Shown piece by piece: positions 1 through 64,000 of a DNA stretch of 64,000 nucleotides. Numbering within the stretch: position 1 is the stretch's first letter; each line of letters opens with the position of its first letter. The stretch is taken from the NCBI GenBank assembly GCA_965221955.1, contig CBDCTA010000028.1:118700-182699 (forward strand), read 5' to 3'. Both the position numbers and the translations under genes were made by a program. The notes beneath the pieces were generated by a model. It was not told the origin of the DNA. It saw only the letters and a list, made by a program, of their open reading frames with translations, and searched no databases. The stretch comes from Gammaproteobacteria bacterium (lineage in GTDB: Bacteria > Pseudomonadota > Gammaproteobacteria > UBA4575).

Positions 1-1027
1 CTGCAACAATTCCTGCTAAAGGCAATAGTTCTGGACCGAATAACTCTTTCGTCCAACCTCCTACAAAACCTACAAAGGTCACAACCATGATTAACGGCCC
101 AGGCGTTGTTTCGCCCAAGGCTAACCCATCAATCATTTGTGTTGCAGTAAGCCAACCGAATTGATCTACTCCACCTTGATACACATATGGCAATACCGCA
201 TACGCACCACCAAAAGTTACCAATGCGGCTTTGGTAAAAAATACTCCCATTTGAGTCAGTGGATTATCCCAACCAAACTTAAAATAAAGTGCAGCTAAAA
301 CTGCAACTCCAATCCCTACTCCTATAACAATAAATGTAAGCGACCTCAACCAACTAAACTTTGCATAATCTGGTATAGGTGTATTGTCATCAATGATCGC
401 TGGCCCATATGAGTCCTGTGCTTCAGTTTTATGTAGCTCCGCATTGAAAGAATCAGGAATAGTTTTGGAACCAATAAAACCTAGAATGCCTGCACCAATT
501 ACAATTAACGGAAAAGGTACATGAAAATAAAAAATAGCAATGAATGCAATTAAAGCTATCGCACGTAACACATTATTTTTTAAGGCTCGAGAACCAATTC
601 GGTAGGCAGCGAATAGCACAATCGCTGTTACAGCAGGTTTTACACCATACAATACTCCTGACACAATTTGAGTCTGCCCATATTCTAAATATATCCAAGT
701 AAGTGCTATAAGAATAAATAACGAGGGCAATACGAATAAACCACCTGCAATCAATCCACCTTTAACACCATGCATCAACCAACCTATATAGGTTGCAAGT
801 TGTTGAGCCTCGGGACCCGGCAGCACCATAGTGTAATTCAATGCATGCAAAAAACGATGCTCAGATATCCAACGACGTCGCTCCACTAACTCTTGGTGCA
901 TCATACTAATTTGACCTGCAGGTCCACCAAAGCTTATGAAACCAAGCTTTAGCCAGTATAAAAATGCTTCACTAATTTTAATCTTGGCTGGAATATTTAC
1001 CATTTCAGCTTTTGAATAAGTAGCCAT
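1..1027 (-). CDS. chrA: Chromate ion transporter (CHR family, long chain), 3' end outside window
   Basis: Not in the ORF track because no stop falls in the window. Manual translation from ATG 1027 gives MATYSKAE...WLKLGFISFGGPAGQISMMHQELVERRRWISE...LPGPEAQQLATYIGW, and a second half with TFGGAYAVLPY and LGETTPGPLIM, both CHR signatures. Confidence 0.9.
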   Translation of the reverse strand, partial: MATYSKAEMVNIPAKIKISEAFLYWLKLGFISFGGPAGQISMMHQELVERRRWISEHRFLHALNYTMVLPGPEAQQLATYIGWLMHGVKGGLIAGGLFVLPSLFILIALTWIYLEYGQTQIVSGVLYGVKPAVTAIVLFAAYRIGSRALKNNVLRAIALIAFIAIFYFHVPFPLIVIGAGILGFIGSKTIPDSFNAELHKTEAQDSYGPAIIDDNTPIPDYAKFSWLRSLTFIVIGVGIGVAVLAALYFKFGWDNPLTQMGVFFTKAALVTFGGAYAVLPYVYQGGVDQFGWLTATQMIDGLALGETTPGPLIMVVTFVGFVGGWTKELFGPELLPLAGIVA

Positions 1028-1250
1028 AATGAACGATATATACAGGAAAACTACAGGCAATGTCCGTTTATCTACTTATGCACTCTTCCTATCATGATAT
1101 TTATATACATATAAATTAATTTTTAATACTTTAAATGTCACTTGGGAAAGTGTTTGTAGATATTTAGGAATTGCAATCAAAAGCTCGAAACATGAGTACC
1201 TACTGGTTTCTAAATATTATTAATAATCAAAGATTATTGAAGAAACACTT

Positions 1251-1826
1251 ATGGAAGATCTCATCGAAGAAATTCACTATGACCACATTAAATTTAGCAA
1301 GGTATTAGACATTCTTGCTGAGCAGCTCGAATGCATGCGTGATAACAAATCTGCTGACTATCCTCTAATGCTGGATGCAATAAATTATATCGAAAATTAT
1401 ACTGAATTTGCGTTAGCCCCTAAAGAAGATGCAATTTTTAAAAGATCTTCAGAAGATGATAGTTTTGTAGACCTGAGAGGTACAATTAAGCTACTGCGTT
1501 CAGAAAACCGTGAACTGAAAACACTCTCTCGCAAGTTGCACGGCTATATCAATGCAGCATTAGAAAGCTCTATATTTGAAAAAGACAAGTTTGAGCGCAA
1601 ACTTGAAGCTTGCATTAAACGACAACGTGATCACATGCATATGGAGCAAATTATTATCTTTCCTCTTTTAAGGAAAAGATTAAGCGCTAAACAAATCGAA
1701 AAGTTAAGTTCCGATTACAAAGCCAAATCAGATACTAAAATTTCTGAAGATTTTTGCGAAAAATATAACGAACTCTATAAAAGAATTACTCATACAAGCC
1801 ATTCAGACACTAATAGTATTCATTAG
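1251..1826 (+). CDS. Hemerythrin-like (HHE cation-binding) domain protein
   Basis: N-terminal IHYDH, central PKEDAIF and C-terminal HMHMEQxxIFP pattern; all-helical composition. Confidence 0.65.
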   Translation: MEDLIEEIHYDHIKFSKVLDILAEQLECMRDNKSADYPLMLDAINYIENYTEFALAPKEDAIFKRSSEDDSFVDLRGTIKLLRSENRELKTLSRKLHGYINAALESSIFEKDKFERKLEACIKRQRDHMHMEQIIIFPLLRKRLSAKQIEKLSSDYKAKSDTKISEDFCEKYNELYKRITHTSHSDTNSIH

Positions 1827-1849
1827 TCTTTCCGCAATATAAAAGCTGC

Positions 1850-3226
1850 CTAGCCATTAGCAATGGAGAGCATTTCTTCACGGCGCGTAAATTTCTCTCG
1901 AGGTTTATTTTTGGGTTCTCCTGCTGCGACTTCTGCTGCATCAATTTTCATCCATTGGCCATAATTGATGTATTGCACACCATTGCCATCCAAAATTTTA
2001 TACAAAGCTTCTCGACCAGGTTTATTTGCATCTAATTTCGACACATCTTCTAGCAACATATCTACTGACTCCACTGCGCATGCGCGGTTGGTACCTATAA
2101 TTCCAGAAGGACCACGCTTAATCCAACCTGCTGTATATAAACCTGGCACCACATCCCCTCCATGTTCAGTCGTAATACGTCCATTTTCATTAGGGATGGT
2201 GCCCCAACGATCATAGAAAGGTACACCTGGAATAGGCACACCATTGTAGCCAATACTGCGGAATAAAATTCCGCAGTCAATTTCCATGGTTTCACCAATT
2301 CCTTTACAAGATTGTTTAAATGGCTCTCCATCAAGAGTATTAATTTCAAATACAACTTTCTCTAAGCGACCATCACCTTCCAATCGAATAGGGCTTTTTA
2401 GAAACGTAGAAATACAGGTACGCGGCTTTCCTGTGTCTTCAGATTCTGCAAACTTTTGAAAGATTTCGACATTCTTTTTATTCCCACGCCCTTCTTTCAT
2501 TTCCAGTTCTTGCAAACTCGTCTCGTTCAGCTCTAATTCCTTAGGATCAATATAGGCACGACAGTTTTCAATTTCTAAGAATTCTTTTAATTCTTTAGAA
2601 GCAAATTTGGCTTGCGCTGGACCTCGTCGCCCAACCACATAAATCGTTTTAATTTTACTCTCAGCTAATGCATCCAGTGCATGTTGCGAGATATCAGTAT
2701 GTTTCAATTCGTCTACAGACTTCGCCAGAATTCGTGACACATCTGCTGCAACATTCCCTTGACCAATCACAATTGCAGTTTCGTGTGAAAGATCAAATGT
2801 ACGGTCCCGGTAATCTGGATGTCCGTTATACCAACCTACAAACTCTGTTGCCGTGTAACTACCTAATAAATCTTCGCCAGGTACGCCTAACTTACGATCG
2901 GTTTCAGCACCACAGGTATAAATTACGGCATGGTGTGTTTCTTGTAATTCTTCTGCCTTAATATCCTTACCTACCGTTACATTGCCGACAAAATTAAACT
3001 CAGGATTTTGTGCGATTTTCTTATATACTTCGATCGCCTGCTTGAGTTTTGGATGATCAGGAGCCACACCACTGCGCACCAGACCAAATGGTGCAGGCAA
3101 CCTTTCAATCAAATCGATTTCAACATTGAGGTCAGACTTAATTAATGCTTCGGTTGCATAGAAACCACTTGGACCACTTCCAACAATGGCTACACGTAAT
3201 GGGTTACTTTCGCTTCCAAGACTCAT
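1850..3226 (-). CDS. Ferredoxin-NADP+ reductase, adrenodoxin-reductase/FprA type
   Basis: VAIVGSGPSG (FAD), GLVRSGVAPDH, IGQGNVAADV (NADP), GRRGP and GWIKRGPSGIIGTN motifs. Confidence 0.9.
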   Translation of the reverse strand: MSLGSESNPLRVAIVGSGPSGFYATEALIKSDLNVEIDLIERLPAPFGLVRSGVAPDHPKLKQAIEVYKKIAQNPEFNFVGNVTVGKDIKAEELQETHHAVIYTCGAETDRKLGVPGEDLLGSYTATEFVGWYNGHPDYRDRTFDLSHETAIVIGQGNVAADVSRILAKSVDELKHTDISQHALDALAESKIKTIYVVGRRGPAQAKFASKELKEFLEIENCRAYIDPKELELNETSLQELEMKEGRGNKKNVEIFQKFAESEDTGKPRTCISTFLKSPIRLEGDGRLEKVVFEINTLDGEPFKQSCKGIGETMEIDCGILFRSIGYNGVPIPGVPFYDRWGTIPNENGRITTEHGGDVVPGLYTAGWIKRGPSGIIGTNRACAVESVDMLLEDVSKLDANKPGREALYKILDGNGVQYINYGQWMKIDAAEVAAGEPKNKPREKFTRREEMLSIANG

Positions 3227-3271
3227 TCAAAACTCCTCATCATTAATCTATTTCTTATATTTATTTACTAC

Positions 3272-3300
3272 AAACAAAACGCACAGGAAATTGCTGTGCG
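3272..3300 (-). terminator. Possible intrinsic terminator between the ferredoxin and reductase genes
   Basis: CGCACAG-N7-CTGTGCG hairpin followed on the minus strand by TTTTGTTT. Confidence 0.45.
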
Positions 3301-3332
3301 TAATTAAAGTCTATATATTTTCTAGCAAAAGT

Positions 3333-3442
3333 TCTGATTTTTTCTGAGACGAGACAAAAAATGTTGCAAAAAACGGAGCTTACTAATCAGTAAATGAGTA
3401 TTTTTAAAACATTTTTTAACGAAGTATTCAGAACAAATCAGA
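3333..3442. repeat. Palindromic intergenic element (RPE/MITE-like), copy 1
   Basis: Terminal IR TCTGATTTTTTCTGA / TCAGAACAAATCAGA, inner IR AAAAAATGTT / AACATTTTTT, core GAGCTTAC-N7-TAAATGAGTA...AACGAAGTA shared with 9749-9870. Confidence 0.7.
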
Positions 3443-3454
3443 GATTCTTGAGCT

Positions 3455-3760
3455 TTAGAATCCTAATTCTGATTTGCGATCTTCAGCACCAGGCAATGGA
3501 TCCATGGGCTCTTCAATTAAAGGCAGGTCACCGCATTTTTCAGCGTTGATTTCAACCCAGCCTTCTTGGCCTTCAGGAATGTCATCTTCTTCATAAATAG
3601 CCTCTACTGGACATTCTGGAATACATGCACTGCAATCAATACAAACCTCAGGGTCGATATAAAGCATTTCATCATCGTAGTGAAAACACGCAACTGGACA
3701 AACCGAAACACAATCTGTGAATCGACAGCCCTTACAATTTTCAGTTACAACTGTAGTCAT
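3455..3760 (-). CDS. fdxA: 7Fe ([3Fe-4S][4Fe-4S]) ferredoxin, Azotobacter FdI type
   Basis: CKGCRFTDCVSVCPVAC and CIDCSACIPECP motifs. ATG 3760 has a GGAG RBS and is preferred over the track start at 3799. Confidence 0.9.
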   Translation of the reverse strand: MTTVVTENCKGCRFTDCVSVCPVACFHYDDEMLYIDPEVCIDCSACIPECPVEAIYEEDDIPEGQEGWVEINAEKCGDLPLIEEPMDPLPGAEDRKSELGF

Positions 3761-3847
3761 TAGTTTGTCTCCTATATTATTAAGATAATTTAACCACAAA
3801 TATAGAAAACGCGATGAGTGTTCCGAAGCAAGTGATGTTTTCGAGTA

Positions 3848-4666
3848 TTATTTTGAAAACAATAAAACCTCGCCACGATTGAGTTCAATCCCGTCTCCGC
3901 TATAACGTTTGTAGATACCATTTAGGTGTTTATCTTGAATTTTCCTCTTGAAGCCATGGTCTTGCAACTTCCTAAGATAAAATCTTAAAAATAGTGGGCG
4001 ATATGTGCACGCATACTCGAAGCTAGGTAACATCTGCGCATCTTCTAATGATGCAATAGTGCCACGTTTCATACCTGCACCCGTTCGAATACCTAATTCA
4101 CCCAAAACAATAATCGAACCTGCCAACATATTTACACCTGTGAAATCACCTGCGTTTCCACCAATCGCAATAAAACCACGGCGCATGGCACTACCAATCT
4201 CGTTTTTTGCATCGCCATGAATAAATATTTCTCCACCTGTAATACCTACGGTATGACCTCTGTATGCAGCTCCAACCATGTGGCCAGCATTCTTTTTAAC
4301 AACAATACGACCACCCGACATTTCAGGGCCCACCCAATCTCCAGCATTACCTTCTACGACAATTTCTCCACCTGACATTCCTAATCCAAGGTGCATGCCT
4401 ACATCACCTTCAATGATGATTTTGCCCTCTGACATACCGGCACCAATCATTTTTACATTGGATAAATCGCCCTCGAGTAAAATTTCAGAATTGCCTTTAC
4501 CTGTTACTGTAAAGAAATCGCCTAAATTTGCTTTTACATTGCCATGCATTACAGGTAAATGCTCAATACCTGATTGTGATAGACCAGATAGTGTTGCCGT
4601 GTTAAGCACTTCAGCTTCCAACGGTACATCTGGTTGAGTGTGCAATTTTAAATGCGCTGTAGACAT
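3848..4666 (-). CDS. fwdC: Formylmethanofuran dehydrogenase subunit C (GXGXG beta-helix)
   Basis: Repeated GxxMSGGxIxxxGNAG units; last gene of the fwdDBA-ftr-C block. Confidence 0.9.
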   Translation of the reverse strand: MSTAHLKLHTQPDVPLEAEVLNTATLSGLSQSGIEHLPVMHGNVKANLGDFFTVTGKGNSEILLEGDLSNVKMIGAGMSEGKIIIEGDVGMHLGLGMSGGEIVVEGNAGDWVGPEMSGGRIVVKKNAGHMVGAAYRGHTVGITGGEIFIHGDAKNEIGSAMRRGFIAIGGNAGDFTGVNMLAGSIIVLGELGIRTGAGMKRGTIASLEDAQMLPSFEYACTYRPLFLRFYLRKLQDHGFKRKIQDKHLNGIYKRYSGDGIELNRGEVLLFSK

Positions 4667-4719
4667 AATATGTTACTTTATATCTGACTTATTTCTTGTT
4701 GTATTTAATGTAAAAAAAT

Positions 4720-5610
4720 TTATCCAACTAATTCATTTAAGTGGAATTTATACTTACCTAGCTCTCCACCGTAATTACCTGCCGAAATCATTGTGGCACC
4801 TTTTTCTGCTGCCGCCTTTATACCTCGTCGCATGGCTTCTTTAACGGCATCTTCAGTGAGACCATCGATCACGATCTCATAAATGGCTTCGACATTTTCA
4901 GGCACAACTGTATTATTACTAATTGATCGAAGCGTTGGACAATATGCGTCATTTGTTGATGCAATCATGCCTTTATATTTTGCACCGATTTTACTTCCCG
5001 ATCGCACGACCCCCTGCGGGAAAGGCAAAAATACGCCACCCACTTCACGCATTGCATGAGTTGCTGCAATCGACGCGCGTAATGCGATGCCTCTTGTTGA
5101 ACCAAATATAATTAAATTACCCCCGCCTACTGCGGGTTTAATTCCGAATTGATCATCAATGAGAAACTCACCTGACATTACAGGAATCCGCCACAAGCGA
5201 ATGTCATCAATAAGCTTACTAATTTGATAACCATCACCAAAGAAACGTAATTTACCACCAACAGAAACAGAATCTTCAGATTCCAAACCGTTGTAACAGG
5301 CTGATGTCGGACAAGTCATCACACACTGACCGATACGATCAATTAATTGACCTGCAATGGTTTTAGAACTCATAGTGAATAACAACACGCTTATTCCAGG
5401 ACGACCATCTGGTGTATCTGATTCAGGTATTTCACACTCCACTGCAGCTTCTAATTTGCAACGAATTACAGATGTAGCAAACCCTGTCATAGAAGCCGCC
5501 GCCGCACGCGCCCATTGTTTCGTATCAGCAGTGATAATCACTCGCGAGCCACACATTTCAAATGCTTCTGCAAATGTATCTACAATTTCAGTTTTACCAA
5601 TTTTCATCAT
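4720..5610 (-). CDS. ftr: Formylmethanofuran:H4MPT formyltransferase, copy 1
   Basis: IVDTFAEAF, ETPDGRPG-like TPDGRPG, RIGQCVMTCPT, RSGSK and AGNYGG motifs. Confidence 0.93.
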   Translation of the reverse strand: MMKIGKTEIVDTFAEAFEMCGSRVIITADTKQWARAAAASMTGFATSVIRCKLEAAVECEIPESDTPDGRPGISVLLFTMSSKTIAGQLIDRIGQCVMTCPTSACYNGLESEDSVSVGGKLRFFGDGYQISKLIDDIRLWRIPVMSGEFLIDDQFGIKPAVGGGNLIIFGSTRGIALRASIAATHAMREVGGVFLPFPQGVVRSGSKIGAKYKGMIASTNDAYCPTLRSISNNTVVPENVEAIYEIVIDGLTEDAVKEAMRRGIKAAAEKGATMISAGNYGGELGKYKFHLNELVG

Positions 5611-5623
5611 GTTGATAACTAAA

Positions 5624-7270
5624 CTAAGCTTTAGGGTTTACAGGAACCACTTCATGTTTGTGTAAATATTCTTCACCAATTGCATAGTTGCTAAACTTAA
5701 CCGAATAATAATCTTCAAAGAATGGCTCAATTTCACCCGCAATATCTTCGTTATAACCTGGTTTAGAATGCAGTAGTTTGCCCTTATGGTCTGTTGCAAA
5801 TTCATGATCTTTAATTACCGTTACACCATCTTTGATGACATAACGTGGTGCATTAAACATCGCTTCTTTATCATCTTCTTCAGTGTAGATTGTAATGTCC
5901 GCATCAGCGCCGTTTCCAAGATGACCTTTATTCGCCAACCCCAAGGCTCTTGCAGGGCCAGCACGAGTAATAATGGCAATTTCATTTAAAGTATATTCAC
6001 GATCTAAGTCACGCAAACTAGATTGGTCAATTGCTTTTTGATTTACATGTTTCAGTGCTTCTTTTCTATAACCACTATCCATTAATAACTTAATCAGTTT
6101 TGGATAACTCATAAATGAACCACCATTTGGATGATCTGTTGATAGCAAAACACGCCATGGGTCTTTTGAATGCAGAAACAATTCTAAACCCATTGCCCAT
6201 TGCAAGGCGTGGGTGTACACACTTTCTTGATAAGAAAACGGAATAATTCCACACCCACTTTCACATTCTGTATCAGCATTTACCCACTTCGCAGGTTTTA
6301 CGTTTCTTAACATCCACGCCAAGGGGGCATCTGCAGTCATTGCAGTCGCTTTACCAAACATGACCTGACCCACATCACAGGTGATGTTTTCGTTATCATT
6401 TACGTAATCAATTATATCTTTTACACCAGACTTGGCGTTTTTATTTAACTCTCCCCCAAAACTATGAAACTGGATATGCGCCATGTGTACTCGACGACCT
6501 TGTGCAGCTTTCATCGTGTCCAGCGTGGTACTGATGTTTCCGCTGTGACCCAAATTATTACAATGCACGTGTGGCGGATGAGGCAATCCTAATTCATGCG
6601 CAGCTTCAATAAAGCTTTCGATAACATGATTTGGCGTGATATCGTAGTGATCGATTTTCTCATTAACGTTGGTAATATTTGCATTTTTACGTCCCTTCCA
6701 TAATTCATCACTACCCACGTTTACTAGCTTAAGTGTGTGTGCATGCACGGAATTAATCCACCATGCAATTGCTTCTTTAAATTCGTTCTTGCGACCTTCT
6801 TTAAGTAGTTTATATAAAAATGCATTATTCCCAAGCAACACATAGAAACCTTTATCAATAACTGGTGTGTCATCTAATTCTTCTAAGGTATGTCTTGCAG
6901 ATATCGGTGGAACTGCTGCTTCCATTGCTGTGGTGTATCCCATGGTGGCATATCGATACCCAGTCGCAAAAGTAGAAGGCACAATACCTCCTGTTCCGGA
7001 ACGTGTAATCGCAGTTTTTGGATGCACATCTAAACGATGATCTTCAGGTTGAAGTTTTCGTGCTAGATTTACTTTTGCACCTGCAATATGACAATGAATA
7101 TCTACTGCGCCTGGCATAATCACCATGCCATGTGCATCTATTTTAGTTGCTGAACCCGAAACTGAATCAACGACCTTGCCGTCTTTTACACAGACGTCTT
7201 GAACTTTACCATCGATATTGTTTGCAGGATCGTATACACGACCATTTACAATTCTTAACTCTGAAGACAT
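5624..7270 (-). CDS. fwdA: Formylmethanofuran dehydrolase/dehydrogenase subunit A (binuclear amidohydrolase), copy 1
   Basis: GRVYDPAN, DIHCHIAG, KLVN, HVHCNNLG, AHIQFHSFG and STDHPNGG motifs. Confidence 0.93.
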   Translation of the reverse strand: MSSELRIVNGRVYDPANNIDGKVQDVCVKDGKVVDSVSGSATKIDAHGMVIMPGAVDIHCHIAGAKVNLARKLQPEDHRLDVHPKTAITRSGTGGIVPSTFATGYRYATMGYTTAMEAAVPPISARHTLEELDDTPVIDKGFYVLLGNNAFLYKLLKEGRKNEFKEAIAWWINSVHAHTLKLVNVGSDELWKGRKNANITNVNEKIDHYDITPNHVIESFIEAAHELGLPHPPHVHCNNLGHSGNISTTLDTMKAAQGRRVHMAHIQFHSFGGELNKNAKSGVKDIIDYVNDNENITCDVGQVMFGKATAMTADAPLAWMLRNVKPAKWVNADTECESGCGIIPFSYQESVYTHALQWAMGLELFLHSKDPWRVLLSTDHPNGGSFMSYPKLIKLLMDSGYRKEALKHVNQKAIDQSSLRDLDREYTLNEIAIITRAGPARALGLANKGHLGNGADADITIYTEEDDKEAMFNAPRYVIKDGVTVIKDHEFATDHKGKLLHSKPGYNEDIAGEIEPFFEDYYSVKFSNYAIGEEYLHKHEVVPVNPKA

Positions 7271-7351
7271 ATATTTTAGTTGTTATTTTTTACAACAACT
7301 CCATCGCTGCAGTTGCTCTAAATTTATTAATTATGTTATCCGTTTTAAAAT

Positions 7352-8725
7352 TTACGCAGCAACGCGTGCTTTACTTCCCTTAAGCTTTTCTTTAACGCGT
7401 TTGCGAATCGCCTCTAATACTTCTTGGTCGGATGGATAGGTCGATTCAAATGCAGGGCGCAAAGAAATCGGCACATCATCCATTCTATAAACTGTACCAC
7501 CTGTGTTAATGCCATAAGTTGAAACTGCAAAACGCACTTTAGCAATACTACTTGTCACTGTGTCTTTTGTATCTAATGAAATAATTGGAATTTTCTTCAT
7601 ATGTTCAATTGCAGCTTTAGGAAAATTTGACGCAGGATCAGAAGCAATAATCATCGCCGCATCCGCCTCTCCACGTGAAAGCAAATCAGTCGTTGTAAAT
7701 TCACCTGGATTAAAACGAGGGTAGCCGCGATTGAAATTCACACCAAAAGGATATCCTGTTTGCCAAGACACAACATTATCAGCTCCTGTCACATTACCAT
7801 GGCCACGTACAGGTTTAGCTACGAAGTGAGTAAATTCATTTAAATCTGCCGCTAATGACAATAACGCTCCCGAATTAAAATGCCGCCCTCTCGTCATCGT
7901 TAAACCCATACCAAAAAACAACACGCCAAATTGGCAGTTCTTCATGCGATCAACTAAGTCATCTAATACATCTCGTGATACGCCTGTTTGTTCTTCAATG
8001 TCGTTACTAATCTTTTTACCTTTAACCAACGCACGCAACGCCCATAGTACTTCAAAGTCTTTACCAGGTTTAAGTTTTACAAAGATATCCGCTACAGGCG
8101 CACTTGGTGTTTTACGCACATCAAATAACACTACAGTACGATCTTTTTTCCCATTTGGAATGTACATACCTTTTGGTGTTACCGCATAACGTGTGAAATG
8201 TCGTGGATGTGATTCAGCTGGATTACCACCCCAGTAGATAATTAAATCTGCACGGTTCTTAACTTCACCTAATGTTGCAGTACTCTCCCCTACTCCTTGG
8301 AAGGCCATACCCGATGGACCGTGACAAACTGACGTTGTGGTATCAATGTTCCCGTTTATCGTATCCATGATATCTACGGTGACACGTTGTGCTTCACAAG
8401 TTGAATCACTCATTCCATACGTGATTGGAAACTTTGCATCAACTAAGATCTTTGCTGCTGCTTCAACACCTTCTTCAAAACTGGCTTTTTTACCATCAAT
8501 TAACACTTCTGGGCGCGTATCTAAAGTGTGTTCGTAAAACCAGGCACGGCCTAAAACACACGCTTTTTTAGCTTTGGTAATTTTATGTTGATCTAGATCG
8601 ACTGTGAGTTCCATATCGTCACAAACACAACCACAAAAGGTGCACGTTGCGTCTTTAACGATTTTAATATTTTTATTTTCTTCTTTGGTTTTTACGGGTG
8701 CTTTTGCAGGCGCTGTTTCACTCAT
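7352..8725 (-). CDS. fwdB: Formylmethanofuran dehydrogenase subunit B (Mo/W-bisPGD catalytic subunit, motifs intact)
   Basis: CTFCGCVCDD...KACVLG [4Fe-4S] ligands, SVCHGPS (metal-ligating Cys plus His), TLGEVKNRAD, NPAESHPRH and RGHGNV. Confidence 0.92.
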   Translation of the reverse strand: MSETAPAKAPVKTKEENKNIKIVKDATCTFCGCVCDDMELTVDLDQHKITKAKKACVLGRAWFYEHTLDTRPEVLIDGKKASFEEGVEAAAKILVDAKFPITYGMSDSTCEAQRVTVDIMDTINGNIDTTTSVCHGPSGMAFQGVGESTATLGEVKNRADLIIYWGGNPAESHPRHFTRYAVTPKGMYIPNGKKDRTVVLFDVRKTPSAPVADIFVKLKPGKDFEVLWALRALVKGKKISNDIEEQTGVSRDVLDDLVDRMKNCQFGVLFFGMGLTMTRGRHFNSGALLSLAADLNEFTHFVAKPVRGHGNVTGADNVVSWQTGYPFGVNFNRGYPRFNPGEFTTTDLLSRGEADAAMIIASDPASNFPKAAIEHMKKIPIISLDTKDTVTSSIAKVRFAVSTYGINTGGTVYRMDDVPISLRPAFESTYPSDQEVLEAIRKRVKEKLKGSKARVAA

Positions 8726-8756
8726 AACAAATATTCCAAATAATTAAGTAATAAAT

Positions 8757-9101
8757 TTATCTTGCTTTAGTAACGGTAACTTCCATATGTTTAGACAATG
8801 GCATACCTGTTCCAGCAGTATCCGATGCCATCAATTCACTTGAAGGTGGCCCATACGGAATAAAAATCATTCCTGAGGGAAGGTCTTCATCTTTTTTACT
8901 TTTACAGGTCACTACAGTTTGGCCAACCTCTGACTTCAAACGAATTTTGTCACCATCTTTCAACTTAAGTCGCTTCATGTCTTTTTCATTCAGCTCAGCA
9001 GTAGAGGTTACTTTCTTATATTCGTCTTTAAGCTTGCCTTCATTTAGAGATGTCCCCTGGCTTTGTGACCGGCCGGGTACAAGTATCATGGTCTCCGCCA
9101 T
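8757..9101 (-). CDS. fwdD: Formylmethanofuran dehydrogenase subunit D (molybdopterin dinucleotide-binding domain)
   Basis: GRSxxQG, LNxxDMKRLxLKDGDKI, GMIFIPYGP and TAGTGMPxxK motifs; first gene of the operon. Confidence 0.88.
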   Translation of the reverse strand: MAETMILVPGRSQSQGTSLNEGKLKDEYKKVTSTAELNEKDMKRLKLKDGDKIRLKSEVGQTVVTCKSKKDEDLPSGMIFIPYGPPSSELMASDTAGTGMPLSKHMEVTVTKAR

Positions 9102-9460
9102 CTAGGATTCCTTATAAATACAAAAAGTAATAAGTTTTTACTGTAAGCGAGAGAAAATAGATCTTAGGCCAAATTTCGTTCCACCAAACGTATTCGATGA
9201 GAAAAACCGCCAATTGTCTACCCCAAATTTAAGGTAAAGAGGTAGTGTGTGCTAACTCTGCAGAGATATAATGTTAGCATATTTAACTTAATTTACACCT
9301 GCTTTAGCTAATATTTGAGGCTATATAGGGGTTAAAGCTGGGTAAGAAATAAACAGTTACAGCAAGTTAGCAACTAGCTTGAACAGGCTATAATTCGCTA
9401 CACTAAACTGATAAGAACAATTGAATACCATAATAACAACCCTATTCAAGGAGATTTTCC

Positions 9461-9733
9461 ATGCCTAAATACATAATTGAACGTGAAATACCAGGTGCCG
9501 GTGATTTGACAGCTGCCGAGCTTCAAGGTATCTCGCAAAAATCTTGCAGCATTTTGAAAAACATGGGACCACAAATTCAATGGGTAGAAAGTGTTGTCAC
9601 TGATGACAAAGTGTACTGCACTTATATTGCACCAAATGAAGATGAAATTCGTAAGCATGCCGAAGAAGGCGGCTTTCCAGCGAATAAGATCTCTGAAATA
9701 CGAGGAATGATTGACCCAACCACTTCTGAATAA
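9461..9733 (+). CDS. DUF4242 family protein (SCO4226-like)
   Basis: MPKYIIEREIPGAG, QWVESxVTDDKVYCxYxAPxExxIRKHAxxGGFPANKI; AAGGAG RBS. Confidence 0.85.
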   Translation: MPKYIIEREIPGAGDLTAAELQGISQKSCSILKNMGPQIQWVESVVTDDKVYCTYIAPNEDEIRKHAEEGGFPANKISEIRGMIDPTTSE

Positions 9734-9748
9734 TCTCAATAAAATCTA

Positions 9749-9870
9749 ATTACATCGAGATTTTGATTTAGTATGAAGCGCAGTGCTTTCGAGAAGCAGA
9801 GTTTACATTTAAATAAATGAGCATCGCTGAAAGTACTGCAACGAAGTAATAGATCAAAAGATCACGTAAT
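9749..9870. repeat. Palindromic intergenic element (RPE/MITE-like), copy 2
   Basis: Nested IRs ATTAC/GTAAT, TTTTGATTTA/TAGATCAAAA and GCAGTGCTTTC/GAAAGTACTGC; core GAGTTTAC-N7-TAAATGAGCA...AACGAAGTA. Confidence 0.7.
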
Positions 9871-10160
9871 TAGGGAGAACCGAAGATACAACCAGAGTTA
9901 GTCACTACAATCGGAAAATCTCTAATGTCACGCATTACTTGCGCCACATTGTAACTTGTTAATAGTTCTCTGATCTCGTCTACTTCAACCTCAAGCAGAC
10001 ACTCATCCATTACGCGTAATGTATACGTTGTCTCATTTTCGACAACATAAAAATTTAGGCTTTCATTTTTCTCATGCTCCCATTCTTCTACGTTAGCACT
10101 AGGAAAATGTTCAGAAATATATTCCAGAACAGGTTTTGCAAAATCATTTCGATTCAGCAT
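9870..10160 (-). CDS. Hypothetical protein (96 aa, acidic), last gene of the mto accessory operon
   Basis: Starts 4 bp after the stop of the upstream TlpA-like gene; no recognised motif. Confidence 0.65.
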   Translation of the reverse strand: MLNRNDFAKPVLEYISEHFPSANVEEWEHEKNESLNFYVVENETTYTLRVMDECLLEVEVDEIRELLTSYNVAQVMRDIRDFPIVVTNSGCIFGSP

Positions 10161-10164
10161 GCAA

Positions 10165-10806
10165 TTAGTTTGGTATTAGGTTTGTCGTATCACACTGATC
10201 ATTCGACCAACCAAAAGTTTTCTCCATGAAGTTAGCAAAAAATGACTTCTTTTTAGCAACGGGAGCTTCTTCTACTGATTCACCATTCTCTGCCATGCGT
10301 TCATATTTAGCCACCATACTGCGCAAAAAAGAAATCATATCAGGCGAATCCCACTCTCTTTCACCCACTGCCTTATAAACAATATTACCTTCTGGATTAA
10401 TTAAGAACGTGGTCGGAAGCCCTTGCACACCCCAATTTGCCAAACTCATATCTTTATCAATCAAAATGGTAAAAGATACGGGTACCGACTCTAAAAACTT
10501 TTTAACTCCTGCAAGACTTGGCCCCACATGAACACCAACCACCTCCAGACTTTCATCATTAAACGCATTATGCAAGTTACTCATGGCTGGCATTTCTTCA
10601 CGACATGGTGCACACCAAGTTGCCCAAAAATTTAGTAAAACAAATTTACTTTTATAATCATCCAAGCTCTTTTTACTGCCATCAATTCCTTCAAGATTAA
10701 AGCCACTAGCCTTAGGCGAACCACTAACTGGGTCCATTAACTTTCCAGCCCATACAGAGTTAACACCTATTGAAGCAAATATAAAAATAAACAATAGCCT
10801 ATTCAT
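10165..10806 (-). CDS. TlpA/ResA-like thiol-disulfide oxidoreductase
   Basis: LLNFWATWCAPCREEMP and GLPTTFLI (cis-Pro) motifs; signal peptide from ATG 10806 with an AGGA RBS. Confidence 0.88.
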   Translation of the reverse strand: MNRLLFIFIFASIGVNSVWAGKLMDPVSGSPKASGFNLEGIDGSKKSLDDYKSKFVLLNFWATWCAPCREEMPAMSNLHNAFNDESLEVVGVHVGPSLAGVKKFLESVPVSFTILIDKDMSLANWGVQGLPTTFLINPEGNIVYKAVGEREWDSPDMISFLRSMVAKYERMAENGESVEEAPVAKKKSFFANFMEKTFGWSNDQCDTTNLIPN

Positions 10807-10883
10807 TAGTTTCCTAATCTTTAAGTTTGTAAAATCCATAGTACTGCTTAGATAGCTGCTCTACCAATAAGTTCTTCCGTTGA

Positions 10884-11402
10884 TTAACTTTGCACTGAAA
10901 GCCCTTGCTCTTCATCACTTTCTAAGATGCTTTGTATAAAATCGATCATGAATGGCGAATTCCATACCCTCGTACCTACTGCTCTATAACGTATATTTCC
11001 TTGCGGACCAACGATAAATGTTGTCGGTAAAATTGGAATACCCCATTCTCCCAGCTGCAAGTCTATATCAAACAATACTGTGTAAGTGACTTTATTCAGC
11101 TCTAACACCTCCTCAACCCCGTCATAGTTGTCTCCAGCATGGATTGAGATCACTGCAAGTTTTTCACTATCTAGTAATTCATAGGCGCTTTGCAAAGTAG
11201 TCATTTCGCTTTTACAGACATTGCATGACATGGCCCAAAAATTTACCAGGACATATTTACCGCGAAAATCAGCAAAATCATGCTTATCACCTTGCAAATC
11301 AAATAAAGAAAAATTCTTTGCTATTACATTCGGTGGGTAAGAATCCAGTAGACGCCCTTCTTCAGCATATAATGGTAGCAAGATCAAAAAGCTTACGAGC
11401 AC
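10884..11402 (-). CDS. TlpA-like redoxin (CxxC = CNVC)
   Basis: LVNFWAMSCNVCKSEM and ILPTTFIV. An in-frame ATG at 11456 is separated from this ORF by a TAA at 11421-11423. Confidence 0.82.
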   Translation of the reverse strand: MLVSFLILLPLYAEEGRLLDSYPPNVIAKNFSLFDLQGDKHDFADFRGKYVLVNFWAMSCNVCKSEMTTLQSAYELLDSEKLAVISIHAGDNYDGVEEVLELNKVTYTVLFDIDLQLGEWGIPILPTTFIVGPQGNIRYRAVGTRVWNSPFMIDFIQSILESDEEQGLSVQS

Positions 11403-11441
11403 AACAAGAAAAAAGATAATTTAGACAAAACTAAATTTCTC

Positions 11442-11560
11442 AGATTTTATTCTCATGCGCTCTGGGACTCTTGGACAAACATATTTACTTGATTTTATTT
11501 CGTGTGCCCTGGGTTACTGGTTAACCAAACAATTATTTAATCTTATTCTCATGCGCCCAA
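11442..11560 (-). repeat. Three degenerate copies of the mauG-like gene's 3' end (encoding AHENKIK-stop)
   Basis: Minus strand reads GCGCATGAGAATAAGATTAAATAA, GCACACGAAATAAAATCAAGTAA and GCGCATGAGAATAAAATCTGA at roughly 45-50 nt spacing. Confidence 0.7.
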
Positions 11561-12891
11561 TTCGGATCATCTGCACTGATATCACCAATTGGTGCAGCAA
11601 AAGCATCTGCCACGATGGTAGCTACATTACTACCCGTTAGCGATTCAAGAAATGCAACGACATTATCCATTTCTTCGTCAGTTAAGCCTAGCGGTTTAAT
11701 CAAAGGACTCAGCACTTCATTAGGTACTCCGCCTTGATTATAAAACTCCATGACTTCACGCAATGTTTGCATAGAGCCATCGTGCATATATGGAGCAGTT
11801 AAAGCAACGTTTCTGAGTGTGGGAGTACGAAACTTCCAGCGATCATTTGGATTTTCTGTGACTTCATAACGACCCAAATCATTTTCTTTAGGTCTGGACA
11901 CTCTCTTAATAACTTCATTATCTAATTCAGTGAACACTCCTGGGGCCAATTGCACACGCGTAGTTTTAGAGATAGACCCCATCGATGCTTGATAACCGAG
12001 ACCAGTATTATGTAACTGGTCATCCGCAAATAAAGCATAATCTTCATGCACCAAGTGACAAGCAGTGCAATTTCCTTTACCACTAAAAGTTTCAAATCCG
12101 CGTTTCACTTGCTCGCTTACTGCATCTTCCTGCTTGCCAAAATACCAACGATCAAATGGAGAATCTGCAGAATTTAAGGTGCGCTGATAATTAGCAAGTG
12201 CCATGCCTATCGTTTCCATTGTAGGCCCCCGTCCATTAAAAGCTTTTTCAAACAAACCATCATACTCAGGAATCGCTTTGATTTTATTAATCACATAGCC
12301 AATAGATGGATTTGCCATTTCATTACGTGCCAAAAAAGGTGCCCAAACTTGCTGCTCTAAAGTAGATTCTCTTCCATCGTGAAATATCTTACCTAGATAA
12401 GCAACGTTATAAATCATGGGTGAGTTTCGCTTACCTGACCGCCCTTCTACACCTACTGCAGTTTGAATTTCATTATTAGTAAAACCTTGTTCAGGGATAT
12501 GGCATATCGCACAAGAAAAAGTATCATTAATTGACAAGCGCCGATCAAAAAATAATTTCCTACCAAGGGATACTTTTTCTTTTGTGACAGGGTTACTTTC
12601 TGGCACTGGAACCGCGGGCAACCCCAATGGTGGATTATTAACAAAAACCAGTAGATCCGTTTCTATACCAATACGTTTTTGCAAATCTAAAGCATTTGTC
12701 TTGTAATCAATTGAGTCATAACCTTGTTTATTATCTCCCGGACCAAATATATGTTTATTACTTATCTCCTCAGACTCAACTTCCTGTTGAGCAGAGCTAT
12801 GCAAATTATTAGACAAAAGTAATAAAGCCAAAATACCAAACAAGATTATAGTATTTATAAAATAAATTTTTTTTTGTTCAAATAGCTTCAT
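11533..12891 (-). CDS. MauG-like di-heme cytochrome c peroxidase (putative TTQ biosynthesis for methanethiol oxidase)
   Basis: CAICH and CTACH heme motifs, LGRKLFFDRRLS, KFRTPTLRNVALTAPYMHDGS; mtoX-sco-mauG order. Confidence 0.88.
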   Translation of the reverse strand: MKLFEQKKIYFINTIILFGILALLLLSNNLHSSAQQEVESEEISNKHIFGPGDNKQGYDSIDYKTNALDLQKRIGIETDLLVFVNNPPLGLPAVPVPESNPVTKEKVSLGRKLFFDRRLSINDTFSCAICHIPEQGFTNNEIQTAVGVEGRSGKRNSPMIYNVAYLGKIFHDGRESTLEQQVWAPFLARNEMANPSIGYVINKIKAIPEYDGLFEKAFNGRGPTMETIGMALANYQRTLNSADSPFDRWYFGKQEDAVSEQVKRGFETFSGKGNCTACHLVHEDYALFADDQLHNTGLGYQASMGSISKTTRVQLAPGVFTELDNEVIKRVSRPKENDLGRYEVTENPNDRWKFRTPTLRNVALTAPYMHDGSMQTLREVMEFYNQGGVPNEVLSPLIKPLGLTDEEMDNVVAFLESLTGSNVATIVADAFAAPIGDISADDPNWAHENKIK

Positions 12892-13637
12892 TGTTTAATT
12901 GCATCAATTGTTAAAATTCCATCTTCAATTAGGAGCGTTTTTATATCCGCGCTAACAAGCTGATCATGCAAAAAAGATACACTGTATTCTTGCCTAATAT
13001 TCTTATTTCTATCGATTAAGAATGCGCGTAATACATGTGCCATTGCACCTGTATACTCACCATTTTCGTCATACTGCTTAATTACCATTTGCCCAAATTC
13101 ATTGGCAATCGGTAATAACGCTTCTTCGGAAGCTGTAGTAAGAAAATGCCATTCAGGTTGTCCACCTTCAAAACCAGCTCCATATAACTTCATCACTTCA
13201 GGGGTATCACGCTCAGGATCAAAACTTACACTTACTAAACGAATTTTATCTGCTAGTTTTGGATACTGTTTAAATCTATCTTTAATCTTATAAAAGACTG
13301 CTGTTGCCAAAGGACAACCATTAAGGTCAGTACAGCTGCTATATATAAATGTAAGTAATACTATTTTATCTCCGTACAAACTACTTAAATCTATTTCTTT
13401 GCCTTCAACGTCTAAAACGATTCCTCCAGCAGCCTGATTAATTTTTGATAAAGAATAACTTCCAGGCTGTGGCACCTCATACGGTAGCTCGGTCACCCAT
13501 CCATCGGCAATTATTCTAACCTCACTTGCTACAACATCTGCATGTGATCCAGGCAAAGGCGCATCATTGTCAATTCCCTGTTCACATGAAATTAATAACA
13601 AAGTTAATGCTAATAGTATTAGTCGTGTAATCTTCAT
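12888..13637 (-). CDS. SCO1/SenC copper chaperone, lipoprotein (mto-associated)
   Basis: Lipobox LISC, YSSCTDLNGCP Cys pair, SFDPERDTPE and AHVLR His; ATGA overlap with the mauG-like gene. Confidence 0.88.
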   Translation of the reverse strand: MKITRLILLALTLLLISCEQGIDNDAPLPGSHADVVASEVRIIADGWVTELPYEVPQPGSYSLSKINQAAGGIVLDVEGKEIDLSSLYGDKIVLLTFIYSSCTDLNGCPLATAVFYKIKDRFKQYPKLADKIRLVSVSFDPERDTPEVMKLYGAGFEGGQPEWHFLTTASEEALLPIANEFGQMVIKQYDENGEYTGAMAHVLRAFLIDRNKNIRQEYSVSFLHDQLVSADIKTLLIEDGILTIDAIKQ

Positions 13638-13667
13638 CTATGAAAATTTTTGTAGTACTGTTTTCAG

Positions 13668-13702
13668 AAAAAACAAGGCCGCCTCTATGGGCGGCCTTGT
13701 TT
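13668..13702 (-). terminator. Intrinsic terminator after mtoX copy 1
   Basis: AAACAAGGCCGCC-TCTATG-GGCGGCCTTGTTT hairpin with a U tract on the minus strand. Confidence 0.85.
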
Positions 13703-13746
13703 AAGTAACTTAAATTGCCGTTACATTGAAGTAACCGCTCCTATCC

Positions 13747-15126
13747 TTACTTTACATAAGACATCATTTTACCGCTAGAGTTCGGCTTTTGCGAGTAAAG
13801 TGAATATGCCCCAAACCGCATTTGATGCGCACGACCCAGCTTTAATTCGTAAAAATCCACTTCAAACTCAAGGTTAAGTTTTTTACCATCCCAAGTAAAC
13901 AATTTTAAAAATTGCTCATTATCCTCACCCGTCTTATCCCAGTTACTTAACAAAGAAGTTGTATAGTAGTTTCTCTTACCATCCCAACTTTGTGAAACCA
14001 TGTTCACTTGCCTACCAATCTGAGTCTCATAGGTTTGTTTAGGCGCAAAAGGGTCTGAGATATCAAAATAACGAGATGTGCCATCCATAAAGGTTTGTAC
14101 CCAAAGGCCTTGATCATCCGCAGTAATTGAGATATCCACTGGTAAAGGTACCTTAGAAGGATCGCCAATATCGGCAACGTCTTTTGACTGCCATTCACCG
14201 GACTCATCTTCATATATTAAATATAGTTTTGAAGTTAACGCAGTACTTGTAATACACCAATTATTTTCAGAACGCCAAGCACAGCGAATTTCTAGTGGTG
14301 CACCTGGCACATCCAGAACTTTCTTAGGCTTACGAGTGTGCAAATCCCAAACCACAACGGTGTTACCAAAGCGTTTCATCGCTTCTGGATCGGCCAACAT
14401 TTGACCAAAATCCATCATGTAGTTGGACCAACCAGTGAACGACGTTGTAACCATTATGTTACGTCGTGGTAATGCTCGAATGTCATAACCATAGCCATCC
14501 GCATATTTACCACCTTTCTTAGCACCGCGAAGATCTTCATCGGTAGGATTCCAGTAGGCAGCAATAAAGTCACCTTTGTTGGTATATTCAGCAAGCCCGG
14601 TACGACCGCCATGGTCTACATTGTTCGATAATCCATTAATGATCATGCGACCCGGCAGTGCATATAGTGTATGTGGCCCTACCATGCCACCTGTCTTCTC
14701 AACAAAATCTGTGATCACTTTGTAAAGCTTAGGCTTACCTGGGTCAGTGTGAACATCAAAAATAAAAATTTTACTACTGTCCAAACTACCCGCAAAAAGG
14801 TATTTACGATCATCCGTTAAACCAGAGTGATGCGCTTCATTACGACCACCTACAGATAAAACGTTTACAACTTTTCCATATGTATCTGCATTTGGGTTAA
14901 CAGAAACTGTAACAAGCTTATCTTGCTCATCACCCATTCCTTCAACACCTAATGTCCATACATATACATAGTCCTCTTGCCCTACAATTTTTGCCATGTA
15001 AGGGGACATGCATGTCTCATCTGCCATTGCGGTAGATTGGAAACCAATTACAGAGGCAAACAGTACACACGTGAATGTGATGATGCTCTGCATCCATTTG
15101 GTTTTTGATACTGCCTTTCTCTTCAT
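13747..15126 (-). CDS. mtoX: Methanethiol oxidase (SBP56/SELENBP1 family), copy 1, intact
   Basis: Signal peptide ending AMA-DETCMSPYM; GGRNEAHHSG, GPHTLYALPGR, SFTGWSNYM and SLLSNWDK (the two Trp expected for TTQ); GRAHQMRFG. Confidence 0.95.
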   Translation of the reverse strand: MKRKAVSKTKWMQSIITFTCVLFASVIGFQSTAMADETCMSPYMAKIVGQEDYVYVWTLGVEGMGDEQDKLVTVSVNPNADTYGKVVNVLSVGGRNEAHHSGLTDDRKYLFAGSLDSSKIFIFDVHTDPGKPKLYKVITDFVEKTGGMVGPHTLYALPGRMIINGLSNNVDHGGRTGLAEYTNKGDFIAAYWNPTDEDLRGAKKGGKYADGYGYDIRALPRRNIMVTTSFTGWSNYMMDFGQMLADPEAMKRFGNTVVVWDLHTRKPKKVLDVPGAPLEIRCAWRSENNWCITSTALTSKLYLIYEDESGEWQSKDVADIGDPSKVPLPVDISITADDQGLWVQTFMDGTSRYFDISDPFAPKQTYETQIGRQVNMVSQSWDGKRNYYTTSLLSNWDKTGEDNEQFLKLFTWDGKKLNLEFEVDFYELKLGRAHQMRFGAYSLYSQKPNSSGKMMSYVK

Positions 15127-15194
15127 GTTTTTACGACTCCATATCTTAATAGATTGTGATAAACCTAAGAGCGTACTCCCCCCAGTTACTGAAT

Positions 15195-15214
15195 TAACTG
15201 ACCAGTATCAGTTA
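15195..15214. promoter_or_regulatory. Palindromic operator candidate upstream of mtoX copy 1
   Basis: TAACTGA-CCAGTA-TCAGTTA, a perfect 7-6-7 inverted repeat about 70 bp upstream of the ATG. Confidence 0.6.
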
Positions 15215-15320
15215 GAAAACAATTATGACTTTGCTATAACTAATTACCTAACTTGGCGTTAATCACGATTTATAAAGTCATTGAATATTTTTTTAATTGT
15301 CTTTTATCTTTCATATCCAC

Positions 15321-15347
15321 AAAAAAGGCCGCCTAAAGGCGGCCTTT
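15321..15347 (-). terminator. Intrinsic terminator after mtoX copy 2
   Basis: AAAGGCCGCC-TAAA-GGCGGCCTTT hairpin with an A6 run (U tract on the minus strand); same stem as the copy 1 terminator. Confidence 0.85.
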
Positions 15348-15395
15348 ATTTTGTAATGCAATCTGTTAGTTACATTATTAAAATCGTACTTTTAT

Positions 15396-16778
15396 TTACT
15401 TTACTTGAGTCAACATTGTGTCGCCAGAACTTGGCTTTTGTGAGTAAAGTGAATATGCACCGAATCGCATTTGATGCGCACGACCTAATTTTAACTCATA
15501 GAAATCTACTGTGAACTCATGAGACAACTTCTTACCATTCCATGTGAAAAGCTTGAAGTATTGCTCGTCCGCTTCACCCGTCTTATCCCAGTTACCAAGT
15601 AGAGACGAGGTAAAGTAGGCGCGCTTACCGTCCCAACTTTGTGAAATCATGTTTACTTGGGAACCAATTTCATGCTCATAAGTTTGTTTTGGAGCATGTG
15701 GGTCAGAGATATCAAAGAAACGAGTTTTGCCATCCATAAAGGTTTGAACCCACAAACCTTGATCGTCTGCTGTGATAGAAATATCAACAGGAAGTGGCAC
15801 TTTAGAAGGATCACCAATGTCACCAACATCGGCAGCCTGCCATTCACCCGCATCATCTTCATAAATTAACCAAATTTTTGAAGTTAATGCAGTAGTAGTG
15901 AAGCAAGTAATTATTATTTGAACCCCATGCGCAACGAATTTCTAGTGGCGCACCCGGAACATCAAATACTTTCTTAGGCTTACGTGTATGTAAATCCCAA
16001 ACCACAACGGTGTTACCAAAAGCGTTTCATCGCTTCTGGATCTGCCAAGCATTTGACCAAAGTCCATCATGTAGTTGGACCAACCAGTGAATGAAGAAGT
16101 AATCATTACATTGCGACGTGGTAATGCTCGAATGTCATATCCATAACCATCCGCAAAATTTCCGTCTTTTTCTGCACCACGAAGATCTTCATCGGTAGGA
16201 TTCCAATGAGCAGCTACGAAATCACCTTCGTTGGTGTACTCAGCAAGACCTGTACGACCACCGTGGTCAACATTGTTTGATAAAGCACTTACCATGATAC
16301 GACCTGGTAATGCATACATTGTATGAGGACCTACCATACCACCTGTTTTTTCAACAAAGTCCGTAATCACTTTGTGTAACTTAGGCTTAGCTGGGTTTGA
16401 ATAAACGTCAAAAATGAAGATTTTGTTGCTATCCAAGCCACCCGCAAAAAGATATTTACGATCATCCGTTAAACCAGAGTGATGCGCTTCATTACGACCA
16501 CCTACAGATAAAACGTTTACAACTTTTCCATATGTATCTGCTTCAGGGTTAACAGAAATAGTAACGAGCTTATCCTGTGCATCGCCCATCCCTTCAACAC
16601 CTAATGTCCAAACATATACGTAGTCTTCCTGTCCTACAATTTTCGCCATGTAAGGAGACATGCAAGTCTCATCTGCCATTGCGGTAGATTGAAAACCAAT
16701 TACGGAAACAAACAAAACACATGTAAATGTGACGATGCTCTGCATCCATTTGGCTTTTGATACTGCCTTTTTCTTCAT
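15396..16778 (-). CDS. mtoX: Methanethiol oxidase copy 2, split by three single-base insertions (probably sequencing errors)
   Basis: ORFs 15942-16778 and 15396-15800 are the two halves. Extra bases near 16049, 16021 and 15906 relative to copy 1; removing them gives 1380 nt, the same length as copy 1. Confidence 0.9.
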
Positions 16779-16874
16779 TACTTATAACTCCATATTTATA
16801 GATTTGATTTGATCAGATAAGTTATCTAGAAAATCTTCAAACTCGAACCATACTAGCCGTCCGACTCATTTTTT

Positions 16875-16894
16875 AAAATGATTCAAGTCAGTTA
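16875..16894. promoter_or_regulatory. Degenerate copy of the mtoX operator upstream of copy 2
   Basis: AAAATGA-TTCAAG-TCAGTTA, followed like copy 1 by GAAA-N7-TGAC. Confidence 0.5.
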
Positions 16895-17166
16895 GAAATT
16901 AGTCGTGACATTATGCCGCATCTAGTAATCCAATCAAAGATATATCATTCTTCCTCAAATTGCAGAAAAAACAATATGCTAGTCAGTTTATTAGACATAA
17001 ACTAAACGCATTCGATCACTTTACATCATGAATAATTTGATACGATCTACTAATTACATAAGTCATTGTAATTACTGAAGAAATAGAATGCACACATTCT
17101 AGTTTAGGGAACTGCTAGAGTTTAATCGGATCAAATTGGAAAAAGGTTAACTAATTACAAATTTTT

Positions 17167-17736
17167 ATGTTGAATGCAACTCGCTATCTAATACTATTTT
17201 CGATCATAGCCTTATTTCTATCGTACTCTTATGCCGATGAAACTAGTATTGGCGGGGATTTCGAACTCATTTCTCAACAGAACCAGCCTTATTCATCTCT
17301 GGATGCTCGAGGGAAAGTGGTGATGTTGTTTTTCGGTTTTACTCACTGCCCTGATGTATGCCCAAATACACTTGGGACTGTGCAAACAGTACTAGGACAA
17401 TTAGGTGATAACGCTATTCATGTTCAACCCATCTTCATTAGTGTCGACCCTCAACGTGACACCCCTGAAGTACTAAATAATTATTTAAAATATTTTGGTA
17501 ATAATTTCATAGGGTTAACAGGTGCATCTGAAAAAATAGATGAAGTTGTTGAACAGTTCCAAGCGTTCTATACATATGAAGGAAATACTGCAACTGGACA
17601 TTATACTGTCGACCACACGTCAAATTTGTACATTATTAACCCTACCGGCGAGGTCACAAACATTATTCCATACGGTTTACCTCCAGAGCCCATAACGAAT
17701 GCAATTGAAAAATTACTTGCTGAGATAAAAACTTAG
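17167..17736 (+). CDS. SCO1/SenC family copper chaperone, second copy, divergent from mtoX
   Basis: FFGFTHCPDVCP (CxxxC), ISVDPQRDTPE and YTVDHTS motifs. Confidence 0.92.
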   Translation: MLNATRYLILFSIIALFLSYSYADETSIGGDFELISQQNQPYSSLDARGKVVMLFFGFTHCPDVCPNTLGTVQTVLGQLGDNAIHVQPIFISVDPQRDTPEVLNNYLKYFGNNFIGLTGASEKIDEVVEQFQAFYTYEGNTATGHYTVDHTSNLYIINPTGEVTNIIPYGLPPEPITNAIEKLLAEIKT

Positions 17737-17779
17737 CAGTACTTATTCAAGTATTTTAAGAAGATATTCGAGCAACCCC

Positions 17780-18169
17780 TTAGTGCTGTATATAGGCAAA
17801 GCGCTGGTCTTTCGGCGTACCTTCTAAGTCTCCATCTTCTTCAGCTGGTTGCCACATCACTACTTCTTCAATTTTTGCAGCCAGCTCGAAATCCTTGTTG
17901 GTAACTCCCTTAGCAGCATGATTCATCAATTTGCATATCACAAAAGCATAAGAAACAGTTAAATCAGGATGGTGCCAGGCAACTTCAGCTAAATGCCCAA
18001 TCGTATTCACCACCATTAAGGTGCCTTTCCAACTATGAGTTTTATATTTGCGACGAATCCAGCCATTTTCATAAAACCATTCAGGTAATTCTTCGCTTAA
18101 GCGCTGGCTTATCTGTTCTTCGGTATAGGTTTGCTCGGGTTTAATTTCACGCCATTTTGACATATTCAA
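17780..18169 (-). CDS. Pterin-4a-carbinolamine dehydratase-like protein (typical of H4MPT gene clusters)
   Basis: IGHLAEVAWHHPDL and GVTNKDFELAAKIE motifs; divergent from fhcB. Confidence 0.85.
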   Translation of the reverse strand: MNMSKWREIKPEQTYTEEQISQRLSEELPEWFYENGWIRRKYKTHSWKGTLMVVNTIGHLAEVAWHHPDLTVSYAFVICKLMNHAAKGVTNKDFELAAKIEEVVMWQPAEEDGDLEGTPKDQRFAYIQH

Positions 18170-18434
18170 TGACTCCTTAGTTGTTATTTAAATTTATAAA
18201 ACTTATTGTATTTAACTGATTTTTATCAAAATTATGACCAAATCCCTCGAATTTGAGATACATACGATACACTCTCGATACAGTATATTTAATAATGAAT
18301 CTTTATAGCGTACGAGAGCCGTCACTTAGCAAGTACCTTCACTCTTGATTAGGTACTATAAGCCTTTCCACACAGCTCCTCTGAAATTCCACACATAAGA
18401 TAATTAAGAATAATTCAGATCGTTTTAATTAGTT

Positions 18435-19700
18435 ATGCAATTTAAAACTGTAACCTGTCCACATTGTGGGCTGCTGTGTGACGATCTGGAAATCAACGTT
18501 TCAAACTTATCCGTTGAATACACAGGACCCAATGGCCCCAAATGCGAACGAGCTATTCAAGCATTTGATGATGCATCGTTGAATGATAATGAAGTACCAA
18601 AGCCACTCATCTTGGGAAAACCCGTTTCTGAACAACAGGCATTAGAAAAAGCTGCTGAACTATTACGTAACGCCAAACTACCATTAATAAGCGGATTGAT
18701 TGCAGATGTTCAAGCCAACAGAGAAGCGATCGCACTAACAGAAAAAATTGCTGGTGTCATAGACCACGAGAATGGGAGCGCGCTACGTAAAGGCGTAGCA
18801 GTAATGCAGCGCATGGGTGAAGTGCGTACTACACTAGCAGAAGTACGCAACCGAGCAGATTGTGTTGTGATTTTTGGTAACAAGATCACTACAAAATTTC
18901 CTCGTTTATTACCTCGAATATTGAGCCCAGAAAAAGCCTTAAGTAACGAAAATTATAAAAATAAAAAAATATTTATTCTTGATATTTCAAACGATGGAAT
19001 AACCCAATGTGAAGTTGAAAATAATATCACTCACGTGAAGTTCAATTATCCATTAATTGAATCTCTTGTTTATCGCTTTCAAGAAGTTATTACTCGACCA
19101 AAAGAATATTTCACAGATCGCGATCTACAGACTGAAGAGCTTTTTAAAATACTGGATACTATTTTATCCAGTCAGTACACAACTATTGTCTGGAGCACTA
19201 GTGATTTTAATCCAGAATCTGCTGAACACACCATACAAGCATTAACTGAAACGATTAAAACATTAATGAAAAATGTTCGTTGTGTAGGGTTACCTCTTGG
19301 CGGCTCCAAAGGCGAAATGACGGCAAATCAAGTTTCGACATGGCAAACGGGAGTCGCTTTACCTGTTTCTTTTGCGCAAGGCACTCCTATCCATGACCCT
19401 GTGTTATACGATGGAATGAAAATGTTGAAAAACTCAGAAACCGATTGCTTATTATGGGTGGCTACTTATAACTCGGAAAACATCCCACCTGAAAACAACA
19501 TCCCAACTATTTTATTGGGTCACCCAAAAATAAAATATGAGCATGCTGAAGTTTATCTTCCTGTTGGTGTACCTGGGATTGATCACCGCGGTTTGGCTTG
19601 TCGTACAGATAACGTTGCAACACTACCCTTACACGCACTTCGTGAAAGCAAGCTTTCTCCTGCAAACACTCTTTTAAATAAACTTATTCAGCTAATCTAA
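18435..19700 (+). CDS. fhcB: Formyltransferase/hydrolase complex subunit B (degenerate FwdB homolog)
   Basis: CPHCGLLCDD and TTLAEVRNRAD are kept, but CH and RGHxNV are replaced by DHENGS and GGSKGE; WQTG and GVPGIDH present. Confidence 0.9.
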   Translation: MQFKTVTCPHCGLLCDDLEINVSNLSVEYTGPNGPKCERAIQAFDDASLNDNEVPKPLILGKPVSEQQALEKAAELLRNAKLPLISGLIADVQANREAIALTEKIAGVIDHENGSALRKGVAVMQRMGEVRTTLAEVRNRADCVVIFGNKITTKFPRLLPRILSPEKALSNENYKNKKIFILDISNDGITQCEVENNITHVKFNYPLIESLVYRFQEVITRPKEYFTDRDLQTEELFKILDTILSSQYTTIVWSTSDFNPESAEHTIQALTETIKTLMKNVRCVGLPLGGSKGEMTANQVSTWQTGVALPVSFAQGTPIHDPVLYDGMKMLKNSETDCLLWVATYNSENIPPENNIPTILLGHPKIKYEHAEVYLPVGVPGIDHRGLACRTDNVATLPLHALRESKLSPANTLLNKLIQLI

Positions 19701-19705
19701 CTTTT

Positions 19706-21364
19706 ATGGCGATTAAACTTTCAAGTGGCCAAGTGTATGATCCCGCACATCAAGTAGATGGTGAGAATAGAGATTTATATATTGTTGACGGCAAACTGCA
19801 AAGTAATTTATCCGACAGTGAAAAAATAGAACAAACGTATCAATTAGATGATTGCATAGTAATGGCAGGTGCAATCGATTTGCATACACATATAGGTGGT
19901 GGAAAAGTAAATATCGCCCGCACTATGATGTTGGATGATGCACATGATCATCCGCATGCAAGTTCTGAAATTTGCCGTGCTGGCAATGGCCATATCGTAC
20001 CTTCTACATTTAGTACAGGTTATCGTTACGCTGAAATGGGTTACACCGCGTGCTTTGAACCTGCTGTTCTCCCCGTCAATGCTCGACAAGCCCATATGGA
20101 AATGGCTGATACACCTATGGTGGACAAAGGTGGTTACGCAATGTTGGGGAATGACGACTTTTTATTAAACATGATCCACAGTGGCGCAACTCAACAAGCT
20201 ATTAACGACTATGTTGCATGGATATTAGATGCCAGCCAATGTATTGGCATTAAAGTAGTTAACGCTGGTGGCATTCATGCCTTTAAATATAATCAACGAA
20301 GACTTGATATAGATGAGACCGGCCCTGCAGGCAGCAAACCTCGAGAAATCATTAACAAACTTAGTAGAGCCGTGCATGATCTTGGACTTGCGCACCCTTT
20401 ACATGTTCACGCAAGTAACTTAGGTGTACCTGGTAACTTTGAGTCAACACTGGCTACCATGTCTGCAGCGGATGGTTTACCGATCCATCTCACACATATT
20501 CAGTTTCATAGTTATGGCACTGAAGGTGACTATAAGTTTTCTTCAGCGGCCTGCGAAATTGCAGAAGCCATTAACTACAATAAAAATGTTACCGCAGATG
20601 TTGGGCAAATCATGTTTGGCCAAACCATCACAACCTCTGGCGACACCATGATGCAGTATTTTGGCCATGATCATGCTTCACCAAAAAAATGGACAGTGAT
20701 GGACATTGAATGCGAAGCAGGCTGCGGTGTGATTCCATTTAAATATCGTGATAAAAGTTTTGTAAACGCATTGCAATGGGCCATTGGTTTAGAAATATTT
20801 TTACAAGTAAACGATCCGTGGCGTGTATTTCTCACCACCGATCATCCTAATGGCGCGCCTTTTACAAGCTATCCTCACTTAATAAAACTATTAATGGATC
20901 ACTCATTTAGAAATGATGTATTCAGCATCGTTCATGCTGATGCACAAAAAGCATCAAACTTAGCCGCGATGGATCGCGAATATTCTTTATATGAAATCGC
21001 CATCATGACGCGCGCAGCACCGGCTAAAATATTAGGTTTAAAAGGTCATGGTCATTTAGGTGATGGTGCGCATGCAAATATCACGGTATATCGTAAACAA
21101 GACGATGTTGAACAAATGTTTGCGAAACCTGCTTATGTATTCAAAAACGGCACTTTAATTGTTAAGGATGGCAAAATAATTGAAACGGTTCAAGGCGTCA
21201 CTCATGTAACTAAGCCCGAATACGACCCTGCTATCGAAAAACCATTGAAGAAGTACTTTGATGATTATCAAACTATTTCTCTAAATAACTTTAAAATTTC
21301 AAATGATGAAATGGTAGAATGCATCGGTAGCGACATAGAAACGCATTCTTGTAAGAATAATTAA
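19706..21364 (+). CDS. fhcA: Formyltransferase/hydrolase complex subunit A
   Basis: DLHTHIGGGKVN, KVVNAGG, HVHASNLG, THIQFHSYG and TTDHPNGAP motifs. Confidence 0.93.
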   Translation: MAIKLSSGQVYDPAHQVDGENRDLYIVDGKLQSNLSDSEKIEQTYQLDDCIVMAGAIDLHTHIGGGKVNIARTMMLDDAHDHPHASSEICRAGNGHIVPSTFSTGYRYAEMGYTACFEPAVLPVNARQAHMEMADTPMVDKGGYAMLGNDDFLLNMIHSGATQQAINDYVAWILDASQCIGIKVVNAGGIHAFKYNQRRLDIDETGPAGSKPREIINKLSRAVHDLGLAHPLHVHASNLGVPGNFESTLATMSAADGLPIHLTHIQFHSYGTEGDYKFSSAACEIAEAINYNKNVTADVGQIMFGQTITTSGDTMMQYFGHDHASPKKWTVMDIECEAGCGVIPFKYRDKSFVNALQWAIGLEIFLQVNDPWRVFLTTDHPNGAPFTSYPHLIKLLMDHSFRNDVFSIVHADAQKASNLAAMDREYSLYEIAIMTRAAPAKILGLKGHGHLGDGAHANITVYRKQDDVEQMFAKPAYVFKNGTLIVKDGKIIETVQGVTHVTKPEYDPAIEKPLKKYFDDYQTISLNNFKISNDEMVECIGSDIETHSCKNN

Positions 21365-21368
21365 AACC

Positions 21369-22286
21369 ATGATTATCAATGGCGTTGAAATAGAAGATAC
21401 GTTTGCTGAAGCATTCCCTATGCGTGCAACACGCGTAATAATTACTGCCATCAACTACAAATGGGCGCGCCATGCAGCAGATACAATGACAGGTTTTGCA
21501 ACCTCTGTAATTGGTTGTGGCGTTGAAGCGGGAATTGAAAAAGTGATCGGTAATCACGAAACGCCTGACGGTAGGCCAGGTGTTTCTGTTCTACTATTTT
21601 CTACTGATAAAAAAACGTTAGAAAAACAATTGCAGACACGCATTGGGCAATGCGTGCTGACCTGTCCCACTACTGCAGTTTTTTCCGGTATGGATGGAGA
21701 CGACCAAATTTCACTCGGAAAAAACATTCGTTATTTTGGCGACGGATTTCAAACTTCTAAAAAAATTGGCAACAAAAGATTTTGGCGCGTTCCAGTCATG
21801 GATGGCGAATTTTTATGTGCCGAAAGTACTGGCTACCAAAAAGCTATTGGTGGTGGGAATATTTTAGTTTTTGCGCGCGGTATTTCACATGCATTGCTTG
21901 CTTGTGAAGCTGCTATTGATGCAATCAGCATGTTACCTAACATCATCATGCCGTTTCCTGGCGGTGGTGTGCGTTCTGGTTCAAAAGTTGGATCAAAATA
22001 TAAATTTTTAAGTGCCTCCACTAATCATCCTTATTGCCCTACCTTAAAAGGTCGTCCTGATAATGTGCTTGGAAAAAATATCGAAGCAGCAATGGAAATT
22101 GTTATTGACGGTTTAACTAAAGAAGATGTGTCTTTAGCAATGTATCGTGGTATTGAAGCGATATGCGATCTTGGAAAATCTCAAGGCATCGAAAAAATTA
22201 CTGGTGGTAATTATGGTGGTAAGTTAGGGCCACATCATTTTCATTTAAGAGAAATCATGCATGAGTCTTACAACCGTTACATATAA
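21369..22286 (+). CDS. fhcD: Formylmethanofuran:H4MPT formyltransferase (Fhc subunit D), copy 2
   Basis: IEDTFAEAF, ETPDGRPG, RIGQCVLTCPT and GGNYGGKLG motifs. Confidence 0.93.
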   Translation: MIINGVEIEDTFAEAFPMRATRVIITAINYKWARHAADTMTGFATSVIGCGVEAGIEKVIGNHETPDGRPGVSVLLFSTDKKTLEKQLQTRIGQCVLTCPTTAVFSGMDGDDQISLGKNIRYFGDGFQTSKKIGNKRFWRVPVMDGEFLCAESTGYQKAIGGGNILVFARGISHALLACEAAIDAISMLPNIIMPFPGGGVRSGSKVGSKYKFLSASTNHPYCPTLKGRPDNVLGKNIEAAMEIVIDGLTKEDVSLAMYRGIEAICDLGKSQGIEKITGGNYGGKLGPHHFHLREIMHESYNRYI

Positions 22287-23097
22287 AAGCGACTCAAATA
22301 AAGAACCGCAATTTCGCTTAGATATGCACTGGCTTAGTAATGCGATTGATTGTGCCTGCAGCAGTGATGATGCCAAAAAACTTACTCTACAGATTGGTAA
22401 CGAAACATCGCCAGTTGGTGATCATTTTGAGATAGAGGGAAACTTTGATCAACAAACGATTCGTTTAGAAAATGCAAATCAAAAGATGGATTTTGTTGGC
22501 TACGCTTTACCTGAAAACATAGAACTTAATGTTGCAGGCGATGTAGGTCATTATGCTGGCAGTTCCTTAAAGGGTGGTAAATTAAAAATTCAAGGAAATG
22601 TCGATGACTTTGCTGGCTGCGAGATGTCCAAGGGAGTGCTTGAAATCAACGGCAATGCTGGCGACTACTTAGGTGGTGCACAGGCAGGAAATAAAAAAGG
22701 CATGTCCGGAGGTTCTATCCTTGTACATGGTAACAGTAATCATTTCACAGGAGATCTAATGCGCCGTGGCACTATCATGGTAGTGGGCAATATTGGCGAT
22801 TACTGTGCTAGCCGAATGATTGCTGGCACAATTGCGAATTTGGGCACCATAGGCAAACAAGTTGGGGTCGGTATGCGCAGAGGAACGATTCTATTACCCC
22901 ACAAACCCAAAGATGTGATCACTGGATTTCATGATTGTGGGCGTCACAACTTAGGCTATTTAACGCTACTTCTGCATGAGATCAGAAGCTTTGAAAGCAC
23001 CTTCCAGTCTCTTCATCCTATGAGACGGCGTGTTCAGCGTTATTTAGGCGATACTGCGGTAGGTGGACAAGGGGAAATGCTAATTTGGATTGGCTGA
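22261..23097 (+). CDS. fhcC: Formyltransferase/hydrolase complex subunit C
   Basis: GXGXG beta-helix repeats, MRRGTI and RYLGDxAVGGQGE motifs. Confidence 0.9.
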   Translation: MSLTTVTYKSDSNKEPQFRLDMHWLSNAIDCACSSDDAKKLTLQIGNETSPVGDHFEIEGNFDQQTIRLENANQKMDFVGYALPENIELNVAGDVGHYAGSSLKGGKLKIQGNVDDFAGCEMSKGVLEINGNAGDYLGGAQAGNKKGMSGGSILVHGNSNHFTGDLMRRGTIMVVGNIGDYCASRMIAGTIANLGTIGKQVGVGMRRGTILLPHKPKDVITGFHDCGRHNLGYLTLLLHEIRSFESTFQSLHPMRRRVQRYLGDTAVGGQGEMLIWIG

Positions 23098-23205
23098 GCA
23101 TTGTCTAATTGACATTTGGTATATACGATTTTTCCTTCTTAGCCCGTAGACTAATATCTTGGATTATATAAATAAGTATAAAACGATAGGAGTTCACAAC
23201 AAGCA

Positions 23206-24882
23206 ATGGATAAAACAGTTACACGTAAACGTAATAAAATGCGAGGCGAAAAGCGCGGCCGACGTGTAGACCTTAATGTCTTAGAACAAATCCGTGAGCT
23301 ACTATCTCCTCTGCCTCAGCGACGTGATTTACTCATCGAATACTTGCATTTAATCCAAGATAAATACGGCCACATATCAGCGGCTCACATCACAGCTCTT
23401 GCAAGTGAAATGAAACTCGCCACCACTGAAATCTATGAGGTTGCAACGTTTTATCATCATTTTGATGTAATCAAAGAAGGCCAAACCCCTCCTCCGCCAT
23501 TGACGGTACGTGTTTGTGATTCGATCAGTTGCCAAATGAATGATGCCGAAACTTTAGTACGTGAATTAGAAAATTTTTATAAAAAAGATGTGCGCATCCA
23601 ACGTGTACCATGCGTAGGAAGATGTGCAGAGGCCCCTATTGCAGTAGTTGGAAAAAATCCTATTCAACATGCAACGCTTGAAAAGGTTTGTGCAACGGTT
23701 GATAAAGGTGAAACCGAAGCAGCTGTAGCTGAACATATTACTTATAACAACTATGTAAACAGTGGCGGCTATGAATTATTAAAACGTTCGTTTGACAGCA
23801 CCGATTCGGCGGAAAAAATTATTGAAATCATGAAAGACTCGGGTCTGCGCGGTTTGGGTGGAGCGGGATTTCCTGCTGGACTGAAATGGGAAATTGTTCG
23901 CAATTATGAAGGTCCACGTGTATTAGCAGTCAATATTGACGAAGGTGAGCCTGGAACATTTAAAGATCGTTATTTTTTAGAAAAAGATCCGCACCGATTT
24001 ATTGAAGGTGCATTAATCGCGGCACAGGTAGTAGGTATCGATGAAATTTATATTTATTTGCGAGATGAGTATCAAGGTTGCTACACCACTTTGCTACATG
24101 AGCTCGATGAACTAAAGAAAGACCCTCCCTTGCAATTACCGCATATTGAATTACGCCGTGGTGCAGGTGCTTATATTTGTGGCGAAGAGTCCGCCATGAT
24201 CGAATCGATTGAAGGCAAACGCGGAATGCCACGTTTACGACCTCCTTTTGTTGCTGAAGTAGGTGTGTTTGGAAGACCTACACTTGAACACAATTTAGAA
24301 ACTCTTTTCTGGGTACGCGACATTATTGAAAAAGGTGCTGATTGGTTTACTTCACATGGTCGCAATGAAAGAAAAGGCTTACGTTCATTTTCAGTAAGCG
24401 GGCGTGTTAAAAAGCCTGGTGTACATGTTACTGATGCAGGGATCACGATTAATGAACTGATCGAGGAACATTGCGGCGGTATGTTAGATGGACATGAATT
24501 CTATGGTTACTTTCCTGGCGGTGCTTCAGGTGGAATTCTGCCTGCTTCTATGGGTGATATCCCTTTAGACTTTGACACATTAAATGAACATGGCTGTTTC
24601 ATCGGTTCGGCAGCGATCATCATTTTTTCAGACAAAGACAAAGCGCGTGACCTAGCCCAAAACGCTATGGAATTCTTTTCACATGAGTCATGTGGAAAGT
24701 GCACACCTTGCAGAGTTGGCACTTCCAAAGCGGCCATGCTGATGAAAAAACCAAAGTGGGATCAATCACTGATGCAAGAGCTTTCGCAAACCATGAATGA
24801 CGCTTCAATTTGTGGATTAGGACAAGCTGCATCAAATCCGATGACATCGGTAATAAATTATTTCCCTAAAGAACTCGATTAA
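23206..24882 (+). CDS. NAD-dependent formate dehydrogenase beta subunit (NuoE+NuoF-like; FMN, FeS)
   Basis: RVCDSISC and CVGRC [2Fe-2S], SGLRGLGGAGFP, DEGEPGTFKD, GAGAYICGEE and ESCGKCTPCR; architecture of methylotroph Fdh1B. Confidence 0.9.
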   Translation: MDKTVTRKRNKMRGEKRGRRVDLNVLEQIRELLSPLPQRRDLLIEYLHLIQDKYGHISAAHITALASEMKLATTEIYEVATFYHHFDVIKEGQTPPPPLTVRVCDSISCQMNDAETLVRELENFYKKDVRIQRVPCVGRCAEAPIAVVGKNPIQHATLEKVCATVDKGETEAAVAEHITYNNYVNSGGYELLKRSFDSTDSAEKIIEIMKDSGLRGLGGAGFPAGLKWEIVRNYEGPRVLAVNIDEGEPGTFKDRYFLEKDPHRFIEGALIAAQVVGIDEIYIYLRDEYQGCYTTLLHELDELKKDPPLQLPHIELRRGAGAYICGEESAMIESIEGKRGMPRLRPPFVAEVGVFGRPTLEHNLETLFWVRDIIEKGADWFTSHGRNERKGLRSFSVSGRVKKPGVHVTDAGITINELIEEHCGGMLDGHEFYGYFPGGASGGILPASMGDIPLDFDTLNEHGCFIGSAAIIIFSDKDKARDLAQNAMEFFSHESCGKCTPCRVGTSKAAMLMKKPKWDQSLMQELSQTMNDASICGLGQAASNPMTSVINYFPKELD

Positions 24883-24902
24883 GGAATGTTGGAGAAAAAG
24901 TA

Positions 24903-27656
24903 ATGGCTGCAAATCCAGAACAATTAGAGGATTTCAAAACAGTAGAGTTTTCGCTTAACGGTGAAAAGATAAAAGCCTATGAAAGCGAAAGTATTTTGGA
25001 AGCCGCTAAACGTCACGGTGTAGACATTCCTCACTTATGCTATAAGCCTGGTATGCGTGCAGATGGAAATTGTCGTGCTTGCATGGTTGAAATCGAAGGT
25101 GAACGTGTTTTACAACCTTCTTGTGTGCGTACTCCAACGGAGGGAATGGTAGTTAACACTGAAAATGAACGTGTTAACCATTCTCAAAAAATGGTGTTGG
25201 AGTTGCTCCAATCCGATATGGCCGAAAGTCAATACACACTCAATAGTGAACTTGATCATTGGTCTAAAGAGCTAGAAGTAGGTTTACCTCGTTTTGAGTC
25301 ACGCCATAATCCCGAACAAGATTTATCTCACCCTGCGATTGCAGTGAATTTAGATGCATGTATTCAATGCACACGATGTGTACGTGCCTGCAGAGAAGAA
25401 CAAAACAATGATGTCATTGGTTATGCAAATCGTGGCGCTCACTCTGAAATTGTATTTGATATCCAAGATCCAATGGGCGACAGTACTTGTGTCGCATGTG
25501 GAGAATGCGTGCAAGCTTGTCCTACGGGAGCATTAATGCCTTCGCAACAGTTAGGCATGCTAGAGCCTGACCGTAAAGTTGAATCAACATGCCCTTATTG
25601 TGGTGTAGGTTGTTTACTTACTTACAATATTAAAGATGAAAAAATTATTTATGTAGAAGGACGCGACGGACCAGCAAACAAAAGTAGATTGTGCGTTAAA
25701 GGCCGCTACGGATTTGACTATGTACATCATGTCGGACGCATCACAAAGCCGCTCATTCGAAAACAAGGTGTTTCAAAAGATATAGGCAATCTTGAATCAC
25801 TAAGCTACAAGGACATCGATCAATATTTCCGCGAAGCTACCTGGGACGAAGCGCTCGACCTTGCTGCAAAAGGCTTAGTCGATATTCGAGATCAGCATGG
25901 CCCTAACGCCTTAGCGGGATTTGGTTCTGCAAAAGGCTCCAACGAAGAAGCTTATTTGTTCCAAAAATTAGTTCGCACTGGTTTTAAAACCAACAATGTT
26001 GATCACTGCACACGCTTATGTCATGCCTCTTCTGTTGTAGCATTACTTGAAGGAATTGGCTCTGGCGCAGTTTCAAATCCGGTTGAAGATGTTTCTAGAG
26101 CAGATGTAATCGTAATTATTGGTTCGAATACAACTGAAAATCACCCTGTAGCGGCAACTTTTGTTAAAAACGCAAAACGTAATGGTGCAAAATTAATTGT
26201 TATGGACCCAAGGCGGTCCGACATCGCTCGCCATGCCGATTATTTTTTACAGTTCAAACCTGACACAGATGTGGCCATGTTAAATGGCATCATGAACTCT
26301 ATTATTAAGCAAAACTTGCTAGATAAAGAATTTATTAAAAACCGCACGGAGAATTTTGCAGAGTTTGCAAAACATATACTTAAGTACACTCCAGAAAAAG
26401 TTGAAAAAATCTGTGGTATCCCTGCAGCGACGCTACATGAAGTTGCAAAAATTTATGCAAGCTCTAACGCTTCTATCATTTTCTGGGGTATGGGTGTATC
26501 CCAACATATCCATGGTACTGACAACGCACGCTGCTTGATCGCACTTTCTATGATGACAGGTCAAATTGGTCGACCTGGTACAGGCTTACATCCACTACGC
26601 GGTCAGAACAATGTGCAAGGCGCTTCCGATGTAGGATTAATACCAATGGTTTTCCCAGATTATCAGCGTGTAGACAGCCCTGAAGCACACTCGCGTTTTG
26701 AAAAATTATGGGACACTGAATTAGATGACAACCCTGGTTTAACGGTTGTGGAAATTATGCACGCCATATCAGATGGAAACTTACATGGAATGTATATTAT
26801 GGGTGAAAATCCAGCAATGTCTGACCCGAACTTAAACCATGCTCGCAAAGCACTTGCAACGCTTAAACATTTAGTTGTGCAAGATATTTTTATGACTGAA
26901 ACTGCATGGTTTGCAGATGTCATCCTTCCTGCATCGGCTTTTCCAGAAAAAACAGGAACCTTCACTAATACAGACCGTCGTGTTCAATTAGGCAGACAAG
27001 CATTAATGCCTCCAGGTGAAGCAAAACAAGATTTATGGCTCATTAATGAAATTGCGAATCGTATGGGACTCGATTGGAAATACCACCACCCATCTGATGT
27101 GTTTAACGAAATGCGTCAAGGCATGGATAGCATTAAAGGTATGACATGGGAGCGCTTAGAAGAACAACATTCAATAACATATCCGTGTGAAGAAGAAAAT
27201 GACCCTGGACAAAGTGTAATTTTTACAGATGACTTTCCGACCGAAAATGGCAGAGGTAAGTTTGTACCTGCAGAATTCACCAATGCTGATGAATTACCGG
27301 ATCAAGAATATCCCTTTATATTGGTCACAGGTCGACAATTGGAACACTGGCATACCGGCTCAATGACACGTCGTGCAAGTATGCTCGATGCAATAGAACC
27401 CGTACCGGTTGCAAGCATTAATCCTAATGATCTTGCCAAACTAGGTCTCAATGCGGGTGACAGAATTAAGTTATCCTCTAGACGCGGAGAAATTGAATGC
27501 TTTGCACGTGAGGAACATGGGGTTAACCCAGGACAAGTGTTTATGCCTTTCTGCTATCGAGAAGCTGCAGCAAACTTACTGACAAATGAAGCACTGGACC
27601 CCTTTGGGAAAATACCAGAATTCAAGTTTTGTGCACTGCAAGTAGCTCCCGCATAA
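24903..27656 (+). CDS. Formate dehydrogenase alpha subunit (W/Mo-bisPGD, Cys ligand; Fdh1A-like)
   Basis: N-terminal FeS motifs (NCRAC, CIQCTRCVRAC, CVACGECVQACP), CPYCGVGC, DHCTRLCHASS, RGQNNVQG and KIPEFK. Confidence 0.93.
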   Translation: MAANPEQLEDFKTVEFSLNGEKIKAYESESILEAAKRHGVDIPHLCYKPGMRADGNCRACMVEIEGERVLQPSCVRTPTEGMVVNTENERVNHSQKMVLELLQSDMAESQYTLNSELDHWSKELEVGLPRFESRHNPEQDLSHPAIAVNLDACIQCTRCVRACREEQNNDVIGYANRGAHSEIVFDIQDPMGDSTCVACGECVQACPTGALMPSQQLGMLEPDRKVESTCPYCGVGCLLTYNIKDEKIIYVEGRDGPANKSRLCVKGRYGFDYVHHVGRITKPLIRKQGVSKDIGNLESLSYKDIDQYFREATWDEALDLAAKGLVDIRDQHGPNALAGFGSAKGSNEEAYLFQKLVRTGFKTNNVDHCTRLCHASSVVALLEGIGSGAVSNPVEDVSRADVIVIIGSNTTENHPVAATFVKNAKRNGAKLIVMDPRRSDIARHADYFLQFKPDTDVAMLNGIMNSIIKQNLLDKEFIKNRTENFAEFAKHILKYTPEKVEKICGIPAATLHEVAKIYASSNASIIFWGMGVSQHIHGTDNARCLIALSMMTGQIGRPGTGLHPLRGQNNVQGASDVGLIPMVFPDYQRVDSPEAHSRFEKLWDTELDDNPGLTVVEIMHAISDGNLHGMYIMGENPAMSDPNLNHARKALATLKHLVVQDIFMTETAWFADVILPASAFPEKTGTFTNTDRRVQLGRQALMPPGEAKQDLWLINEIANRMGLDWKYHHPSDVFNEMRQGMDSIKGMTWERLEEQHSITYPCEEENDPGQSVIFTDDFPTENGRGKFVPAEFTNADELPDQEYPFILVTGRQLEHWHTGSMTRRASMLDAIEPVPVASINPNDLAKLGLNAGDRIKLSSRRGEIECFAREEHGVNPGQVFMPFCYREAAANLLTNEALDPFGKIPEFKFCALQVAPA

Positions 27657-27935
27657 TTACTTATACATTCATAAAACAATCCTGACTAGCTCACTAGTTC
27701 TTCTGGTTGTGTGAAAGAAGATAGCTTGCTTAGCTACTTACCCCCTACGCCCTATTGAAGCATTCTCTAATATAGGCCAGAATCCGCCGCTTCCTCGATT
27801 TTCGAAGGTTTTAATGGACGAACGGAAGCATTTTGGGCTTCCTCTCTAGGCACAATCAAGTAGACTTGCGCCCCAATTAATACACTTTAAATTTTTTACG
27901 GAACTTATTGAATATATTACATAAAGGTAACGGTA

Positions 27936-30023
27936 ATGAGCGATTTATCTACATATAGAAATATTGGCATCTTCGCCCACGTGGATGCAGGCAAAACCAC
28001 CACATCGGAGCGCATCCTCAGCCTTACTGGAAAAATTCATAAGATTGGCGAAGTGCATGATGGCGAAGCCACTACTGACTTTATGGACCAAGAACGTGAG
28101 CGCGGTATTACTATTCAGTCTGCTGCAACCAGCACCTTCTGGAAGGACCATCGCCTAAACATTATTGATACTCCAGGACACGTAGATTTCACCATTGAAG
28201 TGTACCGTTCGCTTAAAGTGCTTGATGGTGGCGTAGGAGTATTCTGTGGCTCAGGTGGCGTGGAACCCCAATCCGAAACCAACTGGCGTTACGCAAACGA
28301 ATCTAAAGTTGCGCGCATTATCTTTGTGAATAAATTAGACCGCCTTGGAGCTGACTTTTATCGAGTGGTTGACCAAATTAAAAATGTCTTGGGCGCAAAA
28401 CCTCTTGTGATGACTTTACCCATTGGTACTGAAGATAATTTCACAGGCGTTATTGATTTGATGACACGTAAAGCCTGGATCTGGGAAGGCTCAGATGACC
28501 CAATGAACTATAAAGAGCAAGACGTTCCCGAAGATATGAAAGACAAAGTGGAACAGTATCGTGAAGAAATGGTTGAAACCGCTCTTGAGCATGACGATGA
28601 TGCAATGGAAAAATATTTAGATGGTGAAGAGCCGGACATTGATACATTAAAAGCATGCATACGCAAAGGTACTATTGCATTAGACTTCTTCCCCACTTAT
28701 TGCGGTTCTGCATTTAAGAACAAAGGTATTCAGTTAGTTCTCGATGCCGTCGTGGATTATCTACCCGGTCCTACTGAAGTTCCCCCTCAACCTGAAGTAG
28801 ACATGGAAGGTAATGAAACCGGTGAATTTGCTGAAGTAGATCCTAACAAACCTCTTCGTGCACTTGCATTTAAAATTATGGATGATCGCTATGGTGCACT
28901 TACATTCATTCGAATTTACTCCGGTAAATTAGATAAAGGTATGACGGTCATGAACAGTTTTACTGGTAAAACTGAACGCATTGGCCGTATTGTAGAAATG
29001 CACGCTGATTCACGCGAAGAATTAGATTCAGCGCAAGCAGGTGACATCGTTGCCGTATTAGGCATGAAGAATGTACAAACTGGACACACGCTTTGTGATC
29101 CAAACAAACCTGCAACGCTAGAACCTATGGTCTTCCCTGATCCCGTCATCTCGATGGCGATCTCACCAAAAGATAAAGGTGCTTCTGAGAAAATGGGTGT
29201 TGCCTTAAGCAAAATGGTTGCTGAAGATCCATCTTTCCGTGTTTCGACCGACGAAGACAGTGGTGAAACTATTCTTAAAGGAATGGGCGAATTACATCTA
29301 GATATTAAAATTGATATTTTAAAGCGCACACATGGTGTAGAAGTAATTGCGGGTGCTCCACAAGTAGCCTACCGCGAGACCATTACTCAACGTGTTGAAG
29401 ATTCTTATACTCACAAAAAACAATCTGGTGGTGCGGGTCAATTCGGTAAAATTGATTACATTGTTGAACCTGGTGAACAAAACAGTGGCTATGAATTTGA
29501 ATCTACGGTAACGGGCGGTAATGTTCCGCGCGAATACTGGCCTGCCATCCAAAAAGCGTTTGGTGACATGATGGACGAAGGTGTACTTGCTGGTTATCCA
29601 TGCCTTGATGTAAAAGTTACCTTGACGGATGGCGCATTCCACGCTGTTGACTCTTCAGCGGTTGCTTTTGAGCTTGCTGCAAAGGCTGCTTATCGTCAAA
29701 GCATGCCTAAGGCAGGACCACAATTGTTAGAGCCTATTATGAAAGTAGATGTATTTACACCTGAAGATCATGTGGGTGATGTAATCGGTGATTTGAACCG
29801 TCGTCGTGGCATGATTAAATCTCAAGATGCGGGCGCAACCGGTACACGTGTAAAAGCAGACGTTCCACTTTCTGAAATGTTTGGTTACATCGGTGATCTT
29901 CGCACTATGACTTCCGGACGTGGCCAATTCTCTATGGAATTTTCTCATTATCTTCCATGCCCTAAGAATGTCGCAGATGAAGTGATTAAAGAAGCAAAAG
30001 AGCGCGCAGAAGCGAAAAAGTAA
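27936..30023 (+). CDS. fusA: Elongation factor G (stand-alone copy outside the str operon)
   Basis: [33 protein letters not shown] and GMGELHL motifs; no rpsL, rpsG or tuf neighbours. Confidence 0.96.
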
Positions 30024-30043
30024 TTTAAATCTGTTAAAAAATT

Positions 30044-30079
30044 AAAAGCCGCACAGGTTATACCTAGTGCGGCTTTTTT
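30044..30079 (+). terminator. Intrinsic terminator after fusA
   Basis: AAAAGCCGCAC...GTGCGGCTTTTTT hairpin with U tract. Confidence 0.9.
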
Positions 30080-30373
30080 GTGTTACTTGAAGGGAGATCT
30101 CATAACGATAAATGCTTCATCTCATCGCAAATATGTCCATTTTCATTTTCTTTATCTACTTCTGATGGAACAAAAGTCATTGGCATATTCGCCATCATTT
30201 ACAAAACTTAAAGGCATATAAAACAACATAAGTAATAATAACTATCTCATATTTAAACTCTGGTTTTTAATACAAACTAGTTCGATTTTATATAGTTTTA
30301 ATAATGAAATAAAAAAAGCAGGTAGATTGATCATCCGGCAAAACCAAGTTATTAAAGACTAATAAAATTGATA

Positions 30374-31486
30374 TTACTCAAAATCACAAACCTCTAAACC
30401 TGCTTGAAAGCATTTACTATATATTTCAGCTTGTTTAACACGAGCTTCAGTACTTGGGTGTGTCGATAAATAATCCCATAAGCCATTATCATCATTATTT
30501 TTTGGATCAATCTCTTCTTCATCTACACTACCCATTCCATCAATGCTTTTAGTTATCCGACTTAAAATTGAGGAAAATGAGTTAGGATCAATCTTTGCTT
30601 TCAACATAAGTCCAAAAGCATATTTATCCGCTTCTGTTTCATGATTACGCGAATAATGTGTGCTCACCAACAAGGAACCTAGTCCTATACCTAAATCTGC
30701 AATCCCATTATTGTCTCCTGTAACCAACATAATAGCGGTCGTTATAAGTGTTGCTTCGATCACCATTTCTAGACTATGCCGATGAACTACATGTCCCATT
30801 TCGTGCAATAAAACCGAATCCATCTCATCTTGTGTTTCACACAACCGTACAAATTCGTCTGTTAACACAATGTCACCAGATGGCAATGCTAATGCATTAG
30901 GTATTCCAAATTCACCCTCGCTCCAATCACGAAAGTGTAATGTATAGTTTATAGAGACATGGTTCTCTTCAAGTGGAATCACTTTTGACTTGAAGTGCTC
31001 ACGTATATTTTCCATTGTTTCAGAATCAAGCTTGCTTTCTTCAAAAATATAGTCATCCAAGAACTCAAGCGTATTTGCAGCTATAAATTCATTGGTTTCT
31101 TGTGGTAAGGCATGCGCAATTTTTGTGCTGATCCAAGGTATGCCCCATTTAAAAAATGAAATGGATGAAATAATAGTCAGTATCAAAGCTACAGCAACTA
31201 AACCAAGGTGGGATTCAAAAACATGAATAAGGTTACTTATCTTGCTGCGACTATTAAATAATTTATCAACCGCATCATTATCATGCGTAGCAAAAACAGA
31301 GCCATCTTGAAACGTTAACTTTCGCTCAACATTTCCTAAGCGATCACTAACCTTTATATACTCTAGATCAACAAAAATAGAAGCTCGCCCTTCAATATCT
31401 AATTTGTAGCGTTCTCCTACAAGATGCAACACAGCAGGAACTTGCGCTGCACCTCCTTTGTCATACCATTTTCCTTGAATTAACAA
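30374..31486 (-). CDS. M48 family zinc metallopeptidase
   Basis: NALALPSG, HEMGH (HExxH), YSRNHETEAD and LSTHPSTEAR motifs; one TM helix. Confidence 0.9.
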   Translation of the reverse strand: MLIQGKWYDKGGAAQVPAVLHLVGERYKLDIEGRASIFVDLEYIKVSDRLGNVERKLTFQDGSVFATHDNDAVDKLFNSRSKISNLIHVFESHLGLVAVALILTIISSISFFKWGIPWISTKIAHALPQETNEFIAANTLEFLDDYIFEESKLDSETMENIREHFKSKVIPLEENHVSINYTLHFRDWSEGEFGIPNALALPSGDIVLTDEFVRLCETQDEMDSVLLHEMGHVVHRHSLEMVIEATLITTAIMLVTGDNNGIADLGIGLGSLLVSTHYSRNHETEADKYAFGLMLKAKIDPNSFSSILSRITKSIDGMGSVDEEEIDPKNNDDNGLWDYLSTHPSTEARVKQAEIYSKCFQAGLEVCDFE

Positions 31487-32692
31487 TTAAAACCCGATCC
31501 CCACATCAACATCGAATGCGTCTCCGATTTGTTCACCTAAGGACGACTGTTCCTTTTGCTTTTGTGTTATATACATTTCAAAGCCATGGTCAGTATTTAC
31601 CTGTGTATTTTCGAGAAGCAACCTTGCCATTCTTACTTTTGCCCAAGGCAACCCTAGACCCAAAGTAAAAATGATAATAATGAAATTAGTAATCATTACC
31701 CATGCAAAAGGTCTGGAGCGAAGCGTTGAAGCAAATGTAATTTTGTTATCTAAATTTGAATTATCATAAATATAAGTACGCTGCCGTGTGTACATATATG
31801 CAACGACAAGAAGACTCACGATGATAAAACCAAGATACACAAGACCAATAATCAAACCTAAGCCTCCTGCCAATGCCATTTGGATAGCTTCAGGATCTTC
31901 CAAGCTATTTTGTAGTTGCAAAATTTCATTTGCAGCTCCAGTAAAATATGCAATTGCTGTTATAGCTACTATTAAAGCAATAAATGCCAAAATACTAATG
32001 CCAGCCGTTTTCAACAGAATCATTGCGAACGTTTTTGTTTCTACATTTGTATGAAACACGCCTTGACCATATCGATATCCATTTATCGCATAATGCGTAT
32101 TTCTCTTTTTAAGATATGAAAAAATGAAAAAAGTTAGAACGACAAATAATATAGCTGCAATCAGAATTGCCAATCCTAACATTACCCCCATTTGCAAACC
32201 CATCATTGGGATAGCAATTGCTAAAGCAATCGGAATACCATACAAAACGAGCACACTTACAATCGGTAACAATAGATAATTAATATAGGCACCACTTAGC
32301 ACTCCCTCAAAACCAAACCTTACATTGCTGAAGCTTGTCATTCGCATGTTGAATTTCAGACTTCTCCAGATAATCCAAGGAAAAGCAAAAACAAAAATTA
32401 AAACAACAATAACACTACCTGTAGGCGAAATATTTTGAATGAAAATAAATGCAAGAAACAATCCCATTGCAATTAAATAACCAATGAAAAGCTGTTTACC
32501 GGTTGCATGGTATTCAAAATTTCTTCCCTCAAGTACACTATTTGCACAAAAATACCGACGGTTACGTACTTTAGCCCAGGGGTAATAAAGGCCTACCGTT
32601 ATGATCGTTAACAATATATTGACGATCCAAATTTTAAAATACTCAAATCCGCTACCCTCAAATTGCAATGCTTTCATTGTCGTCCCTTTCAA
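31487..32692 (-). CDS. YjgN/DUF898 family inner membrane protein
   Basis: FEGSGFEYFKIWIVNILLTIITVGLYYPWAKVR signature; commonly paired with an M48 peptidase. Confidence 0.9.
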   Translation of the reverse strand: MKGTTMKALQFEGSGFEYFKIWIVNILLTIITVGLYYPWAKVRNRRYFCANSVLEGRNFEYHATGKQLFIGYLIAMGLFLAFIFIQNISPTGSVIVVLIFVFAFPWIIWRSLKFNMRMTSFSNVRFGFEGVLSGAYINYLLLPIVSVLVLYGIPIALAIAIPMMGLQMGVMLGLAILIAAILFVVLTFFIFSYLKKRNTHYAINGYRYGQGVFHTNVETKTFAMILLKTAGISILAFIALIVAITAIAYFTGAANEILQLQNSLEDPEAIQMALAGGLGLIIGLVYLGFIIVSLLVVAYMYTRQRTYIYDNSNLDNKITFASTLRSRPFAWVMITNFIIIIFTLGLGLPWAKVRMARLLLENTQVNTDHGFEMYITQKQKEQSSLGEQIGDAFDVDVGIGF

Positions 32693-32735
32693 ATGATTAT
32701 TAAGTTATTTCATTCTAAATTATTTAAAACTTTAC

Positions 32736-33104
32736 CTAAGCTTCGAACGTTGCATTAGCTTCTTGCTGCCGTGCAGTTCGATACGAATCGATGATTCCTA
32801 TTACCCAAGTAAAGAAAAATACTAAAGTCAAGATATTGATAAGTTGTATTTCTTGAGGAGTTTGCGACTTTTCAATCAAATCTCTAATAATATTCATATC
32901 TGGTGGAATTTCACCACTGACAATTTTATCTGAGATAGTTTTTGCTTTAGAAACAGCTTTAGACATGATCACAAACATAATAAAAAACGCAAGAGCGAAT
33001 AAAAAGGATCCAAAATAGTATTTCTTTAAATAGATATGCCCCGCACCAGGACAAATAAACGCAGAAAGTAATGCAGCTTTTGTTGATCTTTTCATTTTAT
33101 GCAA
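32736..33104 (-). CDS. Small membrane protein of unknown function
   Basis: KAALLSAFICPGAGHIYL N-terminus and W..GIIDSYR C-terminus; hydrophobic helices. Confidence 0.7.
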   Translation of the reverse strand: MHKMKRSTKAALLSAFICPGAGHIYLKKYYFGSFLFALAFFIMFVIMSKAVSKAKTISDKIVSGEIPPDMNIIRDLIEKSQTPQEIQLINILTLVFFFTWVIGIIDSYRTARQQEANATFEA

Positions 33105-33359
33105 TTTTTACTCTAGAAGCCCAAATACAGAATTAGCAATTAAATCAATCAGACTTAACTATAAAAACAGACACTATACCTATACAAACAGCATCAAATG
33201 TCCCATTTATCCTATATGATCATCCAATTAACCGTATAACATTGCTGCTATAGCCTTATATGCTAGATTTGCTGATCAAAAATATAACCGAAACCCATAG
33301 TTTTTTATTCGGATAAGACTAATTCACAACAAATTTAAACAATAAATAGCAACTGTTAG

Positions 33360-33626
33360 CTACCTTAACTGACTATCTTTACTACCGCGTCTATTGATGC
33401 CAGAAGTCTACGTTTTTTCTTCTTCGAATATTGCTTGGCACTTAACGCATAAGCGCACACCTGGGATTACATTACGACGTGCATTAGGTATTTCAACATC
33501 ACACTCATCGCAACGAAACAAACCCTCGCCAGTTGTCAGTTTGCTCCTTGCTTTTTTTACAGCGTCTTCTACACTTGCATCAATTTGATCTTGTACAGCC
33601 CCATCTCGTGCCCATCCATTAGCCAT
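33360..33626 (-). CDS. ybiI: DksA/TraR C4 zinc-finger protein (YbiI-like) with an internal in-frame TAG
   Basis: MANGWARDGAVQDQID, CDEC...CVKC. After TAG at 33408-33410 the frame continues TSGINRRGSKDSQLR-stop, the YbiI C-terminus. Confidence 0.85.
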
Positions 33627-33722
33627 AAAAACCTCCAATTTTAATATGCTTCTAAAACTACTTTGCTACTAGCATATATATGATCTACTATTTTCTAACA
33701 TGGATGTAACTGTTTTCAAACT

Positions 33723-34253
33723 ATGACTCAACCACAAACTTCAATTAAAGGGCTTTTAGCCGTCATTTGGGCAATTTGTGGCTTGTCATTATTACTAGGG
33801 TTCGCGTGCTGGCGCTTGTCTGCTTACACCATTGAATCGTTTTCTATGCCATTGAATTGGGTACATTGGTTAGTATTTATTGCTTGGGCAGTTTTTATGG
33901 CGCATGGAGAGGGTTACAAAGGCTTTCAATTAAAATTTTCACCACGCTTTGCAGCCCGCTGTAAATATTTGGTATCCAATGCCACATGGATGCAAACATT
34001 ATTAGCGCCTTTATTTTGTATGGCTTATTTTCATGCTCCTAAAAAACGGATAATTGCAACTTGGGCATTAACTTTTATGATTATTAGTTTCATACTTACG
34101 TTCCAATATATACCGCAACCTTGGAAAGGCTTACTAGACTTTGGTGTAGTCTTTGGCTTGCTCTGGGGAATAGTTTCAACTGCTTATTTTTGCTTTAAAG
34201 CTTTCACAGATAAAAATTTTAATCGGGACAATGAAGTATTAGTCACATCATGA
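33723..34253 (+). CDS. Conserved membrane protein of unknown function
   Basis: Several TM segments; EGYKGFQLKFSPR and LLAPLFCM motifs. Confidence 0.75.
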   Translation: MTQPQTSIKGLLAVIWAICGLSLLLGFACWRLSAYTIESFSMPLNWVHWLVFIAWAVFMAHGEGYKGFQLKFSPRFAARCKYLVSNATWMQTLLAPLFCMAYFHAPKKRIIATWALTFMIISFILTFQYIPQPWKGLLDFGVVFGLLWGIVSTAYFCFKAFTDKNFNRDNEVLVTS

Positions 34254-34319
34254 ACTAATTCAGGTTCGAACTATCTAAATTTAGTAATTTAATATTTATA
34301 AACTCTTGGAGAACTACGC

Positions 34320-34622
34320 ATGTTTATTGCAATGAATCGCTTCAAAATTATTCCTGGTAATGAAGAAGATTTTTTAGATATTTGGAGAAATAGGGAAACC
34401 TTCTTAGACGAAGTTCCCGGCTTTAAGCAATTCAATTTATTGCGTGGACCAAAAACAGATGACTATAGCTTATTTGCTTCGCATTCTATTTGGGATTCAA
34501 AACAAGCTTTTGAAGACTGGACAAAATCTGAAGCTTTCCGAAAGGCACATGCCAATGCTGGTAATGCAAAACCAGTATATATTGGCAAGCCTGAATTTGA
34601 AGGATTTGAAGTGGCTTTATAG
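34320..34622 (+). CDS. Antibiotic biosynthesis monooxygenase family protein (IsdG/HmoA-like)
   Basis: MFIAMNRF, VPGFxxFxLLRG and WTKSEAFRKAH motifs. Confidence 0.88.
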   Translation: MFIAMNRFKIIPGNEEDFLDIWRNRETFLDEVPGFKQFNLLRGPKTDDYSLFASHSIWDSKQAFEDWTKSEAFRKAHANAGNAKPVYIGKPEFEGFEVAL

Positions 34623-34635
34623 ATTCGAAATTAAA

Positions 34636-35811
34636 ATGCGTTCGTATTACTTGTATATAGTGTTGTTGCTGTACACATTTAATTGTTTTGCAGCGAGTCC
34701 ACTCGACACGCTTAGAAACTTGTCTTCATCTTCATTACTACTTATAGATGAAAACAAACAAGCAGTTCAAACGAAAAACCCCAATCAACTATACATCCCT
34801 GCTTCTACCATAAAAGTCTTGACTTCTCTTATAGCGCTTGATCATTGGGGGCCTGATCACCGCTTTAAAACAGATTTTTTCTATGAATCAAACACAAAGA
34901 GTCTATGGATAAAAGGTTATGGTGACCCTCATTTAACCTCTGAAGAGTTAGATCTTATCGTAAGTGCTATCTCTAACATAGGTATCACTGAACTCGATAC
35001 GATAGGAATTGATACAAGCTTTTTTAGCAAGACCATTAGCATAGACGGGCAAGGAAATACTTTAAATCCATATGACGCTACCGTAGGTGCTGTTTCAGCA
35101 AATTTTAATACCATTAATGTTCGCATCTATGATGATAGTATTAGCAGCAGCGAAACCCAAACTCCACTAACCCCCCTCGCCAATGAATTAGCCCAAGGTT
35201 TATCAATCGGTACACATCGTATTAATCTAGGCAAAGCTGAACATGGCCCTCAGTATTTCTACGAATTATTAAAAGCCAAGCTGAACCGATCGGCAATTCC
35301 AACCGATGCGTTATTTTTAAGCGGAGATGTTCCAAAATCGGCTAAATTATTATTCACTTATCACAACAGTAAAAAGTTGGAACAACTCATTGCCTCTATG
35401 CTTGAATACTCTAATAACTTTATTGCCAATCAGCTATTCCTAAAGCTAGGTGCAGATTACTTTGGTGCTCCAGCAAGCCTTGAGAAATCTCAGAAAACAA
35501 TCAATAAATATATACAAGATAATTTTAATTGGTCTAAGCATGTAATTGTTGAAGGTGCAGGCTTATCTAGAAAAAACCGCTTAAGTGCGCAACAGCTCAT
35601 CGACGTATTAGAAGTATTTGAGCCTTACAGACATCTTTTGCCTAACCAATCACCAGATATATTTGCAAAATCAGGTACTTTAAATAACGTCAGTACGTAT
35701 GCAGGTTACATTAATCGCAAGGACCATTGGTCACCATTTGCGATTATGATTAACCAAAACGTAAATTTTCACTTTAGGGAAGAAGTGGTCAAAGAATTAT
35801 TGAAACGCTAA
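34636..35811 (+). CDS. dacB: D-alanyl-D-alanine carboxypeptidase/endopeptidase (peptidase S13, PBP4-like)
   Basis: PASTIK (SxxK), YSNN (SxN) and KSGT motifs; signal peptide from ATG 34636. Confidence 0.85.
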   Translation: MRSYYLYIVLLLYTFNCFAASPLDTLRNLSSSSLLLIDENKQAVQTKNPNQLYIPASTIKVLTSLIALDHWGPDHRFKTDFFYESNTKSLWIKGYGDPHLTSEELDLIVSAISNIGITELDTIGIDTSFFSKTISIDGQGNTLNPYDATVGAVSANFNTINVRIYDDSISSSETQTPLTPLANELAQGLSIGTHRINLGKAEHGPQYFYELLKAKLNRSAIPTDALFLSGDVPKSAKLLFTYHNSKKLEQLIASMLEYSNNFIANQLFLKLGADYFGAPASLEKSQKTINKYIQDNFNWSKHVIVEGAGLSRKNRLSAQQLIDVLEVFEPYRHLLPNQSPDIFAKSGTLNNVSTYAGYINRKDHWSPFAIMINQNVNFHFREEVVKELLKR

Positions 35812-35821
35812 ATTATAATCT

Positions 35822-36667
35822 TCAAGCGATTAGGCCTTTTAGGTCCTTGATTAAAGGGTTTAAAAAATGCTTATCTTTCCAATAGACATTATGGCTTAAC
35901 GGGTTCCACATCGTCATTACTCCACCAACATTAATAGCACTATCCTCATTAACCTCGGTTTTATAGCTTTGTTTGCCTGCTCGAGTGTTTAGATTTTTCA
36001 ACGGCCAGCCTAACGCATCATCTGGATCGTAAAAGTTTTTCCATTTGAACGAGTACCCTCTGCTAGATGAAGTAATAGATTGAATCTTAGATTGGGGGAT
36101 TCCAGCAATGAATATTGGGATATTACAACCTGAGAAATATAAATATTTTAGTGTCTTCAAACGTCGAAATTTATCTAAACCAGAACCTGGAGGTGAATCT
36201 TCAAATCCTCCGTCACACCATGCGCCTTGTGATGCAGATTTACACTGTGCGTCCCAAATATAATTAGAAATTATATGGCAACCAAGAGAGTGAGCTACAA
36301 TTACTACTTTCCCCTCCTCTCCTACTTCATCATAAGCAGCATCAATTTCATCTAGTACGTTATTCTGTACTTGCTCATATGCACTATTGGGCAAACTCGC
36401 TTGTCGTTCAAACCCTGCAGCATCAGAAAAACCATATAACAAGAATCTTCGCAACCTAATCCAATCAATATCATCATTTTTCTTATATCTATCAAATAGC
36501 TTTTTTTGGTGATCTTGAAATATATCCTGATAGTAAATTTCGCCAAAATGCACATGTCCCCATTTACTACCAAGTGCTCGGCTCAGTTTTTTTCTAATAT
36601 CATCAGAATAACCTCTTTCAGTATCTCCCATACCATGAATAGTTAGCACTGCAATATTATTCGCCAT
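35822..36667 (-). CDS. Alpha/beta hydrolase fold protein
   Basis: IHGMG oxyanion loop, AHSLG nucleophile elbow, DPDDALG and LSHNVYW. Confidence 0.7.
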   Translation of the reverse strand: MANNIAVLTIHGMGDTERGYSDDIRKKLSRALGSKWGHVHFGEIYYQDIFQDHQKKLFDRYKKNDDIDWIRLRRFLLYGFSDAAGFERQASLPNSAYEQVQNNVLDEIDAAYDEVGEEGKVVIVAHSLGCHIISNYIWDAQCKSASQGAWCDGGFEDSPPGSGLDKFRRLKTLKYLYFSGCNIPIFIAGIPQSKIQSITSSSRGYSFKWKNFYDPDDALGWPLKNLNTRAGKQSYKTEVNEDSAINVGGVMTMWNPLSHNVYWKDKHFLNPLIKDLKGLIA

Positions 36668-36830
36668 AAACCCTCCTATATCACTTAACTGATGCGTACC
36701 TATATTAACATGCTATTTCTCACAACCTTTTCTAATAGAAAATATCTAATAATTTAGAGCATAAATTAACGCTAACTACATAGAATAATTATTTTTATTT
36801 AATTAAAACTTTTTACGCTACAATATTTCA

Positions 36831-38165
36831 ATGCAAAAAAATCGATTTTTAAAAAAGCTGAGCAAAGAATTACCCATATGGGAAAGTAATGGCTGGGTTA
36901 CCAAACAAAATAGTGAGGCAATTCTTAAGCATGTTGGCGCAACAGATAGCCAGTTTAATTTACTCACATTTGGCGTTGCAGTTTTAGGCGTTTTATTACT
37001 TGGCTCAGGCATTATTACCTATTTTGCTGCAAATTGGTCAGAAATGGCCAAAATCACAAAACTTATTCTGTTATTTGGCGCCATGTATATGACCTTTATA
37101 GCGGCTGGATATTTTTCTAAACCTGAAAAATCACCTCTTTTAGGACAAGCATTGTTAGTTTTGGGAGTGATCATCTTTGGCGCCAACATAATGTTGATTG
37201 CGCAGATTTATCACATAGACGAACATTATCCGAATGGTGTTCTATTTTGGGCATTAGGTGGATTATTAACTGCATATCTATTGAAATCTCACGCTGCATT
37301 GGCATTAAGTATCGCCTTGTCCGTTCTATGGACAACCTTAGAAACGTTTGGATTCAACCACATTCATTTTTGGTTTTTGGCCTTGTGGTTAGCTTTTATA
37401 CCAATACTTTATACGCAAAAGTGGAACTTTGCTTTACACCTTGCACTTATTGCACTGATTACTTGGAGCGTGTACAGCTTTTTTGAATTTGATAAAGCAA
37501 ACAATGAAATTTATTTAGCGCAAATTTATTTTATTTTATTTTTAGCATTATTTCTTATCGGGATGCTTTGCGCTACAACTGAGCACGTAAAGTTTTTTGC
37601 TAAACCCATACAGAATTACAGTGCCTTTGCTGCATTGGGTAGCTTCTACATCCTAACTTTCCCCGATATTCAAAGAGGATATCGATATTATGAAGAAAAT
37701 CTAAGGTCTGAAGCATCAAACACTTGGTTATTAATAACTTTTGTATGCTTAGCAATCTTAGTAATACTGACAATATGGCATCGAATTCGATCTGCACAAC
37801 ACGAACGAGCAAAATATCTCGTTTATGGTCAATTCCTAATTGCAGCAGTGGTGTTATCCATCATTATGAATTTATTTCTGGGTGGAAAGCATGGTGGCTT
37901 AATGGCGATTATCTTAAATTTGTTATTTTTTTCTGGAATGGTTTGGTTACTGTTTGCAGGAACCCATACCAATAATCGCACACTCATTAATTTAGCATTT
38001 ATTTTCTTTGCAATCGCTTTGCTTACACGCTACTTCGATACTTTTTGGACTTTATTAAATCGTTCGTTCTTCTTCATGGCAGGAGGCTTAATTCTGATTA
38101 TTGGTGGTTATTTCCTAGAAAAACAACGTCGAAAATTTACTGCAGCCACACACAAAGTAAAATAA
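36831..38165 (+). CDS. DUF2157 family membrane protein
   Basis: LGVLLLGSGIITYFAANW and GANIMLIAQIYHI motifs; many TM helices. Confidence 0.85.
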   Translation: MQKNRFLKKLSKELPIWESNGWVTKQNSEAILKHVGATDSQFNLLTFGVAVLGVLLLGSGIITYFAANWSEMAKITKLILLFGAMYMTFIAAGYFSKPEKSPLLGQALLVLGVIIFGANIMLIAQIYHIDEHYPNGVLFWALGGLLTAYLLKSHAALALSIALSVLWTTLETFGFNHIHFWFLALWLAFIPILYTQKWNFALHLALIALITWSVYSFFEFDKANNEIYLAQIYFILFLALFLIGMLCATTEHVKFFAKPIQNYSAFAALGSFYILTFPDIQRGYRYYEENLRSEASNTWLLITFVCLAILVILTIWHRIRSAQHERAKYLVYGQFLIAAVVLSIIMNLFLGGKHGGLMAIILNLLFFSGMVWLLFAGTHTNNRTLINLAFIFFAIALLTRYFDTFWTLLNRSFFFMAGGLILIIGGYFLEKQRRKFTAATHKVK

Positions 38166-38177
38166 ATAATAAACATA

Positions 38178-38741
38178 ATGACACGAATTCTAGCCATCTT
38201 AGTTATATTTACATTGTTACTTTGCTCAATGATTGGGATTAAGCAATGGACACTAAACACTGGTACACCTGTTTTACTAGAAACGCAACCTATTGATCCG
38301 CGCTCTTTATTTCGTGGAGATTATGTGCGCTTAAACTACACCATTAGCAATCTCAAACCTTCAGAACTGAATGGTGATGATGATTTTCAACGTTATGATA
38401 AAATATATGTGGTATTACAACAGCAAGAAAAATATTGGCAACCAATTGCAATCCATCATCACAAACCCGCAAATGACAATGCAACCTTGCTTGGAAAGGT
38501 GCAGCGTGTAAACGAGTACTTCTGGAATCCAGAAACAGGAGAATCAGAAGAAGTGACTAACTTACGTGTGAAATATGGAATAGAAAATTATTTTGTTCCA
38601 GAGGGTGAAGGGTTAGAACTTGAACGTAGAGATAACGATCAAATTGTTGATATTCGGGTCGCAATCGATAGATTTGGAAAATCAGGTATCAAAGAAGTAT
38701 TGGTCAACGATCAAGTACAATATACCGAAACTCTATTCTGA
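38178..38741 (+). CDS. GDYXXLXY domain-containing protein
   Basis: PIDPRSLFRGDYVRLNY and YGIENYFVPEGEG motifs. Confidence 0.9.
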   Translation: MTRILAILVIFTLLLCSMIGIKQWTLNTGTPVLLETQPIDPRSLFRGDYVRLNYTISNLKPSELNGDDDFQRYDKIYVVLQQQEKYWQPIAIHHHKPANDNATLLGKVQRVNEYFWNPETGESEEVTNLRVKYGIENYFVPEGEGLELERRDNDQIVDIRVAIDRFGKSGIKEVLVNDQVQYTETLF

Positions 38742-38750
38742 AATTTGTAT

Positions 38751-38780
38751 AAAAAAACCCGGCTAACACCAGGTTTTTTT
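38751..38780. terminator. Bidirectional terminator candidate
   Basis: AAAAAAACC...GGTTTTTTT hairpin between convergent genes. Confidence 0.6.
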
Positions 38781-38801
38781 ACTTAAGGAAGTACTTAGTA
38801 T

Positions 38802-38924
38802 TTAGTGATGACGTCTGAGCTCGCTATTATGATAGCCATCACGCTCTTTTAATAAACGCCACATTCCAATTAGGGTCACACCCACTACTACTAGTTGTAA
38901 GGCAATAATTAAAAATGCTTCCAT
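38802..38924 (-). CDS. Small single-TM protein (40 aa), not in ORF track
   Basis: MEAFLIIALQLVVVGVTLIGMWRLLKERDGYHNSELRRHH; GGAG RBS 8 nt upstream; terminator downstream. Confidence 0.6.
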   Translation of the reverse strand: MEAFLIIALQLVVVGVTLIGMWRLLKERDGYHNSELRRHH

Positions 38925-38999
38925 CTATCCAACTCCAGGCTTAGGTTAAAAAACATCTCTTTTTATAGGAGAGATCCAACAGGGAATGTGTATTGTCCA

Positions 39000-39015
39000 T
39001 GTGAACTAAGTCACA
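39000..39015. promoter_or_regulatory. CRP-family binding site
   Basis: TGTGA-ACTAAG-TCACA, an exact match to the CRP core consensus, about 75 bp upstream of the 40-aa ORF. Confidence 0.7.
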
Positions 39016-39071
39016 TTTTAGAGTTAGTGATAATAGGTTTCGCTGAATGGATAAACGGTAGAATGCACAGT

Positions 39072-39671
39072 CTAGACCTTTTGCCATAGCAAACACCTAT
39101 TATTGGCAGGCATTGCAAAATCCTCTACTAAGGCTAGTGCTTGATCCTCGGCAAGCTTATTTAAATCCATAAAATCGCGTACCCCACTAAGAGGGTCCTG
39201 CAGCTTGAGATATTGATCAAACCTCGCATTGCTAGGACTTGTATGTTCTCCTTGATAAGAAAATGGTCCATAAACTAACAATTTGCCTTTTGGCCTCAAA
39301 GTTTGACCTACACCTCGAAAGAAGTCCTCTACCTTTTCCCAAGACATAATATGAAAACAATTAGCCGAAAAAATTCCATCAATCTGAGTAACTTCCCAGT
39401 CTTCATCCGTAACATCTAATTCAATAGGCGAACAAATATTTTTTGAAGGATGTTCATCAATCCATGCTCGAATACTATCGAGGTTTTCAAGCAAGTCACT
39501 AGGTTGCCAACTTAGGTGCGGAAGATGATTAGCGAAGTAGATTGCATGTTGGCCTGAGCCACTGCCAATTTCTAATATTTTTTTACAGTCTTTAAAAGCG
39601 ACCTTGAGTATTTCTAAAATGGGATCTTTATTTTGCTCACAAGCTTGAGAAAACTTACGCTTAGATTGCAT
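39072..39671 (-). CDS. DUF938 family SAM-dependent methyltransferase
   Basis: ACEQNKDPIL, LEIGSGSGQHA, WQPSD, YGPF and MPANN motifs. Confidence 0.9.
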   Translation of the reverse strand: MQSKRKFSQACEQNKDPILEILKVAFKDCKKILEIGSGSGQHAIYFANHLPHLSWQPSDLLENLDSIRAWIDEHPSKNICSPIELDVTDEDWEVTQIDGIFSANCFHIMSWEKVEDFFRGVGQTLRPKGKLLVYGPFSYQGEHTSPSNARFDQYLKLQDPLSGVRDFMDLNKLAEDQALALVEDFAMPANNRCLLWQKV

Positions 39672-39686
39672 AGTGTTGCAATAGAT

Positions 39687-40031
39687 TCATCTTGGCTTTA
39701 AGGCATCACTCTCAAATTTGATCCCCTCCCAACCTGTTTGCATAAAGTTACGTATATTTAGATGATTATTACTCTTTGGATTTGCTAAAACCTCATCGCG
39801 ATAATAAGCACCAAAACAATCTAATGTTTGCTGTTTACTAAAATCATGCAATTTTGCGAATGCAAATAGCTTACAAGAACCTTCGTTCTCGCCTGCTAGA
39901 TTTGTTAACCTACCATTTGTAAAAGCTGCAGGAACATATTGATATAGAGTTTCAATCACAGCCATAGTATCTTGGAATTCTATTGAACTAGGTGAAGATT
40001 CAAGTTTAGAAATAAATTCTTCAAGTTGCAT
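39687..40031 (-). CDS. HopJ family protein
   Basis: FQDTMAVI, NLAGENEGSCKLFAFA, FGAYYR and HLNIRNFM motifs. Confidence 0.88.
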   Translation of the reverse strand: MQLEEFISKLESSPSSIEFQDTMAVIETLYQYVPAAFTNGRLTNLAGENEGSCKLFAFAKLHDFSKQQTLDCFGAYYRDEVLANPKSNNHLNIRNFMQTGWEGIKFESDALKPR

Positions 40032-40042
40032 TGATAATTTTA

Positions 40043-40168
40043 TTAGCCTTTTACATGAGAAGGCGCTTCATTTGGCGTAATAGTTGGATCTTTTTCACCT
40101 GTTTCAAAAAAATACACTGCCACAGCAAAAGCACCAATTATGATTCCAATAATAAGGCTCTTCTTCAT
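40043..40168 (-). CDS. Small protein (41 aa) with N-terminal TM helix, not in ORF track
   Basis: MKKSLIIGIIIGAFAVAVYFFETGEKDPTITPNEAPSHVKG; fills the gap between co-oriented genes. Confidence 0.55.
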   Translation of the reverse strand: MKKSLIIGIIIGAFAVAVYFFETGEKDPTITPNEAPSHVKG

Positions 40169-40188
40169 CTCAAATCACTTGTAATCAC

Positions 40189-40362
40189 TTAATGTAGTAA
40201 ACTCATGGCATGCAAATCTAAATTTACAAGTTTCCATTTACCATCAGGCTGTTTCTCTTCATTTGCTTCACAATAATATACTTGACCAAGATCGTTCACC
40301 ATTGTGCAATACAAATTTGTAGCATCATGCTCTTCGAAAAACAATAATTGATTAATATCCAT
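40189..40362 (-). CDS. Small hypothetical protein (57 aa), not in ORF track
   Basis: MDINQLLFFEEHDATNLYCTMVNDLGQVYYCEANEEKQPDGKWKLVNLDLHAMSLLH; GAGGTG RBS. Confidence 0.6.
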   Translation of the reverse strand: MDINQLLFFEEHDATNLYCTMVNDLGQVYYCEANEEKQPDGKWKLVNLDLHAMSLLH

Positions 40363-40442
40363 TCAAACACCTCAAAATTTGACTTTAACTCTAATATTAG
40401 GGTCAATATGCGCATTTCAAGGGCGAATTAACGTTTTTACAT

Positions 40443-40691
40443 ATGACATGGTCGGTATATATCATCCAAGCCAGCGATAAGTCTTATTACACTGGCATTT
40501 CAACCGATGTCCAACGCCGTTTTACGGAACACAAAAAAGGCAAAGGGGCCAAATATTTCAACGGTCGAGACCCTATCAAAATCGTATACAAAGAAGATGG
40601 GCATACTCGCAGTAGCGCGAATAAGCGAGAAGCTGAGATTAAAAAATTAAACCGAAGTAAAAAAGAGCAACTAATTAATTGTAGCAATTAA
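40443..40691 (+). CDS. GIY-YIG nuclease family protein (UPF0213/YhbQ-like)
   Basis: WSVYII, YYTGISTDVQRR, GKGAKY and REAEIKKL motifs. Confidence 0.9.
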   Translation: MTWSVYIIQASDKSYYTGISTDVQRRFTEHKKGKGAKYFNGRDPIKIVYKEDGHTRSSANKREAEIKKLNRSKKEQLINCSN

Positions 40692-41518
40692 CTCGTGTAA
40701 ATTCCCCAGGTAACATCGACAGCTTGGCGATTTTGCCATACATCATGAACTCGAAAAATTTTTACACCTGCTATTACACCTAAAGCAGAAGTCGCACAGG
40801 TTGCCGGCATTCTTTTGCGAGGATCTTCTTCGTTCGCAAGTTCACCCATAAAACGCTTGCGGCTAGTGCCCAGTAATACTGGGTACCCTATATCAACAAT
40901 CTCTTTAAGATCACGCAATAATTCTAGATTATGTTGAGTACGTTTACCGAAACCAATACCAGGATCAACAATAATATTTTGTTTATCTACTCCTAAGCTC
41001 TCCGCATGCTCAGCACGTTGCTGCAAGTAATCTACAACTTCACGTGTGACTTTTTCGTAGCTAGGGTTATCCTGCATGGTGCCCGGTTCCCCCTGCATAT
41101 GCATTAAACAAATTGGAGCATTTGTTTGTGCAGCAAGTTTTAACATTGCTTCATCTTCTCGGCCAGCGCTGACATCATTTAGCATGGTTGCTCCTGCATC
41201 TAGTGCAGCATCCGCAACTTCAGATAACGTGGTATCAATACTAATATGAACATCTTTACTAGCATTTTGGGACAGTTCTTTACGCAAACCCGCAATCACA
41301 TCAATGACTCTACGTTTTTGCTCTGTTGCATCAATGCGTTCCGCACCAGGTCGCGTGGATTCTCCGCCAATATCAATGATATCAGCACCTTGCTCTACCA
41401 TCTCTAAACCACTCGTAATAGCATCTTTTGATGAAGGATACATACCGCCATCAGAGAAACTATCAGGGGTTACATTTAACACACCCATTATTAGTGGTTT
41501 TGAATAATCAAGCCGCAT
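40688..41518 (-). CDS. folP: Dihydropteroate synthase
   Basis: MGVLNVTPDSFSDGG, DIGGESTRPGA, DPGIGFGK, GTSRKRF and RVHDV motifs. Confidence 0.95.
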   Translation of the reverse strand: MRLDYSKPLIMGVLNVTPDSFSDGGMYPSSKDAITSGLEMVEQGADIIDIGGESTRPGAERIDATEQKRRVIDVIAGLRKELSQNASKDVHISIDTTLSEVADAALDAGATMLNDVSAGREDEAMLKLAAQTNAPICLMHMQGEPGTMQDNPSYEKVTREVVDYLQQRAEHAESLGVDKQNIIVDPGIGFGKRTQHNLELLRDLKEIVDIGYPVLLGTSRKRFMGELANEEDPRKRMPATCATSALGVIAGVKIFRVHDVWQNRQAVDVTWGIYTS

Positions 41519-41528
41519 AGTTAGTAAA

Positions 41529-42443
41529 TTAATTTTTTGGATATGGTATCACTTTTATAACACTGCCAACTTCAATAGACATTAAATCTTCACCCATGTG
41601 AATTTCACCACCATAATTTTTATTTAATTGCTGCAGCACATCTGCTTCAGAAATACCTACCAAAATAACATGGGTCATCACCGCAACACGTGGCTCAACC
41701 TCATTAAGCACCTGGCTCAACTGTGCAGGATCTGTATGGTAACGCTCAATTTTTTGTAAACGAGGATTTTTTTCAAGAATTTCATTTTTGACTGCGATAA
41801 TTTCGTGTACCAATACATCCACATTTTTAGAATGTTCTACTAGGCTTTGCGAAAAAGTCGTATCTCCCGATATCACTACCGAACGCTCTCCAAAATCGAT
41901 GCGATATCCATACGCTGGGTCAACAGGTTTATGATCTACTAAAAATGCAGTCACTTTAATGCCATTTTCAGAATAAATCACACCTGGTTTAATATCAGTA
42001 GCTACAATTTTTGCCGCACTTGGATCTAAACCTGCATTCTGATGACGCAAAGTTGCATCATATTTATATGCTTGTTGCAAATGTTCAATAAACGATACGG
42101 TCCCAATTGGACCAAACACATTTAATGGATTCTGGCGTTGATAAATCCACCCCGTAAGCCATACATCGTCTACTGCAGAGATATGATCAGAATGCAAGTG
42201 AGTAAGAAAAATTTGTTGGATTCCGGAGATTGGAATATCGAGTGTTTGTAATCGTTGTACCACACCACGTCCTGCATCAAACAATAGCGCTTTACCACCA
42301 GCTTCAACCAATACCGCAGGACCATAACGATCCACGCTAGGCCTTGGACTACCGGTACCTAGCAGAGTTACTTTTATAAAATCTGCATGGCATGCCGTTG
42401 CAAATAAGAATATTGCACATGCAATGGTGTACTTTCTCAACAT
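41529..42443 (-). CDS. Secreted MBL-fold metallohydrolase (RNase Z/arylsulfatase-like)
   Basis: LLGTGSP, THLHSDH, SGDT, VHE and HT motifs; signal peptide. Confidence 0.85.
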   Translation of the reverse strand: MLRKYTIACAIFLFATACHADFIKVTLLGTGSPRPSVDRYGPAVLVEAGGKALLFDAGRGVVQRLQTLDIPISGIQQIFLTHLHSDHISAVDDVWLTGWIYQRQNPLNVFGPIGTVSFIEHLQQAYKYDATLRHQNAGLDPSAAKIVATDIKPGVIYSENGIKVTAFLVDHKPVDPAYGYRIDFGERSVVISGDTTFSQSLVEHSKNVDVLVHEIIAVKNEILEKNPRLQKIERYHTDPAQLSQVLNEVEPRVAVMTHVILVGISEADVLQQLNKNYGGEIHMGEDLMSIEVGSVIKVIPYPKN

Positions 42444-42465
42444 TTTTTAAAGATAACTTCTTAAT

Positions 42466-44256
42466 TTACTTTTCAACACGCAGTACCGCTAAAAAAGCTT
42501 CTTGCGGAATTTCAACTTTACCAATCTGTTTCATACGCTTTTTACCCGCTTTTTGTTTTTCTAGTAATTTTTTCTTACGAGTAATATCACCACCATAACA
42601 TTTAGCAGTAACATTTTTTCGCAATGCTTTAGTTGTAGTTCTAGCAATAATTTTTGAACCGATGGCTGCTTGAATCGCTACATCATACATTTGTCTTGGA
42701 ATGATATCTTTCATCTTAACCGCCAAGTCTCTTCCGTAATTTGCAGCTTGCTCTTTATGCACAATGACCGATAAAGCATCCACGCGTTCACCGTTAATTA
42801 ATGTGTCCAATTTTACTAAAGGTGCGACTTCAAATTTAGATTGGTAATAATCAAACGATGCATAACCTCGACTGACTGATTTTAATTTATCAAAAAAATC
42901 TAACACCACCTCACTAAGAGGAATTTCAAAGTTAAGTGATACTTGATTACCGTGATAAGTAAGGTTTTTTTGTACACCACGTTTTTCGATACACAAAGTG
43001 ATGACATTACCTACATATTCATGTGGCACTAATATCGATGCATGAATAATAGGCTCGCGTATTTCTTTTATTTTACTGGTCTCTGGCAAATCAGACGGGT
43101 TATGTATTTGTATGACTTCACCATCATTTTTATGTACCTCATAGATCACTGTGGGCGCAGTGGTAATTAAATCTAAACTATACTCACGCTCTAAACGTTC
43201 CTGCACAATTTCCATATGTAACATACCGAGAAAGCCGCAACGGAAACCAAAACCAAGGGCATCCGATGTTTCTGGCTCATAGCTAAACGCGGCATCATTT
43301 AAACTTAACTTATCCAGTGCATCGCGAAAGGATTCATAGTCATCTGAACTAACAGGAAACATTCCTGCAAAAACATTGGGTTGTACTTCTTTAAATCCTT
43401 CTAAAGCTTGTTCTGCAGGATTGGAAGTGCTGGTAAACGTATCCCCCACTTTTGCAGCCGTGATGTCTTTTATGCCACAAATGATATAACCCACTTGACC
43501 TGTTTTTAGGCTTTCACTTTCAGTACGCTTAGGAGTAAAGACACCAACTTTTTCTACTTGATAACTACGACCCGATGACATGGCGGTTATTTTTTGTTTT
43601 GGTTTAATTTCACCATCGAAAACTCGCACTAATGAAATCACTCCGACATAACTATCAAACCACGAATCAACAATTAACGCTTTCAATGGCGCATTCACAT
43701 CACCCTTTGGAGCAGGAAAACGTTTTACAATAGCCTCAAGGACTTCCTCTACACCAAGTCCTGTTTTTGCACTGACCAGCAAAGGGTCTGTGGCATCAAT
43801 ACCGATGACTTCTTCAATTTCTTCAGCAACGCGATCCGGATCAGCTGAAGCAAGATCCATTTTATTTAATACAGGAAGAATTTCTAAACCAAGATCAATC
43901 GCGGTATAGCAGTTTGCAACACTTTGCGCTTCCACACCTTGTGACGCATCCACTACTAATAATGCACCTTCGCAGGCTGCCAAAGAACGGGACACTTCAT
44001 AAGAAAAGTCAACGTGTCCTGGTGTATCGATTATATTGAGTTGATAAGTTTCGCCATTTTTAGCTTTATATTGAAGAGATACGCTTTGCGCTTTAATGGT
44101 AATCCCTCGCTCACGCTCCAAATCCATCGAATCCAACACCTGCTCACTCATCTCACGTTCTGATAAACCGCCACAATGTTGAATAAAACGATCAGCTAAA
44201 GTAGATTTTCCGTGATCAATATGTGCAATGATGGAAAAGTTGCGAATTCGCTGCAT
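42466..44256 (-). CDS. lepA: Elongation factor 4
   Basis: [31 protein letters not shown] and [18 protein letters not shown] motifs. Confidence 0.98.
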
Positions 44257-44402
44257 AGAGTAACGTTAGGGAATCTTTAAGAGTTTTCCCTATTAAGGCC
44301 TGCTTGATTTAAATGATTAACTAAACAGACCTCATTATCGCTTATTTTTACTTGCGATTACTAACCTTTCCTATTTTCCTGCTGATTTATCTCTTTAGGA
44401 GA

Positions 44403-45842
44403 CTACTCTTTTTCAGGAACTTTCATGGCTAAAAATTCAGGACCATGCGAACGTTGAACCAGCAGAGAGACAAATTTCCCTTCGGGAAGATCAGCCATCA
44501 ATTTGCTAAAGGTTTTGACGCTCTCCACCGGCTCGCCATTAATCATCTGGATTACATCTCCCTTGCGTATACCGGCTGACTTTGCTGCACCACTTTGCAC
44601 ATCTAAAACAAGCAAACCACCATTTTCCAACTCTAGATTTTCTTGCTCTTCTTCTGTTAGTGGGCGCATGGATAAGCCAAAAACCGTATCTTCCGTTTCT
44701 TCTTTAGATTTACTTTTTGCTGCGAGAGATTGATCTTTTTCCGGTAGCTGACCAATTTTTAGCTTAACAGTTTTAGTTTTACCACCCCGCATAATTTTAA
44801 GCTTGACGGTTTCACCTACGCGCGTGCGACCCACCATAGGTGGCAAAGAAGCTGAATTTTTAACTTCTTTACCGTTATAACTAAGAATAATATCGCCGAC
44901 TTGGATATCGGTATCTTCAGCTGGACTATCCTCTAAAATTTTTGCTACCAAAGCACCTGTTGGTTTTTCCATACCAAATGACTCAGCAAGCTCACGCGTG
45001 ACTTCTTGAATATAAACACCCAACCAACCTCGCGAAACATAACCATGAGTTTTTAACTGATCAACTACATCCATAGCAACTTCTATAGGAATCGCAAAAG
45101 ACAATCCCATAAACCCACCTGAGCGCGTATAAATTTGTGAGTTGATACCTACCACATTGCCATCAAGATCAAACAATGGACCTCCTGAGTTTCCAGGGTT
45201 TATCGCCACATCCGTTTGAATAAATGGCACATAATTTTCACTTGGAAGGCTTCGGCCTTTAGCACTTACAATTCCCGCTGTTACCGAAGCATCAAATCCA
45301 AAAGGAGAGCCAATCGCTAAAACCCACTGCCCTACTTTTACAGCATTCGAATCACCAAGATTTACACTAGGGAAATTACTACCTTCCAATTTTAAGAGTG
45401 CGATGTCACTGCGTGGGTCGCTACCTATCATTTCTGCTACCAGCTGACGGCGGTCGCTCAGTTTCACAATAATTTCATCAGCACCTTTGACAACATGATG
45501 ATTTGTAATTACGTAACCATCTTCTGAAATAATGAAACCTGAGCCTAGAGAACGAGAATTAAAAAACTCTTCGCCATTACCTCCGTGTTCACCAAAAAAT
45601 CTTTCAAAAAAATCTCCAAATGGACTGCCTTCAGGAAGCTCGGGGATATCCATACCTGGAGGCAAGCCTTTTCTAACTTCTGTTTGCTTACTCGTACTAA
45701 TATTCACTACTGCATCTGCATGCTCTTCTACAAGCTCAGTAAAATCAGGTAGGTTATAACGCGCAGCAGCATTTGTTGCAGTCAAGCTCAAAAAAATTAT
45801 TGAAATGAATAATAAACCAGTAAAAAAATTCCTATTCTTCAT
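44403..45842 (-). CDS. degP: Periplasmic serine protease Do/DegP (MucD-like) with two PDZ domains
   Basis: LGSGFII, TNHHVV, DIAL and AINPGNSGGPL motifs; follows rseB. Confidence 0.93.
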   Translation of the reverse strand: MKNRNFFTGLLFISIIFLSLTATNAAARYNLPDFTELVEEHADAVVNISTSKQTEVRKGLPPGMDIPELPEGSPFGDFFERFFGEHGGNGEEFFNSRSLGSGFIISEDGYVITNHHVVKGADEIIVKLSDRRQLVAEMIGSDPRSDIALLKLEGSNFPSVNLGDSNAVKVGQWVLAIGSPFGFDASVTAGIVSAKGRSLPSENYVPFIQTDVAINPGNSGGPLFDLDGNVVGINSQIYTRSGGFMGLSFAIPIEVAMDVVDQLKTHGYVSRGWLGVYIQEVTRELAESFGMEKPTGALVAKILEDSPAEDTDIQVGDIILSYNGKEVKNSASLPPMVGRTRVGETVKLKIMRGGKTKTVKLKIGQLPEKDQSLAAKSKSKEETEDTVFGLSMRPLTEEEQENLELENGGLLVLDVQSGAAKSAGIRKGDVIQMINGEPVESVKTFSKLMADLPEGKFVSLLVQRSHGPEFLAMKVPEKE

Positions 45843-45983
45843 GTCCTCACTCCATTCTGGTCAGTGATTTATACTTTGATAATAAATTTTGCTGTCTAAC
45901 ATTTGCATATGCTAGTTGTGTCTATCTAGACACTTTGAAAAACCAAAAAGTTTAAATTTTAATATTATTTTTATTTTTTAAAT

Positions 45984-46964
45984 TTAAGGATTTGAATAAA
46001 AGATGGATGAGCCAATCATTTTAACTGTTCCTTCAGGCACCTCGCCAACAACAGTAATTTGATGTTGATTAAGGTCCCTTGCATAAGCATTGATGACTCC
46101 CTGTTTATGCGCACCCTTATAAACATGCTCAGGATCATCCACTTTACTGATAAACACCGATACCGAAGCCAAGCCATCTGTAAGTACCATATGTTGCACA
46201 GGATTATTGCTCGCACTCATTAATCTACGTGTCACACTACGCAAAGAAAAGCCTGGCGGAAACTCTTCTATTTTCCAAGCCTGGTCTGGTTGCAGTTCTC
46301 CATTCAATTCAACACTTGCCGTTTTCCAAGTGTAGTCATTCAAATGTACGCTTGGCTCAAATAGTTTCTCAGGAGCCGAATCACGCATACGGAAACTCGT
46401 GAACATCATATTCTCAATTGCCTTGCCATTGGCATCAAAAGTTTTAGATTCTAAAACCATGCCTTGCTGGGTTTCTATACACAACTCATGTCCATAACGG
46501 AATTCATCCAAGGGCTGGAAGCGCACAATCGTGCAATCGTGTCCGGCAATCCGGGCTCGGCCTACTTCTGTTAATTTATAATGAAAAGCGAGCTCATTTA
46601 AATCTGTGGGCAATGAAGAAGGTAAACCATGCGTTGCACTCGCAGTTTCAATTACTACTAACTTATCGCGAGGCCAAATGCAGGTTAGAATATTTTGATC
46701 ACGTATTACTTCACGCGCATCACCGGTTAGCGACACCATTTTTTCACGAACACCGTTTTCGGAATACCCATGCACAATACTCATTGTTTCGACATTGCCG
46801 TTATGCATAAAAACAAATGTACCTTCGTAATTACCTCTCTCTAAGGTTTGATTCATTTTGCTGAGCAAACTTTTCAGATTGCTATCTTCAGCGAAACTAA
46901 CAGAGGATAAAAACGAAAAGCTGCACGCAATAAATAGAATTATGGGCAGTCGGAGATATAACAT
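45984..46964 (-). CDS. rseB: Sigma-E regulatory protein RseB/MucB
   Basis: NYEGTFV, SLTGDAREVIR, DEFRYG, DGLASVSVF and VVGEVP motifs. Confidence 0.9.
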   Translation of the reverse strand: MLYLRLPIILFIACSFSFLSSVSFAEDSNLKSLLSKMNQTLERGNYEGTFVFMHNGNVETMSIVHGYSENGVREKMVSLTGDAREVIRDQNILTCIWPRDKLVVIETASATHGLPSSLPTDLNELAFHYKLTEVGRARIAGHDCTIVRFQPLDEFRYGHELCIETQQGMVLESKTFDANGKAIENMMFTSFRMRDSAPEKLFEPSVHLNDYTWKTASVELNGELQPDQAWKIEEFPPGFSLRSVTRRLMSASNNPVQHMVLTDGLASVSVFISKVDDPEHVYKGAHKQGVINAYARDLNQHQITVVGEVPEGTVKMIGSSIFYSNP

Positions 46965-46967
46965 GGC

Positions 46968-47558
46968 TTACTTATTTTTTTCTTCTAATCCATCTTTACC
47001 GTAACCCACAATTCTTACATGTGGAACAGAAACACGCGGTGAAGCATATTCCGTATGATTCATAATATAACTATTGAAACTCGCAGCTGCATTCGGGTTG
47101 GAAATAAAATTTTGTAAATCTTCACTACTTACACGTTGTATGTCGTTCTCTTCAACGACTCGATCAGCAACGATTGCGGGAGGGATATTATCAGCTTCGG
47201 GTTGTAAAAAGTTTTGAAATGCTATGAAAGAGAAAACGGCTACAGAAGCTGCAATGGCTAAACCAATAAATGTTTTAAATTTACTTGTACCATGATCTAA
47301 TTCGATTACTTCATTTATACTTGGGTCTGGCTCATCCATTTCTTCGCGCTCTATCTGACTCATTACATTATGCACAAAGTTTTGATTAAGTTGCTTAGGC
47401 AACTCTTTGCGCATTGCATGACCAATCATATCGTAGCGCTGAAGTGTAGACTGAAGTTCATCATTGGACTTCATTTCTTTTAAGATGCGTTGCGCCTCAA
47501 ACTCAGACACATCTTCATCTAAAATTCTCGATAATAGCTCTTGGTTTGTTTCCTTCAT
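46968..47558 (-). CDS. rseA: Anti-sigma-E factor RseA/MucA
   Basis: LSRILDE, RYDMIGHAMR, TM helix LAIAASVA and Y..NH..Y; position after rpoE. Confidence 0.88.
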   Translation of the reverse strand: MKETNQELLSRILDEDVSEFEAQRILKEMKSNDELQSTLQRYDMIGHAMRKELPKQLNQNFVHNVMSQIEREEMDEPDPSINEVIELDHGTSKFKTFIGLAIAASVAVFSFIAFQNFLQPEADNIPPAIVADRVVEENDIQRVSSEDLQNFISNPNAAASFNSYIMNHTEYASPRVSVPHVRIVGYGKDGLEEKNK

Positions 47559-47627
47559 GATTAACTCATTCCCTGTAACACATATAATAAAATGTACTCT
47601 AAATCTAGCTTTCCAATACTATTCTGC

Positions 47628-48203
47628 TTAACTTACAAGTGGCTTAAGATGTTTATCGATTGCTTCTCGTGCGCGAAATATCCTTGATCGAACCGTTCCA
47701 ATTGGACACTCCATTACATTCGCAATTTCATCATAAGTCATACCTTCTAACTCACGCAGTGTAATTGCCGTTTTCAAATCTTCAGGCAATTCCTTAATTG
47801 CCTTATATACTGTTTCCTCGATCTCATTCGTGAGCATGTTACCTTCCGGCGTATCATACTCTTTCAAACTCGTTGCTGACTCCATATGTTCAGCGTCTTC
47901 AACATCCACTGCAAATGCAGGTGTTTTACGACTCTGCGATACTAAGTAGTTTTTCGCAGAATTAATCGCAATTCTATATAACCATGTATAGAACGCACTA
48001 TCGCCTCGGAAATTTTTAAGACCTCGGTACGCCTTAATGAAGGCTTCTTGCGCGACATCTTGAGCGTCATCAGCATCTTTCACGAAGCGAGTTACCAAAT
48101 TTACTACCTTCAAATGGTATTTGGTCACGAGCGTATCAAACGCTACTTTTTCCCCATTTTGAGCCCGCTTCACAAGCTCTTTATCGTTATTATTCTCGCC
48201 CAT
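47628..48203 (-). CDS. rpoE: ECF sigma factor sigma-E (AlgU)
   Basis: DVAQEAFIKAY, FYTWLYRIAIN and CPIGTVRSRIFRAREAI motifs. Confidence 0.97.
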   Translation of the reverse strand: MGENNNDKELVKRAQNGEKVAFDTLVTKYHLKVVNLVTRFVKDADDAQDVAQEAFIKAYRGLKNFRGDSAFYTWLYRIAINSAKNYLVSQSRKTPAFAVDVEDAEHMESATSLKEYDTPEGNMLTNEIEETVYKAIKELPEDLKTAITLRELEGMTYDEIANVMECPIGTVRSRIFRAREAIDKHLKPLVS

Positions 48204-48249
48204 AAGGGCTAAACTCCTGTAAGTGCGGATTTATTACTACCCGCAGCTA

Positions 48250-48276
48250 TATGACAATGTTATCGGATAAGAGTTC
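48250..48276 (-). promoter_or_regulatory. Sigma-E-type promoter upstream of rpoE (autoregulation)
   Basis: Minus strand GAACTC-N16-TCATA, close to the GAACTT-N16-TCAAA consensus. Confidence 0.6.
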
Positions 48277-48395
48277 TACATCCCTTACTCTGAGAGGGAT
48301 TCTACCGCTAAGTGGTAGGTTTTTGTTAACCGGATCACGCCTTCTATGCCACAATGCTTGGCCAGGAGCAAAAATAACCTAGTTTTCTTCACCCT

Positions 48396-50042
48396 ATGCA
48401 TAATTTTGACGTCTTAATCATCGGTAGCGGCGCGGCAGGTCTAAGCCTAGCCTTACGCCTACAGGATGATTTTCGTGTAGCCGTAATTTCCAAAGGCCCG
48501 CTAGATGATGGCAGTACTGCTTGGGCGCAAGGCGGAATCTCTGCGGTGATGGATGATGATGATTCTATTGAGCAGCACATGTCCGACACCCTTGATGCTG
48601 GTGCAGGGCTATGCGACGAATCGGCTGTTTTACACACCGTTTCTCACGGCAAAGAGATGATCACTTGGCTATTGGAATTGGGCGTTGAGTTTACTTATGA
48701 AACCGGTTTAGACGGAAAAAAATATTTACATCTTACACGCGAAGGTGGACATACCCACCGACGCGTGGTGCATGCTGCAGATGCAACCGGTTGGGCAATT
48801 GAAAATGCCTTGATTAAGCACACACGCGAGAAAAGTAATATCGAATTATTTGATCATCACATTGCGATTGATTTAATCACTACACATAAGCATTTACGCA
48901 GAAGATCTACTGATAAAACTAATCAGTGTGTAGGCGCTTATGTACTCGATACAGATGAAAACAAAGTTAAAACATTTAAAGCCAAGCATGTTGTATTAGC
49001 AACCGGTGGGGCTAGCAAAGTATATTTATATACCAGCAACCCAGACGGGGCTTCAGGTGATGGTATTGCCATGGCCTGGCGTGCAGGTTGTCGTGTCGCA
49101 AACATGGAATTCATGCAATTCCACCCTACATGTTTATATCACCCTACTGCAAAATCGTATTTGATCACTGAAGCGGTACGCGGTGAAGGTGGAAAATTAT
49201 TATTACCAAATGGTAATGAATTTGCACATGAGTTTGATCCACGCGGTGTACTTGCCCCACGAGATATCGTCGCACGTGCGATTGATTATAAAATGAAGCA
49301 AATGGGTGTTGATTGTGTCTATCTAGACATCAGTCATAAACCAAAAAAATTTATTCAAGGACATTTTCCAAATGTTTATGCACGTTGCTTAAAACTCGGA
49401 TACGACATGTCTAAAGAACCTGTGCCAGTTGTACCCGCTGCACACTACACTTGCGGTGGTGTAATGACCGATTTAAAAGGTCAAACAGATGTAGAAAACT
49501 TATATGCCATTGGCGAAACCACTCATACAGGTCTTCATGGTGCGAATCGTATGGCAAGTAATTCATTATTAGAGTGCCTTGTATTTGCTTCTTCTACAAG
49601 TGAATTAATTAACCAAAAAGGAATTAAAGACAATACAAATGTTGAAATTCCAGCTTGGGATGAAAGTCGTGTAACTGAACCTGATGAAGAAATTGTGGTA
49701 GCACACAATTGGGACGAATTGCGAAGATTCATGTGGGACTATGTAGGCATTGTTCGCACCAATAAACGTTTACAACGTGCTAAACATCGTGCAGATTTAC
49801 TCACTTCTGAAATTGATGAGTATTACAGCAACTTCCGTGTCAGCAGTGACTTAATCGAATTAAGAAACTTAACGCTAGTTGCTGATTTAATCATTCGTAG
49901 CGCATTGAGCAGAAAAGAAAGTCGCGGCTTACATTACACTTTAGATTACCCAGATGCCGATCCCGCTCTGGAGAACGTAGACACTATTCTAGATCCTAAA
50001 ACGGAGAAATTTGTTGCCAATACAGTCTACGCGATGTCTTAA
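48396..50042 (+). CDS. nadB: L-aspartate oxidase
   Basis: IIGSGAAGL, WAQGGI, TREGGH, QFHPT and GLHGANRMASNSLLE motifs; divergent from rpoE. Confidence 0.97.
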   Translation: MHNFDVLIIGSGAAGLSLALRLQDDFRVAVISKGPLDDGSTAWAQGGISAVMDDDDSIEQHMSDTLDAGAGLCDESAVLHTVSHGKEMITWLLELGVEFTYETGLDGKKYLHLTREGGHTHRRVVHAADATGWAIENALIKHTREKSNIELFDHHIAIDLITTHKHLRRRSTDKTNQCVGAYVLDTDENKVKTFKAKHVVLATGGASKVYLYTSNPDGASGDGIAMAWRAGCRVANMEFMQFHPTCLYHPTAKSYLITEAVRGEGGKLLLPNGNEFAHEFDPRGVLAPRDIVARAIDYKMKQMGVDCVYLDISHKPKKFIQGHFPNVYARCLKLGYDMSKEPVPVVPAAHYTCGGVMTDLKGQTDVENLYAIGETTHTGLHGANRMASNSLLECLVFASSTSELINQKGIKDNTNVEIPAWDESRVTEPDEEIVVAHNWDELRRFMWDYVGIVRTNKRLQRAKHRADLLTSEIDEYYSNFRVSSDLIELRNLTLVADLIIRSALSRKESRGLHYTLDYPDADPALENVDTILDPKTEKFVANTVYAMS

Positions 50043-50053
50043 TCTAACTAAGT

Positions 50054-50602
50054 TTACACATTCTGTAACAAATTCTGTCGATAGTATTTAAGCTCTTCAA
50101 TTGAATCACGAATGTCATCCAAGGCAAGGTGCTTAGAATCTTTATTAAATCCTTTTGCGACCTCTGGGCTCCAACGCTGCGCAAGCTCTTTTAAAGTACT
50201 GACATCGAGATTACGATAATGAAAATACGCTTCTAGGTTTGGCATTAAACGCGCCAGAAAGCGACGGTCTTGACAGATGCTGTTACCGCACATAGGCGAG
50301 GTATTTTCTGGGACATATTGTTGCAAGAACGCTATCGTGTTTGCCTCAGCTTGCAGCTCATCGATTGTGCTATTTTTCACTCTTTCAACCAAACCAGACT
50401 GCGTATGCTGTTTAGTATTCCATTCATCCATCGCATCGAGCAATGCGTTTGGCTGATGCACTGCAATCATTGGTCCTACTGCAATTTCCTCTAAATTTTT
50501 ATTCGTGACAATTGTAGCAACTTCTATAATCCGATCTGACATGGTATCTAAACCTGTCATTTCTAAATCAATCCAGATTAAATTATCAGCATCTACGGAC
50601 AT
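50054..50602 (-). CDS. orn: Oligoribonuclease
   Basis: [23 protein letters not shown] and HLALDDI motifs; ATG 50602 with AAGGA RBS. Confidence 0.96.
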
Positions 50603-50677
50603 TGGTATTTCCTTGTCGGTTTTGTATATCATACCTGTCTGAAAGATAAATTATCATAGCCATATAACTATTTTAAA

Positions 50678-50979
50678 ATGAAAAAAAGATATTTCCTGAA
50701 TTTAGTCTTTTTGGGTTTTTTATGCACAAGCCCATCTCAGTTTGCTTTCGCTGAAGATGGTGAACTACTTCATCAAGAAAACTGTATAACTTGTCATGCA
50801 GCGATGACTGGAGGAGATGGTTCGGTTTTATACACTCCGCAAAGATCATACCGTGACTTCAAGCGAAATATTGAACAAACAGGTGAATCGTTGTCAATCT
50901 AGCCTTGGACTCAATTGGTCAGAATCAAAAATCAATGCTGTTCAGCAATATCTGAATAGTACATTTTATAAATTTTTAA
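50678..50979 (+). CDS. Small periplasmic monoheme cytochrome c (frameshifted near 50836)
   Basis: Signal peptide and CITCH; continues in another frame as RKDHTVTS...QVNRCQSSLGLNW...YLNSTFYKF. Confidence 0.75.
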
Positions 50980-50988
50980 GTTTTAGAA

Positions 50989-51875
50989 TTAGCTATTATC
51001 GAAAAGTATTCTGCTAAAGTCGTCAGTCGTCATGGCGCACATCTTATTGTAAAAGATAAGTTTAATGCCAGACATACTTGCATCTCGAAAAAAAAGTTTA
51101 GCTATGTCGTTTGCGGAGACAAAGTCTTTTGCTCTAACGTTGAAAAAGATAGAGACCAGATCGTCGAGGTCGTGCCACGCAAAAATGAATTAATCAGACA
51201 AACTGAATATGCTGCTAAAACTGTTGCCGCAAACATTGATACTATTATTATAGTTTGTGCAGTTGAACCCGGACCTTCATTAGAATTAATCGACCATTAC
51301 ATAGTCGCTGCAGAACAATTAGCAACCGAAACATTTATCGTGATTAATAAAACTGACTTAAACAACGCTGAAAATGTAGTCACATCACTAAAAAATAAAT
51401 ATCAGAAGCTGCCGTATCCTATTTTTGAAACCACCAAAATAAATCCATCAAGTTTGAACAAGCTTTCCCAGCATCTTAAAAATAAAACTTTGCATATTTG
51501 TTGGGCAATCTGGTGTAGGGAAATCTACTTTAATCAACGCACTGATACCCAATCTCAATATTGAAACCCAATCAATTTCAGATCAAATTAATCAAGGGCG
51601 GCATACCACCAGCACAACCACATTGTATGACTTGCCGCTGGGCGGTGAAATTATTGACTCGCCTGGAGTAAGAGAATATTCAGCACCTGAACTCGATGCT
51701 GACAGTATTATCAAAGGTTTTGTTGAAATCGATAAGCTAGGAAATGAGTGTAAGGTTTCATGATTGCAAGCACATTAGTGAACCACAATGCGCTGTTAAG
51801 CATGCAGTTGATAGTGGTGAAATTAATTTAGAGCGTTACCAATCATATAAACATATGCTAGATAAACATCTTTAA
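50989..51875 (+). CDS. rsgA: Ribosome small subunit-dependent GTPase A (frameshifted; start approximate)
   Basis: VCGDKV, AANID, NKTDL, VGQSGVGKSTLINAL, GRHTT, DSPGVRE and the C...HISEPQC zinc finger, spread across frames. Confidence 0.88.
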
Positions 51876-51881
51876 TTTATT

Positions 51882-52483
51882 TTAATAGTGCTTTCTAGAA
51901 TTAAATGCTTGAGCAATAGTATTCTGATCAACAAACTCTAACTCACCCCCAACAGGCACACCTTGCGCAAGTCGTGTGGTTTTAATATTTTGCTTACGCG
52001 CCATTTCACTTAACACATGCGCTGTGACTTCGCCCTCCACAGTAGAATTTGTAGCTAAAATCATTTCCTCTATTTCTTGTTCGGCTAGCCTTTTTTCTAG
52101 AATTTCCAGACCGAGCTCTTTGGGCCCAATTCCATCTAATGGAGAAAGCCTACCCATTAACACAAAATATAAACCTTTGTAATCAGTGCTTTTCTCTATA
52201 GTAAAAACATCTGCAGGGCTTTCTACAACACATATTTGAGTTTGCAAACGGCGATTATCATTGCAAATCACGCAAAGTTCTTGCTCTGTAAAGGTACGAC
52301 ATTTGCTGCAATGGCCTATTTCTTTAGCTGCTCTTCTAAACATATGGCTAACGTTTTTGCCCCATCGCGGTTGCGTTGCAATAAGTGAAAAGCCATTCTC
52401 TGTGCAGACTTAGGACCTACCCCAGGCAAACATTTCAAAGAATCTATGAAGCGAATCTAAAAGTGAAGGCGGTTGAGAACCAT
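51882..52483 (-). CDS. recR: Recombination protein RecR (5' part frameshifted)
   Basis: [20 protein letters not shown] upstream of the track ORF; [15 protein letters not shown] and ATNSTVEGE motifs. Confidence 0.92.
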
Positions 52484-52509
52484 TACTTGAAAAACCTATA
52501 GACATATAT

Positions 52510-52833
52510 TTAAAACGGCAGCTTCATACCCGGAGGCAAATTCAACCCACTTGCCAAACCTGACATTTGATCTTTAGTTAAAGTTTCAACCTTATTAGAA
52601 GCATCATTGATTGCAGCCGCAATTAGATCCTCAAGCATGTCTTTATCATCACTTAATAAGCTGTCATCAATTTGTACTTTGCGGACCTCATGCTTACCTG
52701 TCATCGTTACTTTAACCATGCCCCCACCAGACTGACCTTCAACTTCTAAGTTTTTTAATTCTTCTTGCGCTTTTTGCATATCTTCTTGCATTTTCTGCGC
52801 TTGCTTCATCAAATTACCCAATCCACCTTTCAT
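52510..52833 (-). CDS. ybaB: Nucleoid-associated protein YbaB/EbfC
   Basis: [18 protein letters not shown] and [12 protein letters not shown] motifs. Confidence 0.95.
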
Positions 52834-52934
52834 ATATTCACCATTAATTTCATATTAGTCATATTCGTTTATTCTCGATTATTATATTTAGTTTAATTTC
52901 CTATAGCTTCAAGCATACCTAAACAGATTATTAC

Positions 52935-54558
52935 CTATTCATCGACTGGTCGCACACTCCCTTCAATAATTTCAGCTCCAAACTGTGATTTTAAGGCTTT
53001 TACTGCATCATCTTCTTCAGCATTCTTTTCAGCTTGGGACAGTATTTTTTCTCTTACACGATCTTTTTTTCGCGCAGGAGTTTCAAGCTCGTCATCAGAA
53101 ATATCAAACTTCAATTTGAAGTTGCCATCGAAATATTCTCGCAAAGCTTTTTCTAAGCGTTGCTTAGCGCCTTGAGTTGCAATTCCTTCATGTTGATGCG
53201 CAAGGTGCAAGGTCAATAACTCATCATTTACCGATTCCACGCTGCAATTGGATGCAAGCGAGTAAGATACACCTTGCAGCCCTAACTTTTCGACCAATAA
53301 TGGCCATGCATCATCATTTTCAGCCAAGGTATTAAAAGAATCGTTATTCTTTTTTTTAGACTTAGCTTGAGATAGATTTTCTTTTTTAATTTTAGATGTA
53401 GAGTTACCATTTGCTGAACTAGATTTGCCACTAGAGACTGAGAAGTCTATATTTTTAGCCGCTTGGTTATCGTCTGCAGGACGAAACGAAAGCATACGCA
53501 ATAAGGTCATCTCCAAAGCACTCTGTGGTGTGGTAGATAAGTAAAGATCTCGTTTTCCAATCAGTGCAATTTGATAAAAAAGTTGCACATCTTCAGGATT
53601 AAAACGATTACTTAATTCTTTTATCATCGCTGCATCAAACTCTAAAGAATCAAGCATACTGGGCACTGCTTGTGACAGGCGCAACTTGATGTAGCGCCTC
53701 GATAATATCTTCAAACAAACTATTAAAATCAGCAGAGAGCTGTGCTAGCTCTTTTGTGCACTGCATAATTGCAGGTGCATCCGAATTTGACAAAGCTAGC
53801 ATTAATTTATGCAAATATTCTCTGGGTACGGTACCCAGCATTTCATGCACAGCAGTGTCAGCTACATTCCTATCACTGTATGCAATCGCTTGATCTAGCA
53901 AACTCAAAGAATCACGCATACTTCCATCTGCTGCACGTGCCAAAGCATGTAATGCGCTTTTCTCATATTTTATTTCTTCTGCATCAACAAGTTTTTCTAA
54001 TTGCTCCACAATCGCTTCATCAGAAATACGTTTCAAATTGAACTGCAGACAACGAGATAGCACTGTAATGGGTAATTTTTGCGGGTCTGTGGTTGCCAGT
54101 AAAAATTTTACATGTGGTGGTGGTTCTTCTAAGGTTTTCAATAAAGCATTAAAACTATGTCCAGATAGCATATGAACTTCGTCGATTAAATAGACCTTAT
54201 AGTTACCCCGTGTTGGACTGTATTGAACGTTATCTAATAATTCACGTGTATCTTCCACTTTAGTACGTGAAGCTGCGTCCACTTCTATGAGATCTATAAA
54301 GCGACCGGCATCAATTTCTTCACATGCGCTGCACTGCCCACATGGAGATGAGCTCATGCCTTGTTCGCAATTTAGACACTTAGCGAATATTCTCGCCAAA
54401 GTTGTTTTTCCAACTCCTCGTGTACCTGTAAAAAGATAAGCGTGATGAGTTCGTTCTTGGTCCAAAGCATTGGTCAATGCTTTTACCACATGGCCTTGCC
54501 CAACCACTTCCGCAAAATTTTTAGGGCGCCATTTTCGGGCTAATGCTTGATAACTCAT
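52935..54558 (-). CDS. dnaX: DNA polymerase III subunit gamma/tau (one extra base near 53678 splits it into two track ORFs)
   Basis: YQALARKWRP, GTRGVGKTT, IDEVHML and SRC motifs; removing one base joins HQVA to LSQAVPS. Confidence 0.95.
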
Positions 54559-54590
54559 TCAGGAATATATAAAAATTCATTGATTACAGT

Positions 54591-54700
<110 letters not shown>

Positions 54701-54815
54701 AGAATGACTATAGCTTACAGCTCGTCGTATTAAAACATGACAAATATTGATTAATGTATAACCAGTTTTTTCGGATTCAGATATAAATAAAGCCCATACG
54801 CTGTAGGGAGATATT

Positions 54816-55406
54816 ATGTCTTTAATCGCTTTACTTTCACCCAATAAACTATTCACCAAAGCCAAAGCTCGGATGGGTAAAGCAAACTGGGAATTCTGGA
54901 TTGGTAATTTTTTTGTAGTGTTCTCTACGGTTTTAGGCGTTTACTTAGCTGCTCATGCTGCATTGGAAACCGCAATACAATTTGAAGCTGTAAGAGCTGA
55001 TCGTGACAGTTATTATGTACGCACTTCTTTACACAATGAACTAAAGCATAATATTACTGTATATGAAGATATTATTAACAACTACCGCAATGGAAAAAAT
55101 GGCTATCATAAAAATAGCCAATGGCTAAACCACCCTGAATATTTTGTGTGGGAGTCACTTAAAACCTCTCCAGCATTACTCACTACTCCACCTGAAATTT
55201 TGGTTGGTGTAACAAACTTTTATAAGTATTCTGAACTTGTAATGGAAAAGCTAAATAAAAGAGGGCCAACAAACAACACTATTTATATAGCAAACCAATT
55301 TGAAGAAAAAATTAACGAATTTAAAAAAGAAACAATGCCATTTCTTGAAAATAACTTAGCAAAGCTTAAAAAAGAATTACTAGAAAACGAAATTGAGCTT
55401 CAATGA
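54816..55406 (+). CDS. Hypothetical protein with one N-terminal TM helix
   Basis: ATGTCTTTAATC (MSLI...) reads on the plus strand after a GGGAG RBS, so the track's minus-strand label is wrong. Confidence 0.75.
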   Translation: MSLIALLSPNKLFTKAKARMGKANWEFWIGNFFVVFSTVLGVYLAAHAALETAIQFEAVRADRDSYYVRTSLHNELKHNITVYEDIINNYRNGKNGYHKNSQWLNHPEYFVWESLKTSPALLTTPPEILVGVTNFYKYSELVMEKLNKRGPTNNTIYIANQFEEKINEFKKETMPFLENNLAKLKKELLENEIELQ

Positions 55407-55920
55407 ATCAACACACTCCATATAAATACTAGTTAGTAAAAGAAAGAATTTGTAGTTGCTATTCATGAATAATCATTTATTACATGCTGCAATTTACAAT
55501 ATAAGTTTGGGAACTTAAAAAACCTTAAAATAATTCAGGTTATTTTAAATAACTACAAAACTGGTAAATGAAATGTAGACGTGAGGTTATGTGTCAAAAC
55601 GAAGAGCTATTAAAACAACCATTTCTTTAGATTAAGCCTAAATCTTATACTCTTTTAGAATTACACACTCTACTCCGAAGAGTTGTTACTTAAACGGAAA
55701 CCATAGAAATTTCTTTTCTCATAACATTTATCTATGGATTCAATAACTACAAAGTCTTGGACGAATAACCAACCATTCTTTTATATTGCTATTAATTAGG
55801 CACTAAGTGCCTATAAATATTACATATAAGAAATATAAAACTATGAAATTCTTAGTGTATGCATGGCCGGAATTCCTAACGAGAACCGGCCCAATTCTTT
55901 CAAGGGAGGAGCAAGAAACC

Positions 55921-57528
55921 ATGGTCTATTTTAAACCGCTTTCATTATTGATAGCTGCTTCAATTTTTTTGATTTCACAAGGTGCTGGTGCTGTTGGCCT
56001 AACTGATATACCCAACGCACACCGCGGAAAATTTTTACCACCTGCAGATTCTTTGGGAAGTGCACTAATTGATGGCCAGAAGGCACATGAGATTAAGACT
56101 TCGTCATGAAGAAGTCGATGAAGACATATCGGATGGATCACCCATTGCAAGTGCGGATCGAGCGGAACAAATTAACGGCTCGTGTTTGTTGGCGGGTGGA
56201 CTACGGCCCGTTACCATGGATTTTATGGCTTCGTGGTGAGTTTGAAGTTGGCAGACCTTTTGGTAGCGACAGGTGCTCTCAATCTCGATGACGATTTTAG
56301 GATTCCGGCCCTGGTCCAGTTGGGTCTCGACTTGCGGAAGGACACGCGATTATTCCAGATAACGAATATGAAGAAATAAATGAATTTTAATTGGCTGGCG
56401 CAGCCACACAGGAGGATGCCCAAATTCACCAGACCCTTGTATGGAAATTTACCTCATTCAAGTTAGGACGTCAAGAAATAATTTATGACAATCACCGATG
56501 GGTAGGCAACATCCTTTGGCGCAATAATTTTGTGTCCATGATGCTTTGCGTATAGACAACACATCAATCAAAAATCTTAGTTTATCCTATGCCTACCTTA
56601 ATAAGGTTAAGCGTACTTTTGGTGAGACAATCCGTTTTTAATGAATGGAAAATGGATGACGCACATCTTATAAATGCTTCCTATACTTTCCCTGATATTG
56701 GTAAAGCTAACAGCATATGGCTTATTTACTCGATTTCGACGATAATAGAAGAACACCATTTCAAGAAGGCGGATGGAATTGCCATTTACACTTGGACCTG
56801 TACCACCAGTTGTATTTGATTCAGATACTTTGGTGCAAGTTGGATAGGTAAACATGAAGTTAGGTGACTCACTTGATTTGTTAACTGAATTTGAATGGGC
56901 CAACCAAGATCCAAAGGGTGATGCAGGTGAAACCCAGCATGGGAGTAGAAGTAGCCGATTTTGACGACAATGATTACTACAATATTGAACTAGGTGTGAG
57001 GTTTGGCGGAACCCGGGTAGATGGTTTAGGATTCTAATGCCAATAGGTGAACCCTACTTTCCAAATTAAGTCGGACAGGAAGTCTCGAAGGCCAAGGTGA
57101 CGGAGGTAATGCTTTGCAAACTCCACTTGCCACATTTCATGCATTCAATGGATGGGCAGATAAATTCATTGGCCCCACGGGCGGTTCAGCAACTCCTGTA
57201 GGAGGGTATCGAAGATACTAGTATCAATCTTACGATTTTAGGCCTTTTCGGCAATGTACATTGGTAAAAACAAGATTGTGGTCTCTTATCATGACTATGA
57301 GCCAGATAAAAATTTCACAGGCCCTAATCGGTCCAGGATTTCGGACTATGGTAACGAGTGGAACTTATTATGGGGTAAGCCTGATCTCTTTGGACAAAAA
57401 GGGTTTACTCGGAGTAATCAAATACGCGGATTACAGTGAAGACTGTGGTACTGGTGCTGGCAACGACCCTCTGTTTTGCGTCGATACTGAAGAAATTCTG
57501 GTTGATGCTTCAGTACCATTATCAGTAA
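55921..57528 (+). CDS. Outer-membrane beta-barrel of alginate-export (AlgE-like) type, heavily frameshifted (errors or pseudogene)
   Basis: AGGGAGGAG RBS and signal peptide; fragments across frames include LRHEEVD, KLGRQEIIYDNHRWVGNILWR, HLINASY, LQTPLATFHAFNGWADKF, DYGNEW and a terminal FWLMLQYHYQ-stop strand. Confidence 0.7.
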
Positions 57529-57725
57529 ATAAAAAATCAACACTAGGACTATTTATTGCAAATAGTCCTAGTGCTTCTAGTTCAACTCCATAGGGAGGAA
57601 TTTTCCTCTGAGTGCACACCCCTCCGCCTTTTACTCTTTTTAAATTATCAATAACATAGACTCACCAAAGAAGCATCATTAAATATGATACTTTGATAAT
57701 TACTTAATTCTTTATAATTTAATTA

Positions 57726-57741
57726 TGTGAGTATTACCACA
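57726..57741. promoter_or_regulatory. Possible CRP-family site
   Basis: TGTGA-GTATTA-CCACA (9/10 match to consensus) in an AT-rich intergenic region upstream of 57909. Confidence 0.4.
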
Positions 57742-57908
57742 TACAGTAATGTGAAATTAATATTAATAAGAGAATTAAAATATTTCTATTAAGAAACTAA
57801 GTGCGGCATTCCTTACTCACTGTTAAAATTAGGATATTGAACTAAGTCTACTCATAATTAAAATTTTAAACATTCAAGGAATATCTTGAAAGTTATTAAG
57901 GAGTTTGA

Positions 57909-58880
57909 ATGTTTCACAAATACAGTTTCTACTGCATAATTTGTATTGCCTTGCTATCCACTCCTATTGTTGGAAACTCCAACACCAACAATTTCAGCCC
58001 AATCCTTGCATATCAAACTGTTGAATTAGTACAGCAAGAGATAGAACTCGTACGCAAACACAAAGAAGCTGCAATTGATTCACGTGAATTAATCGCAGTT
58101 GAAAATGTATATCCTCGCGAAGTGTACTTCCAGGCCTTAACACTTAGACAAAAAGCTGGAAGACTTTGTCATGAAACCATTCAGTCGTTATTTGCCCCTC
58201 CTCTCGTTGCACAATATTCAATTCCAAGCAATATCACCTCAAAAGACGTCTACAAGATTGTCAACGATGCATGGAGCCAAATACGCTGTGCAAAAGCGGG
58301 ATTAAATGTAAAAGACGAAAACATTGGGCAGCTCAGTGCTTCTGAAGATTCAACAAAGACGCTTACTGATGTTTTCAAATTAATTGTACAAGCAAATCGG
58401 CAGTTAAATTTAGTACTAGAACAACCCATTGAACAAGGTGATGTATATGCAGTTGTGGAACAAGCTAATGCGTACATCGTTGATATACTAAATAAAATAG
58501 CACCCGTGTGGAGCTTAAATGCACCTACTCTGCCTGCATATCAGGCAGGCACTGCGCCGATAGACACTTACAATATTATGCTACGAAATTTCCGCATTAT
58601 TCAGGAAATAGCAAAAGACTCTGGTATAGATATGTTAGATCTGGGTAGTGATATACAAGTACCTATTAACACATCAGATGTATTTGATTTAAGCTCACTT
58701 ATACTGTCAGAATTGCGCTTCTTTGCTTCACAAATAGGCGTAGAAAGAGTTTATAGACTTTCATCATTCCCTGATAAGGTCTCTGCAGATGTGTTTCAAC
58801 AAGCACAATTTATAGAAGAGCACTTAAAAATTCTGAACGACTTTGCGGAAAAATTTCCTACCTGGACAAACCTAGAATAG
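57909..58880 (+). CDS. Secreted helical-repeat protein of unknown function
   Basis: Signal peptide; recurring xx[PS]xDV[YF]-like motifs; GGAG RBS. Confidence 0.75.
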   Translation: MFHKYSFYCIICIALLSTPIVGNSNTNNFSPILAYQTVELVQQEIELVRKHKEAAIDSRELIAVENVYPREVYFQALTLRQKAGRLCHETIQSLFAPPLVAQYSIPSNITSKDVYKIVNDAWSQIRCAKAGLNVKDENIGQLSASEDSTKTLTDVFKLIVQANRQLNLVLEQPIEQGDVYAVVEQANAYIVDILNKIAPVWSLNAPTLPAYQAGTAPIDTYNIMLRNFRIIQEIAKDSGIDMLDLGSDIQVPINTSDVFDLSSLILSELRFFASQIGVERVYRLSSFPDKVSADVFQQAQFIEEHLKILNDFAEKFPTWTNLE

Positions 58881-58953
58881 CTTGAAAAAGCTATTACCAA
58901 TAAGCATTTCACATCATGATACATACCATAGATTAATGGTATGCAAAAAGTGT

Positions 58954-58979
58954 AGTGATGCTTATCAAAAAGCATCACT
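58954..58979. terminator. Hairpin between convergent genes (terminator candidate)
   Basis: AGTGATGCTT-ATCAAA-AAGCATCACT, a perfect 10-bp stem. Confidence 0.6.
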
Positions 58980-59001
58980 TTACATAAAATTAATTACACA
59001 A

Positions 59002-59196
59002 TCAGTGACAAGGAAAAGCCTGAGTATGACGAATATCATGCGCTGCATTGTGCACAGCGGCAGAATTCATGAACCCTACACCATATAAAATCACAGAACC
59101 AAGTAAAATCGCACAAGCAATTTGTAATGGCTTGGATAATGATGATGTACGCGAAGCAACTTGAATAGTGCTTTGTGTAGTACTTTGAGTTTGCAT
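59002..59196 (-). CDS. cbtB: Cobalt transporter subunit CbtB
   Basis: One TM helix followed by VHNAAHDIRHTQAFPCH, the His-rich CbtB C-terminus. Confidence 0.9.
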   Translation of the reverse strand: MQTQSTTQSTIQVASRTSSLSKPLQIACAILLGSVILYGVGFMNSAAVHNAAHDIRHTQAFPCH

Positions 59197-59249
59197 AGTT
59201 ATGTCTCCTCGATAGAAATATAAATTAATTTATAATGAAGTAAGCATTA

Positions 59250-60089
59250 CTAATGATGCCAACTATATTTTTTAATGAGCATTGCACACGAGCTATCCAA
59301 GATGTAACCCATGATACCAATGACTAATACCATAGCCGTAAGTTGATCATACGACAGGGTCTCTCTCGCATCTGCAATAGAGTAGCCTAAACCTGAAGTC
59401 ACGCCTAAAAATTCTGCAGGTACTAGAACAATCCAACCCACACCAAGGGCCAGACGTACGCCTGTCAAAATATCAAACATAATTGCAGGTAATATTATTT
59501 GCGTAACCATATGCCATGGTTTAGCACCTAGATTTTTTGCAACTTTGAACCAAGCAGGATCTACTTTTGCAAGTCCTGCTGCAGTTGCAAACACGATAGG
59601 CCAAACTGCTGCAATTGCTATTAGGAATACAATTGCCCCATTCCATGTAGCAAATACGATTACTGCAATAGGCTCCCAAGAAAGTGGGCTGATCATGCGA
59701 ATTAACTGAAAGGGTGAATTACTTAGGTCACGAAATATTTTACTCCTCCCTAATAGAATGCCAATCGGAATTCCAACGATGATCGCAATAAGTAATCCAG
59801 CACCAAGGCGAAATCCACTTGCATAGACAGCAGCTTGAATTTTTCCTTCTCCCCATAACTCTGGAAAGGCTTTGAACGTTGGAACGGGTCCAAAATCTTT
59901 AAAGTTAGTGGTGTTGGGGTTTATCTCAATGAGATAACCCCCAATCCACCAGAGTACGAAGAGAATAAATAAGCCAGCAGCCCAATAGAACAGACTCGTT
60001 CCAAAGGATTTTGCGAATGATTGTTCTTGGTTAGGAATGCCTCCAGCACCCGCATCAATCAATTCAGTTTTTGCATCTCCATTGCTCAT
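59250..60089 (-). CDS. NitT/TauT family ABC transporter permease
   Basis: IRMISPLSW, EAA-like AKNLGAKPW loop and WIVLVPAEFLG motif. Confidence 0.9.
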   Translation of the reverse strand: MSNGDAKTELIDAGAGGIPNQEQSFAKSFGTSLFYWAAGLFILFVLWWIGGYLIEINPNTTNFKDFGPVPTFKAFPELWGEGKIQAAVYASGFRLGAGLLIAIIVGIPIGILLGRSKIFRDLSNSPFQLIRMISPLSWEPIAVIVFATWNGAIVFLIAIAAVWPIVFATAAGLAKVDPAWFKVAKNLGAKPWHMVTQIILPAIMFDILTGVRLALGVGWIVLVPAEFLGVTSGLGYSIADARETLSYDQLTAMVLVIGIMGYILDSSCAMLIKKYSWHH

Positions 60090-61372
60090 TAAAGTACAAA
60101 TGTCTCCGTGCGAACATATGGGTCGCCTTCCTGTGGAACACTCTTATCGTTACGCCATTTAGGATTAGATTCCAATGAACTTTTAACGAAGTCGTAATTG
60201 ACTAAATCGTCTGCTACATGTTGTGGTGTAAGATCATTTAAGAACTTTGCATCACCCGTAACAACAGTTTCTTTTAAGTCATTTACTACTAACTCCGTTG
60301 CAGAACGATAAGGCCATGCTTGAAAATCAATACGATTCTGATCCCACTCAGGATGCTTGATTGCTAATGGGTTGTTGTAGTACGCAGGGTCGTAGAACAT
60401 CATGGCACGTTTCACAACTTCTTTAGGAACAGGTAAGTAACCCTTACCGTCTTTAGAGAGTAGTTCAGCCATGGATTCACGATTTTCTGCAAGCATGATT
60501 TGTGCTTTAACTACAGCATTATGAATACCTTGCGCCCAAGCTGCTCGATCTGGATCCATTGCATCGTCTTCATGCATTACGACTACACAACATGGATGAC
60601 CTTTCCAAGCATCTCCGGTAAATCGAAGCACTTTACCACCTGCTTTTAATTCACCTAACGCATTGAATGGCTCTGCAACGCAGTATCCATCAATCGTTCC
60701 AGCTGCAAGTGCAGGTGGCATTGAAGGCGGTGCAAGCACTAAGAAGTTACACTCATCATCTGCAAGCTTGGCAGATTGAGGTTTGATCACAGGTTTAATA
60801 CCAGCTGCTTTCATAATGCGTTGGGAAACAATATTATGAATAGAATACCAATAAGGTACGGCGAACTGTTTGCCACCAAAATCTTTTGGCTCATTAATAC
60901 CACTGTTTTTACCCACCAAAATTGCCGAACCATTGGTGTGATCCCATGCAGTAATTTTAATTGGGTATTTATTGTTGTACCGCATCCATACAGGAATTGG
61001 GATCAACATATGAGTGAGGTTGAAGCGATGCGCTGCAAAAGCCTCGACCAGTGGCGACCAACCACGAATCAATGTTGGTTTTTTAGAATCAATGCCTTCT
61101 GCTTTGAAAAGCCCTTGATCGTGAGCAATTAACAACGCTGCTGCATCTGTGATGGGAATGTAACCAATTTTTACAACTGGATCCCATTTCGCTTTGGCTG
61201 AAAATGCAGGCATTGACATACCCGCCGTGCCCAATGCAGCACCCACTTGAAGCAGCTCACGCCGATTGAGCCCTGTACCTAAAGCGCCTTTAAATAAAGG
61301 GTCATATTCTATGGCCAGGTTCGGATCATCATGAATGATCCCCTCACCATGTTTTTGATAAATTTTCTTCAT
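60089..61372 (-). CDS. NrtA/CmpA-like ABC substrate-binding protein (Tat signal)
   Basis: NRRELL twin-arginine motif, VKIGYIPITDA, YCVAEPF and HPCC. Confidence 0.9.
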   Translation of the reverse strand: MKKIYQKHGEGIIHDDPNLAIEYDPLFKGALGTGLNRRELLQVGAALGTAGMSMPAFSAKAKWDPVVKIGYIPITDAAALLIAHDQGLFKAEGIDSKKPTLIRGWSPLVEAFAAHRFNLTHMLIPIPVWMRYNNKYPIKITAWDHTNGSAILVGKNSGINEPKDFGGKQFAVPYWYSIHNIVSQRIMKAAGIKPVIKPQSAKLADDECNFLVLAPPSMPPALAAGTIDGYCVAEPFNALGELKAGGKVLRFTGDAWKGHPCCVVVMHEDDAMDPDRAAWAQGIHNAVVKAQIMLAENRESMAELLSKDGKGYLPVPKEVVKRAMMFYDPAYYNNPLAIKHPEWDQNRIDFQAWPYRSATELVVNDLKETVVTGDAKFLNDLTPQHVADDLVNYDFVKSSLESNPKWRNDKSVPQEGDPYVRTETFVL

Positions 61373-61479
61373 TTTGGAATTCCTCTCATCGTTACTCTCG
61401 TAGTTTTCTCATCATTTTATCTAGACCGCGACTCTAGATTGTAGTTGCCGACCATTTCGACATAAGACACAGCACTTTC

Positions 61480-62367
61480 TCAACTTTCCGTTGTCGTGCT
61501 GCCAACTGGCGAGCCTGCTGCATCTTGAAAAACTTGCATAACATGTGCGCGCATTTTTTGCACTTCAGGATCATCTCGATCTCTAGGATCAGGAAGCTCC
61601 ACTTTTAAATCATGCATCATTTTGCCTGGTGAACCTGCCATGATCATTGCTCGATCCGCCATGATCACTGCTTCATCAATATCATGCGTCACCATAACTA
61701 TATTAAATCCAAGCTGTTTTGAAATTGCTCGAACATCTTTTTGTAGTGAAGCTCTAGTGAATGCATCCAACGCAGAAAAAGGTTCATCTAAAAGCAACAT
61801 TTCTGGTTCCATTACCAACGATCTTGCTAAAGCCACACGTTGCTGCTGTCCACCTGATAAATCTTGTGTGTTTTTATGCGCAAACTCATCCATGTGCACC
61901 AAACTAATAGCTTCTTTGACACGTTCTGCAATTCTATCTTTAGACCAACCTGCAAAACGTAATCCAGTCCCAACATTTTGTTCAACAGTCATCCATGGAA
62001 ATAAATGCGGTGCTTGGAACATCATGATCCATTTTGATGAAGGACCCGTAACTGCTTTGTTATTAATTTCGTTGGTACCAGTATAACCACCTAACAAGCC
62101 TGCAATAATGTGGAGAAAAGTTGATTTACCACAACCCGAACGCCCAATAATGACAATCGATTCGCCTGGTTCGGCTTGTACATCCACTTTTTCAAATGTA
62201 AGAGGACTCTTTTGGTTATACCGATGAGTTAAGCTCTTAACATTAATATGTACGCCATTGCGTTCTGCCATGTTTATTCCCTTATCTGTAGTCGCAAAAT
62301 GCTTAGCATTTTGTTCAGCACCGGTTAATGAAATTAAACTTCCTTTTAAATTTTGGAAAATAGCCAA
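61480..62367 (-). CDS. NitT/TauT family ABC transporter ATPase
   Basis: GRSGCGKST, LSGGQQQR, LLLDEPFSALD and VTHD motifs. Start is TTG 62367 (AGGAGG RBS) or ATG 62271. Confidence 0.92.
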   Translation of the reverse strand: MAIFQNLKGSLISLTGAEQNAKHFATTDKGINMAERNGVHINVKSLTHRYNQKSPLTFEKVDVQAEPGESIVIIGRSGCGKSTFLHIIAGLLGGYTGTNEINNKAVTGPSSKWIMMFQAPHLFPWMTVEQNVGTGLRFAGWSKDRIAERVKEAISLVHMDEFAHKNTQDLSGGQQQRVALARSLVMEPEMLLLDEPFSALDAFTRASLQKDVRAISKQLGFNIVMVTHDIDEAVIMADRAMIMAGSPGKMMHDLKVELPDPRDRDDPEVQKMRAHVMQVFQDAAGSPVGSTTTES

Positions 62368-62426
62368 TGTATTTCCTCCTTGTAAAAGATATGCTTCCTT
62401 GTAACTGACATAGGTATTAATAATGA

Positions 62427-62789
62427 TTATTCGGCGATAATCCTATCTGCCCATTCAGTATCTTCTACAAATGTATCGGGATTACCAGGCTGACCACCTG
62501 CATTTGCCATATCTTCTTCGGTAATTCCTCTAGCCCTTGAACATGCACCGCAAAATTCGATTCGCACACCCTCATCCAATGCATTTTTCCACTGCTCAGC
62601 AACGGAAGGCCAACCCACCGGTTTTAAATTTTCACGTACAACTTCTCGCGCGAGACATACAGCCTCACCTAACAAAAATATGCGCACTTGATGACCTGCA
62701 CTTGCCAAAGCGTGACTATGCCCAAGCACCATTGCAGCACGCGTCGGGTCGTCACTACCCCAAGAAGATTTCATAAAAATTTTTAACAT
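62427..62789 (-). CDS. DsrE/DsrF-like family protein (putative sulfur carrier)
   Basis: VRIFLLGEAV and FCGACSRARG motifs. Confidence 0.82.
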   Translation of the reverse strand: MLKIFMKSSWGSDDPTRAAMVLGHSHALASAGHQVRIFLLGEAVCLAREVVRENLKPVGWPSVAEQWKNALDEGVRIEFCGACSRARGITEEDMANAGGQPGNPDTFVEDTEWADRIIAE

Positions 62790-62877
62790 GGACTCCTTCC
62801 TACTTCTGAAACTATTTAGAAAATTTCTATTTATTTTTTACAAACTATTTTAATTTTTTATTTCCGAAGTTGATTTA

Positions 62878-63244
62878 CTACATCATGTGTAAACGTTTAT
62901 CGACCTCCTTCATATGTTTCTTTTAAATCTTCTTCGTCAATTAAACCTCGACGAATCATCGAATGTGCTAGAGCTAATAATTGGCGCTCGGGATAAGGCA
63001 CATCCTTATAAAGTTCTTCGACAAGATCATCTTCTTCCCAACGCCTTTCCACACGCCGGTAGACGCACAAGCTACTTCTGACAAGTACTTCGCAGGTCGC
63101 TTCTAAGGTAACTTTCCAAGGAGGGTCTGGGATTTTCTACACCCCATTTCTTACTCAAGATCTTCCCAGGAACGTCCTGAGCCATCTTTTTTTATTTCTT
63201 CCAAGAACCGCTATTGGCGAATTATCCAAATTACGCTTAGACAT
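62878..63244 (-). CDS. Thiocyanate hydrolase activator (P15K-like; nitrile hydratase beta N-terminal homolog), frameshifted
   Basis: Fragments PWKVTLEATCEVL...ERRWEEDDL..ELYKDVPYPERQLLALAHSMIRRGLIDEEDL; directly downstream of scnC. Confidence 0.6.
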
Positions 63245-63334
63245 TTCCTCATCTAAGTTCAATTTTTTCAGGATTAATTTCCACCTCAAATTGTCCATAA
63301 CTCTTATTCCTAATGACCATACGGCTTAAGTGCT

Positions 63335-64000
63335 TTACGAATCGGTCGTAGGATCATTTGCAGTTTTACCTGGTTTAGGTAATGCAACCCCTATCAAACA
63401 GTCACGCGTAACGATTTCAGTGAGCTGATCTTCCGTCCATCCTTCGGTTCCTTCTGGACGTTCAGGCATTACGATATAGCGTGTCTTTTGATTGGAATCC
63501 ACTACTCGCACTTCAACATCATCCGGAAGCTGTAAACCAAATTCAGATAAGTACTTGTCTTGGCCAACGCTAACTAACCGTCGGCGATAATTTGGTGTGC
63601 GATACCATTCAGGTGATTGACCTAAAATAGGTCTTGGATAACAAGAGCAAAGGGTACATACCACCACATGTTTTAATGTTGGTGTATCCGCCATTACACG
63701 CAAATTACAGTAGTCACTAGGTGTGCCGAACTGAGTAGGCATTTGCTTCACCCAATCAATGCCTACTTCCAAACTTGCTTTAACTCCATCTTCAATACAA
63801 AGTTTTTTATATTCTGGATCTAACCATGCTTTAGCGACTAAACGTGCGGCAGGTACAGGACTCAATGTATGCATGTACTCTGTCCATGCATTGATGATCT
63901 TCTTGCAGTAAAAAGACCTTTTTCAATCGCAAGTTCACGAACAGCTATTTCAAGAATTTCAAATTCGCTGACTTCATCTACCATTGGTGCAGCTTTATGT
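63335..64000 (-). CDS. scnC: Thiocyanate hydrolase gamma subunit (Co-type nitrile hydratase alpha family); 5' end outside window, with indels
   Basis: VVCTLCSCYPRPILGQSPEWY cobalt-ligand motif; HKAAPMVDEVSEFEILE.AVRELAIEK, PAARLVAKAWLDPEYKKLCIEDG and PTQFGTPSDYCNLRV closely match Thiobacillus ScnC as I recall it. Confidence 0.9.

Follow-up and report, generated by a model that had tools for sequence, protein, structure and literature searches.

Gene content of the locus

The window, by which we mean the whole stretch of 64,000 nucleotides that was analysed, comes from an uncultured marine bacterium and carries five genes on its minus strand in the order fwdD-fwdB-fwdA-ftr-fwdC (9101-3848), as identified from open reading frames and family scans. 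These are followed on the same strand by genes for a ferredoxin, fdx, and a flavoprotein reductase, fpr (Table 1). A paralogous set of fhc genes and an NAD-linked formate dehydrogenase are encoded on the plus strand.

Table 1. Features of the fwd locus and of the related C1 genes in the window
Feature	Coordinates	Strand	Product or description	Supporting matches
fpr	1850..3226	-	458 aa, FprA/adrenodoxin-reductase-type NADPH:ferredoxin oxidoreductase	1lqt 1.5e-108; 1cjc 5.8e-98
fdx-fpr spacer	3227..3454	-	228 nt, structured as RNA	MFE -48.7 kcal/mol, z -2.93 vs 200 shuffles
terminator-like hairpin	3269..3301 (including T-rich tail)	-	8-bp stem at 3301-3279, 7-nt loop; 46 nt upstream of fpr start	
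fdx	3455..3760	-	101 aa, 7Fe [3Fe-4S][4Fe-4S] ferredoxin, FdI/FdxA type	A. vinelandii FdI 6e-28
fwdC	3848..4666	-	272 aa, beta-helix subunit	TIGR03122 252 bits, above cut-off; PDB FwdC/FhcC chains
ftr	4720..5610	-	296 aa, formylmethanofuran:H4MPT formyltransferase	Pfam FTR, FTR_C; NF002554 422 bits
fwdA	5624..7270	-	548 aa, amidohydrolase subunit	TIGR03121 702 bits, above cut-off
fwdB	7352..8725	-	457 aa, redox-type catalytic subunit	TIGR03129 506 bits
fwdD	8757..9101	-	114 aa, molybdopterin-dinucleotide-binding cap domain	Pfam Molydop_binding 9.6e-13; PDB FwdD 2ki8 8.8e-20, 5t5i_D 2.8e-12
fhcB-fhcA-fhcD-fhcC	18435..23097	+	paralogous formate-releasing formyltransferase/hydrolase type	family scan
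formate dehydrogenase	23206..27656	+	NAD-linked; NuoF-like and alpha subunits	TIGR01959 376 bits; TIGR01591 802 bits

Identity of the dehydrogenase

The catalytic subunit FwdB scores 378 bits against FwdB of M. wolfeii (5t5i_B) compared with 56 bits against FhcB of M. extorquens (6s6y_B), and FwdA scores 472-485 bits against the FwdA chains in the PDB compared with 346 bits against FhcA. Ftr matches 6s6y_D and 1ftr with about 300 bits each. The four cysteines of the N-terminal 4Fe-4S motif of FwdB (CxxCxxxC...C; C28, C31, C35 and C56) match those of archaeal FwdB in the alignment. The catalytic pair Cys134-His135 lies in SVCHGPS, which aligns with the archaeal ASVCHGPS, and Arg307 lies in RGHGNVTG, which aligns with RGHYNVTG; all of these residues (C28, C31, C35, C56, C134, H135 and R307) are invariant across 34 sequences. 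In M. wolfeii numbering the catalytic residues are given as Cys118 (or Sec), His119 and Arg288 in passages of PMC6926001. A TGA codon flagged as a potential selenocysteine in the FwdB of one relative (G034) proved to be the stop codon of the upstream fwdD, and the catalytic residue there is Cys.

By contrast, the window's own FhcB (18435-19700) is 25% identical to FwdB and has no equivalents of Cys134, His135 or Arg307. FhcB of M. extorquens likewise has neither the catalytic Cys, His and Arg nor the pterin site, the N-terminal Fe-S domain or an accompanying FwdD, and formate is released by that complex, as described in excerpts of PMC6926001, whereas the Fwd in the window has all of these parts. 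An Fhc identity for the fwdB cluster was ruled out, as the catalytic Cys, His and Arg and FwdD are all present. Judged by its residues, FwdB is of the predicted redox-competent archaeal type and not an inert FhcB scaffold. As FwdB has kept its 4Fe-4S cysteines along with the catalytic Cys-His and the Arg, and FwdD is present, this Fwd, unlike Fhc, would have to get rid of electrons. The locus is predicted to encode a true bacterial formyl-methanofuran dehydrogenase that is redox-active and has its own formyltransferase, an account that, taken together with the electron exit set out below, is probably correct.

The first-pass annotation had described the cluster as having no polyferredoxin, and this holds more widely. 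Neither FwdF nor FwdG genes were found in the cluster by open reading frames and family scans, and no reading frame with more than two CxxCxxCxxxC motifs, as would be expected of a FwdF-like polyferredoxin, was found in the 2.69-Mb genome; as this genome is 96.6% complete, the polyferredoxin is recorded as not found rather than absent. The missing FwdG and FwdF concern the archaeal electron module and not catalysis.

The ferredoxin and the reductase

The full ferredoxin reading frame runs from 3799 to 3455. Its start was placed at 3760, since the match to the NCBIfam FdxA model begins at residue 14 and there is an AGGAG 9 nt ahead of this position, and this start makes the spacer from fwdC (ending at 3848) exactly 87 nt, as had been annotated for an FdI-type ferredoxin at this position. 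No other gene lies between fwdC and fdx in the window. The cysteine pattern, C-x2-C-x4-C-x3-C-P ... C-x2-C-x2-C-x3-C-P, was read from the sequence and predicts the two clusters. Similarity to the Azotobacter vinelandii 7Fe ferredoxin I has E values from 6e-28 to 1e-25. Across 34 sequences all nine cysteines are invariant, with a mean column identity of 85%. Fdx scores 110.2 bits to the NCBIfam family FdxA_Protbact (NF045490), for which the cut-off is 135, and so is kin of this equivalog but lies outside it.

A second FdxA copy in the same genome is 54% identical to Fdx. Among 41 relatives, the fwd-linked ferredoxins form a separate orthologue group, with at least 69% identity compared with at most 56% for the housekeeping copy. 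Of the seven proteins, Fdx is also the best conserved; across the 55 loci with the full set, its mean identity to the window is 82%, followed by 80% for fwdB, 73% for fpr and 66% for fwdC.

The downstream gene, annotated at first as an adrenodoxin-reductase-like ferredoxin:NADP+ reductase on the same strand, is confirmed as such by its matches to 1lqt and to bovine adrenodoxin reductase (1cjc). Residues 9-456 align with residues 3-454 of Mycobacterium tuberculosis FprA (1lqt), and the protein thus covers the full-length two-domain adrenodoxin reductase fold. Its motifs align with those of FprA and are invariant in 34 sequences: G16-x-G18-x-x-G21, G155-x-G157-x-x-A160, G199-R-R-G-P203, H58 and E212/E215. 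Going by the FprA literature, we take GxGxxG to be the FAD site, GxGxxA with the arginine pair of GRRGP to be the site of the NADP 2'-phosphate, and the His and Glu residues to belong to the active site. According to passages of PMC6208970, both 3Fe and 7Fe ferredoxins, among them FdxA of the 7Fe type, are electron-exchange partners of M. tuberculosis FprA.

Conservation of gene order

FwdB has 479 relatives in the genome collection, most of them from uncultured organisms. The survey of gene order covered 80 species-level loci found with FwdB, the best 80 of these 479, and 61 were long enough to judge. The order D-B-A-ftr-C-fdx-fpr is present in 55 of the best 80 (55 of the 61 judgeable loci). 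Among the same best 80, fdx-fpr lies directly upstream of fwdD in two, fpr lies upstream with no fdx in two (L034 and L081), fdx is followed by the contig end in two (one of them among the 61 judgeable loci), neither gene is present in one, and in 18 the sequence stops no later than the end of fwdC. The locus with neither gene (L032) has an mch-like gene and an ATP-grasp gene after fwdC. An 81-aa reading frame upstream of fpr in L034 was considered as a hidden ferredoxin and rejected, being Arg/Pro-rich with only three cysteines.

Presence and absence follow the same pattern. True FwdB occurs in 26 of 41 relative genomes, and Fpr together with the fdx orthologue (at least 69% identity) occurs in the same 25 of those; in 19 genomes the three genes share a contig, within about 6 kb of sequence, and in the other six they are split by contig ends. 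The two family members with no FwdB (G018 and G020) also have neither Fpr nor the fdx orthologue. In a class sample of 201 genomes FwdB was found in ten, nine of which have an Fpr of at least 62% identity, and three genomes have Fpr only, one of them (G143) with fdx and a remnant of fwdA. Related genomes are not independent observations, and the linkage spans at least two phylum labels and one rearrangement. The genes fdx, fpr and fwd are tightly and widely co-inherited.

FdxA-type ferredoxins are common, with at least one copy in 40 of the 41 relatives, and two housekeeping genes could in principle have come to lie beside fwd by chance. The synteny counts already contradict this, as do the persistence of the linkage across phylum labels and through a rearrangement, the joint presence and absence of fwd, fdx and fpr, and the separate orthologue group of the fwd-linked fdx, which together make a chance association scarcely credible.

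The survey from the Fpr side started from 566 relatives in metagenomes, most of them again uncultured, and covered 80 metagenome loci, 37 with an Fpr of at least 58% identity and 43 below 58%. Among the 37, fdx and true fwd genes accompany fpr in 21, and fdx is present on contigs too short to judge further in nine. All judgeable contigs in this group have fdx and fwd genes except for three (L115, L119 and L124), in which an Fpr of 59% identity lies beside fhcB-like and fhcA genes only, and no fdx or fwdD was found in up to 9 kb upstream. These three nest among the fwd-linked sequences in the Fpr tree, in which four rows are identical between the genome and metagenome sets. The association of fdx and fpr with the fwdD-B-A-ftr-C order, which had been set beforehand as the test of the first-pass reading, is therefore borne out from both the FwdB and the Fpr sides; fdx and fpr are conserved beside fwdD-containing clusters, with 55 loci in the same order and two with fdx-fpr upstream.

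The more distant loci show that the fdx-fpr pair is not specific to Fwd. It occurs with no fwd in 15 of the 43 loci with Fpr below 58%, five of which have at least 1.5 kb of flank on both sides, and three such fwd-free pairs adjoin moaA and an unclassified 735-aa molybdopterin oxidoreductase. Electron flow from NADPH through the ferredoxin to the enzyme would be equally likely in those three, and the usual assay of FprA-type enzymes is as an NADPH-to-ferredoxin donor, according to passages of PMC6208970. Fdx might then be the acceptor of Fwd and feed mainly other ferredoxin-dependent enzymes, with Fpr buffering the pool in either direction and no dedicated NADPH branch. Against this, Fpr stays with fwd even where no fdx adjoins it, as in L034 and L081; in the relatives searched, the absence of Fpr coincides exactly with that of fwd; and the second FdxA copy in the genome is available for general use. 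This arrangement is considered unlikely.

The spacers on either side of fdx

In the 55 loci with the gene order of the window, fwdC and fdx are 36-268 nt apart, which leaves no space for a further gene between them. The spacer between fdx and fpr contains a terminator-like hairpin, the stem of which (3301-3279) is followed by TTTGTTTG; it is the top terminator-like site of its strand between 1000 and 10000. Sites of this class are not enriched as a whole, as nine were observed on both strands of that interval compared with 6.3 expected from shuffles. The possibility that the hairpin belongs to a repeat family was ruled out, since its arm pattern is found at only two places in the genome. Four relatives of the genus (L010, L011, L013 and L014) have a hairpin of this kind in which the bases of the stem differ, and none was found between fdx and fpr in the other 53 loci scanned.

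It had been suggested that this hairpin reduces read-through into the reductase gene. The hairpin itself is real and is found in the window's genus, but in most lineages outside it the fdx-fpr spacer is 7-60 nt and free of hairpins, which points to co-transcription. A limit on read-through into fpr is therefore plausible only for the window's own genus. A search of sequencing runs for the interval 1850-9101 found the locus in no RNA run; the three runs listed come from one study, are stored as contigs and have no recorded type. The division of the window's own fdx and fpr by a terminator-like hairpin is a point against a single fwd-Fdx-Fpr module.

A hairpin at this position would also suit a low demand for Fpr in this genus, as would be the case if Fpr and Fdx supply Fwd with only a few electrons from NADPH, for reductive activation, repair or protection from oxygen in an aerobe, with the bulk acceptor elsewhere. 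The organism looks aerobic, with genes for a methanethiol oxidase, a di-haem peroxidase-like protein and SCO1 in the window, and enzymes of the pterin formate-dehydrogenase type are oxygen-sensitive, which was counted in favour of this role. However, the cluster has no conserved gene for another acceptor, and the short fwdC-fdx gap leaves no room for one; Fdx is so highly conserved that the part of a main catalytic partner suits it better than that of an occasional activator. A mainly protective or activating role is considered quite improbable.

Proposed electron route

The reading that we favour, and consider reasonably probable on the strength of the sequence comparisons, is a Fwd with neither FwdF nor FwdG whose electrons would pass first to a soluble 7Fe ferredoxin of its own and then through an FprA-type flavoprotein to NADPH. 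Ftr would hand the formyl group of H4MPT on to methanofuran, the resulting formyl-methanofuran would be hydrolysed by FwdA, and the Mo/W-pterin site of FwdB/FwdD would oxidise the formate to CO2. Both electrons would then leave singly, from the N-terminal [4Fe-4S] cluster of FwdB to Fdx, and the FAD of Fpr would gather both and reduce NADP+. The net result would be a direct, NADPH-yielding branch from formyl to CO2, beside the route through Fhc and formate dehydrogenase that is encoded 9 kb away. What we infer is which proteins bind each other, which way the electrons run and that NADP+ is the final acceptor. The retention of Fdx and Fpr with fwd and the NADP-type GxGxxA and GRRGP motifs of Fpr were counted for the NADPH exit. 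Counted against it, besides the hairpin in the window, were the loci that break the common pattern (L032, L034 and L081), the three fhc-linked contigs, the fdx-fpr pairs found away from fwd and the FdxA_Protbact score of Fdx below the cut-off.

The potentials are about -530 mV for formyl-methanofuran/CO2, about -425 mV for the 3Fe cluster of FdI and -320 mV for NADP+, and on these values the oxidative direction would be downhill by about 0.2 V. The same steps run backwards, from NADPH through Fpr and Fdx to Fwd, would convert CO2 into formyl-methanofuran for assimilation and would face an uphill step of about 0.2 V. The cluster encodes no partner for bifurcation or energy coupling, and the neighbourhood is one of C1 oxidation (methanethiol oxidase, Fhc and formate dehydrogenase). 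Although the archaeal Fwd of methanogens does operate in the CO2-reducing direction, as stated in part of PMC11656701, reverse operation is considered very improbable here.

Comparison with known systems

The cluster resembles the tungsten FwdABCDFG of M. wolfeii (PDB 5T5I) in having full-length homologues of FwdA, B, C and D and in keeping the 4Fe-4S cysteines, the catalytic Cys-His and FwdD. It differs in the missing FwdF polyferredoxin and FwdG, in the presence of Ftr in the operon, in encoding a 7Fe ferredoxin and an FAD reductase instead, and in its bacterial host, in which oxidation is the expected direction. With FhcABCD of Methylorubrum extorquens (PDB 6S6Y; excerpts of PMC6926001) it shares the order B-A-(Ftr)-C, Ftr within the operon, a bacterial host and the link to H4MPT-dependent C1 oxidation.

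The Fwd of Candidatus Ethanoperedens, an archaeal ethane oxidiser, likewise runs oxidatively and passes its electrons to an unusual acceptor module, according to PMC11493965 and PMC11656701; for the present system this is predicted from the genes. The acceptor in that archaeon is an electronically connected F420 reductase, whereas a bacterial soluble ferredoxin and an NADP-type flavoprotein would serve here.

Fpr is like M. tuberculosis FprA (1LQT) and bovine adrenodoxin reductase (1CJC) in fold, length, FAD and NADP motifs and the arginine pair. The known role of these enzymes is to pass electrons from NADPH through ferredoxin to a P450, and the role proposed here is the reverse, draining a low-potential dehydrogenase; no P450 gene was found near fpr in the window. 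Fdx is like A. vinelandii ferredoxin I (7Fe; PDB 1FDA) in cysteine pattern and length class (E about 1e-27), but unlike it belongs to a distinct orthologue group that travels with fwd and lies below the FdxA_Protbact cut-off.

Implications

In the textbook account of bacterial methylotrophy the H4MPT pathway is completed by the non-redox Fhc complex together with a formate dehydrogenase that is a separate enzyme. Part of a 2016 overview states that fwdD is missing from Proteobacteria (PMC5020050). A search of the main texts of open-access papers and bioRxiv preprints found no report of a bacterial Fwd with an FprA/adrenodoxin-reductase-type reductase or a 7Fe ferredoxin. The TMED127 paper (PMC12542740) mentions formylmethanofuran, fwd and fhc nowhere, and a literature match to 'fwdD' (PMC12423496) was to a primer name.

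A complete Fwd with intact catalytic motifs is present in hundreds of bacterial contigs, together with what is predicted to be a soluble two-protein electron outlet. By the labels of the metagenome-assembled genomes, the carriers include marine and sponge-associated Gammaproteobacteria, the USC-gamma lineage of atmospheric methane oxidisers, Gemmatimonadota and a betaproteobacterium.

We put forward, as a tentative proposal with somewhat less than even weight, that Fwd-Ftr with a 7Fe ferredoxin and an FprA-type reductase could be a third, so far unrecognised electron module of Fwd, after the polyferredoxin/Hdr-linked and the F420-linked ones, and that it would make the step from formyl to CO2 NADP-linked in many uncultured bacteria. 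The operon may also be a living intermediate between the archaeal Fwd and the bacterial Fhc, since it has the Fhc gene order with Ftr inside and retains what is predicted to be an active dehydrogenase, and Fdx with Fpr may serve more generally as an adaptor for molybdopterin enzymes with a single N-terminal 4Fe-4S cluster. If the electron route set out above is correct, the operon would offer a testable candidate for the evolutionary step from Fwd to Fhc, and a minimal, polyferredoxin-free Fwd system that could be reconstituted and used for CO2 and formyl chemistry. It would also mean that an NADPH-yielding, formate-free route from formyl to CO2 is missing from the carbon-flux models of marine and soil C1 oxidisers.

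Organisation of the fwd-fdx-fpr cluster

ORF calling and family scans identified seven genes in tandem on the minus strand, which encode subunits of formyl-methanofuran dehydrogenase (fwdD, fwdB, fwdA, fwdC), a formyltransferase (ftr), a 101-aa ferredoxin (fdx) and a 458-aa flavoprotein (fpr), with no space for an extra gene between them. The fdx ORF is formally open from 3799; as the FdxA model alignment begins at residue 14 and AGGAG is found upstream of the ATG at 3760, the latter was taken as the start, which gives the 87-nt fwdC-fdx distance reported in the first-pass annotation. The cysteines of Fdx follow the 7Fe pattern, and the protein is a match to Azotobacter vinelandii ferredoxin I (~1e-27). 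The alignments of Fpr with M. tuberculosis FprA (1.5e-108) and adrenodoxin reductase (5.8e-98) run over its whole length. These ORFs and structure-family matches bear out the earlier reading of an FdI-type ferredoxin followed on the same strand by an adrenodoxin reductase-like enzyme. The cluster was also said to lack a polyferredoxin, and none was found in the whole 2.69-Mb genome (96.6% complete), where no ORF carries more than two ferredoxin-type cysteine motifs. The observation made from the sequence is confirmed. A 90-aa ORF divergent from fwdD matches Pfam PF14026 (SCO4226-like, nickel-responsive; 2.5e-28), and a homologue occupies the equivalent position in 20 related loci.

Positions of features in the window and in homologous loci
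Sequence	Feature	Position	Strand
Window	fwdD	9101-8757	-
Window	fwdB	8725-7352	-
Window	fwdA	7270-5624	-
Window	ftr	5610-4720	-
Window	fwdC	4666-3848	-
Window	fdx	3760-3455	-
Window	Hairpin in fdx-fpr spacer	3301-3279	
Window	fpr	3226-1850	-
Window	PF14026 ORF	9461-9733	+
Window	Methanethiol oxidase block	10165-17736	
Window	Intact MtoX	15126-13747	
Window	Split MtoX	15396-16778	-
Window	Split MtoX, model 1-207	16778-15942	-
Window	Split MtoX, model 288-407	15800-15396	-
Window	Fhc-type set	18435-23097	+
Window	Fhc-type B subunit	18435-19700	+
Window	dnaX	52935-54558	-
Window	dnaX, N-terminal part	54558-53650	-
Window	dnaX, C-terminal part	53714-52935	-
Window	Thiocyanate hydrolase gamma subunit	63335-63874	-
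L035	Fhc-type B subunit	217-1761	
L124	Fhc-type B subunit	10669-11967	
L089 (G143:C80)	fdx, fwdA fragment, fpr	1841-5445	
L141	moaA-fdx-fpr	2126-5012	
L147	moaA-fdx-fpr and molybdopterin oxidoreductase	3540-8767	
L152	moaA-fdx-fpr and molybdopterin oxidoreductase	5149-10365	

Catalytic type of the enzyme

The redox type of FwdB matters because the usual bacterial relative, the formyltransferase/hydrolase complex Fhc, has no redox activity and would not require an outlet for electrons. Published work describes four losses in FhcB: three catalytic residues (Cys118, His119 and Arg288), the pterin site, the iron-sulfur domain at the N-terminus and the cap formed by FwdD (PMC6926001). The window FwdB scores 378 bits against M. 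wolfeii FwdB and 56 bits against M. extorquens FhcB; it carries CxxCxxxC...C at its N-terminus, and its SVCHGPS and RGHGNVTG motifs align with the archaeal active site. These cysteines and active-site residues do not vary across 34 aligned sequences drawn from distinct species-level genomes. The FwdD cap is encoded in the cluster, and FwdA scores 472-485 bits against archaeal FwdA compared to 346 bits against FhcA. The enzyme core shares every sequence-level defining feature tested with archaeal Fwd/Fmd, and on these features belongs with them, whereas the electron module differs.

A paralogous Fhc-type set followed by an NAD-type formate dehydrogenase is also present, so the organism encodes both routes; the B subunit of this set is without the catalytic residues. 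The Fhc-type B subunits of the window and of loci L124 and L035 all miss the catalytic Cys, His and Arg and retain an N-terminal CxxCxxxC...C, unlike M. extorquens FhcB, which is described as missing the N-terminal iron-sulfur domain (PMC6926001). In several lineages an Fhc-type set directly follows the fwd cluster, either after fpr (L108, L110 and contig C154 of genome G038) or after fwdC (L034), and in these four both formyl-methanofuran systems and the reductase form a single block.

Conservation of the gene order

True-type FwdB was detected in 26 of 41 related genomes, the window's own among them. Fpr and the fdx orthologue (at least 69% identity, the next-best ferredoxin copy being at most 56%) were both present in the same 25 of these, and in the 26th, G034 (75% complete), the contig stops within fwdC. 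The three genes were on one contig at the expected spacing in 19 of the 25 and split by contig ends in six. In G018 and G020, both small genomes of this family, all three were jointly missing.

Scanning a genome collection with FwdB gave 479 confirmed relatives, of which the 80 best were examined by tblastn with the seven window proteins. All 80 are MAGs, mostly labelled Gammaproteobacteria (Thiotrichales, Chromatiales including USCg_Taylor, Candidatus Porisulfidus and Candidatus Oxydemutatoraceae), with a few Gemmatimonadota, one Betaproteobacteria and one Anaerolineae. The order fwdD-B-A-ftr-C-fdx-fpr, proposed earlier as a check across genomes, was kept in 55 of the best 80 loci. In 18 the contig does not extend past fwdC, and in two it ends after fdx. 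The fdx-fpr pair lies directly upstream of fwdD in two loci (L035, L036), fpr is upstream of fwdD with fdx not nearby in a further two (L034, L081), and one (L032) has neither gene and a mch-like gene after fwdC. A tree of FwdB was built from 89 rows (the window and all loci with FwdB of at least 60% identity over at least 400 aa). In it, all six loci that have fpr upstream group in one clade (99% support), and they represent one rearrangement in which the linkage was kept.

Occurrence of Fpr and fdx beyond fwd

Of 201 genomes sampled at class level, 10 gave a hit for FwdB, 12 for an Fpr relative and nine for both, with Fpr in these nine of at least 62% identity; without two unpublished genomes among the nine (G063, G165), eight have FwdB and seven both. 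Three genomes carry Fpr only, two of them at 47% and 41% identity in unrelated contexts. The third, G143, has fdx (73%), a fragment matching only the C-terminal FwdA residues 401-525, and then fpr (58%); no true FwdB was found in this genome, and the fdx and fwdA remnant suggest a decayed cluster.

A metagenome scan with Fpr confirmed 566 relatives, of which the best 80 (48-91% identity) were kept. Fpr was at least 58% identical in 37 of these: 21 contigs have adjoining fdx and true fwd genes (two in the order fdx-fpr-fwdD), nine have adjoining fdx and are too short beyond it, three have less than 450 nt upstream and four are without fdx. One of the four (L131) is short, and in the others (L115, L119, L124) only fhcB-like and fhcA genes follow fpr. 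Among the 43 below 58%, fdx immediately precedes fpr in 15, none of which has fwd; 25 are without fdx and three are too short. The Fpr tree comprised 128 of 140 sequences, 12 being left out because they contained a stop or spanned under 400 residues; the genome and metagenome collections overlap, and four rows are identical between them. The label 'fdx- or fwd-linked' requires just two changes on this tree, and the sequences so linked form one group (97% support, FastTree). The three fhc-only contigs nest among fwd-linked Fpr, which fits a secondary loss.

The pair is not unique to Fwd. Three loci without fwd (L141, L147, L152) carry moaA-fdx-fpr in one direction, and in L147 and L152 this adjoins a molybdopterin oxidoreductase gene in divergent orientation. 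Its 735-aa product has a Fe4S4 domain at the N-terminus, was above the cut-off in no NCBIfam model, and is a second class of enzyme served by the pair. By these loci, fdx and fpr are an older two-gene unit, joined to two or more enzymes within one superfamily, and this recurrence supports joint action of Fdx and Fpr, with docking at the N-terminal cluster.

The fdx-fpr spacer

The fold of the 228-nt spacer is more stable than those of shuffled sequence (z -2.93), and the spacer contains an 8-bp GC-rich hairpin followed by a T-rich tail; a hairpin had been noted here at 3272-3300. A repeated element was ruled out, as the arm pattern is found at just two sites in the genome. A similar hairpin, with changed stem bases and a T-run, is present in four loci (L010, L011, L013, L014) whose Fpr is 82-89% identical to that of the window, and the scan found none in the other 53, so the feature is local to this group and not part of the conserved design. 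It may be a partial terminator or an mRNA-end stabiliser, setting a high ferredoxin:reductase ratio.

Genomic neighbourhood

Directly upstream of the fwd operon are genes for methanethiol oxidase (MtoX), SCO1/SenC, a thioredoxin-like protein and MauG/MbnH-like di-haem proteins, and given this block the formaldehyde entering the H4MPT route may derive from methanethiol. A second MtoX copy, adjoining the intact one, is split into two ORFs, which could reflect either a disrupted gene or faulty assembly. The DNA polymerase III gamma/tau gene dnaX is likewise in two overlapping ORFs in different frames, which could reflect a frameshift site or a sequencing error. The thiocyanate hydrolase gamma subunit (TIGR03887, 296 bits) at the window end points to further C1-sulfur metabolism.

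Proposed electron flow

The electron modules of Fwd named in a 2024 account are of the polyferredoxin, Hdr-linked and F420-linked types, and the word NADPH is absent from it (PMC11656701). A 2023 survey attributes 149 bacterial FwdB homologues to transfer from Archaea and is silent on partners in its passages on them (PMC10100899), and according to a 2016 overview Proteobacteria have no fwdD (PMC5020050). No link between bacterial Fwd and an FprA-type reductase or 7Fe ferredoxin was found in the open-access text and preprints searched.

Features of Fpr that are invariant in 34 sequences include the FAD GxGxxG, the NADP-type GxGxxA, the GRRGP arginine pair, which in FprA binds the 2'-phosphate, and the active-site His and Glu. 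Electrons would pass from formyl-methanofuran to ferredoxin, then to Fpr and on to NADP+. Standard potentials are about -530 mV for CO2 + MFR/formyl-MFR, about -425 mV for an FdI-type 3Fe cluster and -320 mV for NADP+; by these values the path would run downhill over about 0.2 V, whereas the opposite direction would require an input of energy, as argued in the first-pass annotation. The published account of M. tuberculosis FprA, where it deals with electron partners, has it exchanging electrons with several ferredoxins, 7Fe-type FdxA among them (PMC6208970).

Of the seven proteins, Fdx is the best conserved, averaging 82% identity to the window copy across the 55 loci with all seven genes. Where fdx follows fwdC the gap is 36-268 nt, always too short for another gene, and fdx and fpr are 7-60 nt apart in many lineages. 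This conservation and spacing fit Fdx as the main catalytic partner and genes that are probably co-transcribed. The interpretation of the pair as an electron exit, put forward in the first-pass annotation, is supported by the synteny test which it proposed. Functional linkage of the three parts alone appears very likely, and the whole chain, in which formyl-methanofuran would yield NADPH through Fdx and Fpr, is rather probable.

Follow-up and report, generated by a model that had tools for sequence, protein, structure and literature searches.

The window, a 64,000-nt stretch of DNA from an uncultured marine gammaproteobacterium, carries a block of genes for C1 and organosulfur metabolism (Table 1). 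The minus strand holds a set with the order fwdD-fwdB-fwdA-ftr-fwdC-fdxA-fprA, the middle is occupied by an mtoX-sco1-mauG-tlpA cluster, and the plus strand carries fhcBADC and fdsGB-fdsA. NCBIfam and PDB sequence searches recovered every gene named in the earlier note, and each terminal set has a formyltransferase of its own, as that note had claimed (52% identity between ftr and fhcD). A minus-strand ORF proposed at 9446–9739 proved to be spurious; the real gene there is on the plus strand and codes for an SCO4226-like (DUF4242) protein.

Table 1. Genes of the island, with positions in the window and the matches that identify them.
Feature	Positions	Strand	Evidence
C1/organosulfur island	1850–27656	minus (fwd set), plus (fhc, fds), mtoX cluster in the middle	NCBIfam, PDB sequence search
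fprA, adrenodoxin-reductase-type NADPH:ferredoxin oxidoreductase	1850–3226	-	phmmer against PDB
fdxA, 7Fe (3Fe-4S + 4Fe-4S) ferredoxin, 101 aa from ATG	3455–3760	-	NCBIfam FdxA_Protbact 110 bits, below cut-off 135
fwdC, with FhcC-like C-terminal segment	3848–4666	-	TIGR03122 252 bits, cut-off 131
ftr, formylmethanofuran:H4MPT formyltransferase, encoded within the fwd operon	4720–5610	-	TIGR03119 409 bits, cut-off 293
fwdA, amidohydrolase subunit	5624–7270	-	TIGR03121 702 bits, cut-off 393
fwdB, Mo/W-bisPGD-type dehydrogenase subunit	7352–8725	-	TIGR03129 506 bits, cut-off 328
fwdD, cap (fourth-domain) subunit	8757–9101	-	NCBIfam FwdD 87 bits, below 'exception' cut-off 175; Pfam Molydop_binding 48.6 bits
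SCO4226-like (DUF4242)	9461–9733	+	Pfam PF14026 98.5 bits; Shine-Dalgarno-like AAGGAGA upstream
Conserved 96-aa ORF, last gene of mtoX cluster	9870–10160	-	52–84% identity in related loci
TlpA/ResA-like thiol:disulfide oxidoreductases (two genes)	10165–10839, 10884–11402	-	NCBIfam ResA subfamily 117.5 and 72.8 bits (cut-off 170 reached by neither); Pfam AhpC-TSA 83 and 73 bits
MauG/MbnH-like di-haem peroxidase	11533–12891	-	Pfam CCP_MauG 176 bits; TIGR04039 251 bits, under its cut-off
SCO1/SenC-like copper chaperone	12888–13637	-	Pfam SCO1-SenC 56 bits
mtoX copy 1, intact methanethiol oxidase	13747–15126	-	NCBIfam MthilOxMtoX equivalog 764 bits, cut-off 650
mtoX copy 2, disrupted in the assembly	15396–16778	-	three 1-nt insertions within ~145 nt
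Second SCO1/SenC-like gene	17167–17736	+	Pfam SCO1-SenC 156.5 bits
Pterin-4a-carbinolamine dehydratase (PCD) homologue	17780–18169	-	Pfam Pterin_4a 85 bits
fhcB	18435–19700	+	TIGR03129 231 bits, under cut-off
fhcA	19706–21364	+	724 bits
fhcD	21369–22286	+	429 bits
fhcC	22261–23097	+	219 bits
fdsGB fusion	23206–24882	+	Pfam 2Fe-2S_thioredx + Complex1_51K + NADH_4Fe-4S
fdsA, NAD-type molybdenum formate dehydrogenase	24903–27656	+	TIGR01591 (Fdh-alpha) 802 bits, cut-off 666

FwdB matched the archaeal FwdB chains 9sfi, 5t5i and 8rja at 378–389 bits (327–389 bits over five archaeal chains) in the PDB sequence search and the FhcB subunit of M. extorquens (6s6y_B) at only 56 bits. Its Cys134-His135 pair aligned with the SVCHGPS motif of 5t5i_B and, together with the [4Fe-4S] cysteines (Cys28, Cys31, Cys35 and Cys56), was conserved in all 77 covered orthologues; Arg307 was conserved in 79 of 79. 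FwdA scored 472–485 bits against the archaeal chains 9sw6, 8rja and 5t5i (436–485 bits over five archaeal chains) and 346 bits against M. extorquens FhcA, and its His-x-His, Lys, His and Asp motifs aligned with archaeal FwdA. Furthermore, fwdD was immediately upstream of fwdB in 74 of the 75 testable loci. The features lost in Fhc, according to the available part of Hemmann (2019; PMC6926001), are Cys118, His119, Arg288, FwdD and the FeS domain. The plus-strand FhcB has neither the Cys-His pair nor the arginine at its catalytic positions, and among the Fhc-type B subunits at the same loci the Cys, His and Arg are kept in 0, 1 and 3 of 26, respectively. The Fhc set is a formyltransferase/hydrolase, from which the Fwd set differs by its intact FwdB residues and FwdD. 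Judged from sequence, the minus-strand set is predicted to be a redox-competent archaeal-type formylmethanofuran dehydrogenase (Fwd); the Mo or W cofactor of FwdB, which a sequence does not itself reveal, is likewise presumed.

The formyltransferase of this set is equidistant from its two groups of relatives, scoring 300.7 bits against FhcD (6s6y_D) and 299.6 against archaeal Ftr (1ftr). The order fwdA-ftr-fwdC was kept in 53 of 53 testable loci. FwdC aligned over residues 9–268 with M. extorquens FhcC (6s6y_C), while its alignments with archaeal FwdC ended at about residues 205–223. By tblastn, the C-terminus aligned in none of 31 archaeal FwdC proteins, 16 of 22 from other bacteria and 64 of 66 of the gamma type. 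A model of FwdC (pLDDT 94.9) has helices at residues 225–239 and 245–248 and gave its top TM-score with FhcC 6s6y_C (0.91, rmsd 2.0). However, the Foldseek E-value placed archaeal FwdC first (1.6e-17 versus 3.5e-15 for FhcC), so structure argues only modestly for an FhcC-like platform. Ftr probably docks on the FhcC-like tail of FwdC.

The fdxA and fprA genes have a near-invariant linkage to the operon. Of 53 testable related loci, 50 have both genes 3′ of fwdC and the remaining three have fprA upstream of fwdD; fprA adjoins the operon in all 53, including those with fprA on the other side. At two loci (L028 and L075), fprA alone was detected beside the operon at the thresholds used. Neither gene was seen at 80 loci that carry other fwd operons of bacteria and archaea, and the fdxA-fprA type forms a single clade in the FwdB tree (SH-aLRT 100%). 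The unit conserved across lineages is fwdDBA-ftr-fwdC-fdxA-fprA, often beside fhc or H4MPT genes; H4MPT genes adjoin it in four of seven sampled loci without mtoX. Of the proteins in this set, FdxA shows the highest conservation (mean column identity of 87% over 29 orthologues). Eight of its nine cysteines fall in invariant columns (C12 is missing from the list), and we take these to be the Azotobacter FdI positions. FprA matched M. tuberculosis FprA (1lqt) over residues 9–456 in a phmmer search of the PDB (367 bits, E 1.5e-108). A terminator-like hairpin (3279–3301) lies between the two genes and, therefore, fprA may be partly uncoupled. FdxA and FprA are the candidate physiological electron acceptors of Fwd.

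The order mtoX-SCO1-mauG matches that already described (PMC5739008). We also identified a second mtoX copy, which corrects the first reading. This copy is closer than copy 1 to the single mtoX of genus-level loci (82–85% versus 77–80% nucleotide identity; 74–85% and 71–80% over all 14 loci). Three of its alignment gaps against every relative are unique to it, and an assembly error may have caused the break. The 96-aa ORF had no Pfam or NCBIfam matches. Because the opposite-strand SCO4226-like gene lies between them, the mtoX cluster does not form one operon with the fwd genes. Of the 51 related loci whose sequence extends 7 kb or more upstream of fwdB, 18 repeat the order PCD, mtoX, sco1, mauG, tlpA, fwdD to fprA, which rules out misassembly as the source of the adjacency and shows the PCD homologue to be retained alongside the mtoX cluster; the adjacency is restricted to the host family. 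A Logan contig (run X1, possibly from the same sample as the window) also spans 6840–13469. Synteny suggests a link between the fwd set and methanethiol.

The earlier note had made its reading depend on upstream H4MPT genes, and these are present on the same contig, 26–38 kb from the island. They comprise two copies of fae, mch and two Mpt_N-domain genes (MtdA/MtdB-like), with genes for H4MPT and methylofuran biosynthesis (MfnF-like, MfnD-like, MptN and beta-RFAP synthase). A homologue of flavocytochrome c sulfide dehydrogenase is also present. We found no RuBisCO large subunit in the host genome (96.6% complete), and the host is probably non-autotrophic. Nor did we find in this genome a PQQ methanol dehydrogenase over cut-off or any other formaldehyde source or sink.

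We surveyed 36 further genomes from the host family, in which absence means not found with the query used. Mch was present in all 36, MtoX in 34, FwdB in 29, FhcB in 28 and FdsA in 26. Eight genomes, 96–99% complete and five of them single contigs, have FwdB and lack both FhcB and FdsA; all seven without FwdB have FhcB, and no genome lacks both sets. Exactly one A subunit was found in each of the five Fwd-only and five Fhc-only genomes tested. Loss of Fhc and Fds is limited to three genera (g3, g4 and g10) and absence of Fwd to two (g5 and g7), a pattern of few independent events among genomes that are not themselves independent. Given this either/or distribution, the two sets behave as interchangeable terminal routes. 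Thus, the branched reading of the earlier note holds for two non-equivalent terminal modules, either of which can be retained alone with Mch and MtoX; it does not extend to a single operon for mtoX and fwd, and the mtoX adjacency is confined to the family. The switch by oxygen, metal supply or redox demand that the earlier note thought possible is speculative, and a riboswitch search found none.

The best explanation, to which we assign a probability of about two in three, is a conserved C1/organosulfur island with two self-sufficient exits for formyl-H4MPT. A periplasmic copper MtoX, matured by the SCO1, MauG-like and TlpA-like proteins, would convert methanethiol to formaldehyde, sulfide and H2O2, and Fae, MtdB and Mch would carry the formaldehyde to formyl-H4MPT. 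In the textbook bacterial exit, FhcABCD would move the formyl group to methylofuran and hydrolyze it to free formate, which FdsGBA would oxidize to CO2 with NAD+; such a route from methanethiol through H4MPT and Fhc to formate dehydrogenase has been described in Methylophaga (PMC6548844). The other exit would be an archaeal-type formylmethanofuran dehydrogenase with a framework resembling that of Fhc. There Ftr, which probably sits on the FwdC tail, would form formyl-methylofuran, FwdA would hydrolyze it, and FwdBD (Mo- or W-bisPGD; Cys134, His135 and Arg307) would oxidize the resulting formate, still within the complex, to CO2. Electrons would then leave the [4Fe-4S] cluster of FwdB for the 7Fe FdxA and reach NADP+ through FprA. 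The CO2/formyl-MFR couple lies at about −530 mV and NADP at about −320 mV and, because of these potentials, Fwd would work in the oxidative direction.

Could Fwd run in reverse instead, with electrons from NADPH passing through FprA and FdxA to Fwd so that CO2 is fixed as formyl-methylofuran and enters C1 assimilation? The usual account of FprA-type enzymes has them transfer electrons from NADPH to ferredoxin. Yet NADPH could not drive the CO2 couple without bifurcation, and no bifurcating module (HdrA-like or NfnAB-like) was found in the operon. Archaeal Fwd runs reductively in the available part of one source (PMC11656701), and a CO2/CO-linked role has been discussed for an actinobacterial operon (Merino, 2020; PMC7325909). 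However, in this organism MtoX depends on O2 and the oxidative H4MPT route is complete, and its Fwd-only relatives require an oxidative exit for formyl-H4MPT, which makes the reductive role highly improbable. It is just as hard to credit that the minus-strand set is a second, redox-dead Fhc paralogue that releases formate and inherited its Fwd-like look as decoration. Its B-A-ftr-C order is that of fhcBADC and, in the parts available of two reports, such bacterial sets are routinely annotated fwd or fhc indiscriminately (PMC11264602, PMC9874027). Against this, the residues that Fhc has lost are kept throughout the orthologues and gone from the neighboring Fhc-type B subunits, FwdD is almost always present, and the eight Fwd-only genomes have no FdsA-like formate dehydrogenase, so released formate would be without a sink there.

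The electron outlet and the tie to methanethiol leave more room for alternatives. An active Fwd whose FdxA feeds the respiratory chain or other reactions that use ferredoxin, with FprA poising the ferredoxin pool rather than reducing NADP+, would fit the intergenic hairpin, the two loci with fprA alone and the varied electron modules of archaeal Fwd enzymes (PMC11656701; see also PMC11493965). We consider it unlikely, as fprA beside the operon at every testable locus would be surprising unless they shared a function. The position of mtoX between the two sets could also be a historical accident, in which case both sets would detoxify formaldehyde in general and have no special link with methanethiol. 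This is a possibility of some weight, though doubtful: mtoX is upstream of fwd only in the 18 loci of close relatives, elsewhere the operon adjoins H4MPT or unrelated genes, and an opposite-strand gene lies between the clusters. However, MtoX accompanies Mch in nearly the whole family, no methanol dehydrogenase over cut-off was found as an alternative formaldehyde source, and Fwd-less relatives keep mtoX between fhcB and fdsA (within about 17 kb in G032, G034 and G036).

The earlier note's proposal of the island as a candidate undescribed system went too far, for bacterial redox-type operons (fwdDBA-ftr-fwdC and fmdDBAC) are already in print (PMC7325909, PMC4807772). For the host, the two exits proposed here may reflect a physiological division of labor, in which the Fwd route could, for example, supply NADPH against the H2O2 made by MtoX.

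The window is the final 64 kb of a 182.7-kb contig in a 2.69-Mb genome of 29 contigs that is 96.6% complete. An ORF listing combined with Pfam and NCBIfam scans bore out the gene map that the earlier note had drawn from the sequence alone, with an fwd operon on the minus strand, an fhc and formate dehydrogenase set on the plus strand, and a methanethiol oxidase (MtoX) cluster between them. The opposite-strand SCO4226-like gene between the mtoX cluster and the fwd operon makes these two separate transcription units. A minus-strand ORF (9446-9739, 'orf97') overlapping this gene was rejected as a gene itself. We read the island as one with two terminal exits, Fhc-Fds and an NADP-wired Fwd, and give this sequence-based reading a probability of about two in three.

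Features of the window (window coordinates)
Feature	Position	Strand	Remarks
Chromate-transporter-family and hemerythrin-domain genes	2-1826
fprA	1850-3226	-	Full-length match to M. tuberculosis FprA
Terminator-like hairpin	3279-3301		Between fdxA and fprA
fdxA	3455-3760 (from its ATG)	-	7Fe ferredoxin, 101 aa
fwdC	3848-4666	-
ftr (formyltransferase)	4720-5610	-	Between fwdA and fwdC
fwdA	5624-7270	-	TIGR03121, 702 bits
fwdB	7352-8725	-	Subunit-B model, 506 bits (cut-off 328)
fwdD	8757-9101	-	Molydop_binding protein, 114 aa
Conserved leader block	9235-9262		Upstream of fwdD
SCO4226-like gene	9461-9733	+	98.5 bits
Skipped stretch	11443-11537		tlpA-mauG spacer
Genes downstream of intact mtoX			SCO1-like, MauG-like, two TlpA-like genes, conserved 96-codon ORF
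mtoX (intact copy)	13747-15126	-	NCBIfam equivalog, 764 bits (cut-off 650)
GC-rich palindrome	15324-15347		Between the two mtoX copies
mtoX (second copy)	15396-16778	-	Broken as assembled
Pterin-4a-carbinolamine dehydratase homologue	17780-18169	-
fhcB, fhcA, fhcD, fhcC	18435-23097	+	fhcB 18435-19700
fdsGB fusion	23206-24882	+	NuoE and NuoF domains in one 558-aa protein
fdsA	24903-27656	+	802 bits (cut-off 666)
rsgA, recR, dnaX	50600-54600		Each split into at least two ORFs
Bacterial small SRP RNA	54596-54692	-	62.4 bits
Nitrile-hydratase-alpha-like gene, DsrE-like gene, NMT1-type ABC transporter	59250-63874	-	Contig end

The catalytic residues of subunit B set the two exits apart. We scored these residues in 80 related loci retrieved with the window's FwdB. 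The cysteines of the [4Fe-4S] motif (Cys28, Cys31, Cys35 and Cys56), aligned with 5t5i_B, are kept in 77 of the 77 covered orthologues, as are Cys134 and His135; for Arg307 the count is 79 of 79. The SVCHGPS motif of FwdB lines up with Cys-His at the active site of the Methanothermobacter wolfeii enzyme and RGHGNV could also be aligned; Cys118, His119 and Arg288 are the Mo/W-bisPGD site residues of that enzyme according to Hemmann et al. (PMC6926001). By contrast, the Fhc-type B subunits of the same loci have the catalytic cysteine in 0/26, the histidine in 1/26 and the arginine in 3/26 cases. The subunit-B model separates the paralogues at its cut-off of 328 bits (FwdB 506, FhcB 231), and in the PDB the window's FwdB scores 378-389 bits against three archaeal FwdB chains (327-389 over five) versus 56 against FhcB of Methylorubrum extorquens. 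FwdA likewise matches three archaeal FwdA chains at 472-485 bits and FhcA at 346, and its HxH, Lys, His, His and Asp motifs align with 5t5i_A; the numbering of the binuclear-metal ligands in part follows Hemmann et al. The small FwdD scored 87 bits on the FwdD model, under that model's cut-off of 175, and its gene lies directly 5' of fwdB in 74 of 75 testable loci. Identity between the paralogues of the window is 42% for subunit A, 25% for B, 31% for C and 52% for the formyltransferases.

Hemmann et al. (PMC6926001) ascribe the hydrolase nature of Fhc to its loss of the FeS domain, the Cys-His-Arg site and FwdD. Since the minus-strand set retains all three, it should not release formate. The plus-strand FhcB, on the other hand, falls under the model cut-off, has no Cys-His-Arg site and has no fwdD gene adjoining; on these features the plus-strand set is an ordinary Fhc-type member. 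Its neighbour FdsA combines 2Fe-2S and 4Fe-4S N-terminal domains with a MopB domain and, together with the fused FdsGB, qualifies as an NAD-dependent Mo formate dehydrogenase. FhcB of the window (421 aa) and the Fhc-type B subunits of the related loci L003-L082 have four N-terminal [4Fe-4S] cysteines (kept in 24-26 of 26), whereas the whole N-terminal cysteine domain is missing from M. extorquens FhcB (PMC6926001). A subunit with FeS cysteines but without the pterin-site residues may represent an intermediate state of Fhc.

The fwd operon has the gene order of fhc, with ftr in the position of fhcD, and FwdC may show a corresponding hybrid character. Its alignment with M. extorquens FhcC spans the full length, residues 211-268 included, whereas alignments with archaeal FwdC end near residue 217. 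Using tblastn, we found a match to this C-terminus in none of 31 archaeal FwdC, in 16 of 22 other bacterial proteins and in 64 of 66 of the gamma type, so that the tail tracks an ftr gene adjoining fwdC. The AlphaFold model of FwdC (pLDDT 94.9) has helices at 225-239 and 245-248; a helix-loop-helix at the corresponding site of FhcC is the platform for FhcD according to Hemmann et al. (PMC6926001). A Foldseek search with the model returned FhcC as the best match by TM-score (0.91, rmsd 2.0) and archaeal FwdC as the best by E-value. As the two measures rank different best matches, an FhcC-like platform in FwdC is suggestive only.

The predicted electron-accepting module of the operon differs from that of the archaeal enzyme. 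Pfam and NCBIfam scans found no FwdF or FwdG polyferredoxin genes in the fwd operon, and the 101-aa FdxA is its only FeS protein. The fdxA-fprA pair lies 3' of fwdC in 50 of 53 testable loci; in the three exceptions, a betaproteobacterial bin and two from Gemmatimonadota, fprA lies upstream of fwdD. The order fwdA-ftr-fwdC holds in 53 of 53 testable loci, and an Fhc-type set directly follows fprA in 18 of 48. Of all proteins in the operon, FdxA shows the highest conservation (mean column identity 87%), and eight of its nine cysteines are invariant. FprA has the two dinucleotide-binding domains of the adrenodoxin reductase type and aligns over residues 9-456 with its M. tuberculosis counterpart (1lqt; E 1.5e-108), and the GSGPSG and GRRGP motifs are matched; we take GRRG to be the binder of the NADPH 2'-phosphate. 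The chromate-transporter-family gene adjoins fprA in at least nine related loci, and a gene with a hemerythrin domain lies between the two in the window and in two loci. One might guess that these genes are tied to the handling of oxyanions (Mo/W) or to O2 sensing.

A second comparison set of 80 loci was retrieved with a Synergistaceae FwdB. Its archaeal operons have the order fwdD-B-A-C without ftr, and those of Synergistaceae, Syntrophobacteraceae and Actinomycetota have fwdD-B-A, about 3.5 kb of methanopterin biosynthesis genes and then ftr-fwdC. Neither fdxA nor fprA was found in any fwd operon of these four groups in this set. A maximum-likelihood tree built quickly from 56 B subunits recovered three supported FwdB clades: archaeal (98), Synergistota with Thermodesulfobacteriota and Actinomycetota (98), and the fdxA-fprA type (100), which comprises Pseudomonadota, Gemmatimonadota and two oddly labelled bins. 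The branching order among the three clades is unsupported, and the branch leading to FhcB is very long. A search of 1.84 billion representative proteins returned 661 matches at E<=1e-30, from which a single protein (P0007) was used, as a probe.

We also inspected the operon for regulatory features. Promoter-like sites were fewer in the window (27) than in shuffles (54.8), and therefore the promoter and terminator scans were set aside, bar two hairpins, among them the one between fdxA and fprA. No riboswitch or RNA regulator was detected upstream of fwdD at gathering or E<=1 thresholds. A leader block, TTAGCACACACTAC with its neighbours, is conserved among congeners in an otherwise variable leader and may be a promoter or operator; elsewhere in the window it had five matches against 5.4 expected, not above chance.

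Distribution within the family carries the argument for two alternative exits. We searched 36 other family genomes with five queries and found Mch in 36, MtoX in 34, FwdB in 29, FhcB in 28 and FdsA in 26; the two genomes without an MtoX match are the least complete (82% and 77%). FhcB was not found in eight genomes of three genera (g3, g4 and g10) that are 96-99% complete, five of them single-contig, and all eight have FwdB. Nor did any of the eight contain an FdsA-like protein, although matches down to 38% identity passed the threshold elsewhere. Conversely, FwdB was not found in seven genomes (genus g5 and four of five genomes of g7), all of which have FhcB, and five of the seven also have FdsA; the two misses are the incomplete genomes. 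None of the 36 genomes was without both FwdB and FhcB, and exactly one A subunit was present in 5/5 Fwd-only and 5/5 Fhc-only genomes tested. Fhc and Fds thus appear to have been lost together. The strongest argument that Fwd itself oxidises the formyl group to CO2 is that, with Fhc and Fds gone, these genomes have no consumer of free formate and Fwd is the sole visible exit. The pattern reflects few events among kin, and its absences mean not found with these queries.

In a broad class sample the set was present in 21 of 401 genomes, four of the 21 matches being in genomes flagged unpublished, and the Fwd-FdxA-FprA set also occurs in some Gemmatimonadota. A 'TGA inside' match that pointed to selenocysteine in FwdB of one searched genome (G046) was rejected, the TGA being a stop codon. 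A more distant FwdB match in another (G395; 65% identity) has one in-frame TGA flagged, which could be a stop or a selenocysteine codon. At locus L022 (10001-13070), the genes flanking fwdB-fwdA are 90-96% identical to the window, while fwdB is 78% and fwdA 66% identical, and its FwdB groups with another subclade in the tree. At L003 (3381-5224), fwdB is 95% and fwdA 71% identical. Operon segments seem to have been exchanged by recombination at these two loci.

The genome also supplies the pathway leading to the two exits. The earlier note called for a check of the genome for upstream H4MPT, cofactor biosynthesis and sulfide oxidation genes, and these were recovered: two copies of fae, mch, two genes with Mpt_N domains (MtdA/MtdB-like), genes for MfnF-like, MfnD-like, MptN and beta-RFAP synthase proteins, and a homologue of the FCSD-type sulfide dehydrogenase. 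The same contig carries, 26-38 kb upstream, a block encoding PabB, MfnF-like, MfnD-like, HisA/F-related, Fae, MptN, Mch and beta-RFAP synthase proteins. In 4 of 7 sampled loci of other lineages, a USC-gamma bin included, the fwd operon itself lies back to back with H4MPT genes. One protein with a sulfite-oxidase fold was found. RuBisCO and SoxB were not found in the 96.6%-complete genome, nor was a PQQ methanol dehydrogenase above its cut-off, which leaves MtoX as the only nameable source of formaldehyde. In the proposed scheme, MtoX would convert methanethiol to formaldehyde in the periplasm, and Fae, MtdB and Mch would carry it through methylene- and methenyl- to formyl-H4MPT. At one exit, Fhc would free formate for oxidation by Fds to CO2 and NADH. 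At the other, Ftr, FwdA and FwdBD would yield CO2 within the complex and pass two electrons via FdxA and FprA to NADP+. The oxidative direction is proposed from the potentials of the couples and from the need of Fwd-only genomes for an exit.

The intact mtoX is followed 3' by SCO1 and MauG-like genes, an arrangement as in PMC5739008. In the second copy, three single-base insertions fall within about 145 nt; together they throw the reading frame off and bring it back. Its nucleotide identity to the single mtoX of relatives is 74-85%, compared to 71-80% for the intact copy, so that of the two it is the intact one that seems to be additional. We rejected the second copy as a pseudogene because three housekeeping genes of the same window (rsgA, recR and dnaX) are also split, which suggests indel errors in the assembly. 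Contigs of four contig-only runs from one study have a low depth of about 1.5-3.7 over the second copy and no indel row at the three insertions. The palindrome between the two copies is perfect and carries T-runs. In the tlpA-mauG spacer, one Logan contig of a sequencing run that is possibly the window's own sample (X1) skips 93 nt. The skipped stretch in the window resembles an imperfect direct repeat with two units of about 47 nt, and the skip is probably strain variation; a hairpin element was rejected on inspection. Related loci likewise have the pterin-4a-carbinolamine dehydratase homologue beside pterin-dependent C1 enzymes, in the interval from fhcB to the mtoX cluster. The SRP RNA is the only Rfam match in the window, and the genes at the contig end could form a thiocyanate hydrolase-type sulfur module.

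The fwd operon shares features with known archaeal and bacterial systems. The archaeal FwdABCDFG complex (M. wolfeii, 5T5I) provides the best PDB matches of FwdA-D and likewise has a cap subunit FwdD as a separate protein, the FeS cysteines and the catalytic Cys-His-Arg residues. The window differs in having a 7Fe ferredoxin and an FprA reductase instead of FwdF/FwdG, an ftr gene within the operon (archaeal loci are fwdD-B-A-C), an FhcC-like C-terminus of FwdC (0/31 in Archaea) and an expected oxidative direction in an O2-using bacterium. With FhcABCD of M. extorquens (6S6Y; PMC6926001), the operon shares the order B-A-D-C and the formyltransferase within it, and the window's genome has the methylofuran/H4MPT biosynthesis genes, but the minus-strand set keeps the dehydrogenase site, FeS domain and FwdD that Fhc has lost. 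Bacterial operons of this kind are in print: fwdDBA-ftr-fwdC without fwdEFG in Hakuba Actinobacteria, with the likeness to fhc noted (Merino et al., 2020; PMC7325909), and Sec/Cys fmdD-B-A-C in Planctomycetes and Ca. Methylomirabilis (M. oxyfera) (Kim et al., 2016; PMC4807772). They share FwdD and a Cys/Sec FwdB and lack fwdE/F/G, but the window's FwdB falls in a different clade. Furthermore, those organisms are mostly anaerobes or Wood-Ljungdahl bacteria, as opposed to the MtoX-bearing aerobes here. An oxidative precedent with a non-standard acceptor module is the F420-reducing enzyme of Ca. Ethanoperedens thermophilum (8RJA; PMC11493965, PMC11656701), whose chains are among the best PDB matches of the window's Fwd subunits. 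That anaerobic archaeon uses F420 via a fused reductase, whereas the window encodes a free 7Fe ferredoxin and an NADP reductase in a bacterium.

The other modules also have known counterparts. The mtoX-SCO1-mauG operon was described by Eyice et al. (2018; PMC5739008), and Methylophaga thiooxydans takes methanethiol through H4MPT, Fhc and formate dehydrogenase (PMC6548844). The window matches both in having SCO1 and MauG-like genes after MtoX and in the predicted route of formaldehyde, yet it adds two TlpA-like genes, embeds the cluster between terminal C1 modules and has a second, predicted formate-free exit. A further difference is that the genome gave no RuBisCO match and no PQQ methanol dehydrogenase above its cut-off. 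FprA and 7Fe FdxA of M. tuberculosis (1LQT; PMC6208970) provide a full-length match and a small FdxA-type partner; the mycobacterial pair moves electrons from NADPH to P450s, whereas here ferredoxin is proposed to take electrons from a low-potential dehydrogenase and deliver them to NADP+.

Published surveys differ on the occurrence of these genes in bacteria. Chistoserdova (2016) reported no fwdD in Proteobacteria (PMC5020050), and bacterial FwdB was said to be absent in a 2020 phylogeny (PMC7331816). A 2023 survey counted 149 homologues of FwdB in bacteria and concluded that they had been transferred from Archaea (PMC10100899), and a 2024 review of formylmethanofuran dehydrogenases names no bacterial relative but Fhc (PMC11656701). 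The earlier note's proposal of two alternative terminal routes is strengthened by the residues and the family distribution, but its designation of an undescribed system is too strong beside the bacterial fwd/fmd operons in print, and its suggested switch by oxygen, metal supply or redox demand likewise does not hold in the form given. In the literature searched, no paper was found that links formylmethanofuran dehydrogenase to FprA or a ferredoxin-NADP reductase, and no description was found of an either-or pattern of Fwd and Fhc. As far as that literature extends, new elements are the alternation of Fwd-FdxA-FprA with Fhc-Fds in one MtoX-bearing family, the confinement of fdxA-fprA to one FwdB clade, and the FhcC-like tail as a bacterial trait accompanying ftr.

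A more ambitious reading, which we hold tentatively and consider somewhat less probable than its negation, makes the seven-gene operon a self-contained formyl-H4MPT:NADP+ oxidoreductase, an 'Fhc with a live dehydrogenase' and a living intermediate between Fwd and Fhc. The formyltransferase docked on FwdC would then correspond to step 2 of the Fwd-to-Fhc trajectory of Hemmann et al. (PMC6926001), and the retained Mo/W site would mean that step 1 has not happened. Such an enzyme would oxidise the formyl group to CO2 with no formate released, generate NADPH via the 7Fe ferredoxin and wholly replace Fhc and formate dehydrogenase in some marine lineages. The NADPH could serve methanethiol oxidisers against the H2O2 and sulfide made by MtoX.

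In the textbook account of bacterial C1 metabolism, the H4MPT pathway ends with hydrolysis by Fhc to formate, which a separate formate dehydrogenase then oxidises. If the Fwd-FdxA-FprA set works as we read it, about 5% of the class sample would have a second, channelled and formate-free exit, in which reduced ferredoxin or NADPH captures the formyl group's electrons at low potential. Metagenome surveys that pool 'fwd/fhc' would need another reading, and the evolution of Fhc from Fwd, as proposed, would gain a concrete test. The CO2-fixing formylmethanofuran dehydrogenases (FMD) studied for catalysis would also gain a bacterial relative, one that probably tolerates oxygen. For marine and sponge-associated bacteria, it would change models of carbon flow from methanethiol, DMSP and methanol.

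What the first reader, a model, noticed from the sequence alone, without database searches (positions are those of the whole stretch)
3848..9101. Archaeal-style, apparently redox-competent formylmethanofuran dehydrogenase (fwdD-B-A-ftr-C) in a gammaproteobacterium
Seen: FwdB keeps four [4Fe-4S] Cys (CTFCGCVC...C), the metal-ligating Cys-His (SVCHGPS) and RGHGNV, and a separate FwdD gene is present. Known: the Fhc complex of Methylorubrum extorquens has lost the pterin cofactor and FwdD and only hydrolyses formyl-methylofuran to formate, while methanogen Fwd/Fmd interconverts formyl-MFR and CO2 using ferredoxin. Inference: this is a true Mo/W formyl-MFR dehydrogenase that oxidises the formyl group directly to CO2 with low-potential electrons, or reduces CO2 into the H4MPT pathway. 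Divergent fwdD-containing clusters are known genomically in some bacteria, but I know of no biochemical characterisation in a proteobacterium.
Basis: partly seen in the sequence, partly recalled or inferred. Interest (0 to 1): 0.88.

Follow-up and report, generated by a model that had tools for sequence, protein, structure and literature searches.

The report
Bacterial formyl-methanofuran dehydrogenase wired to NADP
An uncultured marine gammaproteobacterium carries, beside the usual formate-releasing bacterial enzyme, a second complex that keeps every sequence hallmark of the archaeal metal enzyme that burns the formyl group straight to CO2, and this complex sits next to its own ferredoxin and NADPH-ferredoxin reductase.

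Summary
Window 3848-9101 (- strand) encodes FwdD, FwdB, FwdA, Ftr and FwdC. FwdB keeps the four [4Fe-4S] cysteines and the Cys-His and Arg of the archaeal active site. It matches solved archaeal FwdB at E 1e-96 to 1e-115, but M. extorquens FhcB only at 2e-14.

- Two more genes follow on the same strand: a 7Fe ferredoxin (3455-3760) and an FprA-type NADPH-ferredoxin reductase (1850-3226). All seven genes lie in the same order in 56 of 80 related loci.
- A second cluster, fhcBADC with a dead active site, plus an NAD-type formate dehydrogenase, lies at 18435-27656.
- A methanethiol oxidase cluster lies between the two sets.

In three of five complete relatives' chromosomes the Fwd-type set is the only B-subunit homologue. 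No formate dehydrogenase or formate-THF ligase was found there.

My reading is an Fhc-like Ftr/Fwd complex with a live Mo/W dehydrogenase. It oxidises formyl groups to CO2 and passes electrons through ferredoxin and FprA to NADP+. Confidence is about 0.55, and nothing is biochemically tested.

Redox-type fmdDBAC operons are published for planctomycetes and NC10. This scan already noted the same seven-gene operon on other DNA (e1-1427159). I class it as a new variant of a known kind.

The parts
8757..9101 (-). fwdD: cap subunit (molybdopterin dinucleotide-binding 'fourth domain')
   Evidence: It matches NF042908 at 8e-25 and archaeal FwdD chains (2ki8_A 8.8e-20, 5t5i_D 2.8e-12). It lies directly upstream of fwdB in 78 of 78 informative loci.
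7352..8725 (-). fwdB: Mo/W-bis-pterin subunit with an N-terminal [4Fe-4S] motif (C28, C31, C35, C56), active-site C134-H135 and R307
   Evidence: All seven residues are invariant in 37 of 37 orthologues. It is 25% identical to the in-window FhcB paralogue.
5624..7270 (-). fwdA: binuclear-metal amidohydrolase (formyl-MFR hydrolase/synthase)
   Evidence: Archaeal FwdA chains score 436-485 bits and M. extorquens FhcA 346 bits. The HxH, K, HxH, H and D motifs are present.
4720..5610 (-). ftr (fhcD-like): formyl-MFR:H4MPT formyltransferase
   Evidence: TIGR03119 409 bits. It is 52% identical to the paralogue at 21369-22286.
3848..4666 (-). fwdC: beta-helix scaffold subunit
   Evidence: The AlphaFold model has pLDDT 95. 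The best TM-score is to FhcC 6s6y_C (0.91, rmsd 2.0) against 0.87 for 5t5i_C.
3455..3760 (-). 7Fe (FdI-type) ferredoxin, 101 aa. The true start is the ATG at 3760 behind AGGAG, not the TTG at 3799.
   Evidence: (7Fe ferredoxin I chains at 1e-26 to 9e-28). Of 48 orthologues, 47 are 101 aa and one is 102 aa. Nine Cys are invariant in 37 of 37. It lies downstream of fwdC in 58 of 59 informative loci.
3279..3301 (-). Terminator-like hairpin with a U-run between the ferredoxin gene and fprA
   Evidence: The RNA fold is -11.9 kcal/mol with z -2.8. The window's 228-nt gap is among the longest: the median gap is 41 nt in 56 loci.
1850..3226 (-). fprA: adrenodoxin-reductase-type NADPH-ferredoxin reductase
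   Evidence: M. tuberculosis FprA 1lqt_A 1.5e-108 over the full length; adrenodoxin reductase 1cjc_A 5.8e-98. It is present in 55 of 57 informative loci. See for co-occurrence.
18435..23097 (+). Context: second, Fhc-type cluster fhcB-A-D-C. FhcB keeps the four Cys but has A, L and G in place of Cys, His and Arg. No fwdD is present.
23206..27656 (+). Context: NAD-type formate dehydrogenase (NuoE/NuoF-like fusion 23206-24882; alpha subunit 24903-27656)
   Evidence: TIGR01591 802 bits, cut-off 666.
10165..15126 (-). Context: methanethiol oxidase mtoX (13747-15126), SCO1/SenC (12888-13637), MauG-like di-haem enzyme (11533-12891) and two TlpA/ResA-like thiol-disulfide oxidoreductases (10165-11402). 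This is the likely source of formaldehyde.
   Evidence: MtoX scores over its cut-off in 5 of 5 complete relatives.

Best explanation
The cluster fwdD-fwdB-fwdA-ftr-fwdC-fdx-fprA encodes a hybrid. It has the gene order, and probably the architecture, of the bacterial formyltransferase/hydrolase complex, with Ftr built in. Its B/D module, however, is a live Mo- or W-bis-pterin formate-dehydrogenase-type site as in archaeal Fwd/Fmd.

Proposed path:
1. Formaldehyde, here probably from methanethiol oxidase, enters the H4MPT pathway.
2. Ftr moves the formyl group from H4MPT to (methylo)furan.
3. FwdA hydrolyses it.
4. The formate is oxidised to CO2 at FwdBD instead of being released.
5. The two electrons leave through the FwdB [4Fe-4S] cluster to the dedicated 7Fe ferredoxin.
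6. FprA passes them to NADP+.

Shown: the genes, the motifs, their conservation, the synteny and the co-occurrence. Inferred: cofactor binding, direction, ferredoxin as acceptor, and NADP+ as the final acceptor.
For: (1) FwdB keeps C28, C31, C35, C56, C134, H135 and R307, invariant in 37 of 37 orthologues that are 72-90% identical to it. These align to the archaeal residues (residue roles from PMC6926001).

(2) FwdD is present in 78 of 78 informative loci.

(3) All seven genes lie in the same order and strand in 56 of 80 loci. The ferredoxin is present in 58 of 59 informative loci and FprA in 55 of 57. The ferredoxin-fprA gap is 60 nt or less in 34 of 56 loci. Two rearranged loci keep the link: L103 has fdx-fprA upstream of fwdD, and L078 has fprA upstream.

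(4) Phyletic pattern in an even draw of 401 genomes of the class. There are 21 with Fwd-type B (494-520 bits, plus G366 at 425) and 34 with Fhc-type B only (185-409 bits). FprA at 58% identity or more is in 20 of the 21, in 3 of the 34, and in none of the other 345 scored. Four of the 21 (G044, G146, G301, G313) are unpublished genomes.

(5) In complete chromosomes G002, G003 and G005 the Fwd-type gene is the only TIGR03129 match at 100 bits or more. No Fdh-alpha match exceeds the cut-off and no FTHFS was found, yet mch, mobA and mtoX are present.

(6) The own genome has fae, mch, mobA and an fdhD-like gene, and a second FdxA paralogue elsewhere (54% identity). The linked ferredoxin is therefore an extra copy.

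(7) Thermodynamics: the couple is at -0.53 V (PMC11656701) against NADP+ at about -0.32 V (recalled). This gives about -40 kJ/mol in the oxidative direction (my arithmetic).
Against: - There is no biochemical or expression evidence of any kind.
- In this window a terminator-like hairpin and a 228-nt gap separate fdx from fprA.
- Two genomes carry the pair beside Fhc-type genes with no Fwd-type gene found. G209 has fdx-fprA-fhcBAD, and G386 has fprA-fhcBADC with no ferredoxin match in the 9.5 kb upstream. The pair is therefore not strictly tied to Fwd.
- L069 has no ferredoxin or FprA in the 1.4 kb after fwdC.
- In many lineages fdx-fprA lies between the Fwd set and an Fhc set (G019, G166, G331, G238). 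Position alone does not say which set it serves.
- The loci are relatives, so the counts are not independent.
- No FwdF/FwdG-type subunit is present, and how a soluble ferredoxin would dock is unknown.
- FprA-type enzymes are known mainly as NADPH-to-ferredoxin reductases (recalled).
- The cofactor pathway is not diagnostic, because every genome checked has other PF00384 proteins.
- G002 has a 724-aa protein that scores 238 bits on the Fdh-alpha model. It could be a formate sink.
Confidence: 0.55

Rival explanations
1. FwdBD is an active dehydrogenase, but the neighbouring ferredoxin and FprA are not its dedicated outlet. Electrons would leave to another acceptor. The pair would serve the C1 island in general, the Fhc-type complex whose B subunit also keeps four Cys, or reductive activation and repair.
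For: G209 has fdx-fprA next to fhcBAD, and G386 has fprA (no ferredoxin match) next to fhcBADC, both without Fwd-type genes. The pair lies between the two sets in G019, G166, G331 and G238. There is a terminator-like hairpin before fprA in the window. Fhc-type B subunits keep the CCCC motif.
Against: FprA at 58% identity or more tracks Fwd-type (20 of 21) far better than Fhc-type-only genomes (3 of 34). Those three belong to genera or families whose other members have Fwd. In Fwd-only chromosomes (L013, L020, L035) the pair stays adjacent. G366, in the same family as G209, has frameshifted fwd genes, which suggests recent decay.
Confidence: 0.22
2. It works in the reductive direction. NADPH would reduce the ferredoxin and the complex would fix CO2 into formyl-H4MPT for assimilation.
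For: Archaeal Fwd is reversible and works reductively in methanogens (PMC11656701). FprA-type enzymes usually reduce ferredoxin with NADPH (recalled).
Against: The reaction is uphill by about 0.2 V from NADPH to the -0.53 V couple (arithmetic mine). No electron-bifurcating or ion-driven module lies in the cluster. The context is oxidative: mtoX, fae, mch and a formate dehydrogenase.
Confidence: 0.06
3. It is a hydrolase-only, Fhc-like complex. The cofactor motifs would be relics or serve structure only, and formate would be the product.
For: The only characterised bacterial homologue is such a complex (PMC6926001). Many homologues keep the four Cys yet lack the active site.
Against: Cys, His and Arg are invariant across 37 of 37 sequences, and FwdD is retained in 78 of 78. 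A true active-site-less paralogue coexists in the same genome. Three complete genomes with only this set have no formate dehydrogenase or FTHFS found.
Confidence: 0.07

Closest known systems
Archaeal tungsten/molybdenum formylmethanofuran dehydrogenase FwdABCDFG (Methanothermobacter wolfeii, PDB 5T5I)
   Same: The FwdA, B, C and D subunits are all present. FwdB matches at 4e-112 with the [4Fe-4S] Cys motif, Cys-His and Arg aligned. FwdD matches at 2.8e-12 and FwdA at 2e-140.
   Different: There are no FwdF/FwdG polyferredoxin genes. Instead there is a 7Fe ferredoxin plus FprA. ftr lies inside the cluster in the bacterial B-A-D-C order. The host is an oxygen-respiring-type C1 oxidiser by its gene content.
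Formyltransferase/hydrolase complex FhcABCD of Methylorubrum extorquens (PDB 6S6Y)
   Same: The gene order is B-A-ftr-C (PMC6926001). The FwdC model fits FhcC best (TM 0.91). HMMER aligns FwdC to FhcC over residues 9-268, while most archaeal FwdC alignments end near 205-225. Ftr is probably part of the complex (inferred).
   Different: FhcB lacks the Fe-S domain, Cys118 (Ser62), His119, Arg288 and FwdD. Here all are present, and 6s6y_B matches only at 1.9e-14 over the C-terminal half.
F420-reducing formylmethanofuran dehydrogenase of Ca. Ethanoperedens thermophilum (PDB 8RJA)
   Same: It is an FMD that runs oxidatively with a non-canonical electron module used as a thermodynamic pull (PMC11656701). 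FwdB matches at 4.3e-112.
   Different: That module is a bound F420 reductase in an anaerobic archaeon. Here it is a ferredoxin plus an NADPH-ferredoxin reductase in bacteria.
fmdD-fmdB-fmdA-fmdC operons of planctomycetes, a Lake Washington fosmid and Ca. Methylomirabilis oxyfera (Kim et al. 2016, PMC4807772)
   Same: These are bacterial, redox-type (Cys or Sec) FmdB with FmdD, known from genomes only (passages). Planctomycete loci in my tree are also CCCCCHR.
   Different: No ftr, ferredoxin or FprA was found beside the planctomycete and acidobacterial loci I fetched. They belong to other phyla. PMC5020050 stated in 2016 that fwdD is not present in Proteobacteria.
Mycobacterium tuberculosis FprA with 7Fe ferredoxin
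   Same: There is a full-length match to FprA at 1.5e-108. The partner here is a 7Fe ferredoxin. The pairing of FprA with a 7Fe ferredoxin is recalled, not tested.
   Different: The known direction is NADPH to ferredoxin. Here I propose the reverse flow, driven by a -0.53 V donor.

Membership tests
Mo/W formylmethanofuran dehydrogenase (Fwd/Fmd) | FwdB N-terminal [4Fe-4S] motif CxxCxxxC...C | tested here: met
   C28, C31, C35 and C56 are present and invariant in 37 of 37.
Mo/W formylmethanofuran dehydrogenase (Fwd/Fmd) | Metal-ligand Cys/Sec118 with His119 and Arg288 (M. wolfeii numbering, PMC6926001) | tested here: met
   C134, H135 and R307 align to them and are invariant in 37 of 37. No Sec codon is present.
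Mo/W formylmethanofuran dehydrogenase (Fwd/Fmd) | Separate FwdD cap subunit | tested here: met
   present in 78 of 78 loci.
Mo/W formylmethanofuran dehydrogenase (Fwd/Fmd) | FwdA binuclear amidohydrolase and FwdC beta-helix subunit | tested here: met
Mo/W formylmethanofuran dehydrogenase (Fwd/Fmd) | FwdF/FwdG-type iron-sulfur electron-transfer subunits | tested here: not met
   No such gene is in the cluster. The linked ferredoxin matches FwdG only at 3.4e-4 and FwdF at 9e-6, against 9e-28 for 7Fe ferredoxin I.
Mo/W formylmethanofuran dehydrogenase (Fwd/Fmd) | Bound Mo or W bis-pterin and formyl-MFR:acceptor oxidoreductase activity | not testable with these tools
   mobA and an fdhD-like gene exist, but other molybdoenzyme-family proteins do too.
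Formyltransferase/hydrolase complex (Fhc) | B subunit without pterin and active-site residues, and no FwdD | tested here: not met
   The feature is met instead by the paralogue at 18435-19700.
Formyltransferase/hydrolase complex (Fhc) | ftr (fhcD) inside the cluster, order B-A-D-C | tested here: met
   order as given in PMC6926001.
Formyltransferase/hydrolase complex (Fhc) | C subunit with the Fhc-type C-terminal helix-loop-helix that carries FhcD | tested here: inconclusive
   The model has helices 225-239 and 245-248. TM is 0.91 to FhcC against 0.87 to FwdC. The difference is small and no complex was modelled.
FprA / adrenodoxin reductase family | Full-length homology to NADPH-ferredoxin reductase FprA, including the GRRGP stretch | tested here: met
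   alignment (residues 9-456 to 3-454). That GRRGP binds the 2'-phosphate of NADPH is recalled, not tested.
7Fe ferredoxin (ferredoxin I type) | CxxCxxxxCxxxCP...CxxCxxCxxxCP cysteine pattern | tested here: met
   The Cys are invariant in 37 of 37.

The most novel reading that the evidence does not exclude
A large clade of uncultured marine, sponge-associated and soil Gammaproteobacteria, including a MAG titled USCg_Taylor, runs a one-machine route from formyl-H4MPT to CO2. The machine would be an Fhc-like complex with a built-in Ftr that kept, or regained, a live Mo/W site. It would hand its low-potential electrons through a private 7Fe ferredoxin and FprA to NADP+. It would thus replace both the Fhc hydrolase and formate dehydrogenase, abolish the free-formate branch point, and make NADPH rather than NADH. 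It would also be the living intermediate between archaeal Fwd and bacterial Fhc.
Probability: 0.4. Interest if true: 0.78.

Novelty: new variant of a known kind. Interest (0 to 1): 0.62.

Why it matters
The accepted picture is that bacterial H4MPT-linked C1 oxidation ends in free formate made by a cofactor-less Fhc complex (PMC6926001; PMC10100899). If this complex is active, that picture fails for a sizeable group.
- Scale: 21 of the 55 sampled genomes of this class that have any B-subunit homologue carry the Fwd type.
- Metabolism: carbon and reducing-power budgets for methanethiol and other C1 users in the sea, in sponges and in soils would change. There would be no formate branch point, and NADPH would be made in place of NADH.
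- Enzymology: it would give a formyl-MFR dehydrogenase from an oxygen-exposed host with a simple ferredoxin/NADP+ module. This is of interest to those who study these enzymes as CO2-capturing catalysts (PMC11656701).
- Evolution: it would supply an evolutionary link between Fwd and Fhc.

Tried and rejected
- Complex prediction of FwdB with the ferredoxin (alignments A1 and A2). After four queue refusals it ran and gave no verdict (score 0.10, mark 0.32). This is neither for nor against binding.
- RNA evidence.
- Selenocysteine. Two relatives were flagged with an in-frame TGA. One TGA is the fwdD stop upstream and the other lies in a frameshifted stretch. Both read Cys at the active site.
- Naming the Fhc-type paralogue through public genomes. 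The scan with P0006 found no relative.
- The closest non-gamma representative, P0007. It has only about 50%-identical relatives, in MAGs titled Acidobacteriota and Planctomycetota, and these lack ferredoxin and FprA hits. My ORF extraction for L086 and L088 caught a 113-aa piece only, so their rows are not usable.
- Cofactor pathway as a discriminator. I rejected it because other PF00384 proteins exist in all five genomes.
- Deep origin (archaeal or bacterial). The tree backbone is unresolved (31 of 72 forks open), so I make no claim.
- Metal identity (Mo or W). Not addressed.
- Literature. Ten searches found no description of this gammaproteobacterial cluster or of a ferredoxin/FprA-linked formyl-MFR dehydrogenase. 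Supplements were closed and may hold gene tables that list it. Adam et al. 2019 (Nat Microbiol) is not in the library and was not read.

Full report
OBSERVATION. They translate without breaks. Curated models identify them as follows:
- FwdB: 506 bits, cut-off 328.
- FwdA: 702 bits, cut-off 393.
- Formyltransferase Ftr: 409 bits, cut-off 293.
- FwdC: 252 bits, cut-off 131.
- A 114-aa FwdD-like protein: NF042908 at 8e-25, and Pfam Molydop_binding at 1e-12.

The quoted motifs are present. Against solved structures, FwdB matches five archaeal FwdB chains over its full length at E 1.4e-96 to 2.4e-115. It matches M. extorquens FhcB only at 1.9e-14, over residues 255-448. In the printed alignment, SVCHGPS and RGHGNV lie on the archaeal Cys118-His119 and Arg288. 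The Fhc structure paper names those residues as catalytic and as lost in FhcB, together with the Fe-S domain and FwdD (PMC6926001, passages). FwdD matches archaeal FwdD chains at 8.8e-20 to 2e-08.

On the same strand, 87 nt after fwdC, lies a ferredoxin.
- Its real start is the ATG at 3760 behind AGGAG. This gives 101 aa, as in 47 of 48 orthologues; the remaining one is 102 aa.
- It is a 7Fe ferredoxin-I type: solved 7Fe ferredoxin I chains match at 1e-26 to 9e-28, against FwdG at 3.4e-4.

It is followed by a 458-aa protein that matches M. tuberculosis NADPH-ferredoxin reductase FprA over its full length (1.5e-108) and adrenodoxin reductase (5.8e-98). In this window a 228-nt spacer with a terminator-like hairpin (3279-3301; -11.9 kcal/mol, z -2.8) separates the two genes. 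In 56 related loci the median spacer is 41 nt, and 34 are 60 nt or less.

At 18435-23097 (+) lies fhcB-A-D-C, followed by an NAD-type formate dehydrogenase at 23206-27656.
- This FhcB is 25% identical to FwdB.
- It keeps the four N-terminal Cys but reads A, L and G at the Cys, His and Arg positions.
- It has no fwdD beside it.
- The A, Ftr and C paralogues are 42%, 52% and 31% identical to their Fwd-set counterparts.

Between the two sets lie mtoX (methanethiol oxidase, 764 bits against a cut-off of 650), SCO1, a MauG-like di-haem enzyme and two TlpA-like proteins. The genome also holds fae (two copies), mch, mobA and an fdhD-like gene (134 bits, cut-off 141). No PQQ methanol dehydrogenase was found with TIGR03075 (best 42 bits).

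COMPARATIVE EVIDENCE: SYNTENY. A scan of public genomes found at least 479 stretches encoding relatives. The best 80 (73-95% identical FwdB) were fetched.
- All 80 are MAGs.
- Most are titled as Gammaproteobacteria, Thiotrichales, Chromatiales, Ca. Porisulfidus or Ca. Oxydemutator. One is 'USCg_Taylor'.
- Four of the 80 carry titles of other phyla.

tblastn against these 80 loci gave the following:

| Feature | Present | Informative loci |
|---|---|---|
| fwdD directly upstream of fwdB | 78 | 78 |
| Ferredoxin after fwdC | 58 | 59 |
| FprA | 55 | 57 |

All seven genes lie in the same order and strand in 56 of the 80 loci.
- Exceptions: L069 has neither ferredoxin nor FprA in its last 1.4 kb. 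L065 and L067 carry 1.4-2.3 kb inserts before the ferredoxin.
- Two loci are rearranged but keep the link: L103 reads fdx-fprA-fwdD-B-A-ftr...C, and L078 has fprA upstream of fwdD.

I aligned the window's FwdB with 36 of the 48 orthologues for which I had extracted both FwdB and ferredoxin. The other 12 were left out as near-duplicates and were not examined. All seven key residues are invariant in 37 of 37. The nine ferredoxin Cys are invariant in 37 of 37. More distant FwdB relatives, in MAGs titled Acidobacteriota and Planctomycetota, have no ferredoxin or FprA hit beside them in 16 of 16 loci.

COMPARATIVE EVIDENCE: PHYLETIC PATTERN. I used an even draw of 401 genomes of the window's class. 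The unpublished genomes G044, G146, G301 and G313 are among the positives, and the counts below rest partly on them.
- With the family model, 55 genomes have a B-subunit homologue at E 1e-40 or better.
- The scores are bimodal. Twenty genomes score 494-520 bits, and G366 scores 425 bits once its frameshifted pieces are joined. These are the same 21 genomes that match FwdB at 65-100% identity. Fhc-type matches score 185-409 bits.
- Of the 21 Fwd-type genomes, 15 also have an Fhc-type gene. Six have the Fwd type only: four single-contig genomes 99-100% complete, and two that are 80% and 94% complete.
- FprA at 58% identity or more is present in 20 of the 21. The miss is G015, which is 75% complete.
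- FprA at that level is in 3 of the 34 Fhc-only genomes (G124, G209, G386). Each is in a genus or family that also has Fwd-type members. It is in none of the remaining 345 scored genomes. Four more genomes have 40-47% relatives.
- Kin are not independent, so these are patterns and not statistics.

Against exclusivity, G209 reads fdx-fprA-fhcB-A-D and G386 reads fprA-fhcBADC. Neither has fwd genes in the 9.5-10 kb upstream, and G386 has no ferredoxin match there either. Their FhcB proteins lack Cys, His and Arg. G366, in the same family as G209, has frameshifted fwd genes. This pattern fits decay of the Fwd set with the pair left behind, but it also fits a wider role for the pair.

COMPARATIVE EVIDENCE: FIVE COMPLETE CHROMOSOMES. 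Results for the five relatives were as follows.

| Feature | G001 | G002 | G003 | G004 | G005 |
|---|---|---|---|---|---|
| Fwd-type B | yes | yes | yes | yes | yes |
| Fhc-type B | yes | not found | not found | not found | not found |
| Fdh-alpha over cut-off | yes | not found | not found | yes | not found |
| Formate-THF ligase | not found | not found | not found | yes | not found |
| mch | yes | yes | yes | yes | yes |
| mobA | yes | yes | yes | yes | yes |
| MtoX | yes | yes | yes | yes | yes |

- G001 repeats the window's layout: Fwd type, Fhc type and formate dehydrogenase.
- In G002, G003 and G005 a formate-releasing enzyme would have no identified sink. One caveat is a 724-aa protein in G002 that scores 238 bits on the Fdh-alpha model.

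PHYLOGENY. HMMER against 1.84 billion representatives found 661 proteins at E 1e-30 or better. The best full-length ones are 47-51% identical. Among the query, its paralogue and the 150 best, 17 of 152 read CCCCCHR at the seven positions. Many keep CCCC but not the active site.
- In a FastTree of 135 rows and a quick IQ-TREE of 75 rows, the gammaproteobacterial sequences form one clade (support 100).
- Their sister is two long FwdD-FwdB-length representatives (support 85-87).
- In the FastTree the clade sits inside a 99-supported group that also holds a cluster annotated as Methanobrevibacter/Methanobacterium FwdB (P0038).
- The in-window Fhc-type paralogue sits elsewhere on a long branch.
- The backbone is unresolved (31 of 72 forks open), so I make no claim about an archaeal origin.
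- Planctomycete loci are also CCCCCHR.

It is not met.

ARCHITECTURE. The order B-A-ftr-C is that of fhcBADC (PMC6926001).
- HMMER aligns FwdC to FhcC over residues 9-268. Most archaeal FwdC alignments end near residues 205-225.
- An AlphaFold model of FwdC was built from the window sequence, 30 of the 59 extracted orthologues and the paralogue. It has pLDDT 95 and C-terminal helices at 225-239 and 245-248.
- Its best TM-score is to FhcC (0.91, rmsd 2.0) against 0.87 for M. wolfeii FwdC.

This is a small difference, so it is a hint only that Ftr docks as in Fhc.

MECHANISM. I propose an Fhc-like complex with a live FwdBD site. The steps are formyl-H4MPT, then formyl-(methylo)furan (Ftr), then internal formate (FwdA), then CO2 (FwdBD). 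Electrons would pass through the FwdB [4Fe-4S] cluster to the 7Fe ferredoxin, and then through FprA to NADP+. The couple lies at -0.53 V (PMC11656701, passage). With NADP+ near -0.32 V (recalled), oxidation is downhill by about 40 kJ/mol, and the reverse reaction is unlikely without a bifurcating module. That review also documents an archaeal FMD with a different oxidative outlet (F420), so swapping of electron modules has a precedent. Every step beyond gene content is inferred.

WHAT IS KNOWN.
- PMC5020050 (2016; I read part 1 of 3 of the text) states that fwdD is kept in Archaea, Synergistetes, Firmicutes and NC10 but is not present in Planctomycetes or Proteobacteria.
- PMC4807772 (passages) reports fmdD-B-A-C operons, some with Sec, in a planctomycete, a Lake Washington fosmid and M. 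oxyfera.
- PMC10100899 (passages) counts 149 bacterial FwdB homologues and says Fhc exists in aerobic methylotrophs.
- Ten full-text searches found no description of the gammaproteobacterial cluster or of a ferredoxin/FprA-linked enzyme. Supplements were closed.
- This scan had already noted the same operon, and relatives of it, on other DNA. I reached the same reading before seeing those notes, and I took from them only the lead to PMC4807772.

VERDICT. The feature is real and well conserved. It is a new variant of a known kind, it is untested biochemically, and it is of solid interest to C1 specialists.

Noticed in passing
window 18435-19700, and representatives: Fhc-type B subunits that have lost the Cys-His-Arg active site mostly still keep all four [4Fe-4S] cysteines. 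Most of the 98 'lost' rows among 135 in the tree read CCCC. M. extorquens FhcB lacks that whole domain. Why a mere scaffold should keep an Fe-S cluster is unexplained.
   Followed up: partly
L105 (G209:C4:55000-72000) and L104 (G386:C33:30000-46000): The ferredoxin-FprA pair (G209), or FprA alone (G386), sits directly before an Fhc-type fhcBADC cluster. No Fwd-type genes were found in these genomes.
   Followed up: partly
L103 (G366:C33:128500-140500): The order is rearranged to fdx-fprA-fwdD-B-A-ftr...C. fwdB, fwdA and fwdC are each broken into frame-shifted pieces. This is either gene decay or assembly error.
   Followed up: partly
window 15396-16778 (-): Upstream of the intact mtoX there is a second, partial methanethiol-oxidase reading frame. 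The 278-aa ORF matches only positions 1-207 of the 408-position model. A 134-aa ORF follows it. It looks like a split or decayed duplicate.
   Followed up: no
window 9446-10160 (-): Two small ORFs (97 and 96 aa) lie between the TlpA-like genes and fwdD. They have no Pfam or NCBIfam match but are conserved at 42-84% identity in the closest loci.
   Followed up: no
window 52935-54558 (-): dnaX appears split. A 302-aa ORF matches only the first 293 positions of the gamma/tau models, and an overlapping 259-aa ORF follows in another frame. This could be a frameshift, programmed or an assembly error.
   Followed up: no
L090-L099 (MAGs titled Planctomycetota): FwdB homologues with the full CCCCCHR set stand without fwdA, ftr, fwdC or fwdD hits within the roughly 7 kb fetched on each side.
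   Followed up: no
L102 (G015:C98:2000-6000): An Fhc-type fhcD-fhcC pair lies directly upstream of fwdD on the same strand. Here the two sets abut in the order fhc...-fwd..., the reverse of the fwd...fprA-fhcB layout seen in G019, G166, G331 and G238.
   Followed up: no
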